This document shows, one piece after another, positions 1 to 64,000 of a stretch of DNA of 64,000 bases; positions within the stretch are counted from its first letter, which is position 1; the number at the start of each line of letters is the position of its first letter. The position numbers and the translations under genes were made by a program. The stretch is from a virus. Where the stretch lies: positions 1 to 64,000 of IMG/VR virus record IMGVR_UViG_3300032245_000936, one strand, 5' to 3'. Below the pieces are notes generated by a model, which worked only from the letters and a program-made list of their open reading frames with translations, was not told the DNA's origin and ran no database searches.

Positions 1-1
1 C

Positions 2-574
2 ACAACAGGCATGGTAACCAAACAATGTGTAGCTAAACACCGCAAACATCACAGATACAGAGACTAGCCAGGCGATCCGCACAGTCCTCATGTGTATTGG
101 ATTAAAAGAGTTTTTTTTAAGGGAGCAGTATTATATCATGAAGCATCAAAAGATAAAGCTATGGTTGATTCATATGGTGTTGGTACTCCTGATGATTGGA
201 TGGAGCTTCACGTATACACTCCTCACTCCCGACTTGGCATTGGCATTCTCCTTTTGCTCAACCTCGCTATCTTTGGGTGGATTGGCGCCATAGTATGGGG
301 CATACAAATGATATGGATTCCGTTCTGGGCCGCAGGAGTTATCAACGGTGTTGCACACTGGTGGGGGTATCGCAATGGAGAGACTAGAGACCAAAGTAGA
401 AATTTGGTTCCTTTTGGCATTATCATTGGCGGTGAAGAGCTTCACAATAATCATCATCTTGCGCCTGCTGATCCAAGGCTAAGTCGACGCTGGTTTGAAT
501 TTGATATTGGCTGGCTTTATATCAAAACACTCGAGCACATAGGTTTGGCAAAACTGCGTGTTGCTAATTCCTAA
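2..574 (+). CDS. Fatty acid (delta-9-like) desaturase, 5'-truncated by the window edge; in-frame TAG at 65-67
   Basis: The frame from base 2 reads TTGMVTKQCVAKHRKHHRYRD*PGDPHSP and continues into ORF 92-574. It has His boxes HRKHH and GEELHNNHH and the WFEFDIGW tail. The stop lies among several non-consensus residues near the sequence end. Confidence 0.85.
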
Positions 575-589
575 AACAAACTGTATAAT
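561..589 (+). promoter_or_regulatory. Putative sigma70-type promoter
   Basis: TTGCTA-17bp-TATAAT upstream of the RBS and ATG at 612. Confidence 0.55.
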
Positions 590-611
590 CAATCAACTGG
601 AGGAAATTCAA

Positions 612-872
612 ATGACAGCACGTATGTTTAGCGGCGATCAAAAGCTGAAACTAACACAACTTATCAATGAAGGCATGCAGGTCATGCGTGAAGTTGAAGA
701 TCTCAGCGAAGGACTCAATGACACAGTCAAGGCCATCGCAGAAGAACTAGAAATCAAACCCGCTGTGCTTAAAAAAGCAATTCGCATTGCACACAAAGCA
801 GAGTTGGGCAAACACAACCAAGACCACGAGGAATTGAATACCATCCTCGAAACAGTGGGTAAAACTCTTTGA
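612..872 (+). CDS. Small helical DNA-binding protein, T4 DsbA/GapR-like
   Basis: GGAGG RBS before ATG 612; helical pattern LNDTVKAIAEELEIKPAVLKKAIRIAHK. Confidence 0.5.
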   Translation: MTARMFSGDQKLKLTQLINEGMQVMREVEDLSEGLNDTVKAIAEELEIKPAVLKKAIRIAHKAELGKHNQDHEELNTILETVGKTL

Positions 873-1159
873 CCGAAGTACTGAGTGGAACCCTTAACTG
901 GATCAAGGAAGATTACAAAAGCGATCGAGTTCGCTTTTGTTTTGAGGTCCTTGCTTGGGCTATATCTATTGGCTGCTCTCTCACTATGGCCCTCACCGTG
1001 CCTAATCCACCCCTTCTTTACATGTACCCTGTTTGGATTGCAGGCTGTGCTATATACGCTGGGTGTGCTTATAGTCGGGGTTCCTTTGGTATGCTGGCTA
1101 ATTACATTCTTCTTACCACAATCGACACAGTAGGTTTGGTAAGAATGTTAATGCAATAA
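869..1159 (+). CDS. Small membrane protein (about 3 TM)
   Basis: Hydrophobic segments; overlaps the upstream stop. Confidence 0.7.
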   Translation: MTEVLSGTLNWIKEDYKSDRVRFCFEVLAWAISIGCSLTMALTVPNPPLLYMYPVWIAGCAIYAGCAYSRGSFGMLANYILLTTIDTVGLVRMLMQ

Positions 1160-1232
1160 ATATTTTTGTCACGCCAGACAATAAATGGCATGTAGAGTGT
1201 GTGTGAGCTAGAAGTCGCACAAAAGGAGAAAA
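1157..1232 (+). promoter_or_regulatory. Polymerase leader: TAAATA box, two hairpins, SD
   Basis: TAAATA 1157-1162; GCCA/TGGC 1173-1189; TGTGTGA/TCGCACA stem 1200-1221 with 8-nt loop; AGGAG 1224-1228. Confidence 0.55.
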
Positions 1233-3893
1233 ATGAGTTACGTCGACGCATTGTTTGACCGTGATAAAGATCGTATTCACGTTGTAGAGCGTGTTAATGG
1301 TCAAAGAGAATATCGTGAATATCCGGCAGACTATATTTTTTACTATGATGATCCACGCGGCAAGTTCCGCACCATATACGGCACACCCGTAAGCCGTTTC
1401 AATACTCGCAACAGCAAAGAATATCACAAGGAACTGCGTGTGAACTCAGGCAAGCGTGTCTGGGAGAGTGATATCAATCCTGTGTTTCGTTGTCTAGAGG
1501 CCAACTACCTAGGTGCTCAGTCCCCTAAACTACAAACAGCATTCTTTGACATTGAGGTAGACTTTGATCCACTGCGTGGATTCAGCAAGCCAGATGATCC
1601 ATTCAATGCTGTTACAGCTATCACTTGCTACATGGACTGGCTGGATAAAACCATTACTCTAGTCACGCCGCCCAAGAGCATGAGTTGGGAAACTGCTGAA
1701 GAGATTGCGGCTAAATTTGACAACTGTTTTTTGTTTGATCGGGAAGCAGATTTAATCAGCACATTCTTAGACCTTATACAAGATGCAGACATTGTGAGTG
1801 GTTGGAACTCAGAAGGTTTTGATATTCCCTACATGGTCATGCGTACCAATCGTGTGCTGAGCAAAGATGATACAAGACGTTTCTGTTTGTGGGGACAACT
1901 GCCCAAGCAACGTACCTTTGAACGTTTTGGTGCAGAGAATCTAACGTTTGACTTGATTGGTCGTGTGCATCTTGACTACATGCAACTGTATCGCAAGTAC
2001 ACATACGAAGAACGTCACAGCTACAGTCTAGATGCTATTGCTGAATATGAACTAGACGAACGCAAGACACAGTATGAAGGCACACTAGATCAACTGTACA
2101 ACAAAGACTTTGAAACCTTTATTGAATACAACAGGCAAGATACCATGCTGTTGGCACGGTTGGATAAGAAACTCAAGTTCCTGGATCTAGCCAACGAACT
2201 AGCACATGAAAACACAGTTTTGCTACAGACCACAATGGGTGCTGTGGCAGTTACAGAACAGGCTATTATCAACGAAGCACACCAGCTGGGCTTGATTGTG
2301 CCTAATCGTACCAATAGAGACAGTCAAGGAGATACTCAGGCAGCAGGTGCTTACGTGGCATTTCCCAAACGAGGTATGCACGACTGGGTAGGTGCAATTG
2401 ACATCAACTCACTGTATCCATCTGCAATTCGAGCCTGTAACATGGGACCAGAAACCATTGTAGGACAACTGCGTCCTATCATGACTGATCGGTACATCAA
2501 GGACAAAATGGACTCTGGTAGTAGTTTTGCTGATGCGTGGGAAAATATGTTTGGCACTCTTGAGTATACTGCTGTAATGGAATGCCAGCCTGGCACAGAA
2601 CTTACCATTGACTGGGAAGGTGGTGATTCAACCATACACTCAGCGGCCGACGTTTGGAAGCTGATATTTGATAGTCGTCAGCCCTGGATCCTCACTGCCA
2701 ATGGCACCATAATGACCTATGAAAAGAAAGGCGTTATTCCGGGCCTGTTGGAACGATGGTATGCTGAACGTAAAGAACTGCAAGCCAAGAAGAAGGAGGC
2801 AGTAACTGATGAAGACAAAGCATTCTGGGACAAGCGACAGCTGGTCAAGAAAATTAACCTTAACAGTCTCTACGGAGCAATTCTCAACCCTGGCTGTCGT
2901 TTCTTCGATAAAAGAATTGGTCAATCAACTACTCTTACTGGACGAATCATTGCCCGGCACATGGATGCTTATGTTAACGAGTGCATCACAGGAGTTTACG
3001 ATCATGTCGGCGAAGCAATTATCTATGGAGACACTGATAGCTGTTATTTTACAGCGTGGCCTGCCATTAAAGATGAAGTGGCCGCAGGACGTATGGAATG
3101 GAACAAGGACACCTGTGTTCAGCTTTATGACTCCATCGCCGAGCAAGTTAACGCCAGCTTCCCTGCGTTTATGGAACGAGCATGTCACTGTCCACGCAAC
3201 ATGGGCGAGCTAATCAAAGGCGGTCGAGAACTCGTAGCAGAAAAAGGTCTATACATTAAGAAGAAGCGTTATGCTGTGTTAATCTATGATCTTGAAGGCA
3301 AACGACTGGACACACATGGCAAGCCAGGCAAGGTAAAAGCCATGGGCTTGGACCTCAAGCGTTCGGACACGCCTAAGGTTGTGCAAGACTTCTTGAGCTC
3401 GTTACTAACAGATGTACTAACCGGCTGTGCCAAAGAGCATGTGTACGATAAAGTTCGTGAATTTAAACTACTGTTCCAAGATCGTCCTGCGTGGGAAAAA
3501 GGCACACCCAAGCGTGTGAACAATTTGACCAAGTTCACCAAGGAAGAAGAACGGCTAGGTCGTGCCAACATGCCAGGACATGTACGTGCAGCCATGAACT
3601 GGAACAATCTCAAGCGTATGTACGGCGACAACTACAGCCAAAGCATTGTGGATGGTATGAAAACCATTGTGTGCAAACTCAAAGACAATCCACTGGGCTA
3701 TACGTCTGTGGGTTACCCAACTGATGAAACACACATTCCCGCTTGGTTTAAAGACTTGCCGTTTGACGATGCACTAATGGAAACAACCATTGTGGATCAA
3801 AAGGTAGAAAACCTGTTGGGTGTGCTGGATTGGAAGATTCCAGAAAACACTGACATCGCAACCACTTTTAGTAACCTGTTTACCTTTGAATAA
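1233..3893 (+). CDS. Family B DNA polymerase (T4 gp43-like)
   Basis: Exo motifs FFDIEVD, GWNSEGFDIPY, YNRQD; pol motifs DINSLYPS, KINLNSLYG, YGDTDS, KKRY. Confidence 0.97.
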   Translation: MSYVDALFDRDKDRIHVVERVNGQREYREYPADYIFYYDDPRGKFRTIYGTPVSRFNTRNSKEYHKELRVNSGKRVWESDINPVFRCLEANYLGAQSPKLQTAFFDIEVDFDPLRGFSKPDDPFNAVTAITCYMDWLDKTITLVTPPKSMSWETAEEIAAKFDNCFLFDREADLISTFLDLIQDADIVSGWNSEGFDIPYMVMRTNRVLSKDDTRRFCLWGQLPKQRTFERFGAENLTFDLIGRVHLDYMQLYRKYTYEERHSYSLDAIAEYELDERKTQYEGTLDQLYNKDFETFIEYNRQDTMLLARLDKKLKFLDLANELAHENTVLLQTTMGAVAVTEQAIINEAHQLGLIVPNRTNRDSQGDTQAAGAYVAFPKRGMHDWVGAIDINSLYPSAIRACNMGPETIVGQLRPIMTDRYIKDKMDSGSSFADAWENMFGTLEYTAVMECQPGTELTIDWEGGDSTIHSAADVWKLIFDSRQPWILTANGTIMTYEKKGVIPGLLERWYAERKELQAKKKEAVTDEDKAFWDKRQLVKKINLNSLYGAILNPGCRFFDKRIGQSTTLTGRIIARHMDAYVNECITGVYDHVGEAIIYGDTDSCYFTAWPAIKDEVAAGRMEWNKDTCVQLYDSIAEQVNASFPAFMERACHCPRNMGELIKGGRELVAEKGLYIKKKRYAVLIYDLEGKRLDTHGKPGKVKAMGLDLKRSDTPKVVQDFLSSLLTDVLTGCAKEHVYDKVREFKLLFQDRPAWEKGTPKRVNNLTKFTKEEERLGRANMPGHVRAAMNWNNLKRMYGDNYSQSIVDGMKTIVCKLKDNPLGYTSVGYPTDETHIPAWFKDLPFDDALMETTIVDQKVENLLGVLDWKIPENTDIATTFSNLFTFE

Positions 3894-3907
3894 TTTTTTC
3901 AATACCG

Positions 3908-3937
3908 TTGACAGGTCTAAATAAAATCATCTACAAT
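3908..3937 (+). promoter_or_regulatory. Composite promoter (sigma70-type with embedded TAAATA)
   Basis: TTGACA-18bp-TACAAT with TAAATA in the spacer. Confidence 0.65.
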
Positions 3938-3958
3938 CAACACTATAGGAGAATTTCA

Positions 3959-4693
3959 ATGAAAGATTACTTACAAGACATCGTACAACACACACATAGC
4001 CTGGGAATTATTGACACTATCAAAATCACTGGCACAGATCAAGAAACCACAATTGACACTATTGCAGAAGACCGTAGTGTTATTGTAGAGGCAAAATTCA
4101 AAAGCCCCATGCCAGACTTTGTTGGCGTATTTGGTATGCCTAATCTGGGCAAGCTGAACACCATTATTAACATTCCTGAATACAAAGAAGATGCTAAACT
4201 CAGCATCAACACACAGGATCGCAATGGCACCAAAGTACCAGTGGGCTTGCACTTTGAAAACAAAGCAGGTGACTTCAAGAATGACTATCGCTTTATGACC
4301 AGCGAAGTTATCAACGAAAAAATCAAAAAAGCAGTAATGGTTCGCCAGCTCAAGTATCATGTGGAATTCAACCCAAGCGTTAGTTCTATTCAAAAGATGA
4401 AGTTTATGGCCAGTGCCAATAGCGAAGAAACTACATTTGTTGCCAAGACTGAAAACAATCAACTGAAGTTTTTCTTTGGTGATCACTCCAGCCATGCAGG
4501 TAACTTTGTGTTCCAAGATGGTGTTACTGGTACATTGAGCAAAGGCTGGAACTGGCCAGTGGGTGCTGTGATTGGTATCCTAGGCCTCAGTGGCGACAAG
4601 AGCATGAAGATTAGCGATGACGGCTTGATGCAGATCACTGTGGACAGCGGGCTAATTGAATACACTTACAAATTGCCAGCACAAAGCAAATGA
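3959..4693 (+). CDS. Conserved phage protein, possible DNA sliding clamp (gp45-like)
   Basis: About 244 aa, alpha/beta pattern, directly after the polymerase; AGGAG RBS. Function inferred from size and context only. Confidence 0.45.
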   Translation: MKDYLQDIVQHTHSLGIIDTIKITGTDQETTIDTIAEDRSVIVEAKFKSPMPDFVGVFGMPNLGKLNTIINIPEYKEDAKLSINTQDRNGTKVPVGLHFENKAGDFKNDYRFMTSEVINEKIKKAVMVRQLKYHVEFNPSVSSIQKMKFMASANSEETTFVAKTENNQLKFFFGDHSSHAGNFVFQDGVTGTLSKGWNWPVGAVIGILGLSGDKSMKISDDGLMQITVDSGLIEYTYKLPAQSK

Positions 4694-5046
4694 TCAAAGG
4701 CCTAACTCAGTCTGGCAAATACACAGTGGTAACTGGTGGCAACACCAGTATGCCCTATGTTAATCAAAATGCCAATAATCCCATACAAGGCATGATACGT
4801 ATCTGGGGCAATGACATGCAGGTGTTTGATGGCTCGAGCTGGCTCAACATGAGTACCAGTTATGCCAGTGTGGGACTAACACAGGAAGCAGATGAGTTAC
4901 TTGACTGGGCTAGAAAAAAGCGCCAAGAAGAAGTTAATCTCAAGATGCGAATGGCGGAGCACCCTGGCCTAAAAGATGCCTATGAAAAGTTCAAGATAAT
5001 GGACGCACTTACATTAGAAGAAGAGAAGCATGGACAAGAAGCCTGA
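4690..5046 (+). CDS. Hypothetical protein
   Basis: ATGA-coupled ORF, 118 aa. Confidence 0.7.
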   Translation: MIKGLTQSGKYTVVTGGNTSMPYVNQNANNPIQGMIRIWGNDMQVFDGSSWLNMSTSYASVGLTQEADELLDWARKKRQEEVNLKMRMAEHPGLKDAYEKFKIMDALTLEEEKHGQEA

Positions 5047-6595
5047 ACAAGATGATTTAACCAGCAAGCAGAATGACTATGCTGTGTTCTTGCCAGCTAT
5101 CAGTGGCTTCTATGCTACGTTCATAGGCAAACAACAGGCAACAGGCAACTATGTTGATCCTGCTCGTATGCCAGCAGGTATCCAAGACATGGACATGATG
5201 AACTGGTTGGATAGTCAAAAAGGTCTGTTCCCATACAAGTGGAGCCTTTACTCAGGTGGTCATGCTAACCTGGATCTAAACAAAGTTGACCCAAGCGAAG
5301 ACATGGTACGTAAGCGTGAGCCAGGTACATTCATGCTAGGCGACTCTGGTGGATTCCAGATTGCCAAGGGCCTGTGGGAAGGTGACTGGAAGGCTAACTC
5401 TGGTTGTGCCAAAGCTGAAAAGAAACGCAGTTCTATCTTAAAATGGTTAGACGGTATTGCTGACTATGGTATGATTCTTGATATACCAACTTGGGTTATA
5501 CATGATAAAAATGCCAGCGACAAATGCGGAATCAAAACACTAGAAGAAGCAGTGGCCGCTACCAAGTACAACAACGAGTACTTCATGAAGAACCGCAAGG
5601 GCAAGAATAACGGCGGTGCTAAATTCTTGAACGTGCTACAAGGTGACAATCATCCATCAGCTGATGCTTGGTACCAGGAAATGAAAGTTTTCTGCGACCC
5701 TGCTGTGTACCCAGATACACATTTTGATGGTTGGGCCATGGGTGGTCAGAACATGTGTGATGTACACTTGGTGCTTCGACGATTGGTAGAATTACGCTAT
5801 GATAATCTGTTGCAGGAAGGTGTTCATGATTGGATGCACTTTTTAGGCACAAGCAAACTAGAATGGGCAGTATTGCTCACTGACATCCAACGAGCTGTGA
5901 GAAAATATGTTAACCCTGCTTTTACTATTTCTTTTGACTGTGCTAGTCCTTTCTTAGCCACTGCTAACGGACAGGTATATCACCATATTGATTTGCCACA
6001 CAATGACAAGTGGTGTTATCGTATGAGTCCAATTGTAGATGACAAGAAGTATTCTGCAGATACTCGTGCGTTTGGACCTGCTGTGGTAGCAGATGGCTTG
6101 ATCAATCACTTTGATGAAAGTCCAATCAGCTCTCGCATAACCATGAAAGATGTTTGCGTGTACAAGCCAGGCGATCTTAACAAGATTGGCAAGGAAGGCA
6201 AGACTTCATGGGATAGTTTTAGTTACGCATTACTAATGGGTCATAATGTTTGGACGCACATTGAATCAGTGCAACGTGCTAATCGTGAATACGATGCTGG
6301 TAATCATCCCAAGATGATGCGCTACAGTGGCCCAGGACATGAACGTTTCAAAGACATTGTGGATAGTATTTTTGCCGCACCAGACAAGCAAACAGCATTA
6401 GACATAATCGAACACTACAACAAGTATTGGATGGAAATCATTGGTACTCGTGGGTTCAAAGGAAAGAAAACAGTCAGCGCAAGGCCTGTTTTCAATACAT
6501 TATTCACTTTTGAAGAGGAGCCTCAAGATGAGGAAGTGGAAGAAACTTTGGATGAAAGTGCATTGGAGCAACTTCTCGAAAGAACAGCTAACTGA
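5030..6595 (+). CDS. dpdA: TGT-fold 7-deazaguanine DNA transglycosylase (DpdA-like)
   Basis: TGT motifs LGDSGGFQ, MILDIP, NVLQG, GWAMGG, MHFLG, SFDCAS; no CxCxxC Zn site; folE, queD and queE in the same arm. Confidence 0.8.
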   Translation: MDKKPEQDDLTSKQNDYAVFLPAISGFYATFIGKQQATGNYVDPARMPAGIQDMDMMNWLDSQKGLFPYKWSLYSGGHANLDLNKVDPSEDMVRKREPGTFMLGDSGGFQIAKGLWEGDWKANSGCAKAEKKRSSILKWLDGIADYGMILDIPTWVIHDKNASDKCGIKTLEEAVAATKYNNEYFMKNRKGKNNGGAKFLNVLQGDNHPSADAWYQEMKVFCDPAVYPDTHFDGWAMGGQNMCDVHLVLRRLVELRYDNLLQEGVHDWMHFLGTSKLEWAVLLTDIQRAVRKYVNPAFTISFDCASPFLATANGQVYHHIDLPHNDKWCYRMSPIVDDKKYSADTRAFGPAVVADGLINHFDESPISSRITMKDVCVYKPGDLNKIGKEGKTSWDSFSYALLMGHNVWTHIESVQRANREYDAGNHPKMMRYSGPGHERFKDIVDSIFAAPDKQTALDIIEHYNKYWMEIIGTRGFKGKKTVSARPVFNTLFTFEEEPQDEEVEETLDESALEQLLERTAN

Positions 6596-6614
6596 AGCCG
6601 AAAAGGAGATTGAA

Positions 6615-6800
6615 ATGGGAGATTGGCATAATCGAATCAAACATCTAGAAGAAGCACATCGAGCATGTGAACTTCAACTGACCCAAATGGAAAAACATCC
6701 TCATGTGGAAGAATTAAAGGTTGCGGAACTCAAGAAGAAGAAGTTACAATTGAAGGACGATATACAACGTCTACAACAGCAACACAAAGGTGAAGCATGA
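6615..6800 (+). CDS. DUF465/YdcH-like coiled-coil protein
   Basis: AGGAG RBS; LEEAH...ELKKKKLQLKDDI pattern. Confidence 0.6.
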   Translation: MGDWHNRIKHLEEAHRACELQLTQMEKHPHVEELKVAELKKKKLQLKDDIQRLQQQHKGEA

Positions 6801-7129
6801 ATTGGTTTGATAAATGGATAGCCAAAAAAGTCCTCAAGGCCTGGGACGATGCAAGGAATCCCAGCTTTGCTATCAGCAAAGGAGAAGCTTTGCATCTTAA
6901 TAGTATAGTAGGTGCCAAGACAGCCAGTTTGGTTAGCCAAGACCGAATGGAGTCTAGCCCAGACTTGAACTTTCGAATGTTCCGTGCAGAAAATGGTTAC
7001 ATCATGGAAGTACGCCAATATGACAAACGCACAGATCGTCATACTCACAATCTACATCTCATCCCCGACAGTGCCGATCTAGGCCAAAGCATCGGGCACA
7101 TTATCACAGTTGAATCACTAAAGGTATAG
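6797..7129 (+). CDS. Hypothetical protein
   Basis: ATGA-coupled ORF. Confidence 0.7.
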   Translation: MNWFDKWIAKKVLKAWDDARNPSFAISKGEALHLNSIVGAKTASLVSQDRMESSPDLNFRMFRAENGYIMEVRQYDKRTDRHTHNLHLIPDSADLGQSIGHIITVESLKV

Positions 7130-7131
7130 TA

Positions 7132-7647
7132 ATGGATCGTCCGGAGCACGAAGGCGCTGACTTTTTTATCGGCACTGAAGTAGAACACTCTCCTGCGTAC
7201 GGTATGCGTACACTGTTTGTAATTGGATTGCAAGATCCAGCAAAAATTGTGGGCATGGCACAGAAGAACAACTGCGAGCACATTTATTTTGGTGCAAACA
7301 TGAGTTTTCCTAACCCTGCAACCAACGATGCTGACATGTGGCGTGCCTGGGAAACCATGATTGGTAATTGTCTAATGCACGGAGCATGGTGTACTTTGGA
7401 TGTTGATTCAACTGCGGCCGAAGGTCTTTTGGAAGGATCACTTGTGGATCATGCTAGATTTATTCCAATGATTAGTGTAAAATTACCTTACATTAGACTA
7501 TACGGATACAATGCTACAATCAAAATTGATGACAAAGACTTCCAGGCAACCAATCCTGGTGTATGGTGTCATAGCTTACATGACCTATTAAATCGTGACA
7601 GATTTACTGACTGGTCTAAATATACTCAAGACGAGGTAATCAAATGA
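7132..7647 (+). CDS. Hypothetical enzyme-like protein in the dpdA cluster
   Basis: 171 aa alpha/beta protein; motifs HIYFGAN and TNPGVWCH. Confidence 0.7.
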   Translation: MDRPEHEGADFFIGTEVEHSPAYGMRTLFVIGLQDPAKIVGMAQKNNCEHIYFGANMSFPNPATNDADMWRAWETMIGNCLMHGAWCTLDVDSTAAEGLLEGSLVDHARFIPMISVKLPYIRLYGYNATIKIDDKDFQATNPGVWCHSLHDLLNRDRFTDWSKYTQDEVIK

Positions 7648-7847
7648 AAACATTTTTAATTAGAGACGAGAATGCTTTTAAACTACGTGCTAAAGTTTAC
7701 AAGTGCGATGGAATCAAAGATCTCAACTGTATTGAATTCACAGGCGAACAGTACAACAATGATGGTGACTTAACTGACACCAGCACATATCAGTTCTTCT
7801 TAGAAGACACTCATGTCAAAGCCATGGTCGAAGGCCTAACAGCATGA
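7644..7847 (+). CDS. Hypothetical protein
   Basis: ATGA-coupled at both ends. Confidence 0.65.
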   Translation: MKTFLIRDENAFKLRAKVYKCDGIKDLNCIEFTGEQYNNDGDLTDTSTYQFFLEDTHVKAMVEGLTA

Positions 7848-8308
7848 GCGGTACTTACGAAACAATGAATCAAACTCGAGTAAATATGGATGTAGCAGAT
7901 AGATACATCTGGGTTACTTTTGAGAAAGAAGGCATACATTGCTATCCAGCAGCCGCAACAGATCCACAACTGGCCACAGGGGATGAATACGATGTTTCGT
8001 TCCTTGCTAGTCCTCATCGTCACATTTTCCATTTCAGGGTGTGCATCAGTGTGTTCCACAATGATCGGGACATCGAGTTCATTCAATTCAAGCGATGGCT
8101 CTTATCGCTGTATAATGGTCAAAATTCTGTACTAGCTCTTGACTATAAGTCATGCGAAATGATCGCAGACGACTTATATGTCCAAATCAATTCCCGTTAT
8201 CCTGGCAGACATGTTATAATCAGTGTGAGCGAGGACGATGAGAATGGTTGCGAGATAATGTATCGCGATCCTGCAACCCCAACTAAAACTTTTTACCATC
8301 CCGTATAA
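7844..8308 (+). CDS. dpdL: QueD-paralog T-fold protein, DpdL-like (candidate CDG decarboxylase)
   Basis: EGIH...LASPHRHIF (LxxxHRHxF), SCEMIA, VSEDDENG; a separate canonical QueD is at 16602. Confidence 0.65.
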   Translation: MSGTYETMNQTRVNMDVADRYIWVTFEKEGIHCYPAAATDPQLATGDEYDVSFLASPHRHIFHFRVCISVFHNDRDIEFIQFKRWLLSLYNGQNSVLALDYKSCEMIADDLYVQINSRYPGRHVIISVSEDDENGCEIMYRDPATPTKTFYHPV

Positions 8309-8317
8309 TAGGAGATA

Positions 8318-8626
8318 ATGATGGCACAACCTAAATGGCTCGAGAAATATTTGACCATGAAACCCGAAGTTGCTCAGATTTTTGAGGACTTAGAACAATT
8401 CCGTGAGTTTTGTGCAGACTACGGCCATGTGTTTAATGAAGGCAACCTCTACAATTGGAAAGCTCCGGCTTTTGTAGACTTCATGAGAAAGCGCGAAGGC
8501 AAGTTTATTCGCAATCAATGGGATCGTCGCGATGGTGACCGCGAGCGTAGAAATTTCAAACCACGTGAAGGTGGCCAGGGCGGCTATCGTGGCAACAACT
8601 ATCGGAGCAACTACCGCAATGCGTAA
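8318..8626 (+). CDS. Hypothetical protein with Arg/Gly/Asn/Tyr-rich tail
   Basis: AGGAG RBS; tail REGGQGGYRGNNYRSNYRNA. Confidence 0.7.
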   Translation: MMAQPKWLEKYLTMKPEVAQIFEDLEQFREFCADYGHVFNEGNLYNWKAPAFVDFMRKREGKFIRNQWDRRDGDRERRNFKPREGGQGGYRGNNYRSNYRNA

Positions 8627-9809
8627 ACTCTACTACATGGGCTTGGAGTCTTACAAGGCTCGATATACTCTGCAACTCACAGAGTGGAACAAGCGTGTGT
8701 TTGATCGACGTGGCTTGGATGTAGTGTATGTGCCAGGCTTGACTCTAGACAACAGTCAAAAGATTGTTGTGGGTCAAGTGCTAGACGCACATGGTCGCAG
8801 TTATTTCTCTATGAGTCAGATGATGAACCTAGTTCGTTTGATGCAACAAGGCGAAGTAACTGCACAAGATATTATCTACTTTGAAGACATGTTCCAACCA
8901 GGCTTTGAAAGTCTTGGCTATATTATCAACCAAGTTCCAGCAGAACTACGTCCCAAGATTTATGTACGCTGTTTGGCTCAAGCAATTGATCCAGATGACT
9001 TTGTACACGTTTGGGGCATGGGCAAGTGGATGATGGACTATGAGCGCATGGTCAATGACATTGTGACCGCTTCCGGCGGTGCTGTGCTAGCAACCAATGA
9101 AGAGATGGTCATGCACATGAAGGTGGCAGGTTGGACTGCTCCTATCTATAACATCTCCGGACTTGCATTTGGCAAGAGCGAAGTGCGTGAGCGTATTCCA
9201 GGTGAACTGCGTCCATTTACTGAACGCAAACATCGTGTGGGCTTTGCCGCACGTTGGGATCAAGAGAAACAACCAGACTTCTTTATGGATCTGATTGATG
9301 CTTGGCATGAACGTCATCCAGGTACTGCTGTGGAGTTCTGTTTGTTCTCGGGCGCCGCACTCAAGTCAAACAATGACAGTTACATGGCTCGTACTCGTGC
9401 AATGCAGGCCAGTGGCAGACTGGTAATTCATGAGGACTTGGAAAAGAATGATTACTACAATCTACTCACTGATAGCCGTGTACTATTCAATTGTGCTTTA
9501 CAAGACTGGGTATCTAACACAGTATCAGAAGCTGACACTCTTGGTTGCAACGTGCTCTATCCTGCTTATCGCAGTTTTCCAGAGTCTTTTGGCAATGATC
9601 CAGAACGGTTATATATCCCCTGGAGCATAGAGGATGCAATGAACAAGTTGGAAAAACTGTTGCAAAAGCCACATGCCAATCAAGGCAAGATCAGTGACTG
9701 GACCAACGGCACAGTTGATCGCATTGTTGACATCCTTGAAGGCAAAGGCGAACAGTGGTTGCGTATGAGTACAGACTATCGTAAACACACACACGAAAGT
9801 AAGTTTTGA
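8619..9809 (+). CDS. GT-B (GT4-like) glycosyltransferase
   Basis: FAARWDQEKQP and QDWVSNTVSEADTLGCNVLYP (Ex7E-like donor-binding region); about 396 aa. Confidence 0.75.
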   Translation: MRKLYYMGLESYKARYTLQLTEWNKRVFDRRGLDVVYVPGLTLDNSQKIVVGQVLDAHGRSYFSMSQMMNLVRLMQQGEVTAQDIIYFEDMFQPGFESLGYIINQVPAELRPKIYVRCLAQAIDPDDFVHVWGMGKWMMDYERMVNDIVTASGGAVLATNEEMVMHMKVAGWTAPIYNISGLAFGKSEVRERIPGELRPFTERKHRVGFAARWDQEKQPDFFMDLIDAWHERHPGTAVEFCLFSGAALKSNNDSYMARTRAMQASGRLVIHEDLEKNDYYNLLTDSRVLFNCALQDWVSNTVSEADTLGCNVLYPAYRSFPESFGNDPERLYIPWSIEDAMNKLEKLLQKPHANQGKISDWTNGTVDRIVDILEGKGEQWLRMSTDYRKHTHESKF

Positions 9810-9830
9810 ATTTAATGTAAGGAGAATCGC

Positions 9831-10529
9831 ATGTTTGGTACAAGTTATACAGGAAACGATGTTTTAAATTATCGCTCGGCTGAGGAAATCAACAGTGCAA
9901 TGGGTCGTGTTTACGGACACATGAGCCTGGCTGTGGTAGTTTCCATGATTGTGAGTTACTTGGTGGGTACTAGCCCTGAGTTACTACAATTCTTTTTCAC
10001 GGGTGCGTTGAAGTGGGTTGTGATCTTTGCACCACTGGTAGCAATCTTTGGCATTAGCTACGTGCTAGGTAATAATCCCAGCAAAGGTCTAGCACAGTTA
10101 TGTCTACATGGATTTGCGGCACTCATGGGTTTGAGCTTTGCCACAATCTTTGCTGTGTTTACCATGGGCAGTATTGTTAGTGCTTTTATGGGTGCAGCAA
10201 TCTTGTTTGGTGTTATGAGTGGCTATGGTTACTTTACTAAACGTAGCCTAGACAGTCTGGGCAAGTTCATGTTTGTGGGATTGATTGCTATTATCATTGC
10301 CAGTATTGTTAATATCTTTATTGGCTCAACTGTGATGCAAATGGTAATCTCTGCTCTGGCAATCATTATCTTCTTGGGACTCACTGCGTATGACACACAG
10401 CAAATCCGTGAAGAACTAACCATGAACACAGAGCCAGCTACCGAAGTTCGTGGCGCACTAACCCTGTACATGGATTTCATCAATCTGTTCATCAATCTAT
10501 TGCAGTTGTTTGGCGGCAGAAAAGACTAA
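9831..10529 (+). CDS. Bax inhibitor-1/YccA family membrane protein
   Basis: About 7 TM; TAYDTQ and GALTLYMDFINLF motifs. Confidence 0.92.
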   Translation: MFGTSYTGNDVLNYRSAEEINSAMGRVYGHMSLAVVVSMIVSYLVGTSPELLQFFFTGALKWVVIFAPLVAIFGISYVLGNNPSKGLAQLCLHGFAALMGLSFATIFAVFTMGSIVSAFMGAAILFGVMSGYGYFTKRSLDSLGKFMFVGLIAIIIASIVNIFIGSTVMQMVISALAIIIFLGLTAYDTQQIREELTMNTEPATEVRGALTLYMDFINLFINLLQLFGGRKD

Positions 10530-10530
10530 T

Positions 10531-10755
10531 GTGTCTTATGAACTATGGAGTACTATCCTAAAGGACGCTGTTCCTTTTAGGATGGACGACAATACCATCA
10601 ACGACATATACTGGCAGGCCGCCACTGCATATGGCTCCGGAAACACTCTCTGGTCACAGATAGGTCCGGAGCCAGTTAATTTGACAAAATTGTTTGAACA
10701 GTATAGAATGTTGGTAGCACTACAAAGGAATAATCATGACGAAGAAACAAACTGA
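10531..10755 (+). CDS. Hypothetical protein
   Basis: Fills the gap between genes; GTG start assumed. Confidence 0.5.
   Translation: MSYELWSTILKDAVPFRMDDNTINDIYWQAATAYGSGNTLWSQIGPEPVNLTKLFEQYRMLVALQRNNHDEETN
10681..10709 (+). promoter_or_regulatory. Sigma70-type promoter inside the upstream ORF
   Basis: TTGACA-17bp-TAGAAT ahead of AAGGA RBS and ATG 10736. Confidence 0.6.
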
Positions 10756-11662
10756 AGCAGAAAAAATTGCAGAACAAGAACAACTAATTGAGCTACTCAA
10801 GTTCACACCACGCACATACAAAATCTGTATGTGGGGCTATGGCGGCGAAAAAGTCATGGGCACAGTGGATCGTAAGATCTATGATTACTTCAAGCAACGT
10901 AGACTGGATCTAAGTGACTTTGCATGGGACAGTGACTACGCAGAAGAAAACAACATTCCAGAAGACATGTGGCCATTCCCGCCAGGCTCATGGTACGAAT
11001 GTGATAATATGGGCCATGCACATGGTGTTAGCCGCAATGCAGGCACACTACAGATCAATGACGAAAACGGTGATACTGTTTACGAACGCAGTCTAGAAGA
11101 TATTACAGGCAGTGGCGAAAACGAACCCGAATGGTCATGTGGTGACGAAGTGTTTATTGGCGAAAAGCCTGATGGCACAGTGGTGTTCATTGGTAACTCA
11201 AATGAAAAAGGCACATTCTTCGAATCCGACATAGAACTCAAAGCACCGTTTGACATCACCAAGCTCACACTGGGCTACGACGAAATTGATGGTGAAGAAA
11301 TGGTCAATTCTGTTGAGTACGATGGTGAAACTATTGACAACTGGGGCGGCAATACAGACGGCAAGAGTTCAGACTTTGGCATGTACATTGCCGGCTCAAC
11401 CAAGCACAATGATGGCAAGTGGGAAAAGTACACCAACATGGATGACATTGTGTATGAAATGACTGAGTGGTTCCCCAAGAAGATTGCACCAGCATACCCT
11501 GGTGTGTACAATATTAAAACTGCCGGCAAGAATGCTTGGACACACCAAGCCAAATGGACTGGTAATCGTTGGATCAGTTCATGGGGCGAAGATGTTCCAG
11601 AGACTGAGGAAGTCAAAGTCAAAGAGTGGCAAGGACTTGCACAGGATCCAGACAATGAATAA
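10736..11662 (+). CDS. Acidic hypothetical protein
   Basis: 308 aa ORF with RBS. Confidence 0.8.
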   Translation: MTKKQTEAEKIAEQEQLIELLKFTPRTYKICMWGYGGEKVMGTVDRKIYDYFKQRRLDLSDFAWDSDYAEENNIPEDMWPFPPGSWYECDNMGHAHGVSRNAGTLQINDENGDTVYERSLEDITGSGENEPEWSCGDEVFIGEKPDGTVVFIGNSNEKGTFFESDIELKAPFDITKLTLGYDEIDGEEMVNSVEYDGETIDNWGGNTDGKSSDFGMYIAGSTKHNDGKWEKYTNMDDIVYEMTEWFPKKIAPAYPGVYNIKTAGKNAWTHQAKWTGNRWISSWGEDVPETEEVKVKEWQGLAQDPDNE

Positions 11663-12638
11663 AATACTTGTAACAGGAGCATGTGGTTATATTGGTAGTC
11701 ACGTTTGCAAAACACTCAAAGACGGTGGCTATCAAGTTGTGGGTTTGGATCGTGTAAAACGCGAACATACTTTGATACACATGAACTATTTTGTGCAAGG
11801 TGATTATCATAGCGAAATTGCTCTACAGGCATTAGAAACTCATCGACCGCAAGCAGTAATACACTTGGCAGGCACAAGCCTAGTGGGTCCTAGCATGGAA
11901 GATCCTGCTGAATATTATACCAACAATGTGGCCAAGACCGCGGCTTTCTTAAATGCACTACGTTTGCAAGAGCAGCCACCCGTGGTTGTGTTTTCTAGCA
12001 GTGCCGCTGTGTATGGCGCACCTGAGGTAGATTTAATTGGCGAAGAACAACCATTCAATCCGCTGAGTCCATATGGACAAAGCAAAGCAATGATTGAAAT
12101 CATGCTAGCAGACTATCATCGAGCATATGGTATGTCTGCTATGAACCTGCGTTATTTCAATGCCTGTGGTGCAGACGAGTCTGGAACACTAGGACAAGAA
12201 CCAGGTGCTACACATATCATTGCTCGCTTGTTAGAGAGTGTGCGTGATAAAACCACATTTACACTATATGGCAAAGACTATGCAACACCAGATGGTACTT
12301 GTGTTCGCGACTATGTGCATGTATCAGATCTAGCAGAAGCTCATATGTTGGCCATGCAGTATCTGTTTGCGTTTGAAGGCTGCTTCACGCTGAATCTAGG
12401 CAGTGGTCGAGGACACAGCAATGCAGAGATCATGCAAACAGTAGGACAACTGATTGGCGTGCCAGACATCGAACATGGTGAACGCAGAGTAGGTGATCCG
12501 GATCGTTTGGTTGCCAACAATTTCCTAGCCGGCGTTACACTAGGTTGGCGCCCTGAGCACGATTTAGAATCAATTGTCAACAGTGCGTGGAAGTGGTATA
12601 ATAACCCATCACATACCATTGACAATTCGTCTAAATAA
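11655..12638 (+). CDS. galE: UDP-glucose 4-epimerase
   Basis: TGACGYIGSH, FSSSAAVYG, YGQSK, LRYFNACGA, DGTCVRDYVHV. Confidence 0.92.
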   Translation: MNKILVTGACGYIGSHVCKTLKDGGYQVVGLDRVKREHTLIHMNYFVQGDYHSEIALQALETHRPQAVIHLAGTSLVGPSMEDPAEYYTNNVAKTAAFLNALRLQEQPPVVVFSSSAAVYGAPEVDLIGEEQPFNPLSPYGQSKAMIEIMLADYHRAYGMSAMNLRYFNACGADESGTLGQEPGATHIIARLLESVRDKTTFTLYGKDYATPDGTCVRDYVHVSDLAEAHMLAMQYLFAFEGCFTLNLGSGRGHSNAEIMQTVGQLIGVPDIEHGERRVGDPDRLVANNFLAGVTLGWRPEHDLESIVNSAWKWYNNPSHTIDNSSK

Positions 12639-12647
12639 ATCTACAAT
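12619..12647 (+). promoter_or_regulatory. Composite promoter upstream of folE
   Basis: TTGACA-17bp-TACAAT with TAAATA at 12632-12637. Confidence 0.7.
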
Positions 12648-12687
12648 ACAAACAAAGTCATCCACGACTACTAACTCGGAGAATAAA

Positions 12688-13461
12688 TTGGTTTATAACA
12701 AAGTATACGTCAGTCATGACAATAACGATGAAACAGCACTAGACGCCATGGCAGGTGACGGTGGCTATAAAGAAGCATATCTAGGCGATACTATTCGCTT
12801 CAAAATGAAACGTGATAACAAACGCTTCTGGGCTGGTGATAACATCAGTGAGTATGTAACGGAGCAAGACAAAGATCGACTAATCGACGAAGCCGCAGAA
12901 GCTTTTGAAACAGTCCTTGATCGTTTGCTAATTGATCGTGAAAACGATCCTAATTCAAAAGGTACAGCTAGACGTTTAGCCAAGATGTACTTTAATGAGA
13001 TAATGGCAGGAAGATATGAACCAGGACCTGATGCAACAGCATTTCCAAACGATAGTCAAGATAGATATGAAGGCATGCTTGTCGTGCGTAGCGAACTACG
13101 TAGTATGTGTAGTCACCACCATCAGCCTGTTACAGGCGTTGCTTATATTGGCATCATCGCCGCAAATAAACTTATTGGACTCTCCAAATACACCCGTATC
13201 GCTCAGTGGTGTGCTCGACGTGGAACGCTTCAAGAAGAGCTTTGCAACGATATTGCCAGAGAAATCAGTAAAGCAACAGATTCTAGAGATGTAGCAGTAT
13301 ATGTACAAGCAGTGCATGGATGTTGTGAGAATCGCGGCATTATGGCGCATAGCAGTCTAACACAGACAACTGTGCTAACAGGTGCTTTCAAAGAAGACGC
13401 AAGTGTCAAGAAAGAATTCTTTGACAACATCAAACTACAACAGGAGTTTGCCCCAAGATGA
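12688..13461 (+). CDS. folE: GTP cyclohydrolase I
   Basis: SMCSHH, IGLSKYTR, LQEEL, HGCCENRG; TTG start after GGAG. Confidence 0.95.
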   Translation: MVYNKVYVSHDNNDETALDAMAGDGGYKEAYLGDTIRFKMKRDNKRFWAGDNISEYVTEQDKDRLIDEAAEAFETVLDRLLIDRENDPNSKGTARRLAKMYFNEIMAGRYEPGPDATAFPNDSQDRYEGMLVVRSELRSMCSHHHQPVTGVAYIGIIAANKLIGLSKYTRIAQWCARRGTLQEELCNDIAREISKATDSRDVAVYVQAVHGCCENRGIMAHSSLTQTTVLTGAFKEDASVKKEFFDNIKLQQEFAPR

Positions 13462-13658
13462 ACATAGATATACAACCTAAAGATACCAGTCGTGGACACT
13501 TTTATGTTAGCCTTGGAAAAAGTTTTTTACGTATCATTGCAGGTATTACACTAGCACTAGCAGGGCTTGATCCAGATGTTATGACAGCATGGCTTAAATG
13601 CGCCGGGGCCTTCTTTATTGCCGCTGAAGTACTGGGCATTGTAGAGGAAATAGTATGA
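13458..13658 (+). CDS. Small 2-TM membrane protein
   Basis: ATGA-coupled, hydrophobic. Confidence 0.65.
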   Translation: MNIDIQPKDTSRGHFYVSLGKSFLRIIAGITLALAGLDPDVMTAWLKCAGAFFIAAEVLGIVEEIV

Positions 13659-13870
13659 GTGATGACTACATAGGTGGGCAACCTCGCGAGTACGTGCGTA
13701 TGCGTATGGAACAACTCATGAAACCTATCGAACAGCAGATTCAAATGACAGACGACCGTTCCGAACTGCTTATGTTAGCCAGTGCAATGCTTGTTGCCTG
13801 CAAAGATATATTTGACAGTGAAATTGGCGAAGCAGGTCGCAATAAAATGTTTAAGGAGTTTACAGAATGA
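13655..13870 (+). CDS. Hypothetical protein
   Basis: ATGA-coupled. Confidence 0.65.
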   Translation: MSDDYIGGQPREYVRMRMEQLMKPIEQQIQMTDDRSELLMLASAMLVACKDIFDSEIGEAGRNKMFKEFTE

Positions 13871-14130
13871 ACCCAAGTTTAACAGCGGCCGTAATGGCCA
13901 ATGAGCTTATTGAAAAAGCTCGCACAATGCAGACGTTTCAGATCACACGTCAACTAGATGATGCTGATGTTATTTTCAGCGCAGGTGTTGTGCCATTTGA
14001 TCTTAAAATGAATCGCGAAGGTCGACTCACTGCCACAGTACATGCTATGTCACTGGCTGATGCAGAACAACAAGTTGACTCATGGATTCAACACCTAGAA
14101 CAAGGAGAAGACGATGACTGGAATGCGTGA
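13867..14130 (+). CDS. Hypothetical protein
   Basis: AAGGAG RBS, coupled. Confidence 0.65.
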   Translation: MNPSLTAAVMANELIEKARTMQTFQITRQLDDADVIFSAGVVPFDLKMNREGRLTATVHAMSLADAEQQVDSWIQHLEQGEDDDWNA

Positions 14131-14671
14131 AAAAGATTCTGCAGACTTTGATCTAGAAGCATTTATCGACTTGTTTGATGAAGCACTTACTAGTGATGAT
14201 CCTAGTGTACAAAAGACACTACAGCACTTAATGGTTATTGCGGCTCTAGCTCGCAATCATGCCAAACACGATCAACGCAATGGTCCTTTGCGTCGACTAT
14301 TTGATGATCAACGAAATATCATTCGGAGGTTGGAAAGACTTGAGACGGGACCCGGGCAGTACCCTGGAGGCGGATATAATCCGGGCACGCCTTATGGCCC
14401 AGTTATCATGCCGCAACCTTACCGTCCTACTACACCTGTCCCCGGAACAGGCACTGGCGGCTGGCCCGGACCTGGACCAAATCAAATCTGGTGCGGTACC
14501 AGTACTTCAGCAACCAGTGTAACAATACCAAATTCTGGTGCTGTTGCAAAAAGCACCACAAGTTATGCGTATGACCCAAGTCCTGCGTCCGAAATGATTG
14601 CAGAGAGAGTAGAAGATCTGTTAAAATCTAACAAGTACAAAGGCTCAACCATTAAACCTCAGGAATGCTAA
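14114..14671 (+). CDS. Hypothetical protein with Pro/Gly/Thr-rich low-complexity half
   Basis: AAGGAG RBS; helical N-terminus followed by GPGQYPGGGYNPG-type region. Confidence 0.7.
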   Translation: MTGMREKDSADFDLEAFIDLFDEALTSDDPSVQKTLQHLMVIAALARNHAKHDQRNGPLRRLFDDQRNIIRRLERLETGPGQYPGGGYNPGTPYGPVIMPQPYRPTTPVPGTGTGGWPGPGPNQIWCGTSTSATSVTIPNSGAVAKSTTSYAYDPSPASEMIAERVEDLLKSNKYKGSTIKPQEC

Positions 14672-14680
14672 GGGTAACTC

Positions 14681-15154
14681 ATGCTACTTAAACTTCTAGA
14701 TCAACTTGGACGTAAACGTATCATCAATGATCGAATCAACAACGAGCCATATCTGGAACGGTATTATCTGTTTCTCAAAGAACGAGAGCGATTCCCGTTC
14801 AATGTTTTCCTACACAAGTTTTTAAAAGGTGATCCAGACGATGTTCATGATCATCCATGGCCTTATGCAACACTTATCTTGAAAGGTGGCTACTATGAAT
14901 GGGTTCCAGTTTTTAATACAATTGGCGAAAAAATCAACGAGATTCGTTACTGGCGTGGGCCCGGACACTTTCGCACTTGCAGTGCTGGCAGTTATCATCG
15001 CATCGAACTGGATCCTGGCGTAACTTGCTGGACCTTGTTCATGCCAGGTCCACACACTCGAGAATGGGGTTTCTTGACAGGTAAGAATCCAAAAACAGAT
15101 TGGGAACACAATGAAGATTATCTCACCCGGCGTAGTGGCGCTAAGGCCGTTTAA
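14681..15154 (+). CDS. Cupin-fold protein
   Basis: HDHPW...ILKGGYYE and HRIEL metal-binding pattern. Confidence 0.7.
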   Translation: MLLKLLDQLGRKRIINDRINNEPYLERYYLFLKERERFPFNVFLHKFLKGDPDDVHDHPWPYATLILKGGYYEWVPVFNTIGEKINEIRYWRGPGHFRTCSAGSYHRIELDPGVTCWTLFMPGPHTREWGFLTGKNPKTDWEHNEDYLTRRSGAKAV

Positions 15155-15452
15155 GGTTACTTGTCATGAGCTTACACAAGAGATGGTTGACTGGTGGATT
15201 ATGATGGGTGCGGAAGCGCAAGAGATATCCGATACATTTCATAGTCGCAAAGGTCCAGTCACTGCCAAACACTATCGTATTCGCATGCCAGGACTAGGTA
15301 GTAAATGGAGTCATTTGTTCAACGATGGTAGCGGAATTTATCTACTACACTTACTTGAGCAGTATGCGCCAGAAGCAAGTTTGTTTATTCTTAAATGGCC
15401 AGATAATATTATCAATCATGATATCAAAATACTTGAACCTCAACTTAACTAA
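15111..15452 (+). CDS. Hypothetical protein
   Basis: ORF in the gene chain; start uncertain. Confidence 0.55.
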   Translation: MKIISPGVVALRPFKVTCHELTQEMVDWWIMMGAEAQEISDTFHSRKGPVTAKHYRIRMPGLGSKWSHLFNDGSGIYLLHLLEQYAPEASLFILKWPDNIINHDIKILEPQLN

Positions 15453-15461
15453 GGAACCAAC

Positions 15462-16022
15462 ATGAAATTGATTCACAGTGACAAACACTTAAGATCATGG
15501 GTACAAAAAATTATTCGAGACATGTCTAAAGATGATTGGCGTCCTGACTATGTGGTAGGTATCACACGTGGCGGACTTGTGCCTGCTACCATGCTGAGCC
15601 ACTATCTTGATGTGCCCATGCACACACTAAACATCAGTTTCCGCGATGCTGATGTTGGACCTGAAAGCAATCTTTGGATGGCCGAAGATGCGTTTGGTTA
15701 TGTGCCATACGAAGGCACTCAGTTACCAGCACCCCCGGATCGTGAGGTAACTGATCCTGCACTACGCAAAAAGATTCTAATTGTAGACGACATCAATGAT
15801 TCAGGTCGCACACTAAACTGGATCAAAGAAGATTGGCCCAGCGGTTGCTTGCCTAGTGCGCCGGCCTGGCAAGCAATTTGGCACGATAGTGTGCGCTTTG
15901 CTGTAATGGTAGATAATTTGAGCAGTGGATTTCAAGATGTAGACTACTGTGGTACAGAAATTAACAAAGAGGAAACACCATGTTGGGTTGTGTTTCCTTG
16001 GGAAAATTGGTGGGAGAACTAA
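15462..16022 (+). CDS. Purine phosphoribosyltransferase (Gpt-like)
   Basis: VVGITRGGLVPA, PRPP loop ILIVDDINDSGRTL, WVVFPWE. Confidence 0.88.
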   Translation: MKLIHSDKHLRSWVQKIIRDMSKDDWRPDYVVGITRGGLVPATMLSHYLDVPMHTLNISFRDADVGPESNLWMAEDAFGYVPYEGTQLPAPPDREVTDPALRKKILIVDDINDSGRTLNWIKEDWPSGCLPSAPAWQAIWHDSVRFAVMVDNLSSGFQDVDYCGTEINKEETPCWVVFPWENWWEN

Positions 16023-16023
16023 G

Positions 16024-16515
16024 ATGTTAAACGGTAAAAAAGTTGGCTTCACAGCCTCAACATTTGATTTGCTACACGCAGGACACATTGCCATGCTTCG
16101 CGAAGCAAAAGAACAATGCGAGTATTTGATCTGTGCTCTGCAGAACGATCCTACACTAGATCGTCCTCAAAAGAATCGTCCCGTGCAAAGCATTGTAGAA
16201 CGTCAACTGCAACTGGTAGGTTGCAAATATGTAGATGAAGTTTGGGTCTACAACACAGAAAAAGATCTTGAAGACTTGCTTCTAGTACTGCCAATTGACG
16301 TGCGTATCTTGGGTGTTGAATATGAAGGCAAAGAATTTACAGGTCGTGAGATTTGCCACAAGCGAGACATTGACTTGTTCTTCAATGGACGTGACCATAG
16401 TTTTAGTTCCAGTGAACTGCGCCAGCGTGTGGCTAGTGCTGAAGATTTAAAGAAAAAGATTGAATTGTTTTCACCAGTGGGTGCAGATGATACAGGTGGT
16501 CCTAGCCCACGATAA
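16024..16515 (+). CDS. Cytidylyltransferase (TagD-like)
   Basis: FDLLHAGH (HxGH), YVDEV, HSFSSSELR. Confidence 0.88.
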   Translation: MLNGKKVGFTASTFDLLHAGHIAMLREAKEQCEYLICALQNDPTLDRPQKNRPVQSIVERQLQLVGCKYVDEVWVYNTEKDLEDLLLVLPIDVRILGVEYEGKEFTGREICHKRDIDLFFNGRDHSFSSSELRQRVASAEDLKKKIELFSPVGADDTGGPSPR

Positions 16516-16601
16516 ATATTTCCCCAAGCGGCCTTTTCGGCATTCATCCCGCTATACAAATTCTGCAAGCCTATGCTATAATTTAACATAGGAGAATAAT
16601 C
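16513..16601 (+). promoter_or_regulatory. Structured queD leader with two promoters and an SD-sequestering hairpin
   Basis: TAAATA 16513; AGCGG/CCGCT stem 16527-16553; CCTATG(16570-75)/CATAGG(16587-92) covering the SD; extended -10 TGCTATAAT at 16574-16582. Confidence 0.6.
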
Positions 16602-17105
16602 ATGGCAAGAAGATTTAGTACAAAAACTTACGGTAATGACAGAGGCTTTAGTTGCTGTTTTAGACAGCACAAGGCCACACACTCACATTGCTCAACCATC
16701 CATGGATATAGTCTAGGATTCCGCTTTGTGTTTGAAGCAGATGAACTGGATGAAAACAACTGGGTACAAGATTTTGGTGGCCTTAAAGAAGTCAAAGCAT
16801 GGCTAGACAGCATGTTTGATCATACCTTTGTTGTGGCAGAGGATGACCCTCACTTGGATTTCTTCAAGCAGATGAATGATATCAAAGGCGGCTATAACGA
16901 CAACGGTGTTTGTGATCTACGTATTGTTGCCGGTGTTGGTTGCGAAATGTTTGCACAAATGGTCTATGAGCACGTGAGTGAATGGCTGCGTGATCTACCA
17001 AACAACAAATATAAAAACATGCTAGGCGACGAGTACCCTCGTGTAAAACTGGTAAGTGCAGAAGTATTTGAACACGCAGGCAACTCCGCAATCTACGAAG
17101 GATAA
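16602..17105 (+). CDS. queD: 6-carboxy-5,6,7,8-tetrahydropterin synthase
   Basis: HCSTIHGY, WVQDFG, FDH, GCEMFA, EHAGNSA. Confidence 0.9.
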   Translation: MARRFSTKTYGNDRGFSCCFRQHKATHSHCSTIHGYSLGFRFVFEADELDENNWVQDFGGLKEVKAWLDSMFDHTFVVAEDDPHLDFFKQMNDIKGGYNDNGVCDLRIVAGVGCEMFAQMVYEHVSEWLRDLPNNKYKNMLGDEYPRVKLVSAEVFEHAGNSAIYEG

Positions 17106-17107
17106 TC

Positions 17108-17527
17108 ATGATTGAAAAGATCTTTGAAGGCCCAGATCACATTGAAGACAGTGCCGCACCATGGACAGATACCAAGCGTGACGACTTTCATGTGACTGTG
17201 TTTTATGATCGCTATCCGTGTACAGAAGGACACTTGTTGTTTGTACCCAAACACAACACACTGTCAATACTGTCAGGCGCATTTGAAGATGCTGTTCGTG
17301 AAGGAAAAAAACTAATTGAAGAAGGCAAATGTGAAGGTTTCAATATTGGACTTAATTACGGCGAAGTTGCAGGTCAAACTGTGCCGTGGCCTCATGTACA
17401 TCTTATTCCCCGTCGCAAGGGTGACGTCCCGGATCCGGTGGGCGGTGTACGACATACAATTCCGGGCCGTGGCAACTATAGAACGGCACCGGCAGGAACA
17501 TGGCCTTGGCTGGACGAAGAACAATGA
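17108..17527 (+). CDS. HIT family nucleotide hydrolase
   Basis: GHLLFVP, AGQTVPWPHVHLIPR (first triad His replaced by Trp). Confidence 0.85.
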   Translation: MIEKIFEGPDHIEDSAAPWTDTKRDDFHVTVFYDRYPCTEGHLLFVPKHNTLSILSGAFEDAVREGKKLIEEGKCEGFNIGLNYGEVAGQTVPWPHVHLIPRRKGDVPDPVGGVRHTIPGRGNYRTAPAGTWPWLDEEQ

Positions 17528-18393
17528 TCATAGTAACCGGTGACCGTGGCTTCATTGGAAGCGAACTAAAGCAGTATCTTGTGGATCGCGGCCACAAGGT
17601 GTATAGCATGGACTGGGCGGATCGTGGACGCACCTGGACTGCTGAAGAACCCATTGAGTGGATCTTTCACATGGGTGCAATTAGCGAAACCAATGTTACT
17701 AACTGGGAGGATCTAGTTAGAAAAAACGTTGACGATACCAAGGCCTGGATTGAATTTGCACAAGCTCACAACTGCGGTATTACCTATGCGTCAAGTGCCA
17801 GTATATATGGTCCTTGGAGTGGTAGTCCAGAGTGGGGTCCATTCCAGCCACAACACTACTACGGTGTGAGTAAGATCACAATTGACATGTGGTGTGCCGA
17901 ACAGAAATTCTCTGTACCAGTGCAAGGCATGCGTTTCTTCAATGTGTATGGACGCAACGAAGGACACAAACGCCAGCCTAGTCCTATTCGCCGTTACATG
18001 GAACAAGGCATCACACAACGTAAACTAACAGTATGGCATCACAATGGCCGCTTAGGATCACGTGACTTTATTGCAGTGGATGACTGTATTGATGCTATGA
18101 TGAAACTCAAAGATTCACAAGCATCTGGCGTATTCAATATAGGCACTGGCGTTCAACTTACATTTGAAGATATTGCAAGATTCATGCAAAAGCATTTTGG
18201 CATTGCAAACTGTCAGATTCTGGTTACTCCTATGCCAGAAGAAATGGTCAAGACTTATCAGTGGGAAAGCTCTGCAAACCTAAATAAACTAAAGTCAGTT
18301 ATCTCAGACTGGAATCCACAGACGGTTGAGCAATGGCTAGACAAAAACTTTTTAGATCTATACAATAAAGTAAACAAGGAAATCTTACAATGA
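17524..18393 (+). CDS. NAD-dependent epimerase, HldD/RfaD-like
   Basis: IIVTGDRGFIGS, FHMGAIS, YASSASIYG, YGVSK, RFFNVYG, SRDFI. Confidence 0.8.
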   Translation: MIIVTGDRGFIGSELKQYLVDRGHKVYSMDWADRGRTWTAEEPIEWIFHMGAISETNVTNWEDLVRKNVDDTKAWIEFAQAHNCGITYASSASIYGPWSGSPEWGPFQPQHYYGVSKITIDMWCAEQKFSVPVQGMRFFNVYGRNEGHKRQPSPIRRYMEQGITQRKLTVWHHNGRLGSRDFIAVDDCIDAMMKLKDSQASGVFNIGTGVQLTFEDIARFMQKHFGIANCQILVTPMPEEMVKTYQWESSANLNKLKSVISDWNPQTVEQWLDKNFLDLYNKVNKEILQ

Positions 18394-19289
18394 AATTTAA
18401 AATCAGCGAAATCTTTTATTCAGCACAGGGCGAAGGCCGCTTTGTAGGTGTGCCCAGTGTGTTTATGCGTACTTTTGGTTGTAACTTCAAATGCGAAGGC
18501 TTTGGTTGCAAGCCCGGCGAAAAAAGCACAGAACGAGAAAGCATTATTGAATTAGTAAAGGCTGAACCAGAAAAGTACACAACCTTTGAAAGTCTACCTT
18601 TGGCAAAGACTGGTTGTGACAGCTATGCAAGCTGGGACCCAAAGTTTAAAGAGTTTAGTCCTAACATGGACAATGACGCAATCGTGGACAAGATCAAAAG
18701 CCTACTTCCAAACAATCAAGATTGGCTACAACCAAACGGAAACTTTGTGCATTTGGTTATTACCGGTGGTGAGCCTTTGCTGGGCTGGCAACGCAACTAC
18801 CCAAGTCTACTGGATCATCACAGTATGCGTAATCTTGCTGACATCACTTTTGAAACCAATGGTACTCAAGAGCTTACTGAAGACTTTTATCAGTACATTC
18901 AAGACTGGACCATGGATTCTAACTTTGCACAACAAAACTTTGGCAAGTGGCGCGAAGTTACATTTAGTGTGAGTCCTAAGCTAAGTGTCAGTGGCGAAAG
19001 CTGGGAAGAAGCTATTAGACCAGATATCATTGCACAGTATCAAGAAGTTGGCGTTACATATCTGAAGTTTGTGGTTGACAAAGCAGCCGACTTTGCTGAA
19101 GTTGATCTTGCAGTACAAGCATATAGAGAAGAAGGCTTCCTTGGCAGTGTGTATGTTATGCCAGTTGGTGGCACCACAACCTCATACAACGACAATCGTG
19201 TGGTGATTGCCGATGAAGCACTAAAACGAGGTTACTTCTACAGTCCACGACTACATGTGGATCTGTGGGGCAACGGATGGGGAAAATAA
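18390..19289 (+). CDS. queE: 7-carboxy-7-deazaguanine synthase (radical SAM)
   Basis: EIFYSAQGEG, RTFGCNFKC...GCDS, TGGEP, FETNGT, SVSPK, PRLH. Confidence 0.9.
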   Translation: MKFKISEIFYSAQGEGRFVGVPSVFMRTFGCNFKCEGFGCKPGEKSTERESIIELVKAEPEKYTTFESLPLAKTGCDSYASWDPKFKEFSPNMDNDAIVDKIKSLLPNNQDWLQPNGNFVHLVITGGEPLLGWQRNYPSLLDHHSMRNLADITFETNGTQELTEDFYQYIQDWTMDSNFAQQNFGKWREVTFSVSPKLSVSGESWEEAIRPDIIAQYQEVGVTYLKFVVDKAADFAEVDLAVQAYREEGFLGSVYVMPVGGTTTSYNDNRVVIADEALKRGYFYSPRLHVDLWGNGWGK

Positions 19290-19685
19290 ATGGCAACTGC
19301 AAAAAAGCCGGCAGCTAAAAAAGTTGCTACCAAGAAAACTGCGACTCCAAAGGCAGAACCCAAGCTACGAGTCAAGGCCACTAGTCCTAAGGATCTAGCT
19401 ACCAAAAAGAAAGAACCTTATGTGTCAGTGGTATCAGTTGAACTAGATCCTGACAACGTACAGAATGGTGCATTTGAACTAGACTGGAACGAGTACTTTG
19501 TGGCCAAGTTGATCAAGGCTGGTTATGAAGGCAAGGATGATGCACAGATTGTGGATCGTTGGTTCCAGACCATTTGCCGTAATGTTCTAGCCGAAAACTA
19601 TGAACAATGGGAAGCCAATCAGCCCAGCGACCAACGAACCATTGTTCGTAAAGACATCGGCGGTGGACGTACTGAAGTAAGCTGA
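19290..19685 (+). CDS. Hypothetical protein with Lys/Ala-rich N-terminus
   Basis: ATAKKPAAKKVATKK; FELDWN motif. Confidence 0.75.
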   Translation: MATAKKPAAKKVATKKTATPKAEPKLRVKATSPKDLATKKKEPYVSVVSVELDPDNVQNGAFELDWNEYFVAKLIKAGYEGKDDAQIVDRWFQTICRNVLAENYEQWEANQPSDQRTIVRKDIGGGRTEVS

Positions 19686-19687
19686 GT

Positions 19688-19921
19688 ATGAAACCACTGG
19701 CACCACCCGAGTTCTTGACCATATACATGCTGATGCAACAAAGTACAGGCAGCATGTATTTCTGTCCAACTGGTGTTTCAAGTACTCCTTCAATGGGCTC
19801 GGGCATATATGGTACAAGAGACGAAGCCGAAAAAGCCCGGACCTTGGCCATACTTTCGGACAAAAACAACAGCATCTTCCACGTTTTCGAGTTGGAAGTG
19901 CCCAATCCGGCTCACAAGTAG
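19688..19921 (+). CDS. Hypothetical protein
   Basis: 77 aa ORF in the gene chain. Confidence 0.55.
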   Translation: MKPLAPPEFLTIYMLMQQSTGSMYFCPTGVSSTPSMGSGIYGTRDEAEKARTLAILSDKNNSIFHVFELEVPNPAHK

Positions 19922-19922
19922 G

Positions 19923-19951
19923 TTGACACGGGGTAAATAAAGTGCTATTAT
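19923..19951 (+). promoter_or_regulatory. Composite promoter upstream of rnh
   Basis: TTGACA-17bp-TATTAT (TG-extended) with TAAATA at 19934. Confidence 0.7.
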
Positions 19952-19957
19952 TACTCC

Positions 19958-20953
19958 ATGAACTATCTAATCGTAGACACAGCTAACACGTTCTTTCGAG
20001 CACGTCATGCCACCCATCGAGCAAGCACACTGGAAGAAAAAGTGGGCTTTGCAATTCATGTAACCCTTGCTAGTATCAATAAAGCCTGGCGAGACCAACG
20101 AGCCAGTCACGTGGTGATTTGTCTTGAGGGGCGTAGCTGGCGCAAGGACTTCTACGAACCATACAAGAAGAATCGCGACGTGGCCCGTGCCGCATTAACT
20201 GATTCTGAACTAGAAGAAGACACAGCATTCTGGCAGGCATTTGATGACCTCAAAACTTTCTTTGTAGAAAAAAGTAACTGCACAGTTCTACGACACGAAA
20301 ACCTAGAAGCAGATGATCTAGTTGCAGGTTGGATACAAAGTCACCCAGGCGATCATCACACCATTGTGAGTTCAGACACAGACTTCCATCAATTGCTAGC
20401 AGACAATGTAAATCAGTACAATGGCATTAGTGACGAACTTCACACACTAGCAGGTATCTTCGATGCCAAAGGCAAACGTGTGGTGGACAAGAAAACCAAA
20501 GAGCCTAAAGTAATTCCAGACCCTAAGTGGATCCTGTTTGAGAAATGTATGCGTGGCGATCCTAGCGACAACGTGTTCTCGGCTTATCCAGGTGTGCGTA
20601 CCAAAGGCAGTAAGAACAAAGTAGGCTTGCAAGAAGCTTTTGCTGACATGGACAAGCGTGGTTTCAATTGGAACAATCTCATGCTCCAACGCTGGGTTGA
20701 CCATAATGGTGAAGAACATCGTGTGTTGGATGACTACGAACGCAATGTAAAACTTGTGGACCTTACTGCACAACCCGAACATGTTAAAGTATTCATTGCT
20801 GATACTATTGCACAAGGCAGTGCGCCAAAAGATGTTGGACAAGTTGGCGTTAAATTTATGAAGTTTTGTGGCAAGCATCAACTTATTAAAATTGGCGAAC
20901 ATGCAACGTCATATGCTGAGTGGTTAAGTGCCGCATATCCTAAGGCAGAATAA
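19958..20953 (+). CDS. rnh: 5'-3' exonuclease / T4 RNase H-like
   Basis: LIVD, WRKDFYEPYKKNR, EADD, SSDTDFHQL, GDPSDNV. Confidence 0.9.
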   Translation: MNYLIVDTANTFFRARHATHRASTLEEKVGFAIHVTLASINKAWRDQRASHVVICLEGRSWRKDFYEPYKKNRDVARAALTDSELEEDTAFWQAFDDLKTFFVEKSNCTVLRHENLEADDLVAGWIQSHPGDHHTIVSSDTDFHQLLADNVNQYNGISDELHTLAGIFDAKGKRVVDKKTKEPKVIPDPKWILFEKCMRGDPSDNVFSAYPGVRTKGSKNKVGLQEAFADMDKRGFNWNNLMLQRWVDHNGEEHRVLDDYERNVKLVDLTAQPEHVKVFIADTIAQGSAPKDVGQVGVKFMKFCGKHQLIKIGEHATSYAEWLSAAYPKAE

Positions 20954-20973
20954 CAAAAGAATTTGCTGGTAAT

Positions 20974-21111
20974 ATGAATCACAATCTTATACAAGCGGTG
21001 CGAGAGATGTTAGAAAGGCATTGGGACGTATATGAAATGGCAAGTAAATTAAAGTTACACCCACATACTGTGCAGACCATCATTGATACAATAAACGGAG
21101 TTGCAACATGA
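20974..21111 (+). CDS. Small HTH-like protein (not in ORF track)
   Basis: 45 aa MNHNLIQAVREMLERHWDVYEMASKLKLHPHTVQTII...; ATGA-coupled to the next gene. Confidence 0.55.
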   Translation: MNHNLIQAVREMLERHWDVYEMASKLKLHPHTVQTIIDTINGVAT

Positions 21112-21344
21112 CTGAGAAAAAAGAACCTTTACAAGTAACCTTTGCACCAGGTTGTTTTGACAACTTCGAGGGTACACAAGAAGAGCTTGATGCGTTGATG
21201 GAAGAAATCAAACTCAAGTTTGAAAACATGAGCCCAGAAGAATTAGAGCGTGAAAGTCGTTCAATTGAACTAGACGACGATAATGAAGAAGTACTTGAAC
21301 TCATGCGCCAACTGTCTAGTCTTGATACTCGAAGATTACAATGA
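21108..21344 (+). CDS. Acidic hypothetical protein
   Basis: Coupled ORF. Confidence 0.65.
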   Translation: MTEKKEPLQVTFAPGCFDNFEGTQEELDALMEEIKLKFENMSPEELERESRSIELDDDNEEVLELMRQLSSLDTRRLQ

Positions 21345-21568
21345 CCTATACAGTACACAAAAGCATTGTTCGCACTATACAAGCAGGCGAGCCCGACTTC
21401 AACATTATTGATGGCATGGCTGTGTATCCTCGCGCTGAGATTGTGGTCATGCCAGGTGCTCCTGCCAATATTGCCACAACACTGGACTGGGCGATCGCAC
21501 AGGGTTACATTAGATGTGCAGCCAATGTCAAAGACTATGAACTAATGATGGATAGGTTATCAGCATGA
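21341..21568 (+). CDS. Hypothetical protein
   Basis: Coupled ORF. Confidence 0.65.
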   Translation: MTYTVHKSIVRTIQAGEPDFNIIDGMAVYPRAEIVVMPGAPANIATTLDWAIAQGYIRCAANVKDYELMMDRLSA

Positions 21569-22131
21569 TTGAATTAGCATCCAGCCCAGATCGCAACACC
21601 TTCCAAAAAGAAGGCTATATCCAACGAGCCCTTGAAGAGGGTAAGACTCTCGACGATCCTGAAGTGCAACGCATGATCAAGTTTTTTGACGACTGGGCGG
21701 CCAATGCTAAAGAACGCGAAGTGGATCCTGCCTGGCGAGAGAACAACCTAGAATGGGACCTGCGTACTACCAAGTGGATTATTGAAAAATGTGGTGCAGA
21801 CTATTACGCACAGAATCTGTATGCCGCACTGTGTAACATACGTTGGCAGAAGCGTGAAGTAATTACAGTCCTCAAGGATGAATATTGGAGCTGTTCTTGG
21901 CGAAGTGCAGGCGGAATCGTGGCAGATCTGCAGGGCAAGGGTGACTACATTGACTGGTACTGCTCTGGTATAGGTAATCACATGAGTGACGATGATCTAG
22001 ACGATGGTAGTGCAAATCTTGAAGCAAAAGGATTCGTACCAGAAGGTACTGTAACGGAGGAGATCGAAAATGATCTCTATGTGTTGGGATGGGTCCACAG
22101 CGAGTGGCCCGATGACGATAAGGGAGTATAA
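21565..22131 (+). CDS. Hypothetical protein
   Basis: 188 aa; YAQNLYAALCN, SWRSAG, DYIDWYCSG. Confidence 0.75.
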   Translation: MIELASSPDRNTFQKEGYIQRALEEGKTLDDPEVQRMIKFFDDWAANAKEREVDPAWRENNLEWDLRTTKWIIEKCGADYYAQNLYAALCNIRWQKREVITVLKDEYWSCSWRSAGGIVADLQGKGDYIDWYCSGIGNHMSDDDLDDGSANLEAKGFVPEGTVTEEIENDLYVLGWVHSEWPDDDKGV

Positions 22132-22132
22132 A

Positions 22133-22441
22133 ATGAACAATTTATCAATGTTATTACTAGCACTAGCACTATCCAGCGGCGCACATGCTGAGCCTAGCGG
22201 CCCTGCACTTGCACAAACTAAAGGCTGTTTGAGCTGCCACAATGTGGAAGCCAAGGTTGTTGGTCCTGCATACAAAGATGTTGCCAAGAAATATGCTGGC
22301 GATAAAACAGCCGAAGACCGGTTGGTTAAGAAGGTTGTTGCTGGTGGTAGCGGTAACTGGGGTGCCATTCCTATGCCAGGCGGTATGGCCAATGAAGCTG
22401 AAGCTCGTGTACTGGTTAAATGGATATTGGGACTGAAATGA
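22133..22441 (+). CDS. Class I cytochrome c (c551/c552-like) with signal peptide
   Basis: Signal peptide ending AHA; heme motif CLSCH; VGPAY; distal Met in IPMP. Confidence 0.92.
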   Translation: MNNLSMLLLALALSSGAHAEPSGPALAQTKGCLSCHNVEAKVVGPAYKDVAKKYAGDKTAEDRLVKKVVAGGSGNWGAIPMPGGMANEAEARVLVKWILGLK

Positions 22442-22659
22442 GCGGACTTGAAATACCATTTGAAGTTGTTGACGGTATTGTTCTTGCAGCATTGCAAGAC
22501 CAACGCAAGTACCTAAAGAAAGAATTAAAGCAATGGACCAAGAATCCAAAAACTGATAATAATCCCGATGGTTATTGGTTGCATCCAGAAGATGTGGTCA
22601 AGAACACAGTATTGATCAGATCTATGGACGAAATTATTCAATACTACGGAGGTGAGTGA
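22438..22659 (+). CDS. Hypothetical protein
   Basis: Coupled ORF. Confidence 0.6.
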   Translation: MSGLEIPFEVVDGIVLAALQDQRKYLKKELKQWTKNPKTDNNPDGYWLHPEDVVKNTVLIRSMDEIIQYYGGE

Positions 22660-22868
22660 TGACAAAGAAATTTAAAGAAGAAACATACGGAGCGGCTGTA
22701 CCGCAGGTTATTAAACTGAGTCGTAAACAGATTGAACAAATGAATGAGATGATCAGTCACTTCAAAGATGTAAATGATTTTGAATTGCACATCTCTAACG
22801 AAAGTGGTATTGGGGCTAGTATGAACTTTAAGTTTTCGCTGGATCTAACTGATGTGGAGAAATGGTAA
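22656..22868 (+). CDS. Hypothetical protein
   Basis: GGAGG RBS. Confidence 0.6.
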   Translation: MMTKKFKEETYGAAVPQVIKLSRKQIEQMNEMISHFKDVNDFELHISNESGIGASMNFKFSLDLTDVEKW

Positions 22869-23056
22869 TGACTAAACTATCAGGTCTATGGTTTACAGTT
22901 GCGGCAGTGGCTGTTGTTGCGGCATTTATTGCTGTGTTGTTTTTTATGCCGCACCCAACCACTCGTGTAGTAAATTGCGGTATAGCTGAGATTTCACCGG
23001 ACATTACTCCCAAAGAACGTGAGCAGTGTAGATTACTTAGGGCTACAAAATTATGA
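22868..23056 (+). CDS. Small membrane-anchored protein
   Basis: N-terminal TM; C..AEISPD....C. Confidence 0.6.
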   Translation: MTKLSGLWFTVAAVAVVAAFIAVLFFMPHPTTRVVNCGIAEISPDITPKEREQCRLLRATKL

Positions 23057-23496
23057 AACAAGAACTAGACTCACTGTTGTGCGAGAAGTATCCTGCAATG
23101 ATGGTTAACCGTCATGGTGCTGTAACCAAAACTGCTATGTGCTGGGGATTTGAATGTGGTGACGGTTGGTACAATATCTTGAACCTGCTAATGAGCAATA
23201 TCCAAAGTCACATTGACTGGAAGAACAAAAAAGAACAAGTTGTTCCGCAGGTGACCTTGGACCAAGTTAAAGAAAAGTTTGGCACACTGCGTTTCTATTA
23301 CAGCGGCGGCGATGATTATATTCGTGGACTGGTCAGCATGGCAGAAAGCATGAGTGCAATAACTTGCGAAACCTGTGGCAACCCAGGTAAGCAACGTAGC
23401 GGTGGATGGATTAAAACACTATGCGAAGAACACGCAAAACCCAAACAAGTGACAGATTACAGATTTGTAGAAGAGGACGACGGACATTATGACTGA
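23053..23496 (+). CDS. Conserved phage protein with C-terminal Zn-finger-like motif
   Basis: QVKEKFGTLRFY; CETC...LCEEH. Confidence 0.7.
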   Translation: MKQELDSLLCEKYPAMMVNRHGAVTKTAMCWGFECGDGWYNILNLLMSNIQSHIDWKNKKEQVVPQVTLDQVKEKFGTLRFYYSGGDDYIRGLVSMAESMSAITCETCGNPGKQRSGGWIKTLCEEHAKPKQVTDYRFVEEDDGHYD

Positions 23497-23968
23497 ACTA
23501 AAAGCAACACCAATTATCAAAGACAAATTTTGGATTGTACAAGAAGGTGACCAAAAGGTTGCCACTATCCAGGCGATCGAAGAAGGTGGGTTTGCCTACG
23601 TACACGATGACTCAAGAGAAAAGTTTGCCACAATCAAATTGTTGAAAAACAAACTGAACATCACTTTTGTAAAAAAGTCTCCACCGAAGCAAACCAAAGA
23701 AACAGAAGACTATCAGGTATATGGTTGGCCTACTGCACATCGACCCCATAACAGTCTCTATGACGTTTCAAAGAAACTGCCTATCTTTACCAAGAGTTCA
23801 AAGAGCAAGAGCTACTTCTGTGCTGGGTACTACATTGTAAAGTTTAGCAATACCTGGACCAAGGCTTATTGTCCTAAACTGATTACTTTACAACGTTATG
23901 AATTTGCAGGTCCATATCATACCAAAGAAGCAATGGCCGAACAACTAAGGATTGCAAATGGCGAATAA
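23489..23968 (+). CDS. Hypothetical protein
   Basis: 159 aa coupled ORF. Confidence 0.75.
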   Translation: MTELKATPIIKDKFWIVQEGDQKVATIQAIEEGGFAYVHDDSREKFATIKLLKNKLNITFVKKSPPKQTKETEDYQVYGWPTAHRPHNSLYDVSKKLPIFTKSSKSKSYFCAGYYIVKFSNTWTKAYCPKLITLQRYEFAGPYHTKEAMAEQLRIANGE

Positions 23969-24179
23969 TATAACCTTGCACATCAGCAACTTCAATGATC
24001 GAGTCAAGGCAATGAATCAAACCAAGTCTCAAGACCTACGTCTTACTGCTGTGGAAGCAAACAATTTGGTAGCAGATATATTTGCTGTTCTAGCACATAA
24101 CACCCGCATACAAGCCGAAGGCCTTGTTGATCCCAATGCTGTAACATCAGTGGTTGTTGATGGAGGCAATTTTAAGTAA
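23958..24179 (+). CDS. Hypothetical protein
   Basis: Ends DGGNFK. Confidence 0.65.
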   Translation: MANNITLHISNFNDRVKAMNQTKSQDLRLTAVEANNLVADIFAVLAHNTRIQAEGLVDPNAVTSVVVDGGNFK

Positions 24180-24226
24180 TATGCCCAGATTAAGAGATAA
24201 ATAATATATTAGATTAGGACGAGAAG

Positions 24227-24520
24227 ATGTCAAGACCAAAGCCAACGGTGCTACTGGAACATGTAAACAAGACCAACTACAAGAGTGAGCAAGTACTCAA
24301 CTCCGAAGGTATATGGGCGGTGTTTTACGATTCCAAGCCAATTAACTTAAAGAATCAGAACATCTTGGTTAGCTATCCCGGACCCAAGTACAAAAAGGTG
24401 AGCTTTAGTAATCCTGGTCACGCTATCAATCTGGCCAAGAAACTGAACACCCTGTTTAAAACTGATAAGTTCTCAGTGGTAATTTTGAAACAAGGTGATC
24501 AAATCTACCCAAAATCATAA
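24227..24520 (+). CDS. Basic phage protein
   Basis: MSRPKP..., preceded by TAAATA and AGGA. Confidence 0.75.
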   Translation: MSRPKPTVLLEHVNKTNYKSEQVLNSEGIWAVFYDSKPINLKNQNILVSYPGPKYKKVSFSNPGHAINLAKKLNTLFKTDKFSVVILKQGDQIYPKS

Positions 24521-24869
24521 TACCCAAGCAGAGTGGGAACAGCGGCTGTTAGAGTCCGCAGGCCTACCTACAGGCGGTAAAGAACAACTGCGCTACAAAC
24601 TCTGGCGCAATCCTACAAATCCAAACAGTTTGAGATTAACCAAGCAAGGTTACATCTGGGCCATTGAAATCTGTAAACAAACTGCATACCAATTTGAAGC
24701 AGACAAAGTGATAAGTAATCAGGTGCTACTCAATTTAGAGCGCCTGTTCGAAGCCCCATATTTTGTACGTGATCGAAAACATATAAGTTTGTTCAGTGAG
24801 CAAGATTCAATCATGTTGGAGTTGTGTGGCCAAAATCTAGAACAGTACTTGAACAACCTAAAAAGTTGA
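24495..24869 (+). CDS. Hypothetical protein
   Basis: 124 aa ORF. Confidence 0.65.
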   Translation: MIKSTQNHNTQAEWEQRLLESAGLPTGGKEQLRYKLWRNPTNPNSLRLTKQGYIWAIEICKQTAYQFEADKVISNQVLLNLERLFEAPYFVRDRKHISLFSEQDSIMLELCGQNLEQYLNNLKS

Positions 24870-24894
24870 CTTTTAACAGAAAAGCAAATATACT
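24866..24894 (+). promoter_or_regulatory. Sigma70-type promoter
   Basis: TTGACT-17bp-TATACT. Confidence 0.6.
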
Positions 24895-25164
24895 ATGAGA
24901 ATGATAGATACAGATTTAGATCGCACTGAAGACGAAGCTGGTATTGCACAAGCACACCAAGCTACCATGAACATGAATGCTATTGCAGAGCATCAGCGTA
25001 GGATGGCCGCGGCAGGTCCAAGTCTAAGCCATTGCGAGGAGTGTGGTGATGCAATTCCTGAAGCTCGACAAAAGCATGTGATTGGATGCCGCACTTGTAT
25101 TGAATGCCAGAAGATGCTGGAGCGATATAAAAAAATTCACGGTTACAACAAGGGAAATGAGTGA
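24895..25164 (+). CDS. TraR/DksA C4 zinc-finger protein
   Basis: CEECGDAIPEAR...GCRTCIEC; acidic N-terminal helix. Confidence 0.88.
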   Translation: MRMIDTDLDRTEDEAGIAQAHQATMNMNAIAEHQRRMAAAGPSLSHCEECGDAIPEARQKHVIGCRTCIECQKMLERYKKIHGYNKGNE

Positions 25165-25167
25165 TAT

Positions 25168-25656
25168 ATGAAAATTGGGTTCAGCTTCGGTCGTTGTGTT
25201 CGTAGCATTGTGCGTGGTGACGTAGCACTAGATGATGTACTGGTTATTATTGCACGTACTCGTATGCCCGACGAACATTCTGTTAAATGGGTAATCGACG
25301 AATACATGTATCGCGACGACTATTTGTACGGATTAGATCAAGCTGAATGCGAGCGTGTGGGACTAGAACTGTTCAACAGCGGGCGTATACTAGAACCACG
25401 AGCCAATGGTATCAGTGCTGGCATGAGTGTGCCACGTGACTATATCTGGATGGACCTGTTTCCCACTGCACCAGATGGTGTAGCCAGCGATGCTGTTAAA
25501 ATGGCCTGGAACCATTACCGCATGTTGATCTCGCTGACTGAACAACTGCCAGAGGAAGGCTTTGTGCCACAAAGTGGACCAAAGCTCAAACCTATCACTG
25601 AAGAAGAAAAACTTGAACTTCAACGTGCGGCGCAGATGTTAGCGAACTCTATCTAG
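25168..25656 (+). CDS. Hypothetical protein
   Basis: 162 aa ORF. Confidence 0.75.
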   Translation: MKIGFSFGRCVRSIVRGDVALDDVLVIIARTRMPDEHSVKWVIDEYMYRDDYLYGLDQAECERVGLELFNSGRILEPRANGISAGMSVPRDYIWMDLFPTAPDGVASDAVKMAWNHYRMLISLTEQLPEEGFVPQSGPKLKPITEEEKLELQRAAQMLANSI

Positions 25657-25664
25657 GAGGTACT

Positions 25665-25832
25665 ATGACTTTTAGACACTGGTTGCAGGAAATGTGGATG
25701 CAACACAAGGACGAACTTGAACTGTTCAGCCAACGACGTGACTATGAAGTAAAAGACTATTTCAACAGATACAAGTATTGGCTTAGACGTGAATATAGGC
25801 ATCAATATGGCAAAGAGAAAATCAAAACATAA
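25665..25832 (+). CDS. Small aromatic-rich protein (not in ORF track)
   Basis: AGGAGG RBS; 55 aa MTFRHWLQEMW... Confidence 0.65.
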   Translation: MTFRHWLQEMWMQHKDELELFSQRRDYEVKDYFNRYKYWLRREYRHQYGKEKIKT

Positions 25833-26202
25833 CTTGTTCTTGCTCAGCTGGGACATGACTGGGTTAGAAACTGTATTGGATCTAACCACCTTAGACAAAC
25901 TTCACGAGGATGCTGAGAAAAAGCGCATGTGGGCTATTCTATCAGATCCGGAACTTCGAGACCCTGGAAATCAGACTGGATCAATGATGAGTCAAATTGT
26001 GCAGAATATTTTGCTTCGAGCACGAGTCAACAGTCAGCGTCATTATGAAGTCTATACCATTCAAACATCTCCAAGTATTACCGAAAAAGACATGTGGGAG
26101 TTGTTCAATGGCAATCCGCAGGTGGCCGCTGATCTAATTCGTGAGAATGGGAACAAACTATACAGCGACCGTGTGGATCAGCGAACACAGGTGATTGTGT
26201 GA
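25807..26202 (+). CDS. Hypothetical protein
   Basis: LRARVNSQRHYEVY motif. Confidence 0.7.
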   Translation: MAKRKSKHNLFLLSWDMTGLETVLDLTTLDKLHEDAEKKRMWAILSDPELRDPGNQTGSMMSQIVQNILLRARVNSQRHYEVYTIQTSPSITEKDMWELFNGNPQVAADLIRENGNKLYSDRVDQRTQVIV

Positions 26203-26735
26203 CCGAATATGAGCTACGTGATGGCATCTTTGCCTTGAACACTCGACGCTTTGGTACCGTGGCCGAGATCATGGTCAAAAAGCTCAAAGGTTTAGGTAAA
26301 AGTAAAAACATGTTTCATGATTTGTTTGATAACTCAGACAGCAAACGTATTGAAGTCAAATTCAGTCGTGTAGGGCAGAATCTAGACAAGCTCACTGAAC
26401 ACAATCTACTAGAATGTATTCTCAAAGAACAGGGCACAGATCGTCGTGTGAAGTTTGCTAATTGGGAACAGCACAAGTTTTTGTGCAATATCCAACAGGT
26501 CAAGAAAACAGAGTTTGATGGTCTCTACTATGGCATGTTCTTTGATGACTGCATTAAAATCTTCTACATCGAACCCAAAGACATCAATGAAACCATTGGT
26601 TATGGGGACAAACAGCACAAGGGCAACGTGGGTGAAGGTCAGTTCCATATCACAGAAAAAAACCTTCAAATACATCTTACCCGCCATCTTGTTAACACAT
26701 TAACATATCAACAACTGCTAGACCTAGTAAAATAG
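26199..26735 (+). CDS. PD-(D/E)xK restriction-endonuclease-like protein
   Basis: GTVAE...HDLFD...RIEVK. Confidence 0.55.
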   Translation: MTEYELRDGIFALNTRRFGTVAEIMVKKLKGLGKSKNMFHDLFDNSDSKRIEVKFSRVGQNLDKLTEHNLLECILKEQGTDRRVKFANWEQHKFLCNIQQVKKTEFDGLYYGMFFDDCIKIFYIEPKDINETIGYGDKQHKGNVGEGQFHITEKNLQIHLTRHLVNTLTYQQLLDLVK

Positions 26736-26748
26736 CGGGTTTTGCCCG

Positions 26749-26766
26749 TGTTGTTTTTATGCAACA
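26749..26766. promoter_or_regulatory. 18-bp quasi-palindromic box, copy 1
   Basis: TGTTG-TTTTTATG-CAACA. Confidence 0.65.
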
Positions 26767-26781
26767 CCCGTTTATTTTTGG

Positions 26782-26810
26782 TTGACCAAAAGCCCATTTG
26801 GTGCTATACT
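26782..26810 (+). promoter_or_regulatory. Sigma70-type promoter
   Basis: TTGACC-17bp-TATACT, TG-extended. Confidence 0.75.
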
Positions 26811-26859
26811 TGTATTTGTGCTGATATTAGCACGTTCAACAATTTAATGGAGAAGCTCA

Positions 26860-27915
26860 ATGACCAAGCGAATTTCGCGTCTTGTAATTGAGGTCGCTCA
26901 AGAAGTTCATGCTGAACTGAAAGAGAAATACGGCCTTACTGACAAGGAACTTGACAAACACAAGGCACGTATTAAAGCAAGCGGCTACAATTTCCCAATT
27001 GGGCTTGCTCTGTTAAAACTAGCCGACATTCATATTGACTATGAAGTGCAACGTGACGTTATTGTCAAGCACGTTCTAAACATCATCCGCAAGTTTGACC
27101 CACGCATTGTTGGTGCGGCATCTTGTGTGCGACTGCCTAAAAGTAAATTTCCTAATCGTTATTATGCGTATGATGGCCAACATCGTACCATTGCAATGGC
27201 GATCCTAGGCTTCACTGAAATCCCTGCATGTTATGTAGAAACAGAAGACGAGCGTTTTGCTAGCCATGCGTTTGAAATTCTCAATGACAGTGGTGTTAAG
27301 AAGATTGGCAAGCCAGACCTGCATCGCATTCGTTTAAATCTGTTTGCAAAAGGCAGTGAAGACAAAGCCAATATAGAGGCTCACAAACTACAAGAGCAAT
27401 TTGATGCACTAGGCATCGACTTGCAAGAAGCGGCAAAGCGCAACAACCCTGCACAATGTGGCAACAACAAGTACTGGTTCAGTCACTTTGATTATGCTTA
27501 CAAAGGTATCAAGCAAGATGCCAGTGGCAAGACACTGTACGAGATACTGAGTGCCATTAAGGCAGCTTGGCCCAATGAGGAAGAAATTGACCAAGGTGTG
27601 TTTATCGGTATGTGGCAGTTGAATAACTGGAGCAAAGAAATGTGCATTGACCAACCGGAAGGCTGGATGAAGTCAGTGCTCAAAGAAGTTGCCAAGACAT
27701 TTGGTAATAGCCACGTAGTACATGCAATGGCCAAGGCTCAGTGGGAACACGTAGTGGGTAACTGGAGTGCGCCCGATGGTGCGGCCAAGTTCATCCGCGA
27801 GATCTACAAACTGCACAAAGGCACAATCACTTTGCCTTTCAAAGGTTATGAGATTGGTATCGCTGACAAGAGCAATGTGTGCGATGCAGTTAAGCCTGCT
27901 GTGAAAGGACTGTAA
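26860..27915 (+). CDS. ParB/Srx-like DGQHR-motif protein
   Basis: IDYEVQR...YAYDGQHRT. Confidence 0.7.
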   Translation: MTKRISRLVIEVAQEVHAELKEKYGLTDKELDKHKARIKASGYNFPIGLALLKLADIHIDYEVQRDVIVKHVLNIIRKFDPRIVGAASCVRLPKSKFPNRYYAYDGQHRTIAMAILGFTEIPACYVETEDERFASHAFEILNDSGVKKIGKPDLHRIRLNLFAKGSEDKANIEAHKLQEQFDALGIDLQEAAKRNNPAQCGNNKYWFSHFDYAYKGIKQDASGKTLYEILSAIKAAWPNEEEIDQGVFIGMWQLNNWSKEMCIDQPEGWMKSVLKEVAKTFGNSHVVHAMAKAQWEHVVGNWSAPDGAAKFIREIYKLHKGTITLPFKGYEIGIADKSNVCDAVKPAVKGL

Positions 27916-28469
27916 TGAGCAACCTACAACAACTGGTAGAAAGCTTTAGTCCTGTTACATACAGTCGTGTGCAACGTGGCGACAAGGCTTATAAGGAAAC
28001 TTATGAGCTCACAGTAAGCGAACTGGATCGTTTGGTCAAGATGTACAAAGAGATTCAAACTGTAGGACAGACTGCACGTTTGATCCGTGACAGCATTGAT
28101 CACTGGATCCGTAGATATCACGGCTATGCAATCGAAGGTAGCATTGGTAGTCACTATACAGAAGTAGGCGTGGACAAGGCCAATTGTGTGTTTGAGCACG
28201 TTATTCCTGCCGCTAAAGTGCGCGATATGCTACTGCAAGGTATCTTGACTGTGAAGCAGGCTCTTAATACACCCACGTGTCTTATCAGCAAACGCAACGA
28301 CGATATCCTGCGTGAAGAAGGACATGTTAGTTCAAGTCCTGACTATTGGAACTTCTTCAAACGCTATGAAATGTTTGATGATGCAAAATTTGTAACCTAT
28401 AATGGCGAAGAGATTACCGATCCAAGTACATGGACACTTGGCAATCACTTTGAGAAGTTTGGAGTTTGA
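27915..28469 (+). CDS. Putative HNH-like nuclease
   Basis: FEHVIP...CLISKRND; TAATG-coupled to the DGQHR gene. Confidence 0.45.
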   Translation: MSNLQQLVESFSPVTYSRVQRGDKAYKETYELTVSELDRLVKMYKEIQTVGQTARLIRDSIDHWIRRYHGYAIEGSIGSHYTEVGVDKANCVFEHVIPAAKVRDMLLQGILTVKQALNTPTCLISKRNDDILREEGHVSSSPDYWNFFKRYEMFDDAKFVTYNGEEITDPSTWTLGNHFEKFGV

Positions 28470-28471
28470 TC

Positions 28472-28489
28472 TGTTGCACAAAAACTACA
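28472..28489. promoter_or_regulatory. 18-bp quasi-palindromic box, copy 2
   Basis: TGTTG-CACAAAAA-CTACA; reverse complement matches copy 1 at 16/18. Confidence 0.65.
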
Positions 28490-28513
28490 CAGAAAAAATA
28501 TCCAAAAAACAGT

Positions 28514-28542
28514 TTGACTGAATCTGCATGTTATACTATACT
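28514..28542 (+). promoter_or_regulatory. Sigma70-type promoter
   Basis: TTGACT-17bp-TATACT. Confidence 0.7.
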
Positions 28543-28576
28543 AACCCTGTAATCACAATTTTTTAAGGAGTCCTAA

Positions 28577-29689
28577 ATGGCATCAGCAACCGAATCCCGT
28601 ACAGTAACCGCAACCGGTGCTCGTAAAAGTATTTTAAAATGCTTTAATACCAAACGCCCAATCTTCCTTTGGGGTCCTCCTGGTATTGGCAAGAGTGAAC
28701 TCGTAGCAGGCATTACCGACGAACTTGGTGGACACATGATTGACCTGCGCCTAGGTCAAATGGAGCCCACAGACTTGCGTGGTATTCCGTTCTTCAACAA
28801 AGAAAAAGGTGTAATGGATTGGGCTCCTCCTATCGACTTGCCCGATGAAGAACTGGCTAGTCAGTATCCAGTGGTGGTGTTGTTCTTGGATGAAATGAAC
28901 AGTGCGGCACCTGCTGTGCAAGCGGCTGGTTATCAACTTATTTTGAACCGCCGTGTGGGTAAGTACCGCCTGCCAGACAATGTGGTAATTGTTGCCGCAG
29001 GTAACCGCGAAAGCGACAAGGGTGTTACATATCGTATGCCTAGCCCACTGGCTAACCGTTTTGTTCACTTGGAAATGCGTGTGGATCATTCTGCTTGGGA
29101 GACCTGGGCTACTATGAATGGTGTTCACAAAGACGTGGTTGGTTATATTGGCTTCTCTAAACAAGACTTGTTTGACTTCGACCCACGCTCTCCTAGCCGT
29201 GCATTTGCTACTCCACGTTCGTGGACTTTTGTAAGCGAACTGCTTGATGACAACATGGATGTGGCTACCCTTACTGACCTTGTGGCAGGTACTGTGGGTG
29301 AAGGCATTGCTATTAAGTTTATGGCACACCGCAAGATTGCAGGCAAGATGCCCAAGGCGTCAGAAGTGCTGAGTGGCAAGGTTACTACTTTGGATACCAA
29401 AGAAGTTTCTGCACAATACTCACTTGCAGTTAGCCTGTGCTATGAGCTCAAGGAAGAAATGACCAAAGCCACTGCGGAAAAGAAGATGGATGAATGGCAT
29501 CCCAAGGCAGATAACTTCCTGGCATTTATGATGAACAACTTTAACACAGAGTTGGTTGTTATGGGTGCTCGTACTGCACTTACTACATTCAACCTGCCGT
29601 TGATTCCTACCAAGCTCAAGAACTTCGACGAGTTCCACAAGAAGTTTGGTAAGTACATCCTGGCCGCAAGTGCCAAGGACAGCCGCTAA
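28577..29689 (+). CDS. MoxR-like AAA+ ATPase
   Basis: Walker A GPPGIGKS, Walker B LFLDE, AAGNR, LANRF, TPRSW. Confidence 0.9.
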   Translation: MASATESRTVTATGARKSILKCFNTKRPIFLWGPPGIGKSELVAGITDELGGHMIDLRLGQMEPTDLRGIPFFNKEKGVMDWAPPIDLPDEELASQYPVVVLFLDEMNSAAPAVQAAGYQLILNRRVGKYRLPDNVVIVAAGNRESDKGVTYRMPSPLANRFVHLEMRVDHSAWETWATMNGVHKDVVGYIGFSKQDLFDFDPRSPSRAFATPRSWTFVSELLDDNMDVATLTDLVAGTVGEGIAIKFMAHRKIAGKMPKASEVLSGKVTTLDTKEVSAQYSLAVSLCYELKEEMTKATAEKKMDEWHPKADNFLAFMMNNFNTELVVMGARTALTTFNLPLIPTKLKNFDEFHKKFGKYILAASAKDSR

Positions 29690-29696
29690 AACGGAC

Positions 29697-29734
29697 AGGG
29701 AGGGCTTGACCAAAAAGCTCTCCCTATGTATAAT
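29697..29734 (+). promoter_or_regulatory. Promoter overlapping an inverted repeat
   Basis: TTGACC(29706)-17bp-TATAAT(29729); AGGGAGGGCTT/AAGCTCTCCCT stem. Confidence 0.65.
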
Positions 29735-29759
29735 TACATAAAACTTCAAGGAGCATACA

Positions 29760-31046
29760 TTGTCTACTGCAACTACTACCGTAACTGAAAAACTCAAGCC
29801 CGCAGAACGCAAGCCTACTGACCCTAAAGTAGATGCCGTTGTGCGTGAAAAACTTATTACTGCCCGTGTTGCTCTGTTGCTCAAGGCCCCTTTCTTTGGC
29901 AACCTAGCCACTCGTATGAAGTTAATCAATGCCGATGACTGGTGCCCTACTGCGGCAACTGACGGACGTAACTTCTACTACAATACTGAATTTGTACAAA
30001 AACTTCCACCCAAGCAATTGGAGTTCTTGGTTGGACACGAAGTGCTACACGCTGTTTATGACCATATGGGTCGTAGAGGCGATCGTAATCCTAAAATCTT
30101 TAACATTGCAAACGACTATGCTGTTAACGCAGACTTGATTGACCAAAAGGTTGGCGAGCGCATTACTGTGGTTGGTATGCTGTATGAGCCAAAATATCGC
30201 GGCATGACTTCAGAAGCTATCTACGATGAGCTGATGAAGAATGTAAAAGAAGTCACACTAGATGAGTTGGCCAAGATGTTGTTGGACGAACACTTGGATG
30301 GCGACGGTGACGGTGACGGTGACGGAGATGGCGATGGCAACAAAAAAGGTGGCCGTCCTAAACTAAGCAAAGAAGAAAAAGATGCTATTCGCGACGAGAT
30401 TCGCGAAGCAGTACTCAATGCCGCTAATGCCGCAGGCGCAGGTAACTTGCCCGCAGGTGTCAAACGCATGATCAAAGACTTAACTGAAAGTGTGATTGAC
30501 TGGCGCTCGCTGTTGGAGCAACAGATTGAAAGCACTATCAAGAGCGACTTTAGCTGGATGAAGCCTAGCCGTAGAGGCTGGCACATGGATGCTATCATGC
30601 CAGGTATGTTACCAGGCACACAGATTGATGTGTGTATTGCTATTGACACTTCTGGTTCAATCAGTGAGAAAGACATCAGAGATTTCATGACAGAGATCAA
30701 AGGTATCATGGAAGCCTACGATGAATACAAGATTCATGTATGGAGTTTTGATACTGAGGTTTATAACCCGCAGGTGTTTACAAGTGAAAACCTTGAAGAC
30801 ATTGCCAGCTACGAACCCGATGGCGGTGGCGGTACTGACTTTATGGCCAATTACGAGTTTATGAAAGAAAACGATATTGTGCCCAAGAAGTTTATTATGT
30901 TTACCGACGGTATGCCGTTTGGTGAGTGGGGTATCGAAGAGTACTGTGACGTATGCTGGATTATCAAAGGTAACCCAGACGTTGAGCCTCCATTTGGTGT
31001 GTGGGCACATTACGAAGAAGCCGCACGTGGATCAAAAGGCAAGTAA
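29760..31046 (+). CDS. Metallopeptidase-like plus vWA domain protein (DUF2201-type)
   Basis: TAATDG, HEVLH (HExxH), MIDAS DTSGS, GGGTDF, FTDG. Confidence 0.88.
   Translation: MSTATTTVTEKLKPAERKPTDPKVDAVVREKLITARVALLLKAPFFGNLATRMKLINADDWCPTAATDGRNFYYNTEFVQKLPPKQLEFLVGHEVLHAVYDHMGRRGDRNPKIFNIANDYAVNADLIDQKVGERITVVGMLYEPKYRGMTSEAIYDELMKNVKEVTLDELAKMLLDEHLDGDGDGDGDGDGDGNKKGGRPKLSKEEKDAIRDEIREAVLNAANAAGAGNLPAGVKRMIKDLTESVIDWRSLLEQQIESTIKSDFSWMKPSRRGWHMDAIMPGMLPGTQIDVCIAIDTSGSISEKDIRDFMTEIKGIMEAYDEYKIHVWSFDTEVYNPQVFTSENLEDIASYEPDGGGGTDFMANYEFMKENDIVPKKFIMFTDGMPFGEWGIEEYCDVCWIIKGNPDVEPPFGVWAHYEEAARGSKGK
30298..30339 (+). repeat. Asp-Gly dipeptide repeat linker
   Basis: DGDGDGDGDGDGDG encoded by degenerate GAY-GGN hexamers. 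Confidence 0.8.
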
Positions 31047-31204
31047 TGAATAATGAAATGAAATGGGTGGCGTTGGCTTTTATGTTTATAATTGGTATTC
31101 CAATGGTAGGCCTAGCTCTTACCGAATACCAAAAAAGCCAATGCCGTATCGAAGCAATACGAGCTAACATGGAGCCTGAGAAGATTTCTCAAGTGTGCAA
31201 ATAA
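31046..31204 (+). CDS. Small membrane protein
   Basis: One TM, TAATG-coupled. Confidence 0.6.
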   Translation: MNNEMKWVALAFMFIIGIPMVGLALTEYQKSQCRIEAIRANMEPEKISQVCK

Positions 31205-31461
31205 TGAAGATACTGCATTTTTTACAATGGCAATGGCGTCAATTTGACGCTTGGCAAAAATGGTGGATGGTGGGCATGTTCTTTTTTGGCGCTGGCGTAG
31301 GCGCAAGCGATCCGTACCAACGTTATCTACTAGCGATACCGTTTTTGATAATAACGCTGTCTCTACTTAAATGGATACTCTGGGACGGCATCAAGCATCA
31401 ATGGGCACAGTTTAACCAAGAACAGCAAAAGATTGTAGACATCATGAAAGGTACAGAATAA
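31204..31461 (+). CDS. Small 2-TM Trp-rich membrane protein
   Basis: Coupled ORF. Confidence 0.6.
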   Translation: MKILHFLQWQWRQFDAWQKWWMVGMFFFGAGVGASDPYQRYLLAIPFLIITLSLLKWILWDGIKHQWAQFNQEQQKIVDIMKGTE

Positions 31462-31463
31462 GC

Positions 31464-31634
31464 ATGATGGCCTGGGAGTATAAAATTTTGCCTATTGTGC
31501 AACAAGATCGTTCAGAATTAAACGAGTTTGTTGAACAATCGCTGGTGCTAGATGCCATGGGCATGGCCGGTTGGGAATTGATTACTATCTATAAAGAATG
31601 TTTTATTTTCAAACGCCATGCTGAAGTTTCTTGA
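31464..31634 (+). CDS. DUF4177-like small protein (not in ORF track)
   Basis: 56 aa WEYK...GMAGWELI...FKR. Confidence 0.65.
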   Translation: MMAWEYKILPIVQQDRSELNEFVEQSLVLDAMGMAGWELITIYKECFIFKRHAEVS

Positions 31635-31905
31635 AGTAAACCCATTGAACGTATTTGGACTGCGGCGCACAGAGCATTGTCCACCGCACTTCCAAGACAT
31701 CAAATTTGATCTACGTACCAGCGAGAAAGAACTTGCTGACTGGATCTACGAACACCTGCAGGGTCGTTTTTACATAGGCGATCACTATAGTCCAAAAGAG
31801 CAAGGTGGTTTGATCATGTGCAAAAAAGTGGCTTTTGAAATCCCTGCAGAACTCACATACTTTGCAATGTTTTTGGACACCATTAACAAGCCCTACTACG
31901 AATAG
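31618..31905 (+). CDS. Hypothetical protein
   Basis: 95 aa ORF. Confidence 0.65.
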   Translation: MLKFLEVNPLNVFGLRRTEHCPPHFQDIKFDLRTSEKELADWIYEHLQGRFYIGDHYSPKEQGGLIMCKKVAFEIPAELTYFAMFLDTINKPYYE

Positions 31906-31970
31906 TCCAAGAAATTTTTTCCGTCCACAAATAGGTAGTAAATAAAACTGTCTATTATGGAGGATATCAA

Positions 31971-32243
31971 ATGTCTGAGGACACACAAGCACAATCCACA
32001 TCGCCAAATATCAGTATCGGCGATCTAGTACTCACTGCACAAATTGTTCAGTTGGGTGCATCACGTGGTATTTTTAAACCTGAAGAATTCGCACAAATAG
32101 GCGATTTTTATACTCGCCTGGTAGGCTTTTTAGAAGCCTCAGGTGCCGTCCAACGAGCACCTACACAAACCGAAGCCGCGGCCGAAGAGCCTGCCGCTCA
32201 ATCCAAGGAGAAAGCAAATGCTAAAACACGTCGGAAAGCATAA
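31971..32243 (+). CDS. Hypothetical protein
   Basis: GGAGG RBS, TAAATA upstream. Confidence 0.7.
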   Translation: MSEDTQAQSTSPNISIGDLVLTAQIVQLGASRGIFKPEEFAQIGDFYTRLVGFLEASGAVQRAPTQTEAAAEEPAAQSKEKANAKTRRKA

Positions 32244-32877
32244 CGACCGCAAGACTGTGGTATTGTACCGTCAGGTACCAAACGAGGATCATATGTGCTT
32301 GGTAGTATACAGTGATCTATTACCGCGTCTAGTGCATGACGATATCATGCGAGTACTAGAAAGCCCAAGTGGCCAAGCCGCGGAGAATCTTGCTGATGCA
32401 CTATTCCGTAACATTATGCCAGATGGTCGTAATACCTTGGAAGTGTTGCATCGGGAAAGTTTTATCAAGAAGGTTGCAACCAATCAGGTTATCATGACCC
32501 CAACTACCAAGAGCAATGTTCGCTTGGATGAACTGAACAGCATTCTAAACGAAATGTCTCAAGGTGAGCAAGCAATCAAACGATTAGCTGAGCTTGATGC
32601 AGATGCTGGTATGAGTGGTAAGACACGTCGAAACAACGACGTTAAAGAAGTTGGAGCACCACGTAACTCACGTTCTACTCCTGCTGTTGTTCCATCTGGT
32701 GAAGCATTGACTGACGAGCTACTGGCCGAACAACGTATCGACCAAGCTGAAAAAATGAAGTTGTCTGCACAGCAATTACTTGCTGAAGCAGAACGTCTAA
32801 TGGCTGAGGCTGCTAGTCTTAACCCTACTGTGAAAGTCAAGTCCAATGCCAAGAAAAAAGTCGTCAAAGCGAATTAA
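32218..32877 (+). CDS. Hypothetical phage protein
   Basis: AAGGAG RBS; MLKHVGK start. Confidence 0.75.
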   Translation: MLKHVGKHNDRKTVVLYRQVPNEDHMCLVVYSDLLPRLVHDDIMRVLESPSGQAAENLADALFRNIMPDGRNTLEVLHRESFIKKVATNQVIMTPTTKSNVRLDELNSILNEMSQGEQAIKRLAELDADAGMSGKTRRNNDVKEVGAPRNSRSTPAVVPSGEALTDELLAEQRIDQAEKMKLSAQQLLAEAERLMAEAASLNPTVKVKSNAKKKVVKAN

Positions 32878-33169
32878 CATTGATACTAGAGAGCGTTGGA
32901 AAAGTATTTTGAAAACTGTTAGCAAAGACGAAGTTCCTGTTGAATTGCTACAAACAGTAACCGTTAACCTAGTTGACGGAACAAGAGTTGATATTGACAT
33001 TATTCAATTACTAGCAGAAGGCCATGAACCAGACGATGTGAAGTATATGCTAAACACTCGTCTGGATAAATTAGATTCAATTATTAAAGATGTAGATTTT
33101 TACATCAACGTTGATTCTGTAGCCAAGACTGTCCAACCCGTCACTGACGAGATTCTCAAGCATTTATGA
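32846..33169 (+). CDS. Hypothetical protein
   Basis: 107 aa ORF. Confidence 0.7.
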   Translation: MPRKKSSKRINIDTRERWKSILKTVSKDEVPVELLQTVTVNLVDGTRVDIDIIQLLAEGHEPDDVKYMLNTRLDKLDSIIKDVDFYINVDSVAKTVQPVTDEILKHL

Positions 33170-33687
33170 TAGCCGCTATATTTTCAATAGACCAAGTCGG
33201 GGGAATGGGTACCAATGGTACCCTTCCTTGGGCACATCACCAAGAAGACATGACATGGTTCAAAGAACTAACAGAAGGTCATGTTGTTATTATGGGTCGC
33301 AAGACCTGGGATGATCCAAAAATGCCCAAACCTCTTCCTAACAGAATCAATTACATTATCACCACACGACCCAGGCAAATTACCAATGCGTTTACACTAG
33401 GGGACGATTGGTTATCGCAAATTCCTAAGATACAAGCAAGGCATCCAGGAAAAAAGATTTTTATAATCGGCGGTAGCAACGTACTAGAGTCCAGTAGATC
33501 CTTGATAGACTTTGCCTATGTTACACATCGTAAAGGCAATCATAGATGCGATGTTCGGTTGAATTGGAGTGATTATACCGTGGGGCTAAGAGCTCTAAGT
33601 GCTAGACCTAGCACAGATAAAGTGTTAAACTTTATGGTATACAGAGATATAGAAAGTGATATTCCATTACATGAAGGCTTACATTGA
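33166..33687 (+). CDS. folA: Dihydrofolate reductase
   Basis: GTLPW, VIMGRKTW, PLPNR, IIGG. Confidence 0.93.
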   Translation: MIAAIFSIDQVGGMGTNGTLPWAHHQEDMTWFKELTEGHVVIMGRKTWDDPKMPKPLPNRINYIITTRPRQITNAFTLGDDWLSQIPKIQARHPGKKIFIIGGSNVLESSRSLIDFAYVTHRKGNHRCDVRLNWSDYTVGLRALSARPSTDKVLNFMVYRDIESDIPLHEGLH

Positions 33688-34582
33688 TGCTCTCAAAACT
33701 ATACTATCAAACGGGGCCGAACGTAGCGACCGCACTGGCACTGGTACTATCAGTGTATTTGGTATGCAACAACGTTATAACCTGGGCGATGGATTTCCTG
33801 CTATAACTGAAAAGAAGTTAGCATGGCGAGCAGTTGTATCTGAGTTGCTGTGGTTCATTGAAGGTTCAGGGGACGAAAAGCGGCTGCGAGAGATATTACA
33901 TGGTAGCGCCGATTCTAGCAAGAAGACCATCTGGACTGACAATGCCACAGCATCATACTGGGCACCCAAGGCCAAGTACCCAGGTGACCTAGGTCGCGTA
34001 TACGGTGTGCAATGGCGCAAGTGGCGCACACCAGAAGTAGTAGAAGGTGGTAGCTTTACCAATGACTTTGGGCACTCATTCAGCCTAGAAGGTGGAGTTA
34101 CTATTAGGGAAGTTGATCAACTTATAGAACTGATCAACGGAATCAAAGCAGATCCGTACGGACGAAGACATATATTATCAGCATGGAACCCAGGCGAATT
34201 ATCAAGCATGGCGCTCCCACCGTGTCACTGCTTTGCCCAATTCTATGTTGCAGATGGCAAACTATCATGTCAGATGTATCAAAGAAGTTGCGACATGTTT
34301 CTTGGAGTCCCCTTTAACATCGCAAGCTACAGCCTGCTAACGGCCATGATAGCTCAAGTGTGCGGCCTTCGGGTCGGGGAGTTCGTTCACGTACTCGGCG
34401 ATGCACACATCTACTTGAATCATGTGGACCAGGTAAAAGAACTAATTTCACGTGAGCCATTACCTGCGCCAACTCTTTGGTTAAATCCTGATGTCATGGA
34501 TATCACCAAGTTTACCATGGATGATATTCAACTGGAAAACTACCAATGTCACGACGCCATTGCAGCCCCAATGGCCGTATGA
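33671..34582 (+). CDS. thyA: Thymidylate synthase
   Basis: DRTGTG, ELLWF, MALPPCH, YQRSCDMFLGVPFN, HIYLNH. Confidence 0.96.
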   Translation: MKAYIDALKTILSNGAERSDRTGTGTISVFGMQQRYNLGDGFPAITEKKLAWRAVVSELLWFIEGSGDEKRLREILHGSADSSKKTIWTDNATASYWAPKAKYPGDLGRVYGVQWRKWRTPEVVEGGSFTNDFGHSFSLEGGVTIREVDQLIELINGIKADPYGRRHILSAWNPGELSSMALPPCHCFAQFYVADGKLSCQMYQRSCDMFLGVPFNIASYSLLTAMIAQVCGLRVGEFVHVLGDAHIYLNHVDQVKELISREPLPAPTLWLNPDVMDITKFTMDDIQLENYQCHDAIAAPMAV

Positions 34583-34821
34583 TCTTATTCAAAGAACTGC
34601 GACTGGGTGACTGTGAAGATCCTCAGTTGTATGCCGCTGTTCCTATCATGGAATGGGAAAAGAGTGAGGAAGGTAACTGGGTTATGAATCACGCCACTGA
34701 TATCCCAGAATGGCGTATTACTACAGATCCAACAAGTTATGGATTCAAGGTTCAGATCTGGGGTAGCTTAAAAGAAGCAGACGAAATCATTTATCGTCTG
34801 AAGTTTGGATTCCAAAAGTAA
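34579..34821 (+). CDS. Hypothetical protein
   Basis: ATGA-coupled; last gene of the + arm. Confidence 0.65.
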   Translation: MILFKELRLGDCEDPQLYAAVPIMEWEKSEEGNWVMNHATDIPEWRITTDPTSYGFKVQIWGSLKEADEIIYRLKFGFQK

Positions 34822-35035
34822 TTTTATTCCATACACGCTCGTGTATGTAGTATGCAATAGTATTCACCACTATCTGCACTGCGGCAATGGTGCTGGCAAT
34901 AAACCAATTACCACTTATTAAAAAAGATATTACAAAGGTAAGCGAGGTGCCTAGTATACGCCAGCTGATTGTTTTAACAAGAGTACGTTTACGCAGTTCA
35001 CTCAAGGCCCATCTCTTTGCGAATTTTTGTAGCAC
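34787..35035 (-). CDS. DUF2061-like membrane protein
   Basis: KTISWR...YYIHERVW; true start possibly 35005. Confidence 0.75.
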   Translation of the reverse strand: MLQKFAKRWALSELRKRTLVKTISWRILGTSLTFVISFLISGNWFIASTIAAVQIVVNTIAYYIHERVWNKITFGIQTSDDK

Positions 35036-35789
35036 TGATGCTGGTTATTGTTTCGTCAAAGCTCTCTTGTTCTATTTTGTATCCAACATCTCTACCGTAG
35101 GTGATGTTTACAATGTTAGGTACTAGCATAACTGTAAACTGTCCTTGATACAGTGGCTCAAGATCTCGTTTGATTGCATTAACTACTTGAGCAAAAGTAA
35201 AAGGATTTGTGCCTTGCCAGCCTTGGCAATCACGTACTTGTATAATGACCTGACCAGTCTTGGCAATAGCACGTTCAAACAGCGCACGGTGCCCGGGATG
35301 CCATGGTTGCCAACGTCCTAGCATCTGCACAGTCTCTTTACGATTATCCCATTGGGGGCGGCGACGATTGTCAATAATATGATCTGCAATGAAGTCAGCC
35401 CAGATTTTAGCATCCTGTTTGTTTATGCGGAAATCGTAAATTTCTGGTTCAATGAACATCTTGTTAGTGTCGGCGTATCGACCTTCACTGATAGTATCCA
35501 TCCATACAGTCCAATCAGCTTTGAAGTTATTACGCATCTCTGCCAGTGGTGCTACAAAGTCACATAGTGCGTAGTCAGTGTTACAGGTAGCAGCCAACTC
35601 GTACATACGTTTACTTTGACGTATGCGACCAGCTTCGCTAAAATCCCAATCGTTAAATTGTTTGCGAACTTCGTCAGCATTAAACCATGTTACAGTTTTA
35701 CCACAATCCTCTAAGAGTTTTTTTAGTTCGTCTGCCTGAGTTGTTTTCCCGGAGCCAGGCAAGCCCATGATTAGAATACGCTGTGTCAT
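34998..35789 (-). CDS. cysC: Adenylylsulfate kinase-like domain fused to an HxGH nucleotidyltransferase domain
   Basis: MGLPGSGKT, NADEVR, DFSEAGR; then LGRWQPWHPGH and ISATKIR. Confidence 0.8.
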   Translation of the reverse strand: MTQRILIMGLPGSGKTTQADELKKLLEDCGKTVTWFNADEVRKQFNDWDFSEAGRIRQSKRMYELAATCNTDYALCDFVAPLAEMRNNFKADWTVWMDTISEGRYADTNKMFIEPEIYDFRINKQDAKIWADFIADHIIDNRRRPQWDNRKETVQMLGRWQPWHPGHRALFERAIAKTGQVIIQVRDCQGWQGTNPFTFAQVVNAIKRDLEPLYQGQFTVMLVPNIVNITYGRDVGYKIEQESFDETITSISATKIRKEMGLE

Positions 35790-35792
35790 GAT

Positions 35793-36119
35793 TTAAACCG
35801 CAAAACTTGATCCGCAACCGCATGTGGTTGATGCGTTGGGATTCTCAATGCTGAACGCGGCGCCCATGATATCGTCTTTGAAATCAATCGTGGCACCAGC
35901 AAGATATTGATAGCTCATGCTGTCTACTAGCACAGTTACCTTGTCTTTGACAATTTCAAAATCATCGTCTGCTGTGGGATTTTCTTCTAGGGTGAATCCG
36001 TAGCTGAATCCAGAACATCCACCACCTTGAACAAAAACACGTAGCCTGGCGTCTGTATTTTCTTCTAGCAGTATCTCGTGTATACGTTCTGCCGCACTGT
36101 CTGTTATTGTGATATCCAT
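35793..36119 (-). CDS. erpA: A-type Fe-S carrier (ErpA/IscA)
   Basis: [24 protein letters not shown]. Confidence 0.93.
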
Positions 36120-36128
36120 ACTGTCTCC

Positions 36129-36839
36129 TTAGAATTTGTACTGGTATTGTTCAATCATGCGATTAGCTGATGTAGCTACCCATTGTTGCATTTCATGTGT
36201 ATAAAAAGTTCTGTAGTCAACCAAGCGACCTGTGTTCACTGGTGCTAGTGCATCAATTTTATTTGCTACTGTGTCTGTTAGATCGCCAACTGATTGTAGC
36301 ATACATTTGAGGTCATATGCTAGTGTTTCGGTCTTGCCCACTTGATGTGCTTTTGCAGTATAGACATCAACCGCAAGTTGAAACATTCCTTCAGCTGATT
36401 CTTGCCACATATTAAATAACTCATATGTATGATTGCCAGATATTTGTTCTGCAACCAAAGATTGTTTATTTGCAAACTTTAGTTTCATCATCATTTCTAA
36501 CTTGTCTACCACAAGCATTTTCTTTTTAAACTCAGTGGTAGGATGAGTAATATTAAAAAGGAATTCTTCAAACGAAGGTTCACGTGTTGAAAATGCTCCT
36601 AATAAATGGCTTCCTTCACTTAGATAGTTGTATAGGCTAACATGCCATGCCCACGGATTGCGTACAAATACAAAAACTTTTCTGTCCAATAATTCAGTTG
36701 GAATAGACAAACGATGGTCAGCATCTGCAGACCCTGCTCGTGCAAGTTTTGCATTCTCGTCGGATTCGATCGCACGGCGTACCCATATTCCGCCAGTCTT
36801 GGGAATGTGTAGGAACACGGCGTTATTTGAAACTATCAT
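36129..36839 (-). CDS. Sulfotransferase-family protein
   Basis: FLHIPKTGG (5'-PSB), FVRNPW...S (3'-PB). Confidence 0.8.
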   Translation of the reverse strand: MIVSNNAVFLHIPKTGGIWVRRAIESDENAKLARAGSADADHRLSIPTELLDRKVFVFVRNPWAWHVSLYNYLSEGSHLLGAFSTREPSFEEFLFNITHPTTEFKKKMLVVDKLEMMMKLKFANKQSLVAEQISGNHTYELFNMWQESAEGMFQLAVDVYTAKAHQVGKTETLAYDLKCMLQSVGDLTDTVANKIDALAPVNTGRLVDYRTFYTHEMQQWVATSANRMIEQYQYKF

Positions 36840-36847
36840 AATGCAAT

Positions 36848-36863
36848 TATTTATAGGTAAATA
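36848..36863. promoter_or_regulatory. Back-to-back late promoters
   Basis: TATAAATA on - strand (36848-55), TAAATA on + strand (36858-63). Confidence 0.7.
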
Positions 36864-36868
36864 TCAGC

Positions 36869-37450
36869 ATGAAGCCGGTTTTAATGATACATGAAATTCG
36901 GGAAGAGATGTTTGATCTTCCACTGGAAGATTACATTCTAACCTTCGATGACGGTCTATACAGTCAGTACTATTATTACCCACGGTTTCGTGACATAAAC
37001 ACTGAAAAAATCTACTTTATCTCCTCAAATATTGTATGTTCAGGCCCTCAAAGCACAGAGTTTCCTACGTGTAGGGTAGCACATACAAAAGCGCGACAAG
37101 GCGTATTTGAAGACTACATGACCCTGGCACAGATCAAAGAGCTTGCAAAAGATCCATTGGTAACCATTGGAGGCCACGGACACAATCATGTGGATCTATC
37201 TGAAACAGATAAACTAATTGATCGAGTAAAAATTGTCAGCAATGATCTACGCAGTATGATGGCTTGGTTTGCGTTTCATCTAGGACGAATTCCTGATTCA
37301 TTTTGCTATCCATATAACAACGATCTACAAGGAATGTATAGGGCACTTTTGATTAGAAACGGATTTTCTAAATTCTATGGTAGCGAACGAGTGGCAATTG
37401 AAAGTTTGTTGCCATTGCATTCACCATCACCAAGTACCACGGTCATGTGA
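36869..37450 (+). CDS. Polysaccharide deacetylase (NodB-like)
   Basis: LTFDDG, GGHGHNH, FCYPY. Confidence 0.85.
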   Translation: MKPVLMIHEIREEMFDLPLEDYILTFDDGLYSQYYYYPRFRDINTEKIYFISSNIVCSGPQSTEFPTCRVAHTKARQGVFEDYMTLAQIKELAKDPLVTIGGHGHNHVDLSETDKLIDRVKIVSNDLRSMMAWFAFHLGRIPDSFCYPYNNDLQGMYRALLIRNGFSKFYGSERVAIESLLPLHSPSPSTTVM

Positions 37451-38080
37451 ATACACTAATTGAAATGCTTCTGCAAACACGCAACCTATTTGAGCTCCAC
37501 GGCGCATGGCCTGTGCTTCCATGCTTATCACAGATCTAGCGTCTGGAAATTCATACGTTTCTGTATGGTACATGGACAACACCTGTTTCTTTACTGCAAT
37601 GTATTCACTTACATCAATGAATGTGTTGGGATTGAACTGCGGAGATATTGTACCAAAACTCCAGTCTGGGCCAATCTCACACATGAACAACGAATTAACA
37701 TTACAGTCTGGTTTGGGTCTAGCCGCTACCAAACACGCCTCGGCTGCGGTTCTATGATCTTTGTGCAGGTCTGACATACAGTGAGTGTACACTATGTCAA
37801 TATCAAACTCTTTTATTTTAGATTCAATCTCAGACACTGCATAATGATAGTCTAGATGCACATCGTTGCCTGTACCAAGCATACCAGTGGCGCCAAGTAG
37901 ATTGCACACATTAAAAAACGCTTCTTGGCGATCGTTCATCACATGTTCTGCGCCAGGACGATTGCCGCGGCATAGACTTAGAATCCAAACATTGTGTCCT
38001 AGGTCCACAAGTTTTTTAATTGTGCCAGCTGGGCCGTAGGCTTCATCGTCGGGGTGTGCAAAAGCAAACAGTATGTTCAT
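37427..38080 (-). CDS. PIG-L/LmbE family de-N-acetylase
   Basis: AHPDDE, DLHKDH, AEAF. Confidence 0.9.
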   Translation of the reverse strand: MNILFAFAHPDDEAYGPAGTIKKLVDLGHNVWILSLCRGNRPGAEHVMNDRQEAFFNVCNLLGATGMLGTGNDVHLDYHYAVSEIESKIKEFDIDIVYTHCMSDLHKDHRTAAEACLVAARPKPDCNVNSLFMCEIGPDWSFGTISPQFNPNTFIDVSEYIAVKKQVLSMYHTETYEFPDARSVISMEAQAMRRGAQIGCVFAEAFQLVYSHDRGTW

Positions 38081-38961
38081 AGCAGGTCCTGAATAATATT
38101 GTCAAGACCATATTGATTTACATAGCCAGTGAATCGTTGATTCTTGCTGAGATCTGGCACTCTGTGATTGATATCTTCAAAGGGTATGTCAACATAACGA
38201 ATCCTAGAACTTGACCCACTTAGTGTTATCACACGCTCTGCTAGTTCACTTATGGTTACTGGTTCATTGTTACCAATGTTGAAAATTTCATTGTTTGCTT
38301 GTTCAACTAACAATAGCTGTTCTACTGCATCATGCACATGACAGAAGCTACGTATTTGTTTGCCACCATACACCACAAGATCTTGTCCTTGCTTTGCTGC
38401 CTGTACAAAACGTGGCAATACCATGCCATAGTCAGGCAGTTGTCCTGGGCCAACTACATTAAAGAATCTCACTATCACATAAGGAAAGTCGCCGGTTGTG
38501 ATCATGAATTCTGTTGTTAGCTTGGCACTGGCATAGCTCCAGCGTAGCTCTTTGGGGTTGCCAATGTTCAATGCACTGTGTTCAACAAATGGCCCTTCAC
38601 CGTACACTTCACTGGTACTGCTGAACACTACTTTTTTCTTGTGCTTGTTAAACACTGGCCCAAGATGTTGCATGAGCTGTACATTGTTCATTAGTGTTTG
38701 ATGCGGGTGATCCATGACATTTTGTACTCCTACACTACCAGCCAGGTAGTACACAACATCTGCGTTTTTAACATACAAATCTAGATCTATATTTTGTATA
38801 TTGTCTTGAACAAAAAGTTTAATGTTATTGAGTTTGCTCGGAGGAGACGAAGTTGTGCATGAATCAATTATTGTGACTTCATGAGCATCTAGACTCAAGC
38901 GTTGAGCCAGATGCTTGCCAATGAATCCAGCACCCCCAAGCAAAAGATATTTCATGGTCAT
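38077..38961 (-). CDS. NAD-dependent nucleotide-sugar epimerase/dehydratase
   Basis: GGAGFIG, SSTSEVYG, YASAK, RFFNVVGP. Confidence 0.9.
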   Translation of the reverse strand: MTMKYLLLGGAGFIGKHLAQRLSLDAHEVTIIDSCTTSSPPSKLNNIKLFVQDNIQNIDLDLYVKNADVVYYLAGSVGVQNVMDHPHQTLMNNVQLMQHLGPVFNKHKKKVVFSSTSEVYGEGPFVEHSALNIGNPKELRWSYASAKLTTEFMITTGDFPYVIVRFFNVVGPGQLPDYGMVLPRFVQAAKQGQDLVVYGGKQIRSFCHVHDAVEQLLLVEQANNEIFNIGNNEPVTISELAERVITLSGSSSRIRYVDIPFEDINHRVPDLSKNQRFTGYVNQYGLDNIIQDLL

Positions 38962-39776
38962 TCATTTGCTACGATCGGAACCAATGTGTTGCCCAGGCTT
39001 ACGATTGTATGGTTAAGTATATCAACAATTGGACTTTCCTGAGTCAGCTGGAAATAATAAACAGTGCCTGGTTCAGTTGGTTCTTGAAATAGGAATCCTC
39101 GACCACGAACTGCAATGCAATCATTAGGCGCCCAACGCAGTGGATCTGTCCAATAAACTTCCCCATTCTTTTCGTAGAAACAGTTGTGTTGTGTAGTGAA
39201 AGGAACTGTGTAGTCTGTCTTGAACATCTCAGCTAGTTTTTTTAGTATTGGTTTTGAAAAACCATAACGGCTGGTAATCAAATTTGTTCCTACATCTTCA
39301 AATTGATAAAAATGCGGAGTCTCAGCAACAAATTTTGGCATACCCATTGGAGCTCGATCAATCATAGCTCGTACATCAGCTAGTGATTCTATCAATGGAT
39401 AGTATCCATTGAACCCACGAATAATTTCTGCAACTCTATTATAGTGTCCGGTCATTTCACCACTTGCTATGTCTTCAGCGCGAATTTGTTTTCTATCGTT
39501 AATTTGTACTTCTAGATATGGTTTGTAATAATAGATATAGCCAGCCTGTGCAAAAAACTGATCCTGGGCGCCCCAGTAAAGTTCTGGGCTTACAAAACTG
39601 TTGAACTCTGCTTCAAAGGCCAGGATAGTATCATTACGTCTGCAACCAGCGGCACCATCGCCGCAGGCTCCATCGTGTGAGCACAAACGATATGGAGTGC
39701 CACGACTGGATTTTGAGGACGGACGAATTGCTGTGCCCAACTCAAGTTCTTCTTTTGTAAAAATAGTATCGCTCAT
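38958..39776 (-). CDS. Hypothetical protein, paralog of 41467-42144 (degenerate kinase-like?)
   Basis: APMGMPKFVAETPHFYQFE...GEVYWT. Confidence 0.6.
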   Translation of the reverse strand: MSDTIFTKEELELGTAIRPSSKSSRGTPYRLCSHDGACGDGAAGCRRNDTILAFEAEFNSFVSPELYWGAQDQFFAQAGYIYYYKPYLEVQINDRKQIRAEDIASGEMTGHYNRVAEIIRGFNGYYPLIESLADVRAMIDRAPMGMPKFVAETPHFYQFEDVGTNLITSRYGFSKPILKKLAEMFKTDYTVPFTTQHNCFYEKNGEVYWTDPLRWAPNDCIAVRGRGFLFQEPTEPGTVYYFQLTQESPIVDILNHTIVSLGNTLVPIVANE

Positions 39777-39784
39777 GATTATTC

Positions 39785-40423
39785 CTATAGGTTGTATATT
39801 ATAGCAGAATCTACTGGATAGTCAACACGCAGATGCTCAAACACTGCCATGCAGTTGGATTCATTGTCTAGATATAAGCTATTTATGTTGTTTTCTTTGT
39901 TGTAAAAGTACACAAAAAATGGCAAGGATTTGGCTTCAAAGTGTTTAAGGTCCACTAGTTTCAGTTGGTCTGCACGTACTAGATTATAGGTCATGCTATT
40001 GGTAAAAGGTGTGTGGCTTAGTTTATTGTGTTGTTCTTTGATCCAAAAAAATTCTTCCGCTGTGATATCTGTAGCTGGAGTGCCTTGTACATATTCGTAG
40101 ACCAAAAATTTATCATTGGATTCTATCAAGGGCGGAAATAGCTCACTGGTTGTGGTTTCTAAAAATTCAATTACATCAATTGGATTGATTTCTTTTACCA
40201 GTGGACAACAATCTGGTTCACGCTCATGCGAGTATGTGTCTGCGTTGGTGTACACAAATCTCAGTGCATCTTTGTGTACATATTTTTTTCCCCGGTGCTC
40301 AAAAAAGTAGAAGAAGTTTTTTCTGGTCCAAGGCAAATGCTCGATTCCAGATATTTCTTTAAAGTCTTTGCAAGCCCTGCGTATCCACTGGGCTTTGGAA
40401 TTAGTAATATATGTATTGGTCAT
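39785..40423 (-). CDS. Kinase-like fold protein
   Basis: YVHK, FPPLIESNDKFLVYEYVQG, NLV...LKLVD. Confidence 0.45.
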   Translation of the reverse strand: MTNTYITNSKAQWIRRACKDFKEISGIEHLPWTRKNFFYFFEHRGKKYVHKDALRFVYTNADTYSHEREPDCCPLVKEINPIDVIEFLETTTSELFPPLIESNDKFLVYEYVQGTPATDITAEEFFWIKEQHNKLSHTPFTNSMTYNLVRADQLKLVDLKHFEAKSLPFFVYFYNKENNINSLYLDNESNCMAVFEHLRVDYPVDSAIIYNL

Positions 40424-41474
40424 CTCTAACTAGATCCAGTGTGGAGCAGTGTATGCCACCCGCAAAGATTTCGCCATGTTCTAGAGTGACTTCAATAACA
40501 TCAAACCCATTTTTATCTAATATGTCTTTGACTCCGTGTGCGCGGTTAGTACACATAACAGTGTTTTCATCTAGACTGAGCACGTTCACATCCATGCCAC
40601 GCGAGCTTGCAAGTCTAATATCAATGTCAGTCATGCCAGTTACATCAATGTTTGCCGTTAGGTCTTGAGGATACAGATAAGTCCAGTTGCGGAACTTGGC
40701 AGGCAAGAGATCACGTATGTTTGGGTACAATGGGTTGACCAAAAACACGCCAGGTTTTAGGCATATTAAACAACCATCAATATGATTGTCTGCAACATGT
40801 AGCACATGAAAGTCTGTGTCTGGAAAAAAGCTCTTGACCCATTCATACCCCAAATACTGATTATAGCTGTTAATGTTTACAATGCAATCTCTGCCTATGC
40901 GTAGGAATTGTGCGCCATCCACTGCCATTACAAAATTATCTGGAATGTTGTTGTAGTCGCGAGTGTCGCCCCAATGTCCTAGATCAATGGTGCGTTCAGT
41001 TAGTTCAGTATGCGGTGCTTTAATCCACTGACCTCCACGACCTCTGTCCCATGCACTGCTGTACACATCGTGTAGCAGTGTGTTTTCATAATAACGATTG
41101 CGAACAAATGTAGGAGTTTCAATCAGCTTGTTACCGTATACCAGTGTTAGATCACGTACATTACTAGCACTGCTTAGTTCACTTTTGAAACTAGGTGTGT
41201 TAAAAGGAACAATCTTGTCTAGTACCGCAGGTCGATGCACCACAACACCACGTGACTCTAGTGTGCTAGCCAAATTGTCCAACTGTTGATTTCGTTGCTC
41301 AATCAACGCCATGCTAACTTGATAACTGTCAAATGGCGATTCATATATTCTTTCGTCTAGAGCTTCGCGGTAAAACTGTTTAAATGTAATGTCACTGATG
41401 CGTTTGGCCAGTTGTAGTTCGCGGCCCACAACAATTTCTTTTAGCTTGCCAAAACTCGTGTTACTGTTAATCAT
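40401..41474 (-). CDS. Amidinotransferase (glycine/inosamine-phosphate type)
   Basis: LKEIVVG, VRD, DGAQ, HIDG, GGIHCSTLDLVR. Confidence 0.88.
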   Translation of the reverse strand: MINSNTSFGKLKEIVVGRELQLAKRISDITFKQFYREALDERIYESPFDSYQVSMALIEQRNQQLDNLASTLESRGVVVHRPAVLDKIVPFNTPSFKSELSSASNVRDLTLVYGNKLIETPTFVRNRYYENTLLHDVYSSAWDRGRGGQWIKAPHTELTERTIDLGHWGDTRDYNNIPDNFVMAVDGAQFLRIGRDCIVNINSYNQYLGYEWVKSFFPDTDFHVLHVADNHIDGCLICLKPGVFLVNPLYPNIRDLLPAKFRNWTYLYPQDLTANIDVTGMTDIDIRLASSRGMDVNVLSLDENTVMCTNRAHGVKDILDKNGFDVIEVTLEHGEIFAGGIHCSTLDLVRDDQYIYY

Positions 41475-42144
41475 GTATTGTCAACGGCTTGTTGCCGTAC
41501 TCCCAGATACTCAACCATTGCACTTGTTTGCGATGCAGTTCGTCCAGTACCATGTGCGGGAAGAAATTTACATGCGTGTCAGTTTCATGTTCTATGAATA
41601 TACCCAGCTTGTAGTTCAATGGACGAGCTCTGTTGTAGTGTACCCAGCGATTCAGCAAAGTCCAATATACCTGGCCAGTTTCATCAATGTATAGACCTTT
41701 TGCCATGTTGTTGTAGTACGGACCAAAATCAAAATCAAAACTGTTTTCAATTTGACTCAGAAGTTCTACGGTGATATCACCTATGCCAATGGACCTGCGG
41801 GTTGGAAATTCAAAAACAAAAAAGTGTTTGGTCTCTTCGACAAACTTAGGCATGCCCTTGGGTGCGCCAGAGATCACTCTGCGTATCTGGGCCAGACTCT
41901 GTTGTCCACATGGACTACCTTGCCAACCTGGAATATCCACGGCCATAGCTTTTATCAATTCTTTACGTTCTGGCTTTTTCATTTCAGCCATGATCTCTTT
42001 GACATCACCTAATACACTTAGTTCTAGTGCAGGCTTATGATAGTAAATGTTGTCATTGTGCCAAAAGAAATAGTCTAACGCACCCCATTCAAGTTTGTCA
42101 GGCAAATCAATATCAAAATCTTGTTTAAAGTCTGTGTGGATCAT
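41467..42144 (-). CDS. Hypothetical protein, paralog of 38958-39776
   Basis: APKGMPKFVEETKHFFVFE...GQVYWT. Confidence 0.6.
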   Translation of the reverse strand: MIHTDFKQDFDIDLPDKLEWGALDYFFWHNDNIYYHKPALELSVLGDVKEIMAEMKKPERKELIKAMAVDIPGWQGSPCGQQSLAQIRRVISGAPKGMPKFVEETKHFFVFEFPTRRSIGIGDITVELLSQIENSFDFDFGPYYNNMAKGLYIDETGQVYWTLLNRWVHYNRARPLNYKLGIFIEHETDTHVNFFPHMVLDELHRKQVQWLSIWEYGNKPLTIHD

Positions 42145-42896
42145 TTTTTAATCAATCTAATAACCCAGCTCGGAGGATCAAATTCCCACCACTTTTCGCC
42201 CTGACACCACTGGTATGGTTTAGCATGATGATTGTTATGCCAACCCTCACCTAGCGATAGCAGATGTGTGATCCAACTGTTACGAGCTTGATCGTGTTTG
42301 AGTTCATATGTCTTGTATCCATGATAGTGTGCAATCACAATCACAGCACTAGTAGTAAACAGACTCAAACAAGCAGGAATAGCAAACACAAACACAACCA
42401 ACAATGGATTGATCAGTGCCAGTATCAACACATAGATTGCAATAATTTCAATGTAATAATTGTGCAAGAATTTTTGAAACTTGCTACGGCGCATGTCGCG
42501 AACCAACTTGAGATCTAGTATAGCATAGTTCCAAAACCCCACCCAGGCATTGAACTTGCCCAGCACATAAGGGCTATGCGGATCTCGATTGGTTTCTGCC
42601 GCACGATGGTGCTGTCTGTGTACTGCGGTCCAGGCCATTGGGCTACCAATAATGGTCAGCACTCCCAGCACCGACAATAGATATTCAATGGGTTTGTGTG
42701 TTTCAAAACTACGATGGCTCAGCAGTCTATGGTAGCCAATATTAACACCCAGCATACACACAAACACATAGGTAAAAAAACTAACTGTTAGCCAGTGATA
42801 TTGTTCAGTGGCAAAAACATAATAAAGTCCAAATAATAAAACTAGGTGGTTGACAACTTGCAACCCTCTTACAAATTGGTTGTGTGTGATGCTCAT
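42141..42896 (-). CDS. Fatty acid desaturase
   Basis: HRLLSH, HRQHH, DPHSP, GEGWHNNHH. Confidence 0.92.
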   Translation of the reverse strand: MSITHNQFVRGLQVVNHLVLLFGLYYVFATEQYHWLTVSFFTYVFVCMLGVNIGYHRLLSHRSFETHKPIEYLLSVLGVLTIIGSPMAWTAVHRQHHRAAETNRDPHSPYVLGKFNAWVGFWNYAILDLKLVRDMRRSKFQKFLHNYYIEIIAIYVLILALINPLLVVFVFAIPACLSLFTTSAVIVIAHYHGYKTYELKHDQARNSWITHLLSLGEGWHNNHHAKPYQWCQGEKWWEFDPPSWVIRLIKK

Positions 42897-42924
42897 AATG
42901 GGAGTCCTGTTAAAAGTACATACA

Positions 42925-42945
42925 TATTTATTGCCTAGTTAAATA
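42925..42945. promoter_or_regulatory. Back-to-back late promoters
   Basis: TAAATA on - strand (42925-30) and on + strand (42940-45). Confidence 0.6.
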
Positions 42946-42949
42946 CAAA

Positions 42950-43657
42950 ATGAAATATTCAAAAACTTTGATTTCCTGGATGTTTTACCTGTTCCTGTTG
43001 ACCGTTCCACTGTGGGCAATTGGTGCCAGCTGGACTCAATTTGTCGCATGTTATCTCATGTTCTATTTGTTGTTAAATGGCATTCAGAGTTTGTTTTTGC
43101 ATCGCTGGGCCGCACACGGATCCTGGAATCCACCTGTATGGCTGCAGAACATCTTGGCTACCATTGGTGTGGCTGCATTACTAGGCACACCTATTTCATG
43201 GGCCGCATGGCATAGAACACACCATGCACACAACGACACAGAAAAAGATCCTCATAGTCCTGCCCACAAAAGTTGGTTTTACATTGTGTTTAGGCATCAC
43301 TATCACAGTGCAGAACTCAGACGAGGTATTGATCGTGCGGCTAACAAATATTTCAGATGGCTAGGCAAACACGAAATTGATATTGCTATTGGTGTGTCTT
43401 TAGTACTGTTGGTGCTACTAGGGCCAGTCTGGTTTGCAACACTCTGGGCTGTGCCTGTGGCACTTACTACATTTTGCACTAACTTAGGTGTGAATGTTCT
43501 ATGCCATACGCATGGCAAAGTTAAGAATTATCCACTGCTGTGGCCTGTGGTGTTTGACGAGTGTATGCACAAAGATCATCACGACAATCCTTCGTTGGTA
43601 AACACACCTGTTGATATTATGGCCAAAAGTGTTGTTGCACTAGGTTTGGGCAAATAA
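42950..43657 (+). CDS. Divergent fatty acid desaturase-like protein
   Basis: HRWAAH, HRTHH, DPHSP, HKDHH. Confidence 0.85.
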   Translation: MKYSKTLISWMFYLFLLTVPLWAIGASWTQFVACYLMFYLLLNGIQSLFLHRWAAHGSWNPPVWLQNILATIGVAALLGTPISWAAWHRTHHAHNDTEKDPHSPAHKSWFYIVFRHHYHSAELRRGIDRAANKYFRWLGKHEIDIAIGVSLVLLVLLGPVWFATLWAVPVALTTFCTNLGVNVLCHTHGKVKNYPLLWPVVFDECMHKDHHDNPSLVNTPVDIMAKSVVALGLGK

Positions 43658-43665
43658 ATATTATC

Positions 43666-44196
43666 ATGAGCCAACAACAATTCATTGACAATCTAGTAAA
43701 CAATGTAGACCAGCTGATTGAGGAATATCAGCACAACAAAGCGCAGGGTAGGAAAACATTTGCACTACCCGACTGGAGTCCAGAAAGTGTACCTGTACAA
43801 GAATGGCAGGCTGTTGCGCTCTGGTGGAAATACAAGCCCTGGGCTGTTTATCAAAAGTGGTATCCGTTTACCACTTCATTGGTCAAAGATGGTCCCACAC
43901 ACCGTGCAACAGGTCACTTGATTCTTAAACCGCAGTCCAAGACTCCTAAGCACCGGCACCTAGACTGGGGCAACAAGATTATCCTACACATTCCACTGAT
44001 CATTCCCAAAGGTGATGTTGGATTCTGGATTGATGGTAAAATACATCGATGGAAAGTAGGCGAAGCCTTCGCCTTTGACATTACCAAGGAACACTATGGT
44101 TTCAACAACACTGATCAAGAACGTGTGTTGTTGGTTATGGAATTTGATGCAGAGCTATGGGGCGATACTCTTAGGCAGTACCAGACTCTAGATTGA
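43666..44196 (+). CDS. Asp/Asn beta-hydroxylase-like 2OG-Fe(II) oxygenase
   Basis: L.P.S....H, ILHIPL, WKVGEAFAFD...H...N...ERVLL. Confidence 0.75.
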   Translation: MSQQQFIDNLVNNVDQLIEEYQHNKAQGRKTFALPDWSPESVPVQEWQAVALWWKYKPWAVYQKWYPFTTSLVKDGPTHRATGHLILKPQSKTPKHRHLDWGNKIILHIPLIIPKGDVGFWIDGKIHRWKVGEAFAFDITKEHYGFNNTDQERVLLVMEFDAELWGDTLRQYQTLD

Positions 44197-45016
44197 TTTT
44201 TCGCATACGATTAAAGTATTCAACTTTTTCACGTATTTTGTTGTACTTAGGGTCGCTGATCAAGTGCTCGTGCCAGAAGTAAACATTCTTTAATTCATCA
44301 TCAGTAAACTTGGCAACAGGCGTGTACCATTCACCAATTTGATATTTTTGTACAGGGCGAATAGCACCAGTATCCTCGTGGTAGATTTTGTCTACAATAT
44401 ATTCTTCTAGATAGTATTCGCCTGTTTGCGCTCGCACAGCCAACCAATCTGGATCATGTGCTCCGTTTAGAATCTCTGCAACACCTTTCCACCAGCGTTG
44501 ATAAAATCCACTGTCTTTGCGGGTGATCATGAATCCTGTGTCAAACGGATTGTCCCAACCAGGTTCCAGTGTGCGTTGTTGTTTTGTACAGTAATCATCA
44601 TATTGACCGCAAACTGTTTGTCCACAGTTTACCAACGCCTCGGGCAATGGCTGAATAAGATTCATGTCTAGATCAATCTTAATAAGAACATCAACATCCA
44701 ATCGTTGTTCAAACAACATGCCCACGTAGGGAATGTTTAAAAAACCACTGGTAAAAGTTTCAGTGACAGGATGATATTCTTCAATGTATTCTACATTTAT
44801 TGCTTTGAGTTGATCAATGGTATCTTGACTAATAGTGTTGTGTGTTGGGCACAGAACATATATTGGAATGTCTTTTAACCATCCACCATTTTTGCGCCAG
44901 GCCTCAAAACACAAAATAGCTTCGTCTTCGAACTTTCTTTCAAACTGTACAATGTTCAATTGATTATTCAAGTTCCTGTTGTTGCCTTCAATGGCTGCTA
45001 CCAGTGCATACTTCAT
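44171..45016 (-). CDS. GT-A fold glycosyltransferase-like protein
   Basis: IKIDLDM (DxD), FDTGFMI. Confidence 0.55.
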   Translation of the reverse strand: MKYALVAAIEGNNRNLNNQLNIVQFERKFEDEAILCFEAWRKNGGWLKDIPIYVLCPTHNTISQDTIDQLKAINVEYIEEYHPVTETFTSGFLNIPYVGMLFEQRLDVDVLIKIDLDMNLIQPLPEALVNCGQTVCGQYDDYCTKQQRTLEPGWDNPFDTGFMITRKDSGFYQRWWKGVAEILNGAHDPDWLAVRAQTGEYYLEEYIVDKIYHEDTGAIRPVQKYQIGEWYTPVAKFTDDELKNVYFWHEHLISDPKYNKIREKVEYFNRMRKINLESGTA

Positions 45017-45627
45017 ATAGAGTACTCCTTGAGACAAGGAATATCTCTGGCATCAGGGTATGCTTGCCATGCCCCAATCTTGTAGTCCTGCGTTAGCTGA
45101 TTCAACAGTAATATACCTTTGGCTGCTTCGTCGGGGCTCATGTTCATATGATATCCTAGAGTGATATGCTCCATCTCACTGGCAACTCCTAGCGAGCTAT
45201 CTCTACCATCATGTCGCATACGCTTTAGTGCTTGGTACATTGTATGATCGTCAAGCAGTATTGCTCCACCTTTACCAATTGGCAAACTTTTCTTCTGCTG
45301 GAAACTCAAGCACTGAACTTCGCCAGCACGATACATATTGGGTCTAAACCCCACAGCGTAGTCATACACGTTGGTATTGCCAATTTGATAACTGCCAACC
45401 CATTCTTTATATTCTAACCACACATTGTAGCCATAGTTAATCAGTGTCATGGGAACACTGATGTATGTGTGTGCAGGCAATACTATTTTGGCTTTGCGTT
45501 TCTTTTGATATTCCAATGCCAACAGTATTGCATTGGTACAGCGATCCACTGCCACAGCATAAGGAGCCCCTGTGTACTCGCATAAACGTTGTTCAAATAG
45601 TTCAATAAAATCGTTGTTGTTTTTCAT
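45013..45627 (-). CDS. Short DegT/DnrJ/StrS PLP aminotransferase
   Basis: AVAVDRCTNA, SFQQKKSLPIGKGGA, HDGR, GYHMNM. Confidence 0.85.
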   Translation of the reverse strand: MKNNNDFIELFEQRLCEYTGAPYAVAVDRCTNAILLALEYQKKRKAKIVLPAHTYISVPMTLINYGYNVWLEYKEWVGSYQIGNTNVYDYAVGFRPNMYRAGEVQCLSFQQKKSLPIGKGGAILLDDHTMYQALKRMRHDGRDSSLGVASEMEHITLGYHMNMSPDEAAKGILLLNQLTQDYKIGAWQAYPDARDIPCLKEYSI

Positions 45628-46535
45628 ATGATGTAACGTAGGTCCTTTTTGTTGCAGAGGTCAACTACTGCTCTATCACAATACTTACACACATCATACT
45701 GCATGTTCAAAATTTTATCATAGTCCCCGTCCCAGGGTTTACCCTTGCTGGCTTCTAAAAATAGATAGCATGGATACACCTTGCCATGAATGTCCACTTG
45801 TTGACTTTTGTTTTCCCAGCTCATGCAATAGGCTTTGCCTTTCACTGGACTAGCATACTTGGCTCGAGCAAATTTGTCCATTTGTTCGTAGTCTTGTAGT
45901 TTATGCGGGTTTGGGCGCAGACGTTCAATACCAGAAGTGTCCACGTAGTTGCTTTTGTCTTTGAGCAAAAAGGTTTCAGTCCAATACACATGACTAAACT
46001 CGCTTACCATTTGTTGAAACTCAGGTCCATCAAAATCATCACTGTTGTAATGAAAGCGAATACATTGTGCATAATCGTTTTTGTTTGCGCCACGGAACGC
46101 ACGAGCATTGTCAAGTATGTTTTTTAATTTGGTGTTCTTGCGATACACCTCATGCAGTTCTTGTGTGCTACCGCAGATGCTAAAGTAAACTCTATCATCA
46201 TCTCTCATAAGGGTTGAAAGTTCTGCCCACCATTCAGGCTTGTGCGTATCTCCATTGGTACAAATTTCAATTCGTACATTACGTGCCTTGATGTATCGTA
46301 CAAGCTCAAAAAAATGTTTATACAATGTTGGCTCGCTTATGGTGCCAACAAGCCTGACCCATACTAGATCTGGAAATGTTTCCAACTGTGCAATTACGTC
46401 AGCAATAGGACGCACCAGGTTGTCTGGATAATGCTCTTGGTATACAGTATAGTTTCTGTAACATAACTGACATTGTGCATTACAGAGAGTGGTGAGCTCT
46501 AACTCAATGTCTTCAACTCGAGGCATGGTCAGCAT
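45624..46535 (-). CDS. Radical SAM enzyme, group A (Twitch-like C-terminus)
   Basis: CNAQCQLC, GTISEP, TNG; C..PC..CKYC. Confidence 0.9.
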   Translation of the reverse strand: MLTMPRVEDIELELTTLCNAQCQLCYRNYTVYQEHYPDNLVRPIADVIAQLETFPDLVWVRLVGTISEPTLYKHFFELVRYIKARNVRIEICTNGDTHKPEWWAELSTLMRDDDRVYFSICGSTQELHEVYRKNTKLKNILDNARAFRGANKNDYAQCIRFHYNSDDFDGPEFQQMVSEFSHVYWTETFLLKDKSNYVDTSGIERLRPNPHKLQDYEQMDKFARAKYASPVKGKAYCMSWENKSQQVDIHGKVYPCYLFLEASKGKPWDGDYDKILNMQYDVCKYCDRAVVDLCNKKDLRYII

Positions 46536-47443
46536 ACAAAATCCAGTCCCATTTTTTCTATAAAAGTGCGTGTTCGTTTTTCACACAAGAAACAGTCAGG
46601 AAACTTGAATTTCAAGATGTCGCTATAATCAAAGTCTTCTTCTGCAAAGTAATCTTGTTCAAACTCTGCATGTACATAACAAGCACTTACTTGTCCATAC
46701 TGGTTGATATACACTTTCTTTTGTTCTAGACTGCGGCACTGAATATCATAGGTGTTGCCATCGTCTGGTAGTGGACGATTTGCAAACAGTTGTTTAATAG
46801 TCTTATCTCGCACTGCCATTGGTTTTACATTGATAGGGAATTTCTTTTCATAGTCATTCTTACGTCGGACCCCTTCAGTTTCAACATACATTATGTTAGA
46901 GAACTCGTTGATTATTTGTTGCATTTCAGCTGACTTTAAGTCTTCGCTATTATACTCAAATCGTATATGTTGCATCCAGTCGTTACCTAGACCATTTTTA
47001 CGCACTGCTCTTGCATGTTCAATAATTTGTTGTAGATCACTGCCCACACGATATATTTCATGTAGCTGTTGTGTGCTACCACAGATGGTAAATGCTACCA
47101 TACATTTTTTAGGTATGCGTTTACCCAGTGCCTCCCACCATTTTGCATCGTGAGTGTTGCCGTTGGTAAACAACTCGTAGTAAATATCACGACTGTTCAG
47201 GTAATCAATGAACTCATCAAAGTATTTGTACATTGTGGGCTCGCTTACTGCACCTGCAATAAAGAAACGTTTGAGTCCTGTATATTGATCTAATTGTTTA
47301 ATTACTTCCTCAATTGGTCGTATATTCTTGCCAACTAGATGTTGTGCGTGTGAATAATTGCGAGTGCATAACGGACACTCTAAATTGCACAGACCAGTCA
47401 GGTCCATTTCAATTTCTTCAATCTCAGACTTCTTAACTATCAT
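46529..47443 (-). CDS. Radical SAM enzyme, group A
   Basis: CNLECPLC, GAVSEP; C..AC..CFLC. Confidence 0.9.
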   Translation of the reverse strand: MIVKKSEIEEIEMDLTGLCNLECPLCTRNYSHAQHLVGKNIRPIEEVIKQLDQYTGLKRFFIAGAVSEPTMYKYFDEFIDYLNSRDIYYELFTNGNTHDAKWWEALGKRIPKKCMVAFTICGSTQQLHEIYRVGSDLQQIIEHARAVRKNGLGNDWMQHIRFEYNSEDLKSAEMQQIINEFSNIMYVETEGVRRKNDYEKKFPINVKPMAVRDKTIKQLFANRPLPDDGNTYDIQCRSLEQKKVYINQYGQVSACYVHAEFEQDYFAEEDFDYSDILKFKFPDCFLCEKRTRTFIEKMGLDFVC

Positions 47444-48354
47444 ACCATTCGCTCCATACCGTTGCGTTCTAGTATACTGGTTGTCATGCTTTCGCACTCG
47501 TAACAGAAGTCAAATTCAAACTTGTGAATCTCAGAGTAGTCATTGTGATCAAACGGGGTCTTCTTGTACACCCGATACAAGAAGCAAGGAAACTCTTCTC
47601 CAAATTGGTTTATGCTCAAAAACTTTGTTTCGTAACTTTTGCAACGCATCTTACAACTTGCACCATTGGCATGTCTTTTTAAGATGCTGTTTTTTATTGT
47701 GTTATATTTTTCGCCGAGCTTGCCGTGCATCTTGATTGCTGTGTCTTCTTTGATAATTCCAAACCGCTCTTGGTATGGACTAGAATCAATCAACCATGGA
47801 TTGCTAAACTCTGCGATAATTGCCTTCATTGCATCAGACTCAAGATCTTTTGCATTATATTCAAATCGTATATGCTGGCACCAATCATTACACTTGCCGC
47901 TTTGACGAAATGCTGTTGCATGATCACGTATCTGTTGCAGACTACTGTTAACACGATATACTTCATGTAGCTCTTGTGTGCTACCACAGATAGTAAAGTA
48001 AACTCTATCTGTTGCCGCAAAGATATCACCCAATGCTTTCCACCACTCTGGCTTGTGCGTATTACCGTTTGTATACAGTTCAATTTTAATACCTCGGCCC
48101 ACTAGATATTTTACCAGTGGAACAAAGTCTTTGTACATGGTAGGTTCGCTAACGCTGCCGGCCATGCAAACAAATTTCAGGTTAGGAAATGTGTCAAGTT
48201 GGGTTATCCATTCATCAACAGGTCTGATATTCTTCTGCACTAGATGTTGTGCATTTTCATATGATCGTAGACAGAGAGGGCAGTCTAGGTTACAGGTGCC
48301 TGTAAGCTCTAGCTCAACTTCAAGTATTTCTGCTCTGTCTAATCCTAGTTTCAT
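47440..48354 (-). CDS. Radical SAM enzyme, group A
   Basis: CNLDCPLC, GSVSEP; C..PC..CYEC. Confidence 0.9.
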   Translation of the reverse strand: MKLGLDRAEILEVELELTGTCNLDCPLCLRSYENAQHLVQKNIRPVDEWITQLDTFPNLKFVCMAGSVSEPTMYKDFVPLVKYLVGRGIKIELYTNGNTHKPEWWKALGDIFAATDRVYFTICGSTQELHEVYRVNSSLQQIRDHATAFRQSGKCNDWCQHIRFEYNAKDLESDAMKAIIAEFSNPWLIDSSPYQERFGIIKEDTAIKMHGKLGEKYNTIKNSILKRHANGASCKMRCKSYETKFLSINQFGEEFPCFLYRVYKKTPFDHNDYSEIHKFEFDFCYECESMTTSILERNGMERMV

Positions 48355-48974
48355 AGATAAATTATGCTGTTAAAATCTTTTTCTTTAAAAACACGCTTGA
48401 TTGAGTCTGGCGTCATGCGTTTATGATACATGGTCAACATGCGATGCTTGTTACTATTACTTAACGTCGGACCTGATATACCCAATGGCATTGTAGCGGC
48501 AACCAAATTGAACTGTATGTCAGGGTACTTATCCAAAAATGTGCCCAAACGATCAAAGTTTAAATCTGTGACAATCAGTAGGTACTGCAAATTTATAGTA
48601 GCATCAATGATAATATCGTCATCTAAATTGATGTCTTCACTGCAATGATATAGTATGGTATCAAAACGAGGCAGTAAATCGCGATAGCGTTTGATAAACA
48701 ATCCGTTGGTATTGATACTAGGGCGGCAACCTTTTGCCTCCAATGCGTCTAGTATGTAAACAATGTCCTCACGTTTCATTGTACCAACTTCGCCACCGCT
48801 GAGTGTTACATTATAGCCAGGTATTATTTTATCTATTTTTTCTTTAACCTGATCCATGCCAAGTTTAGGACGATTGTGTGTGTCCACACAGCAATAGTTA
48901 CAATGCCATTGGCATACCCATGTAACCACAAGTTCAATTTCTTTTTCTTTTGCTTGTATTGCCATCAGTGCCAC
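48351..48974 (-). CDS. Minimal radical SAM enzyme, group B
   Basis: CQWHCNYC, GGE, NTNG, YHCSE. Confidence 0.9.
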   Translation of the reverse strand: MALMAIQAKEKEIELVVTWVCQWHCNYCCVDTHNRPKLGMDQVKEKIDKIIPGYNVTLSGGEVGTMKREDIVYILDALEAKGCRPSINTNGLFIKRYRDLLPRFDTILYHCSEDINLDDDIIIDATINLQYLLIVTDLNFDRLGTFLDKYPDIQFNLVAATMPLGISGPTLSNSNKHRMLTMYHKRMTPDSIKRVFKEKDFNSIIYL

Positions 48975-49546
48975 CTTGCCACAACTGTAACAAACTCATC
49001 CAGGCTATATGGATGAACCTTGTGCCCGTGTTGGTTGAAGAAGTCCATCATTAGATTCAAACTAATCTTGCGTTGACTACGTACATCAGGCAACAACAAG
49101 AACTTGATATGAGGATACTTCTCTATCATTTTATGTATGCTTCCATCCAGGAAGTTTGTATTGGTTACTACCAATGCGTAGAACACATGATCTAATTCTA
49201 AATTAGGAAACTCTATGTCGTCGGGCAGATACTCCACGCAATGATAATGTATCTTTCCAAACTCATGTACCAATGGCATGTGTTGCCTGAAGAACAACCC
49301 GTTTGTCAACAGGTCAATTATACAGTTCTTGTCCTTGAGCAGTTTTATTATCAACTCCAACTGCTCACGTTTCAGTAACCCAGGCTCTCCTCCGCCAAAC
49401 GTGACCTCTGTGTCGGGTTCAATGGCCTTTACCCTGCGTAGTACTTCTTCAAAAGGCAGCTCTGGTTGGTTGTGTATATCTGCAACACAATAGTCACAGT
49501 GCCAGTTGCACTTGTTGGTTAAAGGCAATTCAATTTCTTTTTTCAT
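48965..49546 (-). CDS. Minimal radical SAM enzyme, group B
   Basis: CNWHCDYC, GGEPG, LTNG, YHCVE. Confidence 0.9.
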   Translation of the reverse strand: MKKEIELPLTNKCNWHCDYCVADIHNQPELPFEEVLRRVKAIEPDTEVTFGGGEPGLLKREQLELIIKLLKDKNCIIDLLTNGLFFRQHMPLVHEFGKIHYHCVEYLPDDIEFPNLELDHVFYALVVTNTNFLDGSIHKMIEKYPHIKFLLLPDVRSQRKISLNLMMDFFNQHGHKVHPYSLDEFVTVVARWH

Positions 49547-50217
49547 CTCAATGCCTTTAACTTGCGGATATTGTTTACTTCCCAGCAACTGGTAATCAAA
49601 TGTAGATAGCTGTCAGGTGCAATACGATCTTTATACTGATTATATACTTTGAATCCATTGGCTCTGCTCAATCCTTTGCCAATTACATTATCTGCTCCAA
49701 ATACTAAAAATCTGATATCCGGATATTGATTGATATAAAAGTCCAAACGGTGCATGGTATCATCTGTGATTACCAATTGAAAATCAATTTTGGATATATC
49801 AACGTGCTCAGGAATCCAAATGTCATCATTGTCTAAATGTTCACTACAGTGATATAAAAAACTGTCTGGGATATGGCATAGATTTTTGTGTTTTTTAAAA
49901 AATGTTCCATTGGTGTTTACATTAACAAAGCATCCTTTATTCTTTAACTCTGTTAACACCCATTCCATAACAGCATGATCAATGAGCCCTGGCTCGCCAC
50001 CAGTTAATGCAACATCACTGTTTCCTGGTATTGCTTCAACTTTTTGTTTTATGTCATGATAGGTTACATCAGCTCTGTTGTGTGTGTCCTCAGAGCAGTA
50101 GTCGCAGAACCAATTACACTTATAGGTTAGGTACAAGGTATAACTGTTAGCTCCATCAAGTCCTCCTTGAAAGAATTCATAGTTGTCGTGCTTTACTCTT
50201 GGCAATTGATTGCTCAT
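49543..50217 (-). CDS. Minimal radical SAM enzyme, group B
   Basis: CNWFCDYC, GGEPG, NTNG, YHCSE. Confidence 0.9.
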   Translation of the reverse strand: MSNQLPRVKHDNYEFFQGGLDGANSYTLYLTYKCNWFCDYCSEDTHNRADVTYHDIKQKVEAIPGNSDVALTGGEPGLIDHAVMEWVLTELKNKGCFVNVNTNGTFFKKHKNLCHIPDSFLYHCSEHLDNDDIWIPEHVDISKIDFQLVITDDTMHRLDFYINQYPDIRFLVFGADNVIGKGLSRANGFKVYNQYKDRIAPDSYLHLITSCWEVNNIRKLKALR

Positions 50218-51266
50218 TTGTAAAACCCTTTTCTATAAAAATTTACCTGTGTGATTTTTTCACCCGGAGCCGGAGTCAGTACCACATCTTTGATCTGTTT
50301 CTCAACACCATCACAGATGTAATAATGTTTACACTCTAAGCAGTCCTTGGTTTTATAGTATGTGCGGTTGCGTTTGAATGCGGCTGCATCATACATGGCC
50401 TTGAGTGGATCAGCGCGATATGTTTCAGGATCGATGTCACCATTGTATACCGCAATATTCCAATCATATACATCATAGATATGTTGATAATAATTGCAAA
50501 CGTATTGTTCATAGCCTGTCATGAAGCAATAAGGTGTGTACCTTACGTTGATTTTTTTAACTTGATCTTTTAACAAATCAATGGCCTGATGTACATAAGG
50601 TGTAACTTCAGCGTAGTTGATAGTGTCTTGTTTGCCAGCATCGTCCCAATAGTTGAGAGTGAGAAAGTTCACTTCAAAGGGTTGTAGTTCTTGCATCAGT
50701 GCCACAAACTTTGTGGGCAAGGATTTGTAGTTCCGGTGAGTCACTGTGCAATTAACACGAACCAAAATGCCTAACTCATGTGCATTGTGTATGGCCTGGA
50801 CAATATTTTCAAAGCCCTTGCGATGACCTACTAATATGTTGTGAGACTCTTTGTCATAACCATGTACACTAAATAGGATTTCTTCTAGTCCGTGTTCTTT
50901 TGATTTTGCTAAGAATTCTTTATTGGCAAATTTGTACCCATTGCTCAGTGTACTGATTTTCAATCCATGCCCGCGGCAGTAGTCTAGTATATCAAACCAT
51001 TGCTTGTGAATACTGCTTTCTCCACCACTAAGGTCTACTTCTTTAATTCCACAAGCAATCAAATAATCAATGCGTTCTTTTATTTTTTCAAACTCAGTTA
51101 CTTCATCAAGCTGTGTTTTGTAATAGCAGAACTCACAACGATAGTTGCAATGTGTGCCAGTGTCTAGTTTGGCACGATTGCACATAGGCTCGTTACTATC
51201 AATCTGTAACTTATTGCTCAGCTCGTTGTATAGTCTCACGTTCAATCTCTTGGTATTGTTGGTCAA
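50214..51266 (-). CDS. Radical SAM enzyme with C-terminal CxxC-x5-C cluster motif
   Basis: CNYRCEFC, GGES; PYC...CLECKHYYICDG; start uncertain. Confidence 0.9.
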   Translation of the reverse strand: MTNNTKRLNVRLYNELSNKLQIDSNEPMCNRAKLDTGTHCNYRCEFCYYKTQLDEVTEFEKIKERIDYLIACGIKEVDLSGGESSIHKQWFDILDYCRGHGLKISTLSNGYKFANKEFLAKSKEHGLEEILFSVHGYDKESHNILVGHRKGFENIVQAIHNAHELGILVRVNCTVTHRNYKSLPTKFVALMQELQPFEVNFLTLNYWDDAGKQDTINYAEVTPYVHQAIDLLKDQVKKINVRYTPYCFMTGYEQYVCNYYQHIYDVYDWNIAVYNGDIDPETYRADPLKAMYDAAAFKRNRTYYKTKDCLECKHYYICDGVEKQIKDVVLTPAPGEKITQVNFYRKGFYK

Positions 51267-52056
51267 TTGGCTCTGGATCAGCCTGATATTTCTTTTTACT
51301 TGCCACCATCAATTTAAATGATGACACCGATTCTTTATAACAAGTCCTACTAAAACTACTGCAATGATTTAAACATATACTTTGGCTATCAAAGAACTTG
51401 TATCTAATAGGGTGCTCTAATGCTTCCTTTAGTGACACTGTGTTTAGATTTGCAAAGGCCAACTTATCATTATAAGGAACATTGTCTTTTACGAACTTAC
51501 AAAACATCACATCACCATTGGCCAATATCTTGGGCATACTGTGAAAATGGCATTTGAGTTTAGAGTTGAATTCTTCGTTTATTTTTGTGCCGGTGTAATT
51601 GAAAACATAGTTTCGATCGCGGCGCTCTAGGTTGTAACGTATACCGGCTGCATCAAGTTCATCAATTCGACGATGCACAATATCAAATAAATTTTTATCC
51701 ATGCCGGTTAGCTCTTTGAACTTTTCTGGAGTGTCACCATAATAACTGATACAGAATTTAATATTGGTCATACCAATTTTTTTCAGCTTCTCTACATTCA
51801 CTGCGGTTACATTGGTAAACACAATGGTGTATTTCATATGCGTGTTTACAAAATCAAGCATTTCATAAATGTCAGGATGCAGGAATGGTTCGCCTTTTGC
51901 AGGAATCAAATCAACTTCTGTTATGCCCATTGCCTTTGCTTCTAAAATAATTCTTTTGAATAATTCTAGATCCATATACTGCGGCTCGGTGATATCTTTG
52001 GCTTTGCAAAAATAGCATTTGAAATTGCAATACTCAATGATTTCTACCACTATCAT
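51211..52056 (-). CDS. Radical SAM enzyme (Twitch/SPASM-like)
   Basis: CNFKCYFC, GEPFLHP; C..GDVMFC..CLNHC. Confidence 0.9.
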   Translation of the reverse strand: MIVVEIIEYCNFKCYFCKAKDITEPQYMDLELFKRIILEAKAMGITEVDLIPAKGEPFLHPDIYEMLDFVNTHMKYTIVFTNVTAVNVEKLKKIGMTNIKFCISYYGDTPEKFKELTGMDKNLFDIVHRRIDELDAAGIRYNLERRDRNYVFNYTGTKINEEFNSKLKCHFHSMPKILANGDVMFCKFVKDNVPYNDKLAFANLNTVSLKEALEHPIRYKFFDSQSICLNHCSSFSRTCYKESVSSFKLMVASKKKYQADPEPIDQQYQEIERETIQRAEQ

Positions 52057-52946
52057 ATTATGCCTTTAAGGATGTCCACTATCTCATCATTGGGCTTTAG
52101 ATGGATGCTGTCAAACTTATAGTCAATATCCCAGCGTCTCCAATACAGTCCTAGATCTTCTGCCCAGTAATCTATATCATGATAAATTACCTCTTTGCTG
52201 TAGTATTTACATTCGGCTATGAAACGAGGCGAACAATCCCACTTTCTTTCAACTGGAGTGTACACATACGTGGTAAACTGTTCAAACAGATTGTCTACTG
52301 GTGGAAGTATAAACGTAATTCCAGTCACTGGAGTTGGTTGATTTTCTGCATTGGTAATTGCAACAATAGGTTTATTGTATCTTGCAAAGTCTGCCCAATC
52401 TTTTATATTGCGGCAGTTTTTGGTGGCATACAGCAATATTTGATTTTTGCTTTCGCCAATGGTTTTTAGTCGACTAAAGAGTATTTTCTTTTTATAGTTG
52501 ATTCCGTTGGTTTTGACAGGATCATACACACGGTCGTCTTGTAAGATGTAGACGTTGTGTTTATCATTGTCTTTGATCTCTTTGTTTCCGCAAGCAAAGA
52601 AGATGATGTTGTCAAATAACAGCGTGTACTCTTGTGCATTTACAATACCTCCGTCTGTAAATAAAATATTACGGCCACGTAACAAACTAGGGCGATTGCC
52701 GAACACAGTATGTGCGCGAATATCGGCAATTTCATGATCTGTAAAATCATACTTGTTTCTAATACTTCTCTCAACGGTTTGCCAATCAATATCTTCTCCT
52801 AAAAAAATTCCCACTTTAAAATGATCTTTGAGTACGTGATAGTAGTCAAATACTTCAAAGGTATGTCCACACACGCCGTGATTGTTGTTGCTCCAGGTAT
52901 AGCTGAGCCAGAGATCGTACGAAGGATCTAATTGTATTATTTTCAT
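52053..52946 (-). CDS. Hypothetical protein, possible GT-B-like; paralog of 52943-53731
   Basis: HGVCGHTFEVFDYY; DCSPRFIAECKYYSKEV. Confidence 0.5.
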   Translation of the reverse strand: MKIIQLDPSYDLWLSYTWSNNNHGVCGHTFEVFDYYHVLKDHFKVGIFLGEDIDWQTVERSIRNKYDFTDHEIADIRAHTVFGNRPSLLRGRNILFTDGGIVNAQEYTLLFDNIIFFACGNKEIKDNDKHNVYILQDDRVYDPVKTNGINYKKKILFSRLKTIGESKNQILLYATKNCRNIKDWADFARYNKPIVAITNAENQPTPVTGITFILPPVDNLFEQFTTYVYTPVERKWDCSPRFIAECKYYSKEVIYHDIDYWAEDLGLYWRRWDIDYKFDSIHLKPNDEIVDILKGII

Positions 52947-53731
52947 CTGAGCATTGCCTTTACCATTACATCATCTTGTGTCAGTGTGTAATTAGTCAGT
53001 CCGTTTTGTTTGATATCATTGTAGCGTAGCATGATTGAATCTACACCTGTATAGACTTCTTCTACTGTGACTTGTTTATTGTAATAAAATCCCTCAGGGA
53101 TGATTCGATTGTTGCTGTCTCGTACCACATGTATATAATGCACTGCATCAATCAATTCAAACAAGTTGCCTACTCCAGTGTGTTGCTTCTTTAGTATAAT
53201 TGGTCGATTGAACTGTTTCTTTAATCGTTCATATTCAAATCGAATAAACTGTGGGTCCAGACAACTCACAAACACGCCAGGTGCTGAAGTTGTTAGCTGT
53301 GGGAATATTTCAAAGTTTAATTTTAGATAGCAGAACACATCGTAGTATTGAAAATCATAGCTTCCGTAGTAGGTTACAGATCTTTGATTGCGGTAGCGGA
53401 ACCATTCGTGTTCTTCGTTGCTAAAACAATGTACTTCGTTGGTGAAAAACTCTCGGCATTGACGAAATGTATCAACATCCAGTACCAGAGTTCTGTCTAG
53501 ATCAAGTTGATAGAGTTCGGTGAGTTTGATTGGAACAATGCCGTCTGTGAAAATTTGATATTTTTGAGAAAGTATGTTTGCGACGAGGCGAAGATCGCCT
53601 TCTGTTATGCCTATAACATAAAATTGAACATCAGTATATTTTTGTAAAAACTTAAAATATTCAAAGCAGTAAAACAGAGTTCCGTTGATCTTGTTATGTG
53701 GTTTGTGTTTGTACACCACTCCAAGTTTCAT
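52943..53731 (-). CDS. Hypothetical protein, possible GT-B-like; paralog of 52053-52946
   Basis: KINGTLFYCFEYF; DSNNRIIPEGFYYNKQV. Confidence 0.5.
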   Translation of the reverse strand: MKLGVVYKHKPHNKINGTLFYCFEYFKFLQKYTDVQFYVIGITEGDLRLVANILSQKYQIFTDGIVPIKLTELYQLDLDRTLVLDVDTFRQCREFFTNEVHCFSNEEHEWFRYRNQRSVTYYGSYDFQYYDVFCYLKLNFEIFPQLTTSAPGVFVSCLDPQFIRFEYERLKKQFNRPIILKKQHTGVGNLFELIDAVHYIHVVRDSNNRIIPEGFYYNKQVTVEEVYTGVDSIMLRYNDIKQNGLTNYTLTQDDVMVKAMLR

Positions 53732-53732
53732 A

Positions 53733-54371
53733 TTAAAATCTTGCGTAGAAGTCTTCTAAAAAGTTTTGTTCTATTGTTTTAACTTCTTCTTGTGTGTTAG
53801 ACAATTTAATTGCAGTGCGGAATGCACTGAACTTTCTTTCTAGCTGTGCCACAGATTCAATTTCATCTTTGTAGTTTAGATAATCTTCTAACTTGGTAAT
53901 CAGTTTCTCGTCGCCGGTTTCAAGTATTTCCAAATACTTTTCTTCACGGTTGTCATTGGTGATGAAATATCCAGCATTGGCTAGATCGTTGTTGAGCATG
54001 ATAAATCCATACATGGTCAGCCCAGCAATCTTGGAAAGCTCTGGTGTAATCAACATGCGAATTTTTATCATGGCTGCATTTCTTGCTTCCTGGAGAGGGT
54101 CTGTTTCCATAAGGTCAATGACCTCAAACTCCCCGGGCAATACTTCCGTGGTTCTGAGAGTTTTACTGATATGAATAGTTTTGTTTTCAACCACTGCTTT
54201 TTTCATCATCTCAGCACTCATGTAACTGAGTTTGAGATATTTTTCTTGGTGGTCCGCCGGGGCATCTAATGTGTTGTTGACCACATTAGTTACCCGGTAG
54301 TAAGTGCCGCAGTCAATGACGTGGGCCAGATCGTAAAGCATTGTCATAATTGATTCCTCATTGTATACCAA
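53733..54371 (-). CDS. Hypothetical protein, possible fibre-assembly chaperone
   Basis: Directly follows the Cys-rich fibre-like gene; helical C-terminus IKLSNTQEEVKTI resembles DUF4376-type endings. Confidence 0.4.
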   Translation of the reverse strand: MVYNEESIMTMLYDLAHVIDCGTYYRVTNVVNNTLDAPADHQEKYLKLSYMSAEMMKKAVVENKTIHISKTLRTTEVLPGEFEVIDLMETDPLQEARNAAMIKIRMLITPELSKIAGLTMYGFIMLNNDLANAGYFITNDNREEKYLEILETGDEKLITKLEDYLNYKDEIESVAQLERKFSAFRTAIKLSNTQEEVKTIEQNFLEDFYARF

Positions 54372-54373
54372 AT

Positions 54374-55042
54374 TCAGATTGGTAAGAGTTTATAGTTCAC
54401 CATGTAAAATCCGCGAGCATCCTTCTTTAATGCTTGTTCATGTTTGGTTCCAACTAGTTCTTGAGCAATAACGCCAACATACTCTGTGGCTTTGTCCCAG
54501 ATATATGTCCAAGAATAGATATTCAGACCATTGCGTGTTTCAATGAACTTGATGTTTTCTTTGAGACGTTGATCACTGTAGTTACAACCGCAGTCGTTGT
54601 GACAACTACAAACGTTGTTACAGGAGCAGTCTGAATTACAAATACAATCTTGGCGAATTACATCGTAACGTGCTTTGAGCTCCGTCCAATGAGTAATCTG
54701 TACCTTTGTGCCTGCGGCCAGCGAAGCCGGAACTGTGGTCAGATATGCTACCATAGTACGAAGATTGTTGTATTGTCCTGACGTGGCTGTGGTTGCGCCC
54801 GGTGAAAATGCAGTTCCCTCATACAATGTGTATGGGCCGTAATCGCCATGAGAATCATAACGAGCAATCTCGTCACGAATACTGCTACGTAATAAATTTA
54901 TATCTGCGGCTGTTACCTTACCACCTTGAGCCCATTCATTACTCATGGTAATGGCTCTGTTAGTAGAGCAGCCAGGACGGTGATTTGAACAGGATGATGT
55001 GCCTGTTCCGTGGTCAGTGCAGTGTGAACCAGAGCATGCCAT
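54374..55042 (-). CDS. Cys-rich fibre-like protein with C-terminal Peptidase_S74 autocleaving chaperone domain
   Basis: N-terminal Cys/His cluster; three G..(V/T)x(A/I)...(N/T).L(R/K) repeats; CICNSDCSCNNVCSCHNDCGC; then SDQRLKENI...GVIAQE...VNY. Confidence 0.8.
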   Translation of the reverse strand: MACSGSHCTDHGTGTSSCSNHRPGCSTNRAITMSNEWAQGGKVTAADINLLRSSIRDEIARYDSHGDYGPYTLYEGTAFSPGATTATSGQYNNLRTMVAYLTTVPASLAAGTKVQITHWTELKARYDVIRQDCICNSDCSCNNVCSCHNDCGCNYSDQRLKENIKFIETRNGLNIYSWTYIWDKATEYVGVIAQELVGTKHEQALKKDARGFYMVNYKLLPI

Positions 55043-55046
55043 TTGG

Positions 55047-56222
55047 TTAAGTTCCTTCCATTTCTAATTGTTTTGCTTTTTCAGTAACAACTTGTAATTC
55101 GTTGTCAAGGTAGGATTGAACGGTTCTATCAATTTCACCAAATGCCTTAAAAAAGCCACACATGTTGTTTACCCAACGATCAGTCCAACGATCGAAGTAA
55201 TCTTCTTTTTTGCTATTGTCTAAACTGGACACTGGGCAAATCATACAAGTCGTAGCAACACAGCCTTTGCAAATATCTGAAACTGTACGAATTGGAATGC
55301 TGTATGTTTCACTCATCTTGGCTACGTCGTCAACAAAACTGTCTTGGTCAATACTACTGCCTCTCATGAGTTCTTTGTTTGGACTGTACAAAGATCCATG
55401 GCAAGCATAGCTTTGTCCATCAACGTCAATGGCGTGCATGTTGGCACCAGACGCACAGTGTACTTTTGTGTCGCCGCCGTCAAACCATGACATCAAATGA
55501 TGATTGTGCTCACGATAGAATTTGATTTCTTCTCGCGCAACCATTAACATTTCTTTTCTAAAATCTTCAATCATCTTAGGCAAGTCGCCAGATGGAATCT
55601 CATTCACATAATCAATTGTAGGAGCATAGGTCACTGTGATATTTCTACCAATGCTGTTTAGACGTTGGTGTAAATCACGGAAGTCTAACCAAGTCTTGTA
55701 AAGACCAGTCATGCTCTTGAGAGGAATGGTGCTTTTCAATGAGATGTTAATACCTTTACGTGCAAAGTATTCAATGTTCTCTACCACTGTGGAGCTGGTT
55801 GGTTTACCAGTGTGAGTTAAACGGAATTTGTCATTGATGTCTTTTCCGTCGTAACTGATTTGAATCTGTAGTTTGCTAGTATCTACTGCATCAAAAATAT
55901 CTTCTAGGCGCTTGCGGTTATAACCATTGGTGTAGATATGAAATTCAATCTCAGGATACTCATTGAATTCATTCATTACATCAATAATCATTTTACCATT
56001 TAGTGTTGGCTCACCACCCCAGAAGCTGATGTTCAAGCTGTCATATTTGTTGCGGAACCAAGGTGACTTTCTTAGTTCGTGAATACGCTGTTTAACTAGA
56101 TCTAGTTTGTCGTCTAGACGTTGTTTGTTGGTCTTCACACCCTCAAAGCAATAGGTGCAACCCAAGTTGCACAAAGCAGTGGTGGTGATTTCGATAGTAA
56201 ATTGTCCTAAACGTTCATTCAT
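55047..56222 (-). CDS. Radical SAM/SPASM maturase
   Basis: CNLGCTYC, FWGGEP, ISYDG; CASG..ACH..CKGC..CMICP..C. Confidence 0.92.
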   Translation of the reverse strand: MNERLGQFTIEITTTALCNLGCTYCFEGVKTNKQRLDDKLDLVKQRIHELRKSPWFRNKYDSLNISFWGGEPTLNGKMIIDVMNEFNEYPEIEFHIYTNGYNRKRLEDIFDAVDTSKLQIQISYDGKDINDKFRLTHTGKPTSSTVVENIEYFARKGINISLKSTIPLKSMTGLYKTWLDFRDLHQRLNSIGRNITVTYAPTIDYVNEIPSGDLPKMIEDFRKEMLMVAREEIKFYREHNHHLMSWFDGGDTKVHCASGANMHAIDVDGQSYACHGSLYSPNKELMRGSSIDQDSFVDDVAKMSETYSIPIRTVSDICKGCVATTCMICPVSSLDNSKKEDYFDRWTDRWVNNMCGFFKAFGEIDRTVQSYLDNELQVVTEKAKQLEMEGT

Positions 56223-56452
56223 TGTGTGTCTTTCCCCATGGTCATAATTTCATCTAAAATGCTCATCATACGATCATCTGAAACTTTTTCTTCTTCAGGT
56301 TGAATAATCAACGCCATTTCAGCTGCCATGTGTAAAAGTTTATCGGATTCGTCCTGAAATTCTTGCACATTTGACAAGTGTTTGGATGCTTCCAGTAGAT
56401 GATTGCTGGCATAAAACAGCGCCTTGTTCATCTTTTTAATGCTAGTTGACAT
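56219..56452 (-). CDS. Small helical protein between two SPASM enzymes
   Basis: GAGG RBS; overlaps both neighbours. Confidence 0.65.
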   Translation of the reverse strand: MSTSIKKMNKALFYASNHLLEASKHLSNVQEFQDESDKLLHMAAEMALIIQPEEEKVSDDRMMSILDEIMTMGKDTQ

Positions 56453-57449
56453 TCTCAATTTCCTCTTTAAGTTGTTGTATAAAGTACGGATTGCTACCTA
56501 GCTCTTGTGACATCCTACTTACTTGCCTGTAAGTGTATTTATATATGCTACAGAGCTCCACGATAGGACCTTTGTTTTTGATTTGCTCAAATAAACAGCC
56601 TTTTTCGCAGTAGTTTTTTACTTCGCAGGATTGACACTCGGGCATTTGTGCATATTTGGGTATTTCTGCAATCAGCTCGGGTGCTTTGGTAAAACGTGTG
56701 CAGGGCACAATCTTGTTGTCGCTGAACATGAATATGTCTGTTCCTGCGCCGCAGTTGTGTTTTTCTAATCCTTTAACTTTGTAATTTAAAAAATGGCGAA
56801 GATAAAATGTGATGAAAAACGGCATCTGCTCATGCGGATTTGCGATGTACCAATCAAACAGTTCTTCGATACCTGCTTTGAGTTTTTCCACACTAGCAGA
56901 ATCCCATACATCAACGTCACGTACCAGCGTAAGCTCTGGATTCACTCCAAAGTGCTTTTTTATAAACAAATGATTTTCCAATAGGTTATAGCAACCCTTG
57001 TAAATCATTGTGTGCATACGTAGGTTGGGTATCTGTTTGAATAGATCTGCTTTTTCTAAAAATCTATGTGAGGTTTTGCGACCGTTTAACTGTAGCCTAT
57101 ATTTGTCTTGCCACAGTCCGTCAAAACTCACAGATGTTTCAATTTGTTCTTTAACTAGGTACTCCAGTATTTCATCTGTTAACAACAACCCATTCGTGGG
57201 CATGAATAATTTTACATTGCCATCTTCACGTACACCATCTACTATACGCTGAATCAAATCAAATTGCAACAGGGGCTCACCCCCAAAAAAATCAATCTTG
57301 ATACGTTCAGTCGGGTGTTGTTCCCGCATCTTTCGAAACTCATCAAGATACATGTCTACATCAATGGCTTTTTTGCTCCATTTATCCACGTCACAGTAGG
57401 TGCAATTTAGATTGCACTTTTCTGAAAGGACCACAAGCAAGGTTTTCAT
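56442..57449 (-). CDS. Radical SAM/SPASM maturase
   Basis: CNLNCTYC, FFGGEPLL, VSFDG; CGAG..PC..CQSC..CEKGC..C. Confidence 0.92.
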   Translation of the reverse strand: MKTLLVVLSEKCNLNCTYCDVDKWSKKAIDVDMYLDEFRKMREQHPTERIKIDFFGGEPLLQFDLIQRIVDGVREDGNVKLFMPTNGLLLTDEILEYLVKEQIETSVSFDGLWQDKYRLQLNGRKTSHRFLEKADLFKQIPNLRMHTMIYKGCYNLLENHLFIKKHFGVNPELTLVRDVDVWDSASVEKLKAGIEELFDWYIANPHEQMPFFITFYLRHFLNYKVKGLEKHNCGAGTDIFMFSDNKIVPCTRFTKAPELIAEIPKYAQMPECQSCEVKNYCEKGCLFEQIKNKGPIVELCSIYKYTYRQVSRMSQELGSNPYFIQQLKEEIENVN

Positions 57450-58183
57450 TTTCTATAGATCTCGTTTAATTTTAATACAGTATTTAAGAGCTCTATGTCA
57501 AACATATCTGCTAGTGCTTTTGTATCTTTAGGCAAGCACGGGCCACCAAAGCCTCGCTGGCCATCTGGGCCCGGAACTTGAAAATGATGTGTGCCCATCC
57601 ATGGCTGCATTTTTAACACATCAACGATACTGTTGTAGTCAGCGCCCAGCTCATTGGCAACATCATATATGGCATTCATGTATGTTACTTTGAGTGCATA
57701 AAAACTGTTCATTGTGTATTTGGCCAATGCCGCAGTTTTTATGTCTGTGAATTTTACTGTGCTCATGTTCACATCAGAGTATTTGCGATACAGATCTGCC
57801 ACACGCTGAGTTTTGTCTGTGTCACCACCTAGTAGTACAAAAGGCGGGTTAATAAAATCATCTGCGGCTGTTGCACGGCTTAAAAACTCGGGGTTGTAAA
57901 CAATGTCGTATTGTTCTAGCACATGTGGAAGTGCTGTGCTTTTTACAACAACAATTCCTTGGTAATTGGTACTTTTAATACGTTCCAATGTTTCACGTAG
58001 TATTTGATAGTTGCTATGATCAGTAGGAGTAGGCACACATACAAAAACAGCGTCAGGATTTTCCCCACACATATATTCTATGCTGAGATCGTTGTATGCA
58101 GGGTCAGAGAGCATCACTGCGGTTTTACTAAACCCAGTTGCCACCGCCTTGCCAACCATTCCGTAACCAATTATTCCGATCAT
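57446..58183 (-). CDS. ugd: UDP-glucose/GDP-mannose 6-dehydrogenase family, C-terminally truncated
   Basis: GYGMVG, CVPTP, KST, NPEFL, GFGGPCLPKD. Confidence 0.88.
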   Translation of the reverse strand: MIGIIGYGMVGKAVATGFSKTAVMLSDPAYNDLSIEYMCGENPDAVFVCVPTPTDHSNYQILRETLERIKSTNYQGIVVVKSTALPHVLEQYDIVYNPEFLSRATAADDFINPPFVLLGGDTDKTQRVADLYRKYSDVNMSTVKFTDIKTAALAKYTMNSFYALKVTYMNAIYDVANELGADYNSIVDVLKMQPWMGTHHFQVPGPDGQRGFGGPCLPKDTKALADMFDIELLNTVLKLNEIYRK

Positions 58184-58199
58184 GAGTTCTTTCGTAGAA

Positions 58200-58238
58200 A
58201 CAGGTGTTATTGTAGCAAAACAACAACACCTGTGTCAA
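58200..58238 (-). promoter_or_regulatory. Promoter of the radical SAM operon, with 18-bp box copy 3 and an inverted repeat
   Basis: TTGACA(58238-33)-18bp-TACAAT(58214-09); TGTAG-CAAAACAA-CAACA at 58211-28; ACAGGTGTT/AACACCTGT at 58200-08 and 58225-33. Confidence 0.7.
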
Positions 58239-58251
58239 GTACTATTTTAGA

Positions 58252-60315
58252 TTATCGAATTGTAACAGCGGCTTCAACTAGTTCTTCGCCTGATGTTACT
58301 TTTTCTTGCAGAGTACGTCCAATTACATTAAATGCTGTGGCTTCACCGGGTTTGGCAGCACGGGCCACTCCATTTCCTGCACTTACCAAACGGCCATTGC
58401 GTTCTACTGGGCCAACCACACGCACAGGAACTCGTCCTGCTAGTGCAACTGGAAGACCATCTGAACCTGCATTCAGCACATGTCCTGGATTGGTAGAAAT
58501 TACGCCAAACACATTTTCACTTGCATCGTCGTTCTCTTGAGTAATTTCAGCTGAGCCGCCAATTCTTACTAGTGTACCTGGTGCGTAGTCTATGTCACTT
58601 GCATAACGTTCTGCCAAGTCAGCGTATCTTGCTTGAATTGACACACCGTAGATGTTGTTCCACCATGCGCCTGAGCTACCTAGGTTAACTGCGGCATTAC
58701 CAGCTGGCAATGGAGCAGAAACAAATGTTGCTGTACCGCCAACTGTCAATGTGGTTAACTGTGCTCCACTGGCATAAATTACACCAAAACGACTTGTGGA
58801 TTGACCAATGTCGCCTGACAGGTTAGCACCAAAGTGTGGAAGGCTAGTAACAGTCACCGCACCAGAGTAGATGTTGGCAAAAGTACGCAATGGAGTTCCA
58901 AGTTCGTACTGGTTATCTGTAGATGGCTTGAGCGTACCTGTTAGGTCCAATGAGCCATCTCTGTTTAACTTGTTTGCAGTATGGTTACTGACTTCACCTT
59001 GTAGAGCATATACGTTAGAGAACATACTGCCAGCTGGACCTGGTACTGCACCAGCACCTGGTTGTCCAAGGTTACTTAGTACGTTGGCATGAATTGCAGA
59101 AACGTTTGCCCATAAAGTCAAAAGGTTTCCTGCAAATGTATCGTTGGTTGTGAAACGTGCGTATGCGTTTGCGGTATATCCGCCTTGAGCAATCGCTAAC
59201 AACGTTGGGTTATTAAAGCCCAACTGTGATTGTAACAAACGAACGTTACCATACATGGCTGTGTATGAACCAGTTGTGGTCAATACGTTAGCAACAATAG
59301 TACCAATACTGGTATTCAATGTGTTAACGTTTGATGCCAAGTAGGTTTGTAATGTGCTTGCTAGGTTGTCAACATAGTTCTTGGTTGCAACACCTAGACC
59401 AGTTTGTGGGTCGGCCAACACTGTGATCAAACCAGATGATTTGTCAACTGTTAATACGTTAACTGTGGCACCAGCCGCGTTGTCAGGTTTGGATTGAATT
59501 ACTAAACCGTTACCACGTACACGACTGAATAGGTTAACGTTTTGACCAGCGACTGTGATTGTGAAGTCTGTCACTGTACCGCCAAGTTCTTGAATGGCCA
59601 AACCGTCTGGTGTTTGAATAACCAATTGGTTATTCAAAACTGCATTGGTCTTGGTTAAGAACTGGTTAGCTGGGACTCCGCCTAGATAAGCAGAGTTGTT
59701 GGCATTTTCATAATACAACAACGATGGAACGTTGTCAGAATTTAGGTTAAAGCCCGGCTTAACAGTTGCAAAGCCTGGCAATGTTGTTTGTGGTGTAAAT
59801 GCAGAGTCTTTTGACAAGATAGCAACCAAACGGTTCTGCACATAGAACTTGACAACCACGTGCGGAAATAGTGTGGTATCAATGATTGTGTCAGCAACCG
59901 CACCAGATGTACCAGTGGTTGTGGTAAAGCTAGGGCCAATAATAACCCAGGCTGCACCAGAGTATACTTTTAACTGCTGATTAACTGAGTCAAACCACAA
60001 GTCACCAGCAACTGCATTGGTTGGTTGATCTGCTAGACTCTGGGCACCAGAAATTGACTTCCACGTACCATATGTGTCGTAGACTTGTAACACTCGTGTG
60101 TCTGATTTCCACCATAATTGTCCTACTAGCGGATATAATGGTGCGCTTCTGTTAGAGAAGTTTTCTAGCAGTTTTACAAAATTCTCGTTCAGGAACGTGC
60201 CATAACCAGCATAGTTCTTTCCGATCAGTGTTAGACTGGTAGTGATGTTATTGGTCTGACCGTCTGCGACCACTGTCAACGGCGTTCCGTCTGATTTTAC
60301 TATGTTATAGCTCAT
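58252..60315 (-). CDS. Tail fibre/baseplate-associated virion protein with Peptidase_G2-like chaperone C-terminus
   Basis: N-terminal LIGKNYAGYG...ENF..GQLW module; ATKNYVD; C-terminal YADLAERY...GVIST...VALAGRVPV. Confidence 0.8.
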   Translation of the reverse strand: MSYNIVKSDGTPLTVVADGQTNNITTSLTLIGKNYAGYGTFLNENFVKLLENFSNRSAPLYPLVGQLWWKSDTRVLQVYDTYGTWKSISGAQSLADQPTNAVAGDLWFDSVNQQLKVYSGAAWVIIGPSFTTTTGTSGAVADTIIDTTLFPHVVVKFYVQNRLVAILSKDSAFTPQTTLPGFATVKPGFNLNSDNVPSLLYYENANNSAYLGGVPANQFLTKTNAVLNNQLVIQTPDGLAIQELGGTVTDFTITVAGQNVNLFSRVRGNGLVIQSKPDNAAGATVNVLTVDKSSGLITVLADPQTGLGVATKNYVDNLASTLQTYLASNVNTLNTSIGTIVANVLTTTGSYTAMYGNVRLLQSQLGFNNPTLLAIAQGGYTANAYARFTTNDTFAGNLLTLWANVSAIHANVLSNLGQPGAGAVPGPAGSMFSNVYALQGEVSNHTANKLNRDGSLDLTGTLKPSTDNQYELGTPLRTFANIYSGAVTVTSLPHFGANLSGDIGQSTSRFGVIYASGAQLTTLTVGGTATFVSAPLPAGNAAVNLGSSGAWWNNIYGVSIQARYADLAERYASDIDYAPGTLVRIGGSAEITQENDDASENVFGVISTNPGHVLNAGSDGLPVALAGRVPVRVVGPVERNGRLVSAGNGVARAAKPGEATAFNVIGRTLQEKVTSGEELVEAAVTIR

Positions 60316-60354
60316 GTGCCTTAAACTCCAAGTTAAAGTTATTTATTTTCATAA

Positions 60355-63126
60355 TTACGGTAGGTATTGGAACCATATATCGTTGTCTGCTCCGTCGCCA
60401 GATCCAGGTGCGGCTGTAGAAATGTATTTTCTGCTACCACTCCAATATGGCACGCTTGCATAGGTTGTTGCCCAGGTTTGTACCCATCCAGTACTAGCTG
60501 CCTTAGCAGTGTTATCAGTAGCAGGCGCGGTATTACCCAGTGTCACTATCCCTGTAAATGTTGGATTGTTAATTGGTGATTTTGTGTTAGCAACAGTCAT
60601 AACAAATGCTGTGCTGGCAATCTGCAGGTTTGCTGTGCCTGCAGGCGCTGTTGGGACTGCAGGAACTCCACTAAATGCTGGACTTGCAATTGGTGCGGCG
60701 CCAGTGATATCTCCAACAACCAGAGCTACATTGCCTATTTTGCCTGCTACACTCAGTACAGGTGATGATGTTTTAACAAACTGTGTTGTGGCAATCATTG
60801 AGTTAGATGTTGTACTTGGTGCTGTGGGTGCCTCTGGTACACCAGTTAAAGTTGGACTTGCCAAGTTAGCCTTGATGCTCATCAAATTGTCGGTAACCGA
60901 CAGCATCAATACATTTGCCGCTGTTACTTTATTGTGAACATACTGGGTCGTGGCAATCATTGTACTAACATTACTGTCAGTTGGTGTCACTGATTGCGGA
61001 ACGCCAGTTAGTACAGGGCTTGCAAGCGGAGCTTTTAGTGCTAACTGTTGATCTGTATAGTCTCTGAGAGTTGTTACTAGGTTACCAACAAACCAAGTAT
61101 GTGCAATTTGCAGAGTGCGTGTTGCGTCACCGCTGGCTGGACTTGGTACTGTTGGAATACCAGTGAACTCTGGGCTGGCAATGTTGGCTCTTAATAAGAT
61201 CTGAGCATCTTGTGTTAGTGCATTGGCAGTGAATTTGTTGTCTAGATCATCTAGTCCGGTTGTAACAAACTCTGTTGTTGCCAATAGTGTTGAGCTGTCG
61301 CCTTGATTTGCAGTTGGTGCTCTTGGGAATCCAGTAAATGTTGGATCAGCAATGTACGCTTTGAGATCAACATCTACTCGCAGAGCATCGGCAGTGGCAA
61401 TAATTGTATTGGCCAATGCACTTATGTTGCTAAAACTTCGTCTGTTAACAGGTGCGCTTGGACCAATCAGTGTGTTTACATTGTTTTCAAGATTAAGTGT
61501 TACCGCTGCGTTTGCTTGGTCAACATAATTTTTAGTAGCAACGCCCAATGATGATGTTGGATCCATACGAACTTCAACATTACCGTAGCCGCCATTGATG
61601 TATAAACTGCGTACACGATTTCCAGCAAGTGTAAAAGTCTCGCCTAGTCCAATGTTAGCAGGACTGCTTAAAAGAATTTGACTATTGCCGCTGAATATAT
61701 CTGCTACAACAATTCTATCTTGTGCGCTGACATTTCCGCTAACAATAATATCGCCAACGAATACATTACCTGTACTCTGCACTGAGATCAAATTTGATAA
61801 CACTGCCCCAATAGAAGCTGTGGCACTACGAGGTGTTGTTGTGGCAACACTGGTATAGACGCTGATATCGTGCCCGAAGCCATTGCTATCAATTTGAATA
61901 TCGCCACCAGCTGGCGGTGCTTTGATGCTAAAGTTGTTGTCTGCACCAACATACAAGTTGCCAGTGGCCAGACTTACATCTCCTAAGAATGTTTCATCTC
62001 TGTCTCGACGTGCATAGTTGTCAGGAGTAACATTGTTTAATTTTAGTGCATTTGACACTGTGCCATTGAACATGTAATCTTTGTCGACGCCACCTTGTAA
62101 TTCTACCAGCTCGCCTGTTGCAACTGCTGTAGTTGTGTTAATAGTTACAGTTGAATTTGCTGAATCAATTGACCCAACTGTGATTCCTGATGAAAACGCT
62201 ACATTGCCACTGATAAAATAATCGCCAATTCTTATATTTTCAGTGCTGGATAGTTGTATTGTGGTCTCACCTGATGAACCTTGTGCTGTTGCTGTAACTG
62301 TTTTGACCACTCTGCCTGCGGTAGTACTGTGTAATGTTATACCTGGGCCAATGATTCTGAATCCTTCGATTGCAGAAGCAACTGCTAGAGTAAATTCTGC
62401 GTCCTTGCTGGTAACGCCAAGTACCTTGCCGTTGGTATAAATTAAACCAATGGTATGAACAATTCCGTTTGTGTCTGTTACTGTGCGTGGAGATATGCTG
62501 GTATTGCGTTGTGATCGTGTCCAACTTGGTCCAACTATGTACCACCCGGATCCATTGACAAATGTAACTGTCTCACCGTATCCAATGGTATAAGGATTAG
62601 TAATGCGAACGGTTGTTCCACTGGTAATTTGCTCAACTACTGCAAAGTCAACAGGTCCAATATTAGCGTGTTGTACTATGTCACCTACTTGAATACCGGT
62701 TGTGGTGTTTACTGTTACCACATTGCCAGTGCTAGGCAATGTTGAAGTCAATACGTTTGTGGTTTGACCAGACCAAACTTTCATTTGATACTCAGTAGTG
62801 TCCCACCATAGGTCGCCTATACGAGCACCTGCTGTTGCTGGTGTGCTACCGGAACTGATTAAAAATGCCAGTGGTTTCCAGTTTGTGCCTTCCCATGCGC
62901 TTAGTAACTTGGTTGTGGTGTTCATCCACAGTTGGCCAACCAATGGTAAAATTGGTGCCGCGCTGTTGGCAAAATTTTCCATCAAGTGGACAAAGTTGTC
63001 GTTGATGAATACGCCGTAACCAGAATAATTTCTACCAACTAGCGTAATACCGTAATCAGTATTAAGCTGGGTATCTGGTACTGGAACCAGTGTGTCACCG
63101 TTTGTTTTAATTATTGTATATGACAT
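60355..63126 (-). CDS. Tail fibre protein
   Basis: Same N-terminal module (LVGRNYSGYG...ENF..GQLW); six APLASPxxTGxP...IATTxFV fibre repeats. Confidence 0.85.
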   Translation of the reverse strand: MSYTIIKTNGDTLVPVPDTQLNTDYGITLVGRNYSGYGVFINDNFVHLMENFANSAAPILPLVGQLWMNTTTKLLSAWEGTNWKPLAFLISSGSTPATAGARIGDLWWDTTEYQMKVWSGQTTNVLTSTLPSTGNVVTVNTTTGIQVGDIVQHANIGPVDFAVVEQITSGTTVRITNPYTIGYGETVTFVNGSGWYIVGPSWTRSQRNTSISPRTVTDTNGIVHTIGLIYTNGKVLGVTSKDAEFTLAVASAIEGFRIIGPGITLHSTTAGRVVKTVTATAQGSSGETTIQLSSTENIRIGDYFISGNVAFSSGITVGSIDSANSTVTINTTTAVATGELVELQGGVDKDYMFNGTVSNALKLNNVTPDNYARRDRDETFLGDVSLATGNLYVGADNNFSIKAPPAGGDIQIDSNGFGHDISVYTSVATTTPRSATASIGAVLSNLISVQSTGNVFVGDIIVSGNVSAQDRIVVADIFSGNSQILLSSPANIGLGETFTLAGNRVRSLYINGGYGNVEVRMDPTSSLGVATKNYVDQANAAVTLNLENNVNTLIGPSAPVNRRSFSNISALANTIIATADALRVDVDLKAYIADPTFTGFPRAPTANQGDSSTLLATTEFVTTGLDDLDNKFTANALTQDAQILLRANIASPEFTGIPTVPSPASGDATRTLQIAHTWFVGNLVTTLRDYTDQQLALKAPLASPVLTGVPQSVTPTDSNVSTMIATTQYVHNKVTAANVLMLSVTDNLMSIKANLASPTLTGVPEAPTAPSTTSNSMIATTQFVKTSSPVLSVAGKIGNVALVVGDITGAAPIASPAFSGVPAVPTAPAGTANLQIASTAFVMTVANTKSPINNPTFTGIVTLGNTAPATDNTAKAASTGWVQTWATTYASVPYWSGSRKYISTAAPGSGDGADNDIWFQYLP

Positions 63127-63132
63127 AATTTA

Positions 63133-63804
63133 TTATCCTATCGAGCTCAGGTTTGTCAAGGTTTGTATACGCACTGTGTAATCAACCTGTACCAGTCTGT
63201 TCAATGATTTTTGAACAGGGTGAAAGATCACGTGTGTTAGCAGTTTTCCGGCGCCAAGAACACCATCAGGTGATCTTGCCTTGATACCCAGTTCGTCGAA
63301 AGTAAATGCGTCATTTAATGTTGAGCTGTTGTCGAAAACACTTTGAGTAGCTGGCTCACCGTAGTCTAGCAGGCAGGTTATTTTGATATCAGTAAAAGCA
63401 TTTCCTGGTATGTGGCGTACCTCCATTTTATTATGGAAAGGATCAGGATTGTTTGCTGTGTCTGTATCGTCAATTACCTTGAAATATGTTGGGTTGTACA
63501 AATTAGCGTTTTGGCTGTTGGTATTAGGAATCAAATAAGTGATAACTCCAGTGGAATCCACTGCACTGCCCCCGTTGCCAAAGTGCATTTCGTACATGAA
63601 TAGCTGATCACGGTGGCTTAAACTGTAGGCCAATGCTTCACTCATGTTTTCGTAGTGAATTGCATTTGGCTTGTCTACGTACACTTCGCCAGATTCTGGA
63701 TCGTGAATTTTAATATGCCCGCGAACATACACTCCTCCCACGTCGTTTGGACGTTGTGACTGAGTTACGGGCTGTTCCTGTGGATTGTCTGTATTTTGAT
63801 TCAT
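63133..63804 (-). CDS. Virion structural (baseplate/tail-associated) protein
   Basis: TAAATA upstream; FDELG, LLTHVIFHPVQKSLNR; co-oriented with the fibre genes. Confidence 0.65.
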   Translation of the reverse strand: MNQNTDNPQEQPVTQSQRPNDVGGVYVRGHIKIHDPESGEVYVDKPNAIHYENMSEALAYSLSHRDQLFMYEMHFGNGGSAVDSTGVITYLIPNTNSQNANLYNPTYFKVIDDTDTANNPDPFHNKMEVRHIPGNAFTDIKITCLLDYGEPATQSVFDNSSTLNDAFTFDELGIKARSPDGVLGAGKLLTHVIFHPVQKSLNRLVQVDYTVRIQTLTNLSSIG

Positions 63805-63830
63805 ATCCTTATTTAGCATGTTGCATTATC

Positions 63831-63998
63831 CTAAGATGTAAGAGTACGTATACCCAGGCTGGTAATTAAGTTTCCTGCTGTGATATTGCCTGAAATTGTG
63901 GCGCTGGGTGTATCGCAAAAACTTCTGGTAAGCCCGGTTAGAGTACTATTTGACTCCCAGGCTTTTTCGTATAAAATAACTTCTTCTCTAACCCTAAC
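63831..63998 (-). CDS. 3' end of a (probably structural) gene truncated by the window edge
   Basis: Open frame VRVREEVILYEKAW...LTGLTRS...LTS* running off the window. Confidence 0.55.
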   Translation of the reverse strand, partial: VRVREEVILYEKAWESNSTLTGLTRSFCDTPSATISGNITAGNLITSLGIRTLTS

Positions 63999-64000
63999 AG

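Follow-up and report, generated by a model that had tools for sequence, protein, structure and literature searches.

Why does a phage carry ten radical SAM (rSAM) enzymes in one operon behind its tail-fibre genes, and on what do they act? The window, the whole 64,000-nt stretch of DNA that was analysed, comes from a large uncultured T4-like phage. Its ORF listing contains 18 consecutive ORFs on the - strand (44171-58183), and neighbouring ORFs share 4-58 nt or leave gaps of 1-4 nt. As the first-pass annotation had stated, ten of the encoded proteins carry a CxxxCxxC motif, in every case inside the first 47 residues. All ten matched Pfam Radical_SAM; nine scored above the 29.5-bit cut-off, and 48351-48974 scored 27.0, under it. 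The location behind tail-fibre genes was also confirmed, because the two genes upstream (58252-60315 and 60355-63126) match tail-fibre PHROGs; in 35 of 54 related loci, a counterpart of the C-terminal ~150 aa encoded by 58252-60315 lies upstream of the cassette. For the single promoter that had been claimed, there is a consensus match only, at 58238-58209, with TG preceding the -10, in the 68-nt gap between the fibre gene and the first operon gene. Features are listed in Table 1. The best explanation is that the 18-gene operon is a protein-maturation cassette specific to phages, in the largest of the versions found in this analysis. We see about an even chance that two SPASM enzymes cross-link the Cys array of a virion protein, and that glycosylation and the other rSAM genes are modules added to this core.

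Table 1. Features of the operon and its upstream context, in order of transcription.
Feature	Coordinates	Strand	Remarks
Two tail-fibre-like genes (687, 923 aa), upstream context	58252..63126	-	Tail-fibre PHROGs
Sigma-70-like promoter match, TTGACA-18-TACAAT	58209..58238	-	11/12 consensus positions; consensus match only
Truncated UDP-glucose/GDP-mannose dehydrogenase-like protein, 245 aa	57446..58183	-	28/54 loci
Radical SAM/SPASM enzyme 1, 335 aa	56442..57449	-	CxxxCxxC at residue 12; 45/54 loci
Acidic protein without Cys, 79 aa, between both SPASM enzymes	56219..56458	-	9/54 loci
Radical SAM/SPASM enzyme 2, 391 aa	55047..56222	-	CxxxCxxC at residue 18
Cys-array protein, 222 aa, 12 Cys	54374..55042	-	N-terminal Cys cluster, helical middle, array, S74
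N-terminal Cys cluster, residues 1-25	54968..55042	-	C3, C8, C18, C25; MACSG...C..HR..C
(CxCxxx)3CxC array, residues 133-153	54584..54646	-	Alignment of 91 sequences
Peptidase_S74 intramolecular-chaperone domain, residues 156-222	54377..54577	-	Pfam; AF2 pLDDT >90
Helical protein, 212 aa	53733..54371	-	C-terminal ~130 aa in 48/54 loci
Protein of 262 aa, GT-like as weak lead only	52943..53731	-	19/54 loci
GT-B fold glycosyltransferase-like protein, 297 aa	52053..52946	-	37/54 loci
Radical SAM enzyme, 281 aa, partial SPASM	51211..52056	-	Pfam SPASM 21.1 bits, barely below cut-off
Radical SAM enzyme, 350 aa, best conserved operon gene	50214..51266	-	35/54 loci
Three small paralogous radical SAM enzymes (224, 207, 207 aa)	48351..50217	-	Accessory, 6-14/54 loci
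Three ~300-aa paralogous radical SAM enzymes	45624..48354	-	34-45% mutual identity
Short DegT/DnrJ/EryC1-like protein, 204 aa	45013..45627	-	~90 central profile positions missing
Protein of 288 aa, phrog_23758	44171..45037	-	Three paralogues in CP220 central module

Two SPASM-type enzymes lie directly upstream of the 222-aa protein, as had been noted, and both have complete 7-Cys motifs. The SPASM Cys are residues 233, 250, 272, 275, 281, 285 and 300 in enzyme 1 (56442-57449), and residues 256, 274, 318, 321, 326, 329 and 355, invariant in 14 homologues, in enzyme 2 (55047-56222). The array gene starts 5 nt past the stop of enzyme 2. The best NCBIfam matches of both enzymes are PapB, CcpM, QhpD, SCIFF and CXXX-repeat maturases. 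PapB (NF047865) was the best family (5e-29 and 101 bits against a cut-off of 340 for enzyme 1; 3e-25 for enzyme 2), and CteB (5WGG/5WHY) was the best solved structure, the matches covering the rSAM core and SPASM (5WGG, 4e-13, for enzyme 1; 9e-25 for enzyme 2, where the alignment begins at CteB residue 101). Judged by sequence, the closest characterised relatives of the pair are thioether-forming maturases. All rSAM family scores are far under the curated cut-offs, an N-terminal RRE is absent from both SPASM enzymes and no RRE-like protein was recognised; these points count against cross-linking. The 79-aa protein between the two enzymes accompanies type A arrays only; no family was found for it, and it has no similarity to CP220 gp022.

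The 222-aa protein has the 12 Cys and the Peptidase_S74 domain that had been described (30 bits; Pfam cut-off 22), and S156 and K161 of the SDxRLK motif are invariant. In the N-terminal cluster, conservation of C18, H21, R22 and C25 is at least 90%. The eight Cys of the array, together with N136 and N142, are invariant in 91/91 sequences, positions 138 and 150 are D or N, and Asn/Asp occurs at +3 from six of the eight Cys. AF2 pLDDT is <50 for both the N-terminal cluster and the array. The description of the protein as fibre-like was not upheld. Its middle domain is predicted to be helical, is variable to hypervariable with only 31% identity among homologues, and gave no fibre-like fold match or recognisable fibre fold, which counts against the cross-link reading. 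The array runs directly up to the S74 self-cleavage site; once cut there, the mature protein would end in ...CGCNY.

In a search of a 5.8-billion-protein database, the array was kept in 120/120 homologues among the matches listed. Seeding with the S74/array pattern gave 80 IMG/VR loci, in which homologues of the rSAM cluster lie near every array-bearing protein, whereas about 55 array-less S74 fibres lack such enzymes nearby, bar one weak match. In the reverse test, IMG/VR was seeded with SPASM enzyme 2 alone. We looked here for rSAM clusters that commonly lack the Cys-rich gene, and the outcome was negative: 65 of 79 loci have an adjoining gene with a C-terminal Cys array. As a control, the array pattern matched 8 of 3017 ORFs, all antisense junk. 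Array type tracks the rSAM tree, with 9 label changes compared with 22-31 in shuffles. The Cys-array protein and the SPASM rSAM enzymes are a conserved pair across very divergent phages, and cellular genomes have essentially none of this system. Shared phage-lineage ancestry may account for part of the co-occurrence, yet enzyme identities drop to 25-30%. Array genes also occur in tandem (four copies in L141 and three in L156) and by analogy resemble the precursors in RiPP clusters. In some relatives the S74 domain is reduced to a stub of 12-13 residues or is gone, and the array proteins of L054, L100, L129 and L131 end straight after the array, mimicking the cleaved form.

The arrays might instead bind metal or iron-sulfur clusters along the axis of a trimeric tip, with the SPASM enzymes loading the cluster or acting elsewhere. 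By analogy, the tip of the T4 long tail fibre has HxH iron sites. A CxC motif sets both thiols on the same strand face, a period of 6 or 7 residues would match one turn per chain of a triple beta-helix, and the low AF2 confidence of the arrays is expected where a ligand or trimer is required. The three ~300-aa rSAM paralogues (45624-48354), each with a C-terminal 5-Cys auxiliary motif, weakly resemble the 'tungsten cofactor oxidoreductase rSAM maturase', their best NCBIfam match, far under the cut-off, and many Cys-rich proteins ligate metal cofactors (Dieter et al., PMC13692751). However, the adjacent enzymes have their closest relatives among peptide thioether synthases and not among cluster-assembly enzymes, the invariant Asn/Asp at +3 from Cys is left unexplained, and the tandem precursor-like copies suit a substrate better. 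We regard metal sites as unlikely.

Comparison of gene content among 54 full-length related loci showed which genes repeatedly accompany the array: the SPASM pair, 53733-54371, the GT-B protein, the Ugd-like gene and rSAM 50214-51266, and no others. The operon as a whole had been thought to be built around the Cys protein; this was not supported, and both rSAM triplets, 44171-45037 and the DegT-like gene count as accessory. Consistent linkage with the array holds for two to three of the ten rSAMs and not for the other seven, which counts against cross-linking. In nearly all related loci the array gene is followed by a counterpart of the C-terminal ~130 aa of 53733-54371. This protein, with 451 representative clusters and a homologue in CP220 gp015, is a candidate chaperone or adaptor; it gave Atlas leads and no family, and gp015 is not in the IBB_35 virion list. 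The rSAM 50214-51266 is 48% identical to CP220 gp163, and the small rSAMs (48351-50217) share 33-38% mutual identity.

Three GT-like proteins had been reported. The assignment stood for 52053-52946, which belongs to the conserved core of the cassette: its AF2 pLDDT is 90.8, its top Foldseek matches are all GT-B transferases (VIA Z 15.5, 258 residues aligned, rmsd 3.7) and it has a CP220 homologue at 121571-122308. For 52943-53731 and 44171-45037, no family assignment was obtained. The supposed Ugd is dehydrogenase-like, with N-terminal and central domains, the GGPCLPKD catalytic-Cys motif and a 27% homologue in CP220 gp019; it is truncated, stopping past the central domain at 245 aa, and so lacks the UDP-binding C-terminal domain. 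Likewise, the supposed DegT aminotransferase matches DegT and keeps the SFxxxK Lys motif, but has about half of the usual size; full-length homologues (43-49%) occur in L120, L124 and L151. Together with the weak GT leads for 52943-53731, these genes suit an operon that is mainly a small-molecule or sugar pathway. The rSAMs would modify a nucleotide sugar that the Ugd-like and DegT-like enzymes produce, GT-B or other transferases would attach it to virion proteins, DNA or a host structure, and the Cys protein would be a glycosylation target or a syntenic passenger. The authors of the IBB_35 study commented on carbohydrate-metabolism genes, and in CP220 the counterparts of the rSAM triplets, the DegT-like protein and 44171-45037 lie together in a module of their own, well away from the array gene; homologues of the 45624-48354 triplet make up the CP220 central rSAM module at 70.6-75.4 kb. 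This pathway is nevertheless rather improbable as the main role, given that Ugd and DegT are truncated and that the SPASM pair adjoins array genes even in loci without Ugd, GT-B or DegT genes. It may hold for the accessory half, alongside cross-linking of the array.

QhpD, of the QhpD/QhpC system that matures the gamma subunit of quinohemoprotein amine dehydrogenase, is a SPASM rSAM enzyme whose Cys-to-Asp/Glu cross-links are made in a protein subunit and not in a free peptide. TIGR03906 (QhpD) is among the top matches of the SPASM enzymes (2.8e-22 and 2e-16), but their scores are 79 and 60 bits against a cut-off of 453, and the amine dehydrogenase context is missing. The closest published precedent is CrpC/CrpA of Methanococcus voltae, in which the SPASM rSAM enzyme CrpC (TIGR04463) puts ranthionine links in C-terminal Cys repeats of CrpA that carry C-X-X-Q/D motifs (Dieter et al. 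2026, PMC13692751). In both systems a SPASM rSAM gene lies beside a gene for a full-size protein with C-terminal Cys repeats, and the Asn/Asp at +3 of the phage array resembles the C-X-X-(D/Q) spacing. In contrast to the phage cassette, CrpC/CrpA comes from an archaeal cell and not from a virus; its enzyme carries an N-terminal RRE, which the phage enzymes lack, and its substrate contains a 17-residue repeat but is without an S74 domain. Against TIGR04463 (cut-off 525) the phage enzyme scored 50 bits, and the phage cassette combines its two or three SPASM enzymes with a conserved helper and the GT-B protein. CteB/CteA and PapB/PapA share with the phage an adjacently encoded Cys-rich substrate. 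However, CteA and PapA are short leader-plus-core peptides that yield released products, whereas the phage substrate would measure 155 aa when mature, would include a folded middle domain and is probably a virion part; the phage enzymes also differ from these systems in their low scores and lack of an RRE. The CxC spacing is unlike that of characterised ranthipeptide/sactipeptide cores, which counts against cross-linking. The S74 domain resembles the endosialidase-type chaperones of fibres and spikes in its above-cut-off Pfam match and invariant Ser/Lys dyad, and differs from them in belonging to a very small protein with a Cys array just before the cut.

The link to virions comes from the cultured Campylobacter group II phages CP220, CPt10, IBB_35 and CP21, which are T4-like and have 11-12 rSAM genes (Timms 2010, PMC2853527; Carvalho 2012, PMC3322345). 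The CP220 group has homologues of 13 of the 18 operon proteins and an array protein, gp140, with six tandem CTC[DN]CNY units; the rSAM homologue gp136 lies 2.2 kb away from it. Gp140 differs from the Cys protein of the window in its length (534 aa), its type B array and its lack of an S74 domain. Among the virion proteins listed for IBB_35 by ESI-MS/MS is its orthologue, gene 3-9. In those papers the rSAM genes were read as metabolic helpers and gp140 (gene 3-9) was labelled a hypothetical protein without homologues (PMC2853527; PMC3322345). Three points count against cross-linking here: MS coverage of gene 3-9 is only 2.6%, the likeness of gp140 is confined to the array and the stretch just before it, and the CP220 genes are scattered over the genome and not in one operon.

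Virion presence also bears on two further explanations. Ten rSAMs need many clusters and reductant, and the Cys-rich protein is co-transcribed with them, so it could be their electron carrier or Fe-S scaffold. This is very unlikely: the protein lacks the ferredoxin-type CxxCxxCxxxC motif, arrays also occur on proteins of 426 and 534 aa, and an S74 domain, a hypervariable middle and virion presence in the CP220 group are ill-suited to a housekeeping carrier. The RiPP-like architecture and tandem precursors would also fit a peptide that is released as a toxin or signal, such as a Cys-rich fragment left by cleavage. Such a product is extremely improbable, since the cassette sits in a tail-fibre module, the Cys protein has an S74 domain and the IBB_35 counterpart was detected in virions. 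In addition, Pfam/profile searches of the 18 operon proteins found no exporter or peptidase family, in agreement with the first-pass annotation, and the operon has no leader peptidase or immunity gene.

For cross-linking of the array, we infer the chemical steps, the trimer and the location of the 222-aa protein in the particle as follows. Both SPASM enzymes would act on the 222-aa protein encoded just downstream and covalently modify its Cys clusters. The likeliest chemistry would be Cys-to-carbon thioethers of ranthionine or sactionine type, with the partner residue at +3, because Asn/Asp occupies this position for most array Cys. The S74 domain would then trimerise the protein and cut itself off after Tyr155, so that a small virion (tail) component would carry the modified array as its C-terminal tip. 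The product of 53733-54371 may serve as a dedicated helper or adaptor, and a sugar may be added or supplied by the GT-B transferase acting together with the Ugd-like and DegT-like enzymes. The other seven rSAM enzymes would be accessory modules.

RiPP-like chemistry on a virion appendage had been suggested for this operon. The conserved pair, the maturase-like enzymes, the GT-B protein in the core and the Campylobacter-phage counterpart in the virion list speak for it; dedication of the whole operon does not stand, and the modification itself remains a proposal. We found no description in the published literature of phages chemically modifying their own particle protein by such a pair. Because the enzyme and array pair recurs in many large phages, chemical modification of one of the virus's own particle proteins probably takes place in all phages that carry the pair.

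The minus strand between 44171 and 58183 holds 18 ORFs, in which neighbours share a few bases or leave gaps of 1–4 nt, and CxxxCxxC is found near the N-terminus of ten of them. All ten match the radical SAM (rSAM) family of Pfam, Radical_SAM (PF04055), nine at 33–71 bits against a cut-off of 29.5 and the tenth, 48351-48974, slightly under it at 27.0. Two tail-fibre-like genes precede this operon, and the 68-nt gap 5′ of its first gene contains a match to TTGACA-18-TACAAT. The first-pass annotation had described 18 contiguous minus-strand genes, ten with CxxxCxxC, downstream of tail-fibre genes and behind a promoter, with two SPASM-type enzymes beside a Cys-rich S74 protein. This observation was correct, because the ORF, motif, promoter-match and fibre-gene findings agree with it, the promoter as a consensus match only; the enzymes and the S74 protein were borne out by 7-Cys motifs and a Pfam match. 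The operon is the largest version of the cassette seen in this analysis. It had no megablast match in GenBank phages, and an ORF motif scan of the rest of the 112-kb record found no further rSAM-motif ORF and no further Cys-array ORF. The phage is probably very large, because the IMG/VR source record, which supplies the window as its first 64 kb, has 112,657 bp and is only 32% complete according to CheckV. The T4 late-promoter motif TATAAATA, which has one match inside the operon, is not enriched in the window (2 matches against 2.8 expected).

Features of the window and of related loci, with the number of loci holding a homologue among 54 full-length loci found with the rSAM enzyme 55047-56222 as seed. 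The last counts of the tally, ending with the DegT-like gene and 44171-45037, are partly limited by 10-kb flanks. L numbers are related IMG/VR loci.
Position	Strand	Feature	Detail	Loci of 54
42141-42896, 42950-43657	−, +	Divergent fatty-acid-desaturase-family pair	Pfam FA_desaturase, 1.5e-18 and 2.4e-11	
43666-44196	+	Asp/Asn beta-hydroxylase-like cupin, 176 aa	Pfam Asp_Arg_Hydrox, 5e-19; converges on operon end, overlapping last gene by 26 nt	
44171-45037	−	Last operon gene		3
45013-45627	−	DegT-like		3
45624-48354	−	rSAM triplet, ~300 aa	34-45% identity within set	6-14 (members of both triplets)
48351-50217	−	rSAM triplet, small	33-38% identity within set	6-14 (members of both triplets)
50214-51266	−	rSAM		35
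51211-52056	−	Operon gene	Matched by CP220 central module	
52053-52946	−	GT-B-like		37
52943-53731	−	Atlas lead GT1 or DUF2827	Score 0.89, a lead only	
53733-54371	−	Protein of no recognisable family		48
54374-55042	−	Cys-array protein		
55047-56222	−	SPASM enzyme		
56219-56458	−	79-aa protein	No family match; no similarity to CP220 gp022	
56442-57449	−	SPASM enzyme		45
56536-56543	−	TATAAATA match (T4 late-promoter-like)	78 nt upstream of 79-aa gene	
57446-58183	−	Ugd-like		28
58252-60315		Fibre-like	Count: fibre-like genes sharing its C-terminus	35
60355-63126		Fibre-like		
L141:13801-16365, L156:9501-11558, L113:11134-12278		Tandem array-gene runs	Abutting stop/start codons	
L119:11142-11645		167-aa protein ending in CHSN/CHSD tetrapeptide repeats	Downstream of 33%-identical SPASM enzyme	
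L022:9419-10207 (= L139:13779-14567)		33-Cys array protein	Type B array and Cys-rich N-terminal 130 residues	
CP220 (NC_027997) 24206-24577, 138106-138531		123- and 141-aa proteins, (CxxCxx)n hexapeptides	27 Cys each; no Pfam family	

The product of the Cys-array gene has 222 residues in four parts: a Cys cluster at the N-terminus (C3, C8, C18 and C25), a helical middle domain (residues 30–132, pLDDT >90 in AlphaFold2), the array C-I-C-N-S-D-C-S-C-N-N-V-C-S-C-H-N-D-C-G-C followed by N-Y, and a confidently predicted Peptidase_S74 domain opening S-D-Q-R-L-K. Both Cys clusters were modelled at pLDDT <50. The match to Peptidase_S74 (PF13884) is 30 bits against a cut-off of 22, the Ser/Lys dyad S156 and K161 is invariant in 91 sequences, and the domain is predicted on sequence grounds to be a trimerising, self-cleaving chaperone. 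A profile search of 5.8 billion proteins gave 485 relatives, and among the matches listed the array was kept in 120 of 120 and SDxRxK in 117 of 120. Across the 91 aligned sequences there is no variation in the eight array Cys or in N136, N142, Y155, S156, D157 and K161, and the array is on average 83% identical to that of the window protein, against 63% for the N-terminus, 58% for the S74 domain and only 31% for the middle. Asn or Asp stands at +3 from six of the eight array Cys. Such an array could instead be a metal or Fe-S site, and the whole protein could be an electron carrier; both are rivals to covalent modification of the Cys residues. The arrays match no model in NCBIfam or Pfam, and tblastn of the protein against GenBank phages gave no match. 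Foldseek and VIA-wide searches found no convincing fold for the middle domain (best Z 7.0, within the noise of helical models). The contrast between a hypervariable domain and the invariant array beside it may point to a function in recognising the host or in keeping the particle stable. The Asp/Asn hydroxylase-like gene next to the operon was considered as part of the system, as the array has invariant Asn/Asp, and was set aside because the related loci examined contain no homologue; a pair similar to the neighbouring desaturases was found among these loci in L034 only.

The pairing of enzyme and array was seen from both sides. IMG/VR seeded with the S74/array pattern gave 80 loci, of which about 20 encode an S74 protein that bears a CxC array. 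Every one of these carries homologues of the operon rSAMs and of other operon genes, whereas about 55 ordinary array-less S74 tail fibres have no operon homologues save one weak match. Seeding with an alignment of 55047-56222 alone gave 79 loci at 24–78% identity. In 58 of them a regular expression picked up a CxC-array ORF within a few kb on the downstream side, in most cases immediately past the rSAM stop codon, and inspection added seven loci with variant arrays, so that a Cys-rich gene adjoins the maturase in 65 of 79. In control loci totalling 941 kb, the same expression matched just 8 of 3017 ORFs, all antisense junk. The first-pass annotation had proposed a search for this co-occurrence in phage databases and had named clusters commonly lacking the Cys-rich gene as the result that would speak against it; the array gene proved to be present in most. 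Type A array was absent from 185,579 species-representative genomes (GTDB), and the type B DNA pattern was found in two MAG contigs only in the genome search; the system appears to be phage-specific.

The arrays are of several kinds. Type A, the kind in the window, is CxCNxD-like, type B consists of CxC-N/D/Q-C-N-Y heptads, and rarer arrays include CHSN repeats. Array type follows the rSAM tree (FastTree), with 9 label changes against 22–31 in shuffles; since related sequences share labels, this agreement reflects long joint descent and does not prove an interaction. Tandem array genes, two to four in number, occur in several loci. Because many array proteins stop directly past the array, or keep just a 12–13-residue SDxxLKxxIxYM stub, the feature that stays constant is the C-terminal array, with a full S74 domain as one means of producing it. 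In the tandem runs of L141, L156 and L113, several proteins end in a 12–13-residue SDxxLKxxIxY(M/I/L) stub in place of a full S74 domain. The tetrapeptide repeats of L119 are a CXXX-type array at the genomic position otherwise held by CxC arrays.

SPASM enzymes were recognised by a C-terminal 7-Cys motif, Cx9-15Gx4C ... CxxCx5Cx3C ... C. The motif is complete in both enzymes, and its seven Cys are invariant across 14 homologues of 55047-56222. The best NCBIfam matches of the pair were PapB ranthipeptide maturase, CcpM, QhpD, SCIFF, CXXX-repeat and Cys-every-fifth maturases, all far under their cut-offs: 101 and 89 bits against 340 for the PapB family (NF047865), about 50 against 525 for the CrpC family (TIGR04463) and about 52 against 350 for the CXXX-repeat maturases (TIGR04115). 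Judged by these profile scores, the pair is related to the PapB family and lies outside its membership. The best solved structure for both enzymes was CteB (5WGG/5WHY; 9e-25, family profile). The pair has CxxxCxxC at residues 12 and 18, and its alignments begin at about position 100 of CteB (residue 101) and of other RRE-bearing families. As the CteB alignment starts at residue 101, the phage enzymes are without the leader-binding RRE domain, and profile alignments likewise found no N-terminal RRE (PqqD-like) domain in the pair; nor did the 79-aa protein match a family that would mark it as a separate RRE protein. The two rSAM triplets are true paralogue sets, with 33–38% identity in one (small) and 34–45% in the other (~300 aa).

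A pathway directed largely at sugars is a rival explanation, and the sugar-type genes bear on it. The first-pass annotation had listed a Ugd gene, a DegT aminotransferase and three glycosyltransferase-like proteins, and each entry stood in part. The Ugd-like protein has the N-terminal and central domains but ends at residue 245, at about position 300 of enzymes of 390–490 aa, and so is without the C-terminal UDP-binding domain of the three-domain UDP-glucose 6-dehydrogenase. The DegT-like protein matches Pfam DegT/DnrJ/EryC1 at 76 bits against a cut-off of 19.8, and the Lys of SFxxxK aligns, but it has 204 aa against about 360–400 aa for the full PLP fold, and about 90 central profile positions are absent. 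Relatives conserve both short lengths (243–249 aa for Ugd-like, about 200 aa for DegT-like), and therefore the truncation is a stable feature and not decay. Among the glycosyltransferase candidates, 52053-52946 has a predicted fold with two Rossmann domains (GT-B; pLDDT 90.8) and, in VIA-align, Z 15.5 with 258 of 297 residues aligned at rmsd 3.7. Its top structural matches are all GT-B enzymes, protein O-GlcNAc transferases among them, and no sequence family matched; on the predicted model it is a GT-B glycosyltransferase-like protein. Another candidate, 52943-53731, has the Atlas lead only. The most frequent companion of the pair, 53733-54371, has 451 representative relatives (clusters; profile search); Pfam scans of its longer or fused relatives were uninformative, and Atlas leads to DUF4376 or a tail assembly chaperone were too weak to accept. 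PDB profile searches with this protein and with 52053-52946 gave no match.

A cultured counterpart is found in T4-like phages of Campylobacter, and these homologies fit a T4-like identity for the phage of the window. Among 50,697 GenBank phage records, homologues of rSAM 50214-51266 at 47–52% identity occur only in the group II phages (Firehammervirus), and a search with all operon proteins gave homologues for 13 of 18 in phage CP220, scattered around its genome. The five rSAM genes that make up the 'central module' of CP220 (Timms et al., PMC2853527) match the ~300-aa triplet and 51211-52056, and three 44171-like genes come next. CP220 gp136 is a homologue of 55047-56222 (28% identity, 7e-43), and 2.2 kb upstream lies gp140, with 534 aa, 35 Cys and six tandem CTC[DN]CNY units, a type B array. 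gp140 was found only by a Cys-motif scan of CP220 ORFs; a profile built on alignment A2 matched nothing in that phage. In the tree gp136 groups with the enzyme of L112, whose adjoining array is the best match to gp140. By sequence comparison, gp136 and gp140 are the cultured counterpart of the enzyme-array pair. One of the two CP220 (CxxCxx)n proteins, encoded at 138106-138531, sits two genes upstream of gp163, an rSAM 48% identical to 50214-51266, and may represent a second kind of rSAM-linked Cys-repeat protein.

gp140 is conserved in 15 of 15 Firehammervirus records, and its orthologue in phage IBB_35, gene 3-9, is 94% identical, of equal length and with shared neighbours. Gene 3-9 is listed in the ESI-MS/MS table of IBB_35 virion structural proteins at 2.6% coverage, and the 53733-like gene 2-36 is absent from that table (PMC3322345). 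The likeness of gp140 to the window protein is confined to the array and the stretch just before it, and by this analogy the detection of gene 3-9 in particles bears indirectly on the window protein. A rival reading has a released peptide as the product of the cassette.

We give about an even chance to the reading in which covalent modification of the Cys clusters, most likely as thioether links, is the work of the SPASM pair. A small tail-associated protein would then be left, on S74 cleavage, with the modified array exposed at its C-terminal tip; the add-on modules would be the extra rSAMs together with the GT-B, Ugd-like and DegT-like genes. We are inclined to doubt a more elaborate version, in which dedicated SPASM enzymes would place staples, inside one chain or across chains, in the array tip of a trimeric tail protein that cleaves itself, and in this phage the GT-B protein and up to eight more rSAMs would decorate it further. 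The closest precedent is CrpC, a SPASM rSAM of Methanococcus voltae that forms ranthionine links within the Cys repeats at the C-terminus of CrpA, where the 2026 study points to C-X-X-Q/D motifs (PMC13692751); this spacing resembles the C-x-x-N/D of the window array. In our literature search, the pairing of Cys-array proteins and rSAM enzymes in phages appeared in no paper. To the authors of the Campylobacter-phage studies, the rSAM genes are helpers of metabolism, and gene 3-9 codes for a hypothetical protein without homologues (PMC2853527, PMC3322345).

Cultured phages of the CP220 group carry the pair, and particles of one of them, IBB_35, have yielded the array protein by mass spectrometry; therefore the question is directly testable. 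If the enzymes do cross-link the array, a broad range of large phages would use radical SAM 'RiPP chemistry' in assembling their virions. This would be a new class of post-translational modification for structural virology, and might account for the excess of rSAM genes that was pointed out in 2010 for Campylobacter group II phages and has long lacked an explanation. If both stapling and decoration occur, they would amount to a multi-step, RiPP-style maturation of a virus particle protein, undescribed for any virus.

Follow-up and report, generated by a model that had tools for sequence, protein, structure and literature searches.

The 64,000-nucleotide stretch of viral DNA analysed here (the window; positions 1 to 64,000 of IMG/VR record IMGVR_UViG_3300032245_000936) encodes a protein in which a strictly periodic cysteine array is followed directly by a minimal Peptidase_S74 domain, next to genes for two radical SAM (rSAM) enzymes of the SPASM class. 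The product is best explained as a small accessory protein belonging to a jumbo phage's tail-fibre module. We tentatively favour, at slightly under an even chance, the reading that the enzyme pair cross-links the array, probably by thioethers from Cys to Asn/Asp, and that the S74 domain then cuts itself off between Y155 and S156. According to this scheme, rSAM_A and rSAM_B would act on the still unfolded array, and perhaps on an N-terminal Cys motif too, and the most likely reaction would join a Cys sulfur to the side-chain carbon of the Asn or Asp three positions further on, yielding thioethers of the ranthionine type. Three chains would then come together through their S74 domains, which would set the array ends in register and cleave between Y155 and S156 by means of a Ser156/Lys161 dyad, leaving a mature protein of about 16.7 kDa that ends in a redox-inert cross-linked array. 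The Cys protein may be the first phage tail-module protein to be matured like a modified peptide natural product. Radical SAM/SPASM enzymes are known to cross-link short peptides and, since 2026, a single archaeal protein (PMC13692751); if our reading is true, the Cys protein would be the first virion-associated protein with radical SAM cross-links added after translation, and its S74 domain would be the first 'follower' to remove itself from an rSAM substrate. Redox-inert thioether staples, or alternatively an unusual Cys-metal core, would then harden a small phage tail-module protein.

The gene occupies positions 54374-55042 on the minus strand, and translation of this open reading frame gives 222 residues plus stop, with 12 Cys. 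The protein start was assigned to M1 and not to M33 because the alignments to 147 homologues (E ≤ 1e-3) begin at residue 1 of the query; the 190-aa entry P0001 reflects a gene caller that had started at M33. The protein has four parts, namely an N-terminal Cys/His motif, a compact helical domain, the C-terminal Cys array and the minimal S74 domain. The first part (residues 1-29, positions 54956-55042, minus strand) reads M-A-C-x-G-x-H ... C18-x-x-H-R ... C25-x-x-N. Conservation was counted in 118 homologues of 42-68% identity, and the Cys/His cluster that the first-pass annotation had noticed in this part proved to be real: 116 homologues have C18 and C25 and 115 have R22 and N28, residue 21 is mostly H (104, against 13 with N), and C3 and C8 are retained in 98 and 96, respectively. 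A start of the form M-A-C-x-G-H recurs across the superfamily. The helical domain (residues 30-132, positions 54647-54955, minus strand) was predicted by AlphaFold2 with a pLDDT of about 84-96 and with helices at residues 45-63, 88-99 and 116-131. Three short strand-helix repeats, already picked out by the first-pass annotation in the middle of the protein, align pairwise and in register with one another in profile-profile comparison (hhalign, probability 63-84%), and a helix opens with each of them in the model. No clear solved-fold match was found for this domain, only generic helical ones (VIA-align wide; best Z 6.0, IglD; BARA domain, Z 5.6), and a Foldseek search of the PDB with the model of the Cys protein returned nothing at E ≤ 0.001.

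The array, together with the N-Y that follows it, spans residues 133-155 (positions 54578-54646, minus strand) and forms the predicted mature C-terminus. Residues 133-153 (window positions 54584-54646) comprise four CxC pairs, eight Cys in all, with an exact six-residue period, (CxCxxx)3-CxC, and are followed by N154-Y155 and then by S156-D-Q-R-L-K161-E-N-I, precisely as the first-pass annotation had described. Conservation of the array had been set beforehand as a refutation test, and all eight Cys are invariant in the 118 homologues. The complete set of invariant positions is C133, C135, N136, D138, C139, C141, N142, C145, C147, C151, C153 and Y155, while position 148 is only ever H, Y, N or F, followed by N-D. 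Tandem Repeats Finder detected no DNA-level tandem repeat beneath the array, and the period is therefore held at the protein level. Five of the eight Cys have Asn or Asp at +3. When 19 arrays of different types were compared, +3 came out as the top or tied-top offset for these residues in nearly all, and 167 of the 274 Cys overall have one of them there. In the monomer model the array shows no confident fold (pLDDT below 50).

The remaining residues, 156-222 (positions 54377-54577, minus strand), constitute a minimal Peptidase_S74 domain, also termed an intramolecular chaperone or autocleavage (ICA) domain. Residues 156-196 match positions 1-49 of the Pfam model PF13884 with E 6.5e-7 and 30 bits against a gathering cut-off of 22, so the earlier S74 assignment withstood the Pfam scan proposed for it, with further matches there to virion and tail-fibre families of PHROG. 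S156, D157, R159, L160 and K161 are retained in at least 113 of the 118 homologues; S156 and K161 are each present in 115, the exceptions being truncated forms. In the known domains the catalytic pairs are S911/K916 (endoNF) and S587/K592 (MyRF), and cleavage takes place N-terminal of the Ser (PMC8326128). Ser156 and Lys161 are accordingly spaced as a candidate dyad, an equivalence drawn from motif and spacing and not from structural superposition. ICA domains have a beta-strand 'donut' fold. The AlphaFold2 model of the present domain is beta-rich, with strands at 161-170, 173-180 and 183-190 and a pLDDT of about 88-95. Its sole structural match is a weak one to the ICA domain of MyRF (7dc3; Z 3.4, rmsd 2.0 Å over 52 residues, 23% identity), and neither the family profile nor the S74 part alone retrieved solved S74 or ICA chains from the PDB.

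The domain thus resembles those of endosialidase endoNF, K5 lyase, the T5 L-shaped tail fibre, GA-1 gp12 and MyRF in matching PF13884 above cut-off, in having Ser and Lys five residues apart at its start, and in its C-terminal position in a phage tail-module protein, directly after a segment that it would be expected to fold. It differs from them in that it is only 67 aa long, caps a 155-aa protein instead of a long fibre or spike, and is preceded by a Cys array and not by a known triple beta-helix. S74 domains cleave only as trimers and are located below trimeric stalks, and in MyRF a C-terminal coiled-coil helix drives trimerisation (PMC8326128). The window protein stops at residue 222, right after the last strand, and lacks such a helix, which counts against a trimer driven by this S74 domain; the helix is present in two relatives (L011 and L079) and in the split open reading frames described below. 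A prediction with three copies of the protein gave no answer (score 0.00) and counts neither for nor against a trimer.

How the array itself is folded could be explained without any enzyme modification, as a narrow triple beta-helix folded by the S74 domain with a Cys-lined interior, perhaps with inter-chain disulfides formed after lysis. We regard this as rather improbable. Triple beta-helical stalks directly precede S74 (ICA) domains, which their folding needs (PMC8326128). Moreover, the C-x-C(-x-C) alternation would put all Cys on one strand face, with N-x-D or N-Y-A at the turns, and one, two or three Cys per repeat would set the width of the prism. The monomer model, however, gives the array no confident fold, 45 of 146 representatives have no S74 domain (see below), and the strict adjoining of SPASM rSAM genes is left unexplained. 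Such a core and thioether rings are mutually exclusive, because Cys(i) and residue i+3 face opposite sides of a beta-strand.

Unlikely, but deserving more weight than the unmodified core, is a metal or iron-sulfur tip, in which three chains joined by S74 would bind metal or Fe-S along the trimer axis through inward-facing CxC pairs while the rSAM enzymes act elsewhere. The CxC-x3-CxC spacing resembles that of metallothionein beta domains, and in a variant of this explanation a metallothionein-like thiolate cluster would form within each chain. CxC at fixed spacing also mirrors HxH, which binds iron octahedrally in trimeric fibres (PMC11705849), and Fe-S clusters are known in tail-tip proteins, as in lambda gpL, where a Cys-ligated [4Fe-4S] cluster sits in the phage tail tip (PMC10721106). 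The disorder of the array in a metal-free monomer model and the restriction of S74 cleavage to trimers below trimeric stalks fit a metal tip as well. The likeness to the iron needle of T4 gp37 lies in the periodic x-C-x-C against x-H-x-H and in a presumably trimeric tail-module protein; the array nevertheless has CxC and not HxH, a gp37-type fold match was not found, no sequence or fold similarity to gp37 or gpL was detected, and neither of these proteins shares the association with rSAM genes. A metal tip would also leave unexplained the two SPASM maturase-like genes that flank the protein across the superfamily, the invariant Asn/Asp between the Cys and the interchangeability of repeats of 4, 6 and 7/8 residues; on a free virion, metal sites built from thiolates would be open to oxidation, and many members are without any trimerising S74 domain.

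Among natural relatives, the S74 domain can be missing or divided. Eight relatives without it (L012, L017, L073, L077, L101, L135, P0113 and P0117) end at ...C-N-Y plus 0-2 residues, so that the predicted cut at Y155|S156 is backed, at the level of sequence, by natural proteins ending at that point, and the C-N-Y-S-D junction occurs in 56 of the 84 superfamily representatives bearing the Ser-Lys motif. Six loci (L080, L083, L084, L090, L093 and L105) encode a Cys protein with a 12-aa Ser-Lys stub at its end, and the next open reading frame matches PF13884 above cut-off, beginning at model position 15-20. Of the 146 best representatives examined, the domain is whole in 17, reduced to the 12-aa stub with the rest encoded separately in 67, and missing in 45; that it is absent or split in most relatives is a further difference from the known ICA systems. 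The first-pass annotation had proposed a built-in follower protease: an S74 domain does stand at the end of the array, but these counts show it to be optional, an accessory for folding and cutting that is neither obligatory nor the core of the design. We found no description of a split S74 domain in the papers searched. The split variants offer a natural experiment on the S74 mechanism, with the Ser-Lys 'cable' and the remaining domain on separate polypeptides.

Directly upstream of the Cys protein lies rSAM_A (55047-56222, minus strand), identified by Pfam Radical_SAM and carrying a full 7-Cys SPASM domain, and further upstream rSAM_B (56442-57449, minus strand), a second radical SAM/SPASM enzyme recognised from NCBIfam and solved-structure matches. 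Both keep exactly 3+7 Cys, i.e. CxxxCxxC plus seven SPASM Cys; all ten are invariant in 34 sequences of rSAM_A, as are the seven SPASM Cys in 28 sequences of rSAM_B. The best NCBIfam match of both is the ranthipeptide maturase PapB (E 3e-25 and 5e-29, respectively), and the nearest solved structure to rSAM_B is CteB (5wgg/5why; E 4e-13). Both also match QhpD, SCIFF, CcpM, the CXXX-repeat maturase and TIGR04463. No score comes near any curated family cut-off (PapB 89 and 101 bits against 340, SCIFF 48 and 62 against 425, TIGR04463 50 against 525), and the thioether chemistry is therefore a tentative proposal. The CxxxCxxC motifs start at residues 12-18, so there is no room for an N-terminal RRE in either enzyme. 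Between the two genes lies orf79 (56219-56458, minus strand), small, acidic, helical by eye and without a family match; its position is kept in loci L002-L010, L017, L073-L077 and L135, and small open reading frames fill its place in more distant loci. It was considered as an RRE and rejected, given its helical appearance and the missing family match.

The closest precedents for a SPASM enzyme beside a repeated Cys-plus-acceptor substrate are PapA/PapB (freyrasin) and SCIFF/CteB. The phage system shares with PapA/PapB an acceptor C-terminal of the Cys, as PapB requires, but PapB accepts only acidic acceptors (PMC12373016), whereas the phage motif is C-x-x-N/D in place of CXXXD and most +3 positions are Asn, which counts against PapB-like thioethers. 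Unlike in both pairs, the phage enzymes are far below the family cut-offs with no RRE domain seen, no leader peptide is evident, and the putative substrate is a folded 155-aa protein instead of a short leader-core peptide. A nearer parallel in this respect is CrpA, a Cys-rich protein of Methanococcus voltae with a noted C-X-X-Q/D motif, in which the SPASM enzyme CrpC installs ranthionine cross-links (PMC13692751); rSAM_A matches the CrpC family TIGR04463 with E 2e-13. In both systems a protein of 100 aa or more has a repetitive, Cys-rich C-terminal region and is encoded beside a SPASM enzyme; in contrast to the phage protein, CrpA/CrpC is archaeal and cellular, has a 17-residue repeat and an enzyme with a predicted RRE, and comes without an S74 domain or phage context. 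Likeness to the CXXX-repeat system (TIGR04115; PF27846) is seen in the L091 branch, where CHSN/CHSD four-residue repeats follow the same helical domain, and in the matches of both enzymes to its maturase TIGR04115 (about E 5e-14 to 7.5e-14), while the window array differs in its period of six (CxCxxx). To our knowledge, the CXXX-repeat system is itself only predicted. The window protein has no CXXX-family match in Pfam even at E ≤ 10, PF27846 possibly lying outside the Pfam copy searched, and as a lead only, PF27846 (rSAM-target CXXX repeat) is found in 23% of the members of a structural neighbour cluster in the Atlas. Papers linking rSAM enzymes to phage fibres, describing ranthipeptides of phages or treating CXXX repeats did not turn up in our literature search. 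As a candidate substrate with its enzymes, the Cys protein and the rSAM pair lend themselves to direct testing in E. coli, and short CxCxxx or CxCxCNY cassettes, used together with the matching maturases, might serve as protein-stapling tools.

That the enzymes perform another radical SAM reaction on the protein, be it conversion of Cys to formylglycine, cyclophane formation at H/Y-x-D/N triplets or methylation, seems to us quite improbable. The matches of rSAM_A to the anaerobic sulfatase maturase TIGR03942 (E 4e-14; solved 4k36/4k37) and of rSAM_B to HxsB and the cyclophane-forming YhhB speak for it, as does the restriction of position 148 to H, Y, N or F before N-D. The nearly invariant C18 with R22 at +4 points the same way, the spacing being loosely similar to that of the sulfatase motif C-x-P/A-x-R; the residue at +2 of C18, however, is G, N or S and not P or A, which argues against formylglycine. 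PapB is ahead for both enzymes by about 20-27 bits, and it is Cys density, not aromatics, that all array types have in common.

The connection to the neighbouring SPASM enzymes that had been suggested for the Cys array is strongly supported by synteny, as a Cys-array protein adjoins rSAM_A in 37 of the 41 loci with a full-length rSAM_A homologue. The module runs in the order fibre gene, rSAM_B, small open reading frame, rSAM_A, Cys protein and p212 in every locus with a full-length family member, and it is still present where rSAM_A identity has fallen to about 27-30%. Over this range the array switches between Cys repeats of 6, 7/8 and 4 residues (CxCxxx, CxCxCNY(A) and CHSN-type CXXX), with copy numbers ranging from 4 to more than 10. 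Tandem duplicates of the Cys-protein gene occur in L085, L089 and L106. Repetitive cores of modified peptides usually vary in this manner, in repeat type, copy number and gene duplication. The superfamily comprises 942 clusters at 50% identity, and we consider it plausible, with somewhat greater reserve than for the window protein, that it represents tail-module proteins of uncultured phages with a RiPP-like maturation, in which a SPASM-stapled array is trimmed by S74 in cis or split in trans. Radical SAM/SPASM cross-linking and S74 chaperoning, fused and inherited together in hundreds of phage lineages, would bring RiPP enzymology and virion assembly into one system. None of the clusters is from a cultured phage, and presence in the virion is accordingly a prediction; searches of the phage collection returned nothing for the protein (tblastn) or for 14 kb (megablast), and the only matches of rSAM_A there were Campylobacter phages of the CP220 type, at about 27% identity and with no Cys protein downstream.

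The leader-core-follower layout resembles RiPP precursors, and together with the tandem precursor copies it would suit a released, non-virion peptide, with the array as natural-product core, the helical domain as large leader and S74 as self-removing follower. We have set this possibility very low, because a scan of the module genes revealed neither a protease that could free the core nor an exporter; the module, moreover, usually follows a tail-fibre gene and carries a fibre-type chaperone domain. The rSAM pair could also serve another substrate, given that eight more rSAM genes, together with sugar-nucleotide and GT-like genes, are present in the operon.

On the upstream side, the module of the window begins with a 687-aa tail-fibre protein (58252-60315, minus strand) identified by PHROG tail-fibre matches, and many loci, distant ones included, have its C-terminal domain (about residues 510-685) encoded upstream of rSAM_B or UGDH. 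On the downstream side lies p212 (53733-54371, minus strand), a conserved partner whose gene comes next after that of the Cys protein, or after the separate S74 piece where the domain is split, in most related loci. Its AlphaFold2 model has a pLDDT of 89; the PDB matches are generic helix bundles, and those in BFVD are uncharacterised phage proteins, a few of which bear DUF4376 or tail-fibre-assembly names at weak E-values.

The Cys protein is encoded on the minus strand (54374-55042; 222 aa, 12 Cys) and contains, at residues 133-153 (window 54584-54646, minus strand), an array of four CxC pairs with an exact 6-residue period, located where the first-pass annotation had placed it. A DNA-level tandem repeat was looked for under the array and none was found. 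The array is followed by N154-Y155 and then by S156-D-Q-R-L-K161-E-N-I. A word-indexed search returned 147 homologues, all metagenomic and approximately 136–300 aa long, of which 118 (42–68% identity to the window protein) made up the conservation alignment. Twelve positions are invariant in this alignment, namely the eight array Cys, N136, D138, N142 and Y155, and I134, V144, G152, N154 and the S-D-x-R-L-K motif are shared by 90% or more of the 118 sequences. Conservation of the array in homologues, on which the first-pass annotation had staked its proposal, thus holds, as does the N-terminal Cys/His cluster that it had pointed out, where C18, R22, C25 and N28 are nearly invariant. Since the homologues align with the query from its first residue onwards, the start is M1 and not M33. 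The public gene call for this protein (P0001, 190 aa) begins at M33 and thereby loses the conserved N-terminal Cys/His motif (54947-55042, minus strand).

An AlphaFold2 model built with the homologue alignment (mean pLDDT 81.5) has a confident, compact helical domain at residues 30-132 and a confident beta-rich domain at residues 156-222, and array residues 137-154 have a pLDDT below 50. The three short repeats proposed at first reading could be aligned with each other pairwise and in register (hhalign probability 63–84%), and in the model a helix begins at each of them. No clear relative of the middle domain emerged from fold searches. With regard to the C-terminal domain, Pfam PF13884 (Peptidase_S74) matched residues 156-196 from model position 1, scoring 30 bits where the cut-off is 22; the scan proposed earlier therefore gave an S74 match, and the array does lie beside this domain, with N154-Y155 between its end (153) and the start of the PF13884 match (156). 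PHROG virion and tail-fibre protein families match the same part. The protein may be located in the virion. The S74 part also gave a weak structural match to the MyRF ICA domain 7dc3 (Z 3.4, rmsd 2.0 Å, 52 residues). ICA domains cut N-terminal of the Ser in a Ser-Lys dyad spaced five residues apart (S587/K592, the equivalent of endoNF S911/K916), function only as trimers and are located under a triple beta-helical stalk, and MyRF trimerisation is driven by a C-terminal coiled coil (PMC8326128). The window domain has the Ser-Lys dyad but not the C-terminal trimerising helix of MyRF, and thus passes as a putative Peptidase_S74 by the sequence tests, with this one structural feature failing.

The C-terminal ends of the relatives bear on the predicted cut. 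Several have no S74 domain and end in C-N-Y plus 0–2 residues (loci L012, L017, L073, L077, L101 and L135, the last from a MAG, and proteins P0113 and P0117), which is exactly the end that cleavage at Y155|S156 would leave. Other relatives have a Cys protein whose last 12 aa form a stub, S-D-x-R-L-K-x-x-I-x-Y-x, and in these the following ORF (84–103 aa) matches PF13884 above the cut-off from model position 15–20 to its end. The stub on one protein and the remainder on the next indicate that the S74 domain is naturally split, the Ser-Lys segment being kept on the Cys protein and the remainder forming a separate polypeptide. Split domains occur at L080:5172-5965, L083:7071-8056, L084:7123-8098, L090:7159-8040, L093:7085-7989 and L105:7873-8684, and the separate S74 ORF in these loci carries the C-terminal helix. 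From clusters built at 50% identity, a profile of residues 1-155 recovered 942 representatives with E ≤ 1e-3 (408 with E ≤ 1e-10). Among the best 146 of these, 67 end in the 12-aa Ser-Lys stub, 45 end at the array, 17 have the whole S74 domain, 16 have another tail and one has no array; the junction of last Cys, N-Y and Ser is present in 56 of the 84 that have the Ser-Lys motif. The extra length of longer members consists solely of N-terminal extensions or a longer S74.

Both rSAM_A (55047-56222, minus strand) and rSAM_B (56442-57449) match Pfam Radical_SAM and have the full SPASM pattern, with exactly three plus seven Cys that do not vary in 34 sequences of rSAM_A and 28 of rSAM_B. Their best NCBIfam match was the PapB ranthipeptide maturase (E 3e-25 for rSAM_A, 5e-29 for rSAM_B), followed by QhpD, HxsB, CcpM, SCIFF, anaerobic sulfatase maturase, CXXX-repeat maturase and TIGR04463, all matches being far under the curated cut-offs. 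The closest solved structure to rSAM_B is CteB, and those closest to rSAM_A are ChlB and then anaerobic sulfatase maturase. We give little weight to the reading that radical-SAM chemistries other than thioether formation act on the Cys protein.

In all viral loci that contain a full-length family member, the gene order is tail-fibre, UDP-glucose-dehydrogenase-like, rSAM_B, orf79, rSAM_A, Cys protein, p212, p262, p297 and more rSAM genes. The rSAM_A search gave 70 loci, 41 with a full-length homologue (27–78% identity), and a Cys-array protein adjoins rSAM_A in 37 of the 41, the exceptions being L092 and three CP220-type Campylobacter phages. CP220, CPt10 and CP21 (L094, L095 and L104; approximately 27% identity) are the sole cultured phages with an rSAM_A homologue, and no Cys-array gene follows it in them; the CP21 annotation divides the rSAM gene into two pieces. 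In distant loci the protein still begins with M-A-C-x-G-H, contains the helical domain and is encoded after rSAM_A, but its array has changed to CxCxCNY(A) repeats of 7/8 residues (copy number from 4 to above 10) or, in others, to CHSN/CHSD four-residue repeats. Asn/Asp at +3 from Cys was the top or tied-top offset in nearly all of 19 arrays (167 of 274 Cys), the window pairs being C133-N136, C135-D138, C139-N142, C147-D150 and C151-N154. Three features are constant across the superfamily: the density of Cys, the neighbouring SPASM pair and the Asn/Asp three residues after Cys.

PapB acts on repeated CXXXD motifs, in which it joins Cys to an acidic residue located downstream, its auxiliary cluster binding the substrate Cys (PMC12373016). 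For a Cys-rich protein that has C-X-X-Q/D motifs, the installation of ranthionine links by a SPASM rSAM has been demonstrated (PMC13692751). On the strength of these precedents and the superfamily constants, we tentatively favour a maturation in which the rSAM enzymes would install thioether rings on the array of their putative substrate, followed by S74-mediated association, possibly as a trimer, and self-cleavage at Y155|S156 into a 16.7 kDa product and a 7.9-kDa fragment. Such maturation would work like that of ranthipeptide or CrpA-type systems, but the enzyme scores and the lack of a leader/RRE (an N-terminal RRE would not fit in either enzyme) set it outside them. Metal or Fe-S binding by the array, as in the HxH iron sites of T4 gp37 and the lambda gpL cluster, is possible but doubtful, as it leaves the rSAM linkage, the invariant Asn/Asp and the interchangeable repeat periods unexplained. 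An unmodified Cys-core triple beta-helix, which is structurally incompatible with i-to-i+3 rings, would suit the usual S74 role and appears unlikely, and a released peptide as the outcome is very improbable. Our literature search found no paper that links rSAM genes with phage fibre modules or that describes Cys arrays fused to S74 or a split S74 domain.

Tandem duplicate Cys-array genes follow a single rSAM_A in three related loci (L085:7134-8278, L089:7135-8283 and L106:8257-9479). The copies contain as many as 35 Cys each, arranged in CxCxCNY(A) repeats of 7/8 residues, and the second copy in L085 has no helical middle domain. The N-terminus of another Cys-array protein (L086:7153-7674), M-A-C-T-G-H-C-x-x-C, fits the CxxxCxxC radical-SAM cluster pattern, probably by coincidence; it can nevertheless give a false count where rSAM genes are tallied by motif.

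The window is the initial 64 kb of a 112,657 bp IMG/VR virus record that encodes a T4-type DNA polymerase, and its CheckV completeness of 32% points to a jumbo phage. Ten ORFs in the operon (44171-58183, minus strand) have Radical_SAM matches, one of them at 27 bits and so under the 29.5 cut-off, and they include two trios of paralogues. Also in the operon are a 204-aa fragment of a DegT aminotransferase, a short gene resembling UDP-glucose dehydrogenase, and two paralogues with no assigned function, p262 and p297. Among 185,579 species genomes searched, the sole match was a 52-kb groundwater MAG contig labelled Bdellovibrionales (L135, MEQL01000015.1) with the same module (rSAM_B, small ORF, rSAM_A, Cys protein, p212); its Cys protein has 150 aa and ends at the array. 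The contig probably represents either phage DNA that was binned with the MAG or a prophage. In many loci, distant ones included, a protein upstream of rSAM_B carries the domain that forms the C-terminus (residues ~510-685) of the 687-aa tail-fibre protein (58252-60315, minus strand); this domain is sometimes a short separate ORF. It bears a Y-A-D-L-A-E-R-Y motif and weakly matches Peptidase_G2 (E 0.005, below cut-off), which is a further type of autoproteolytic chaperone.
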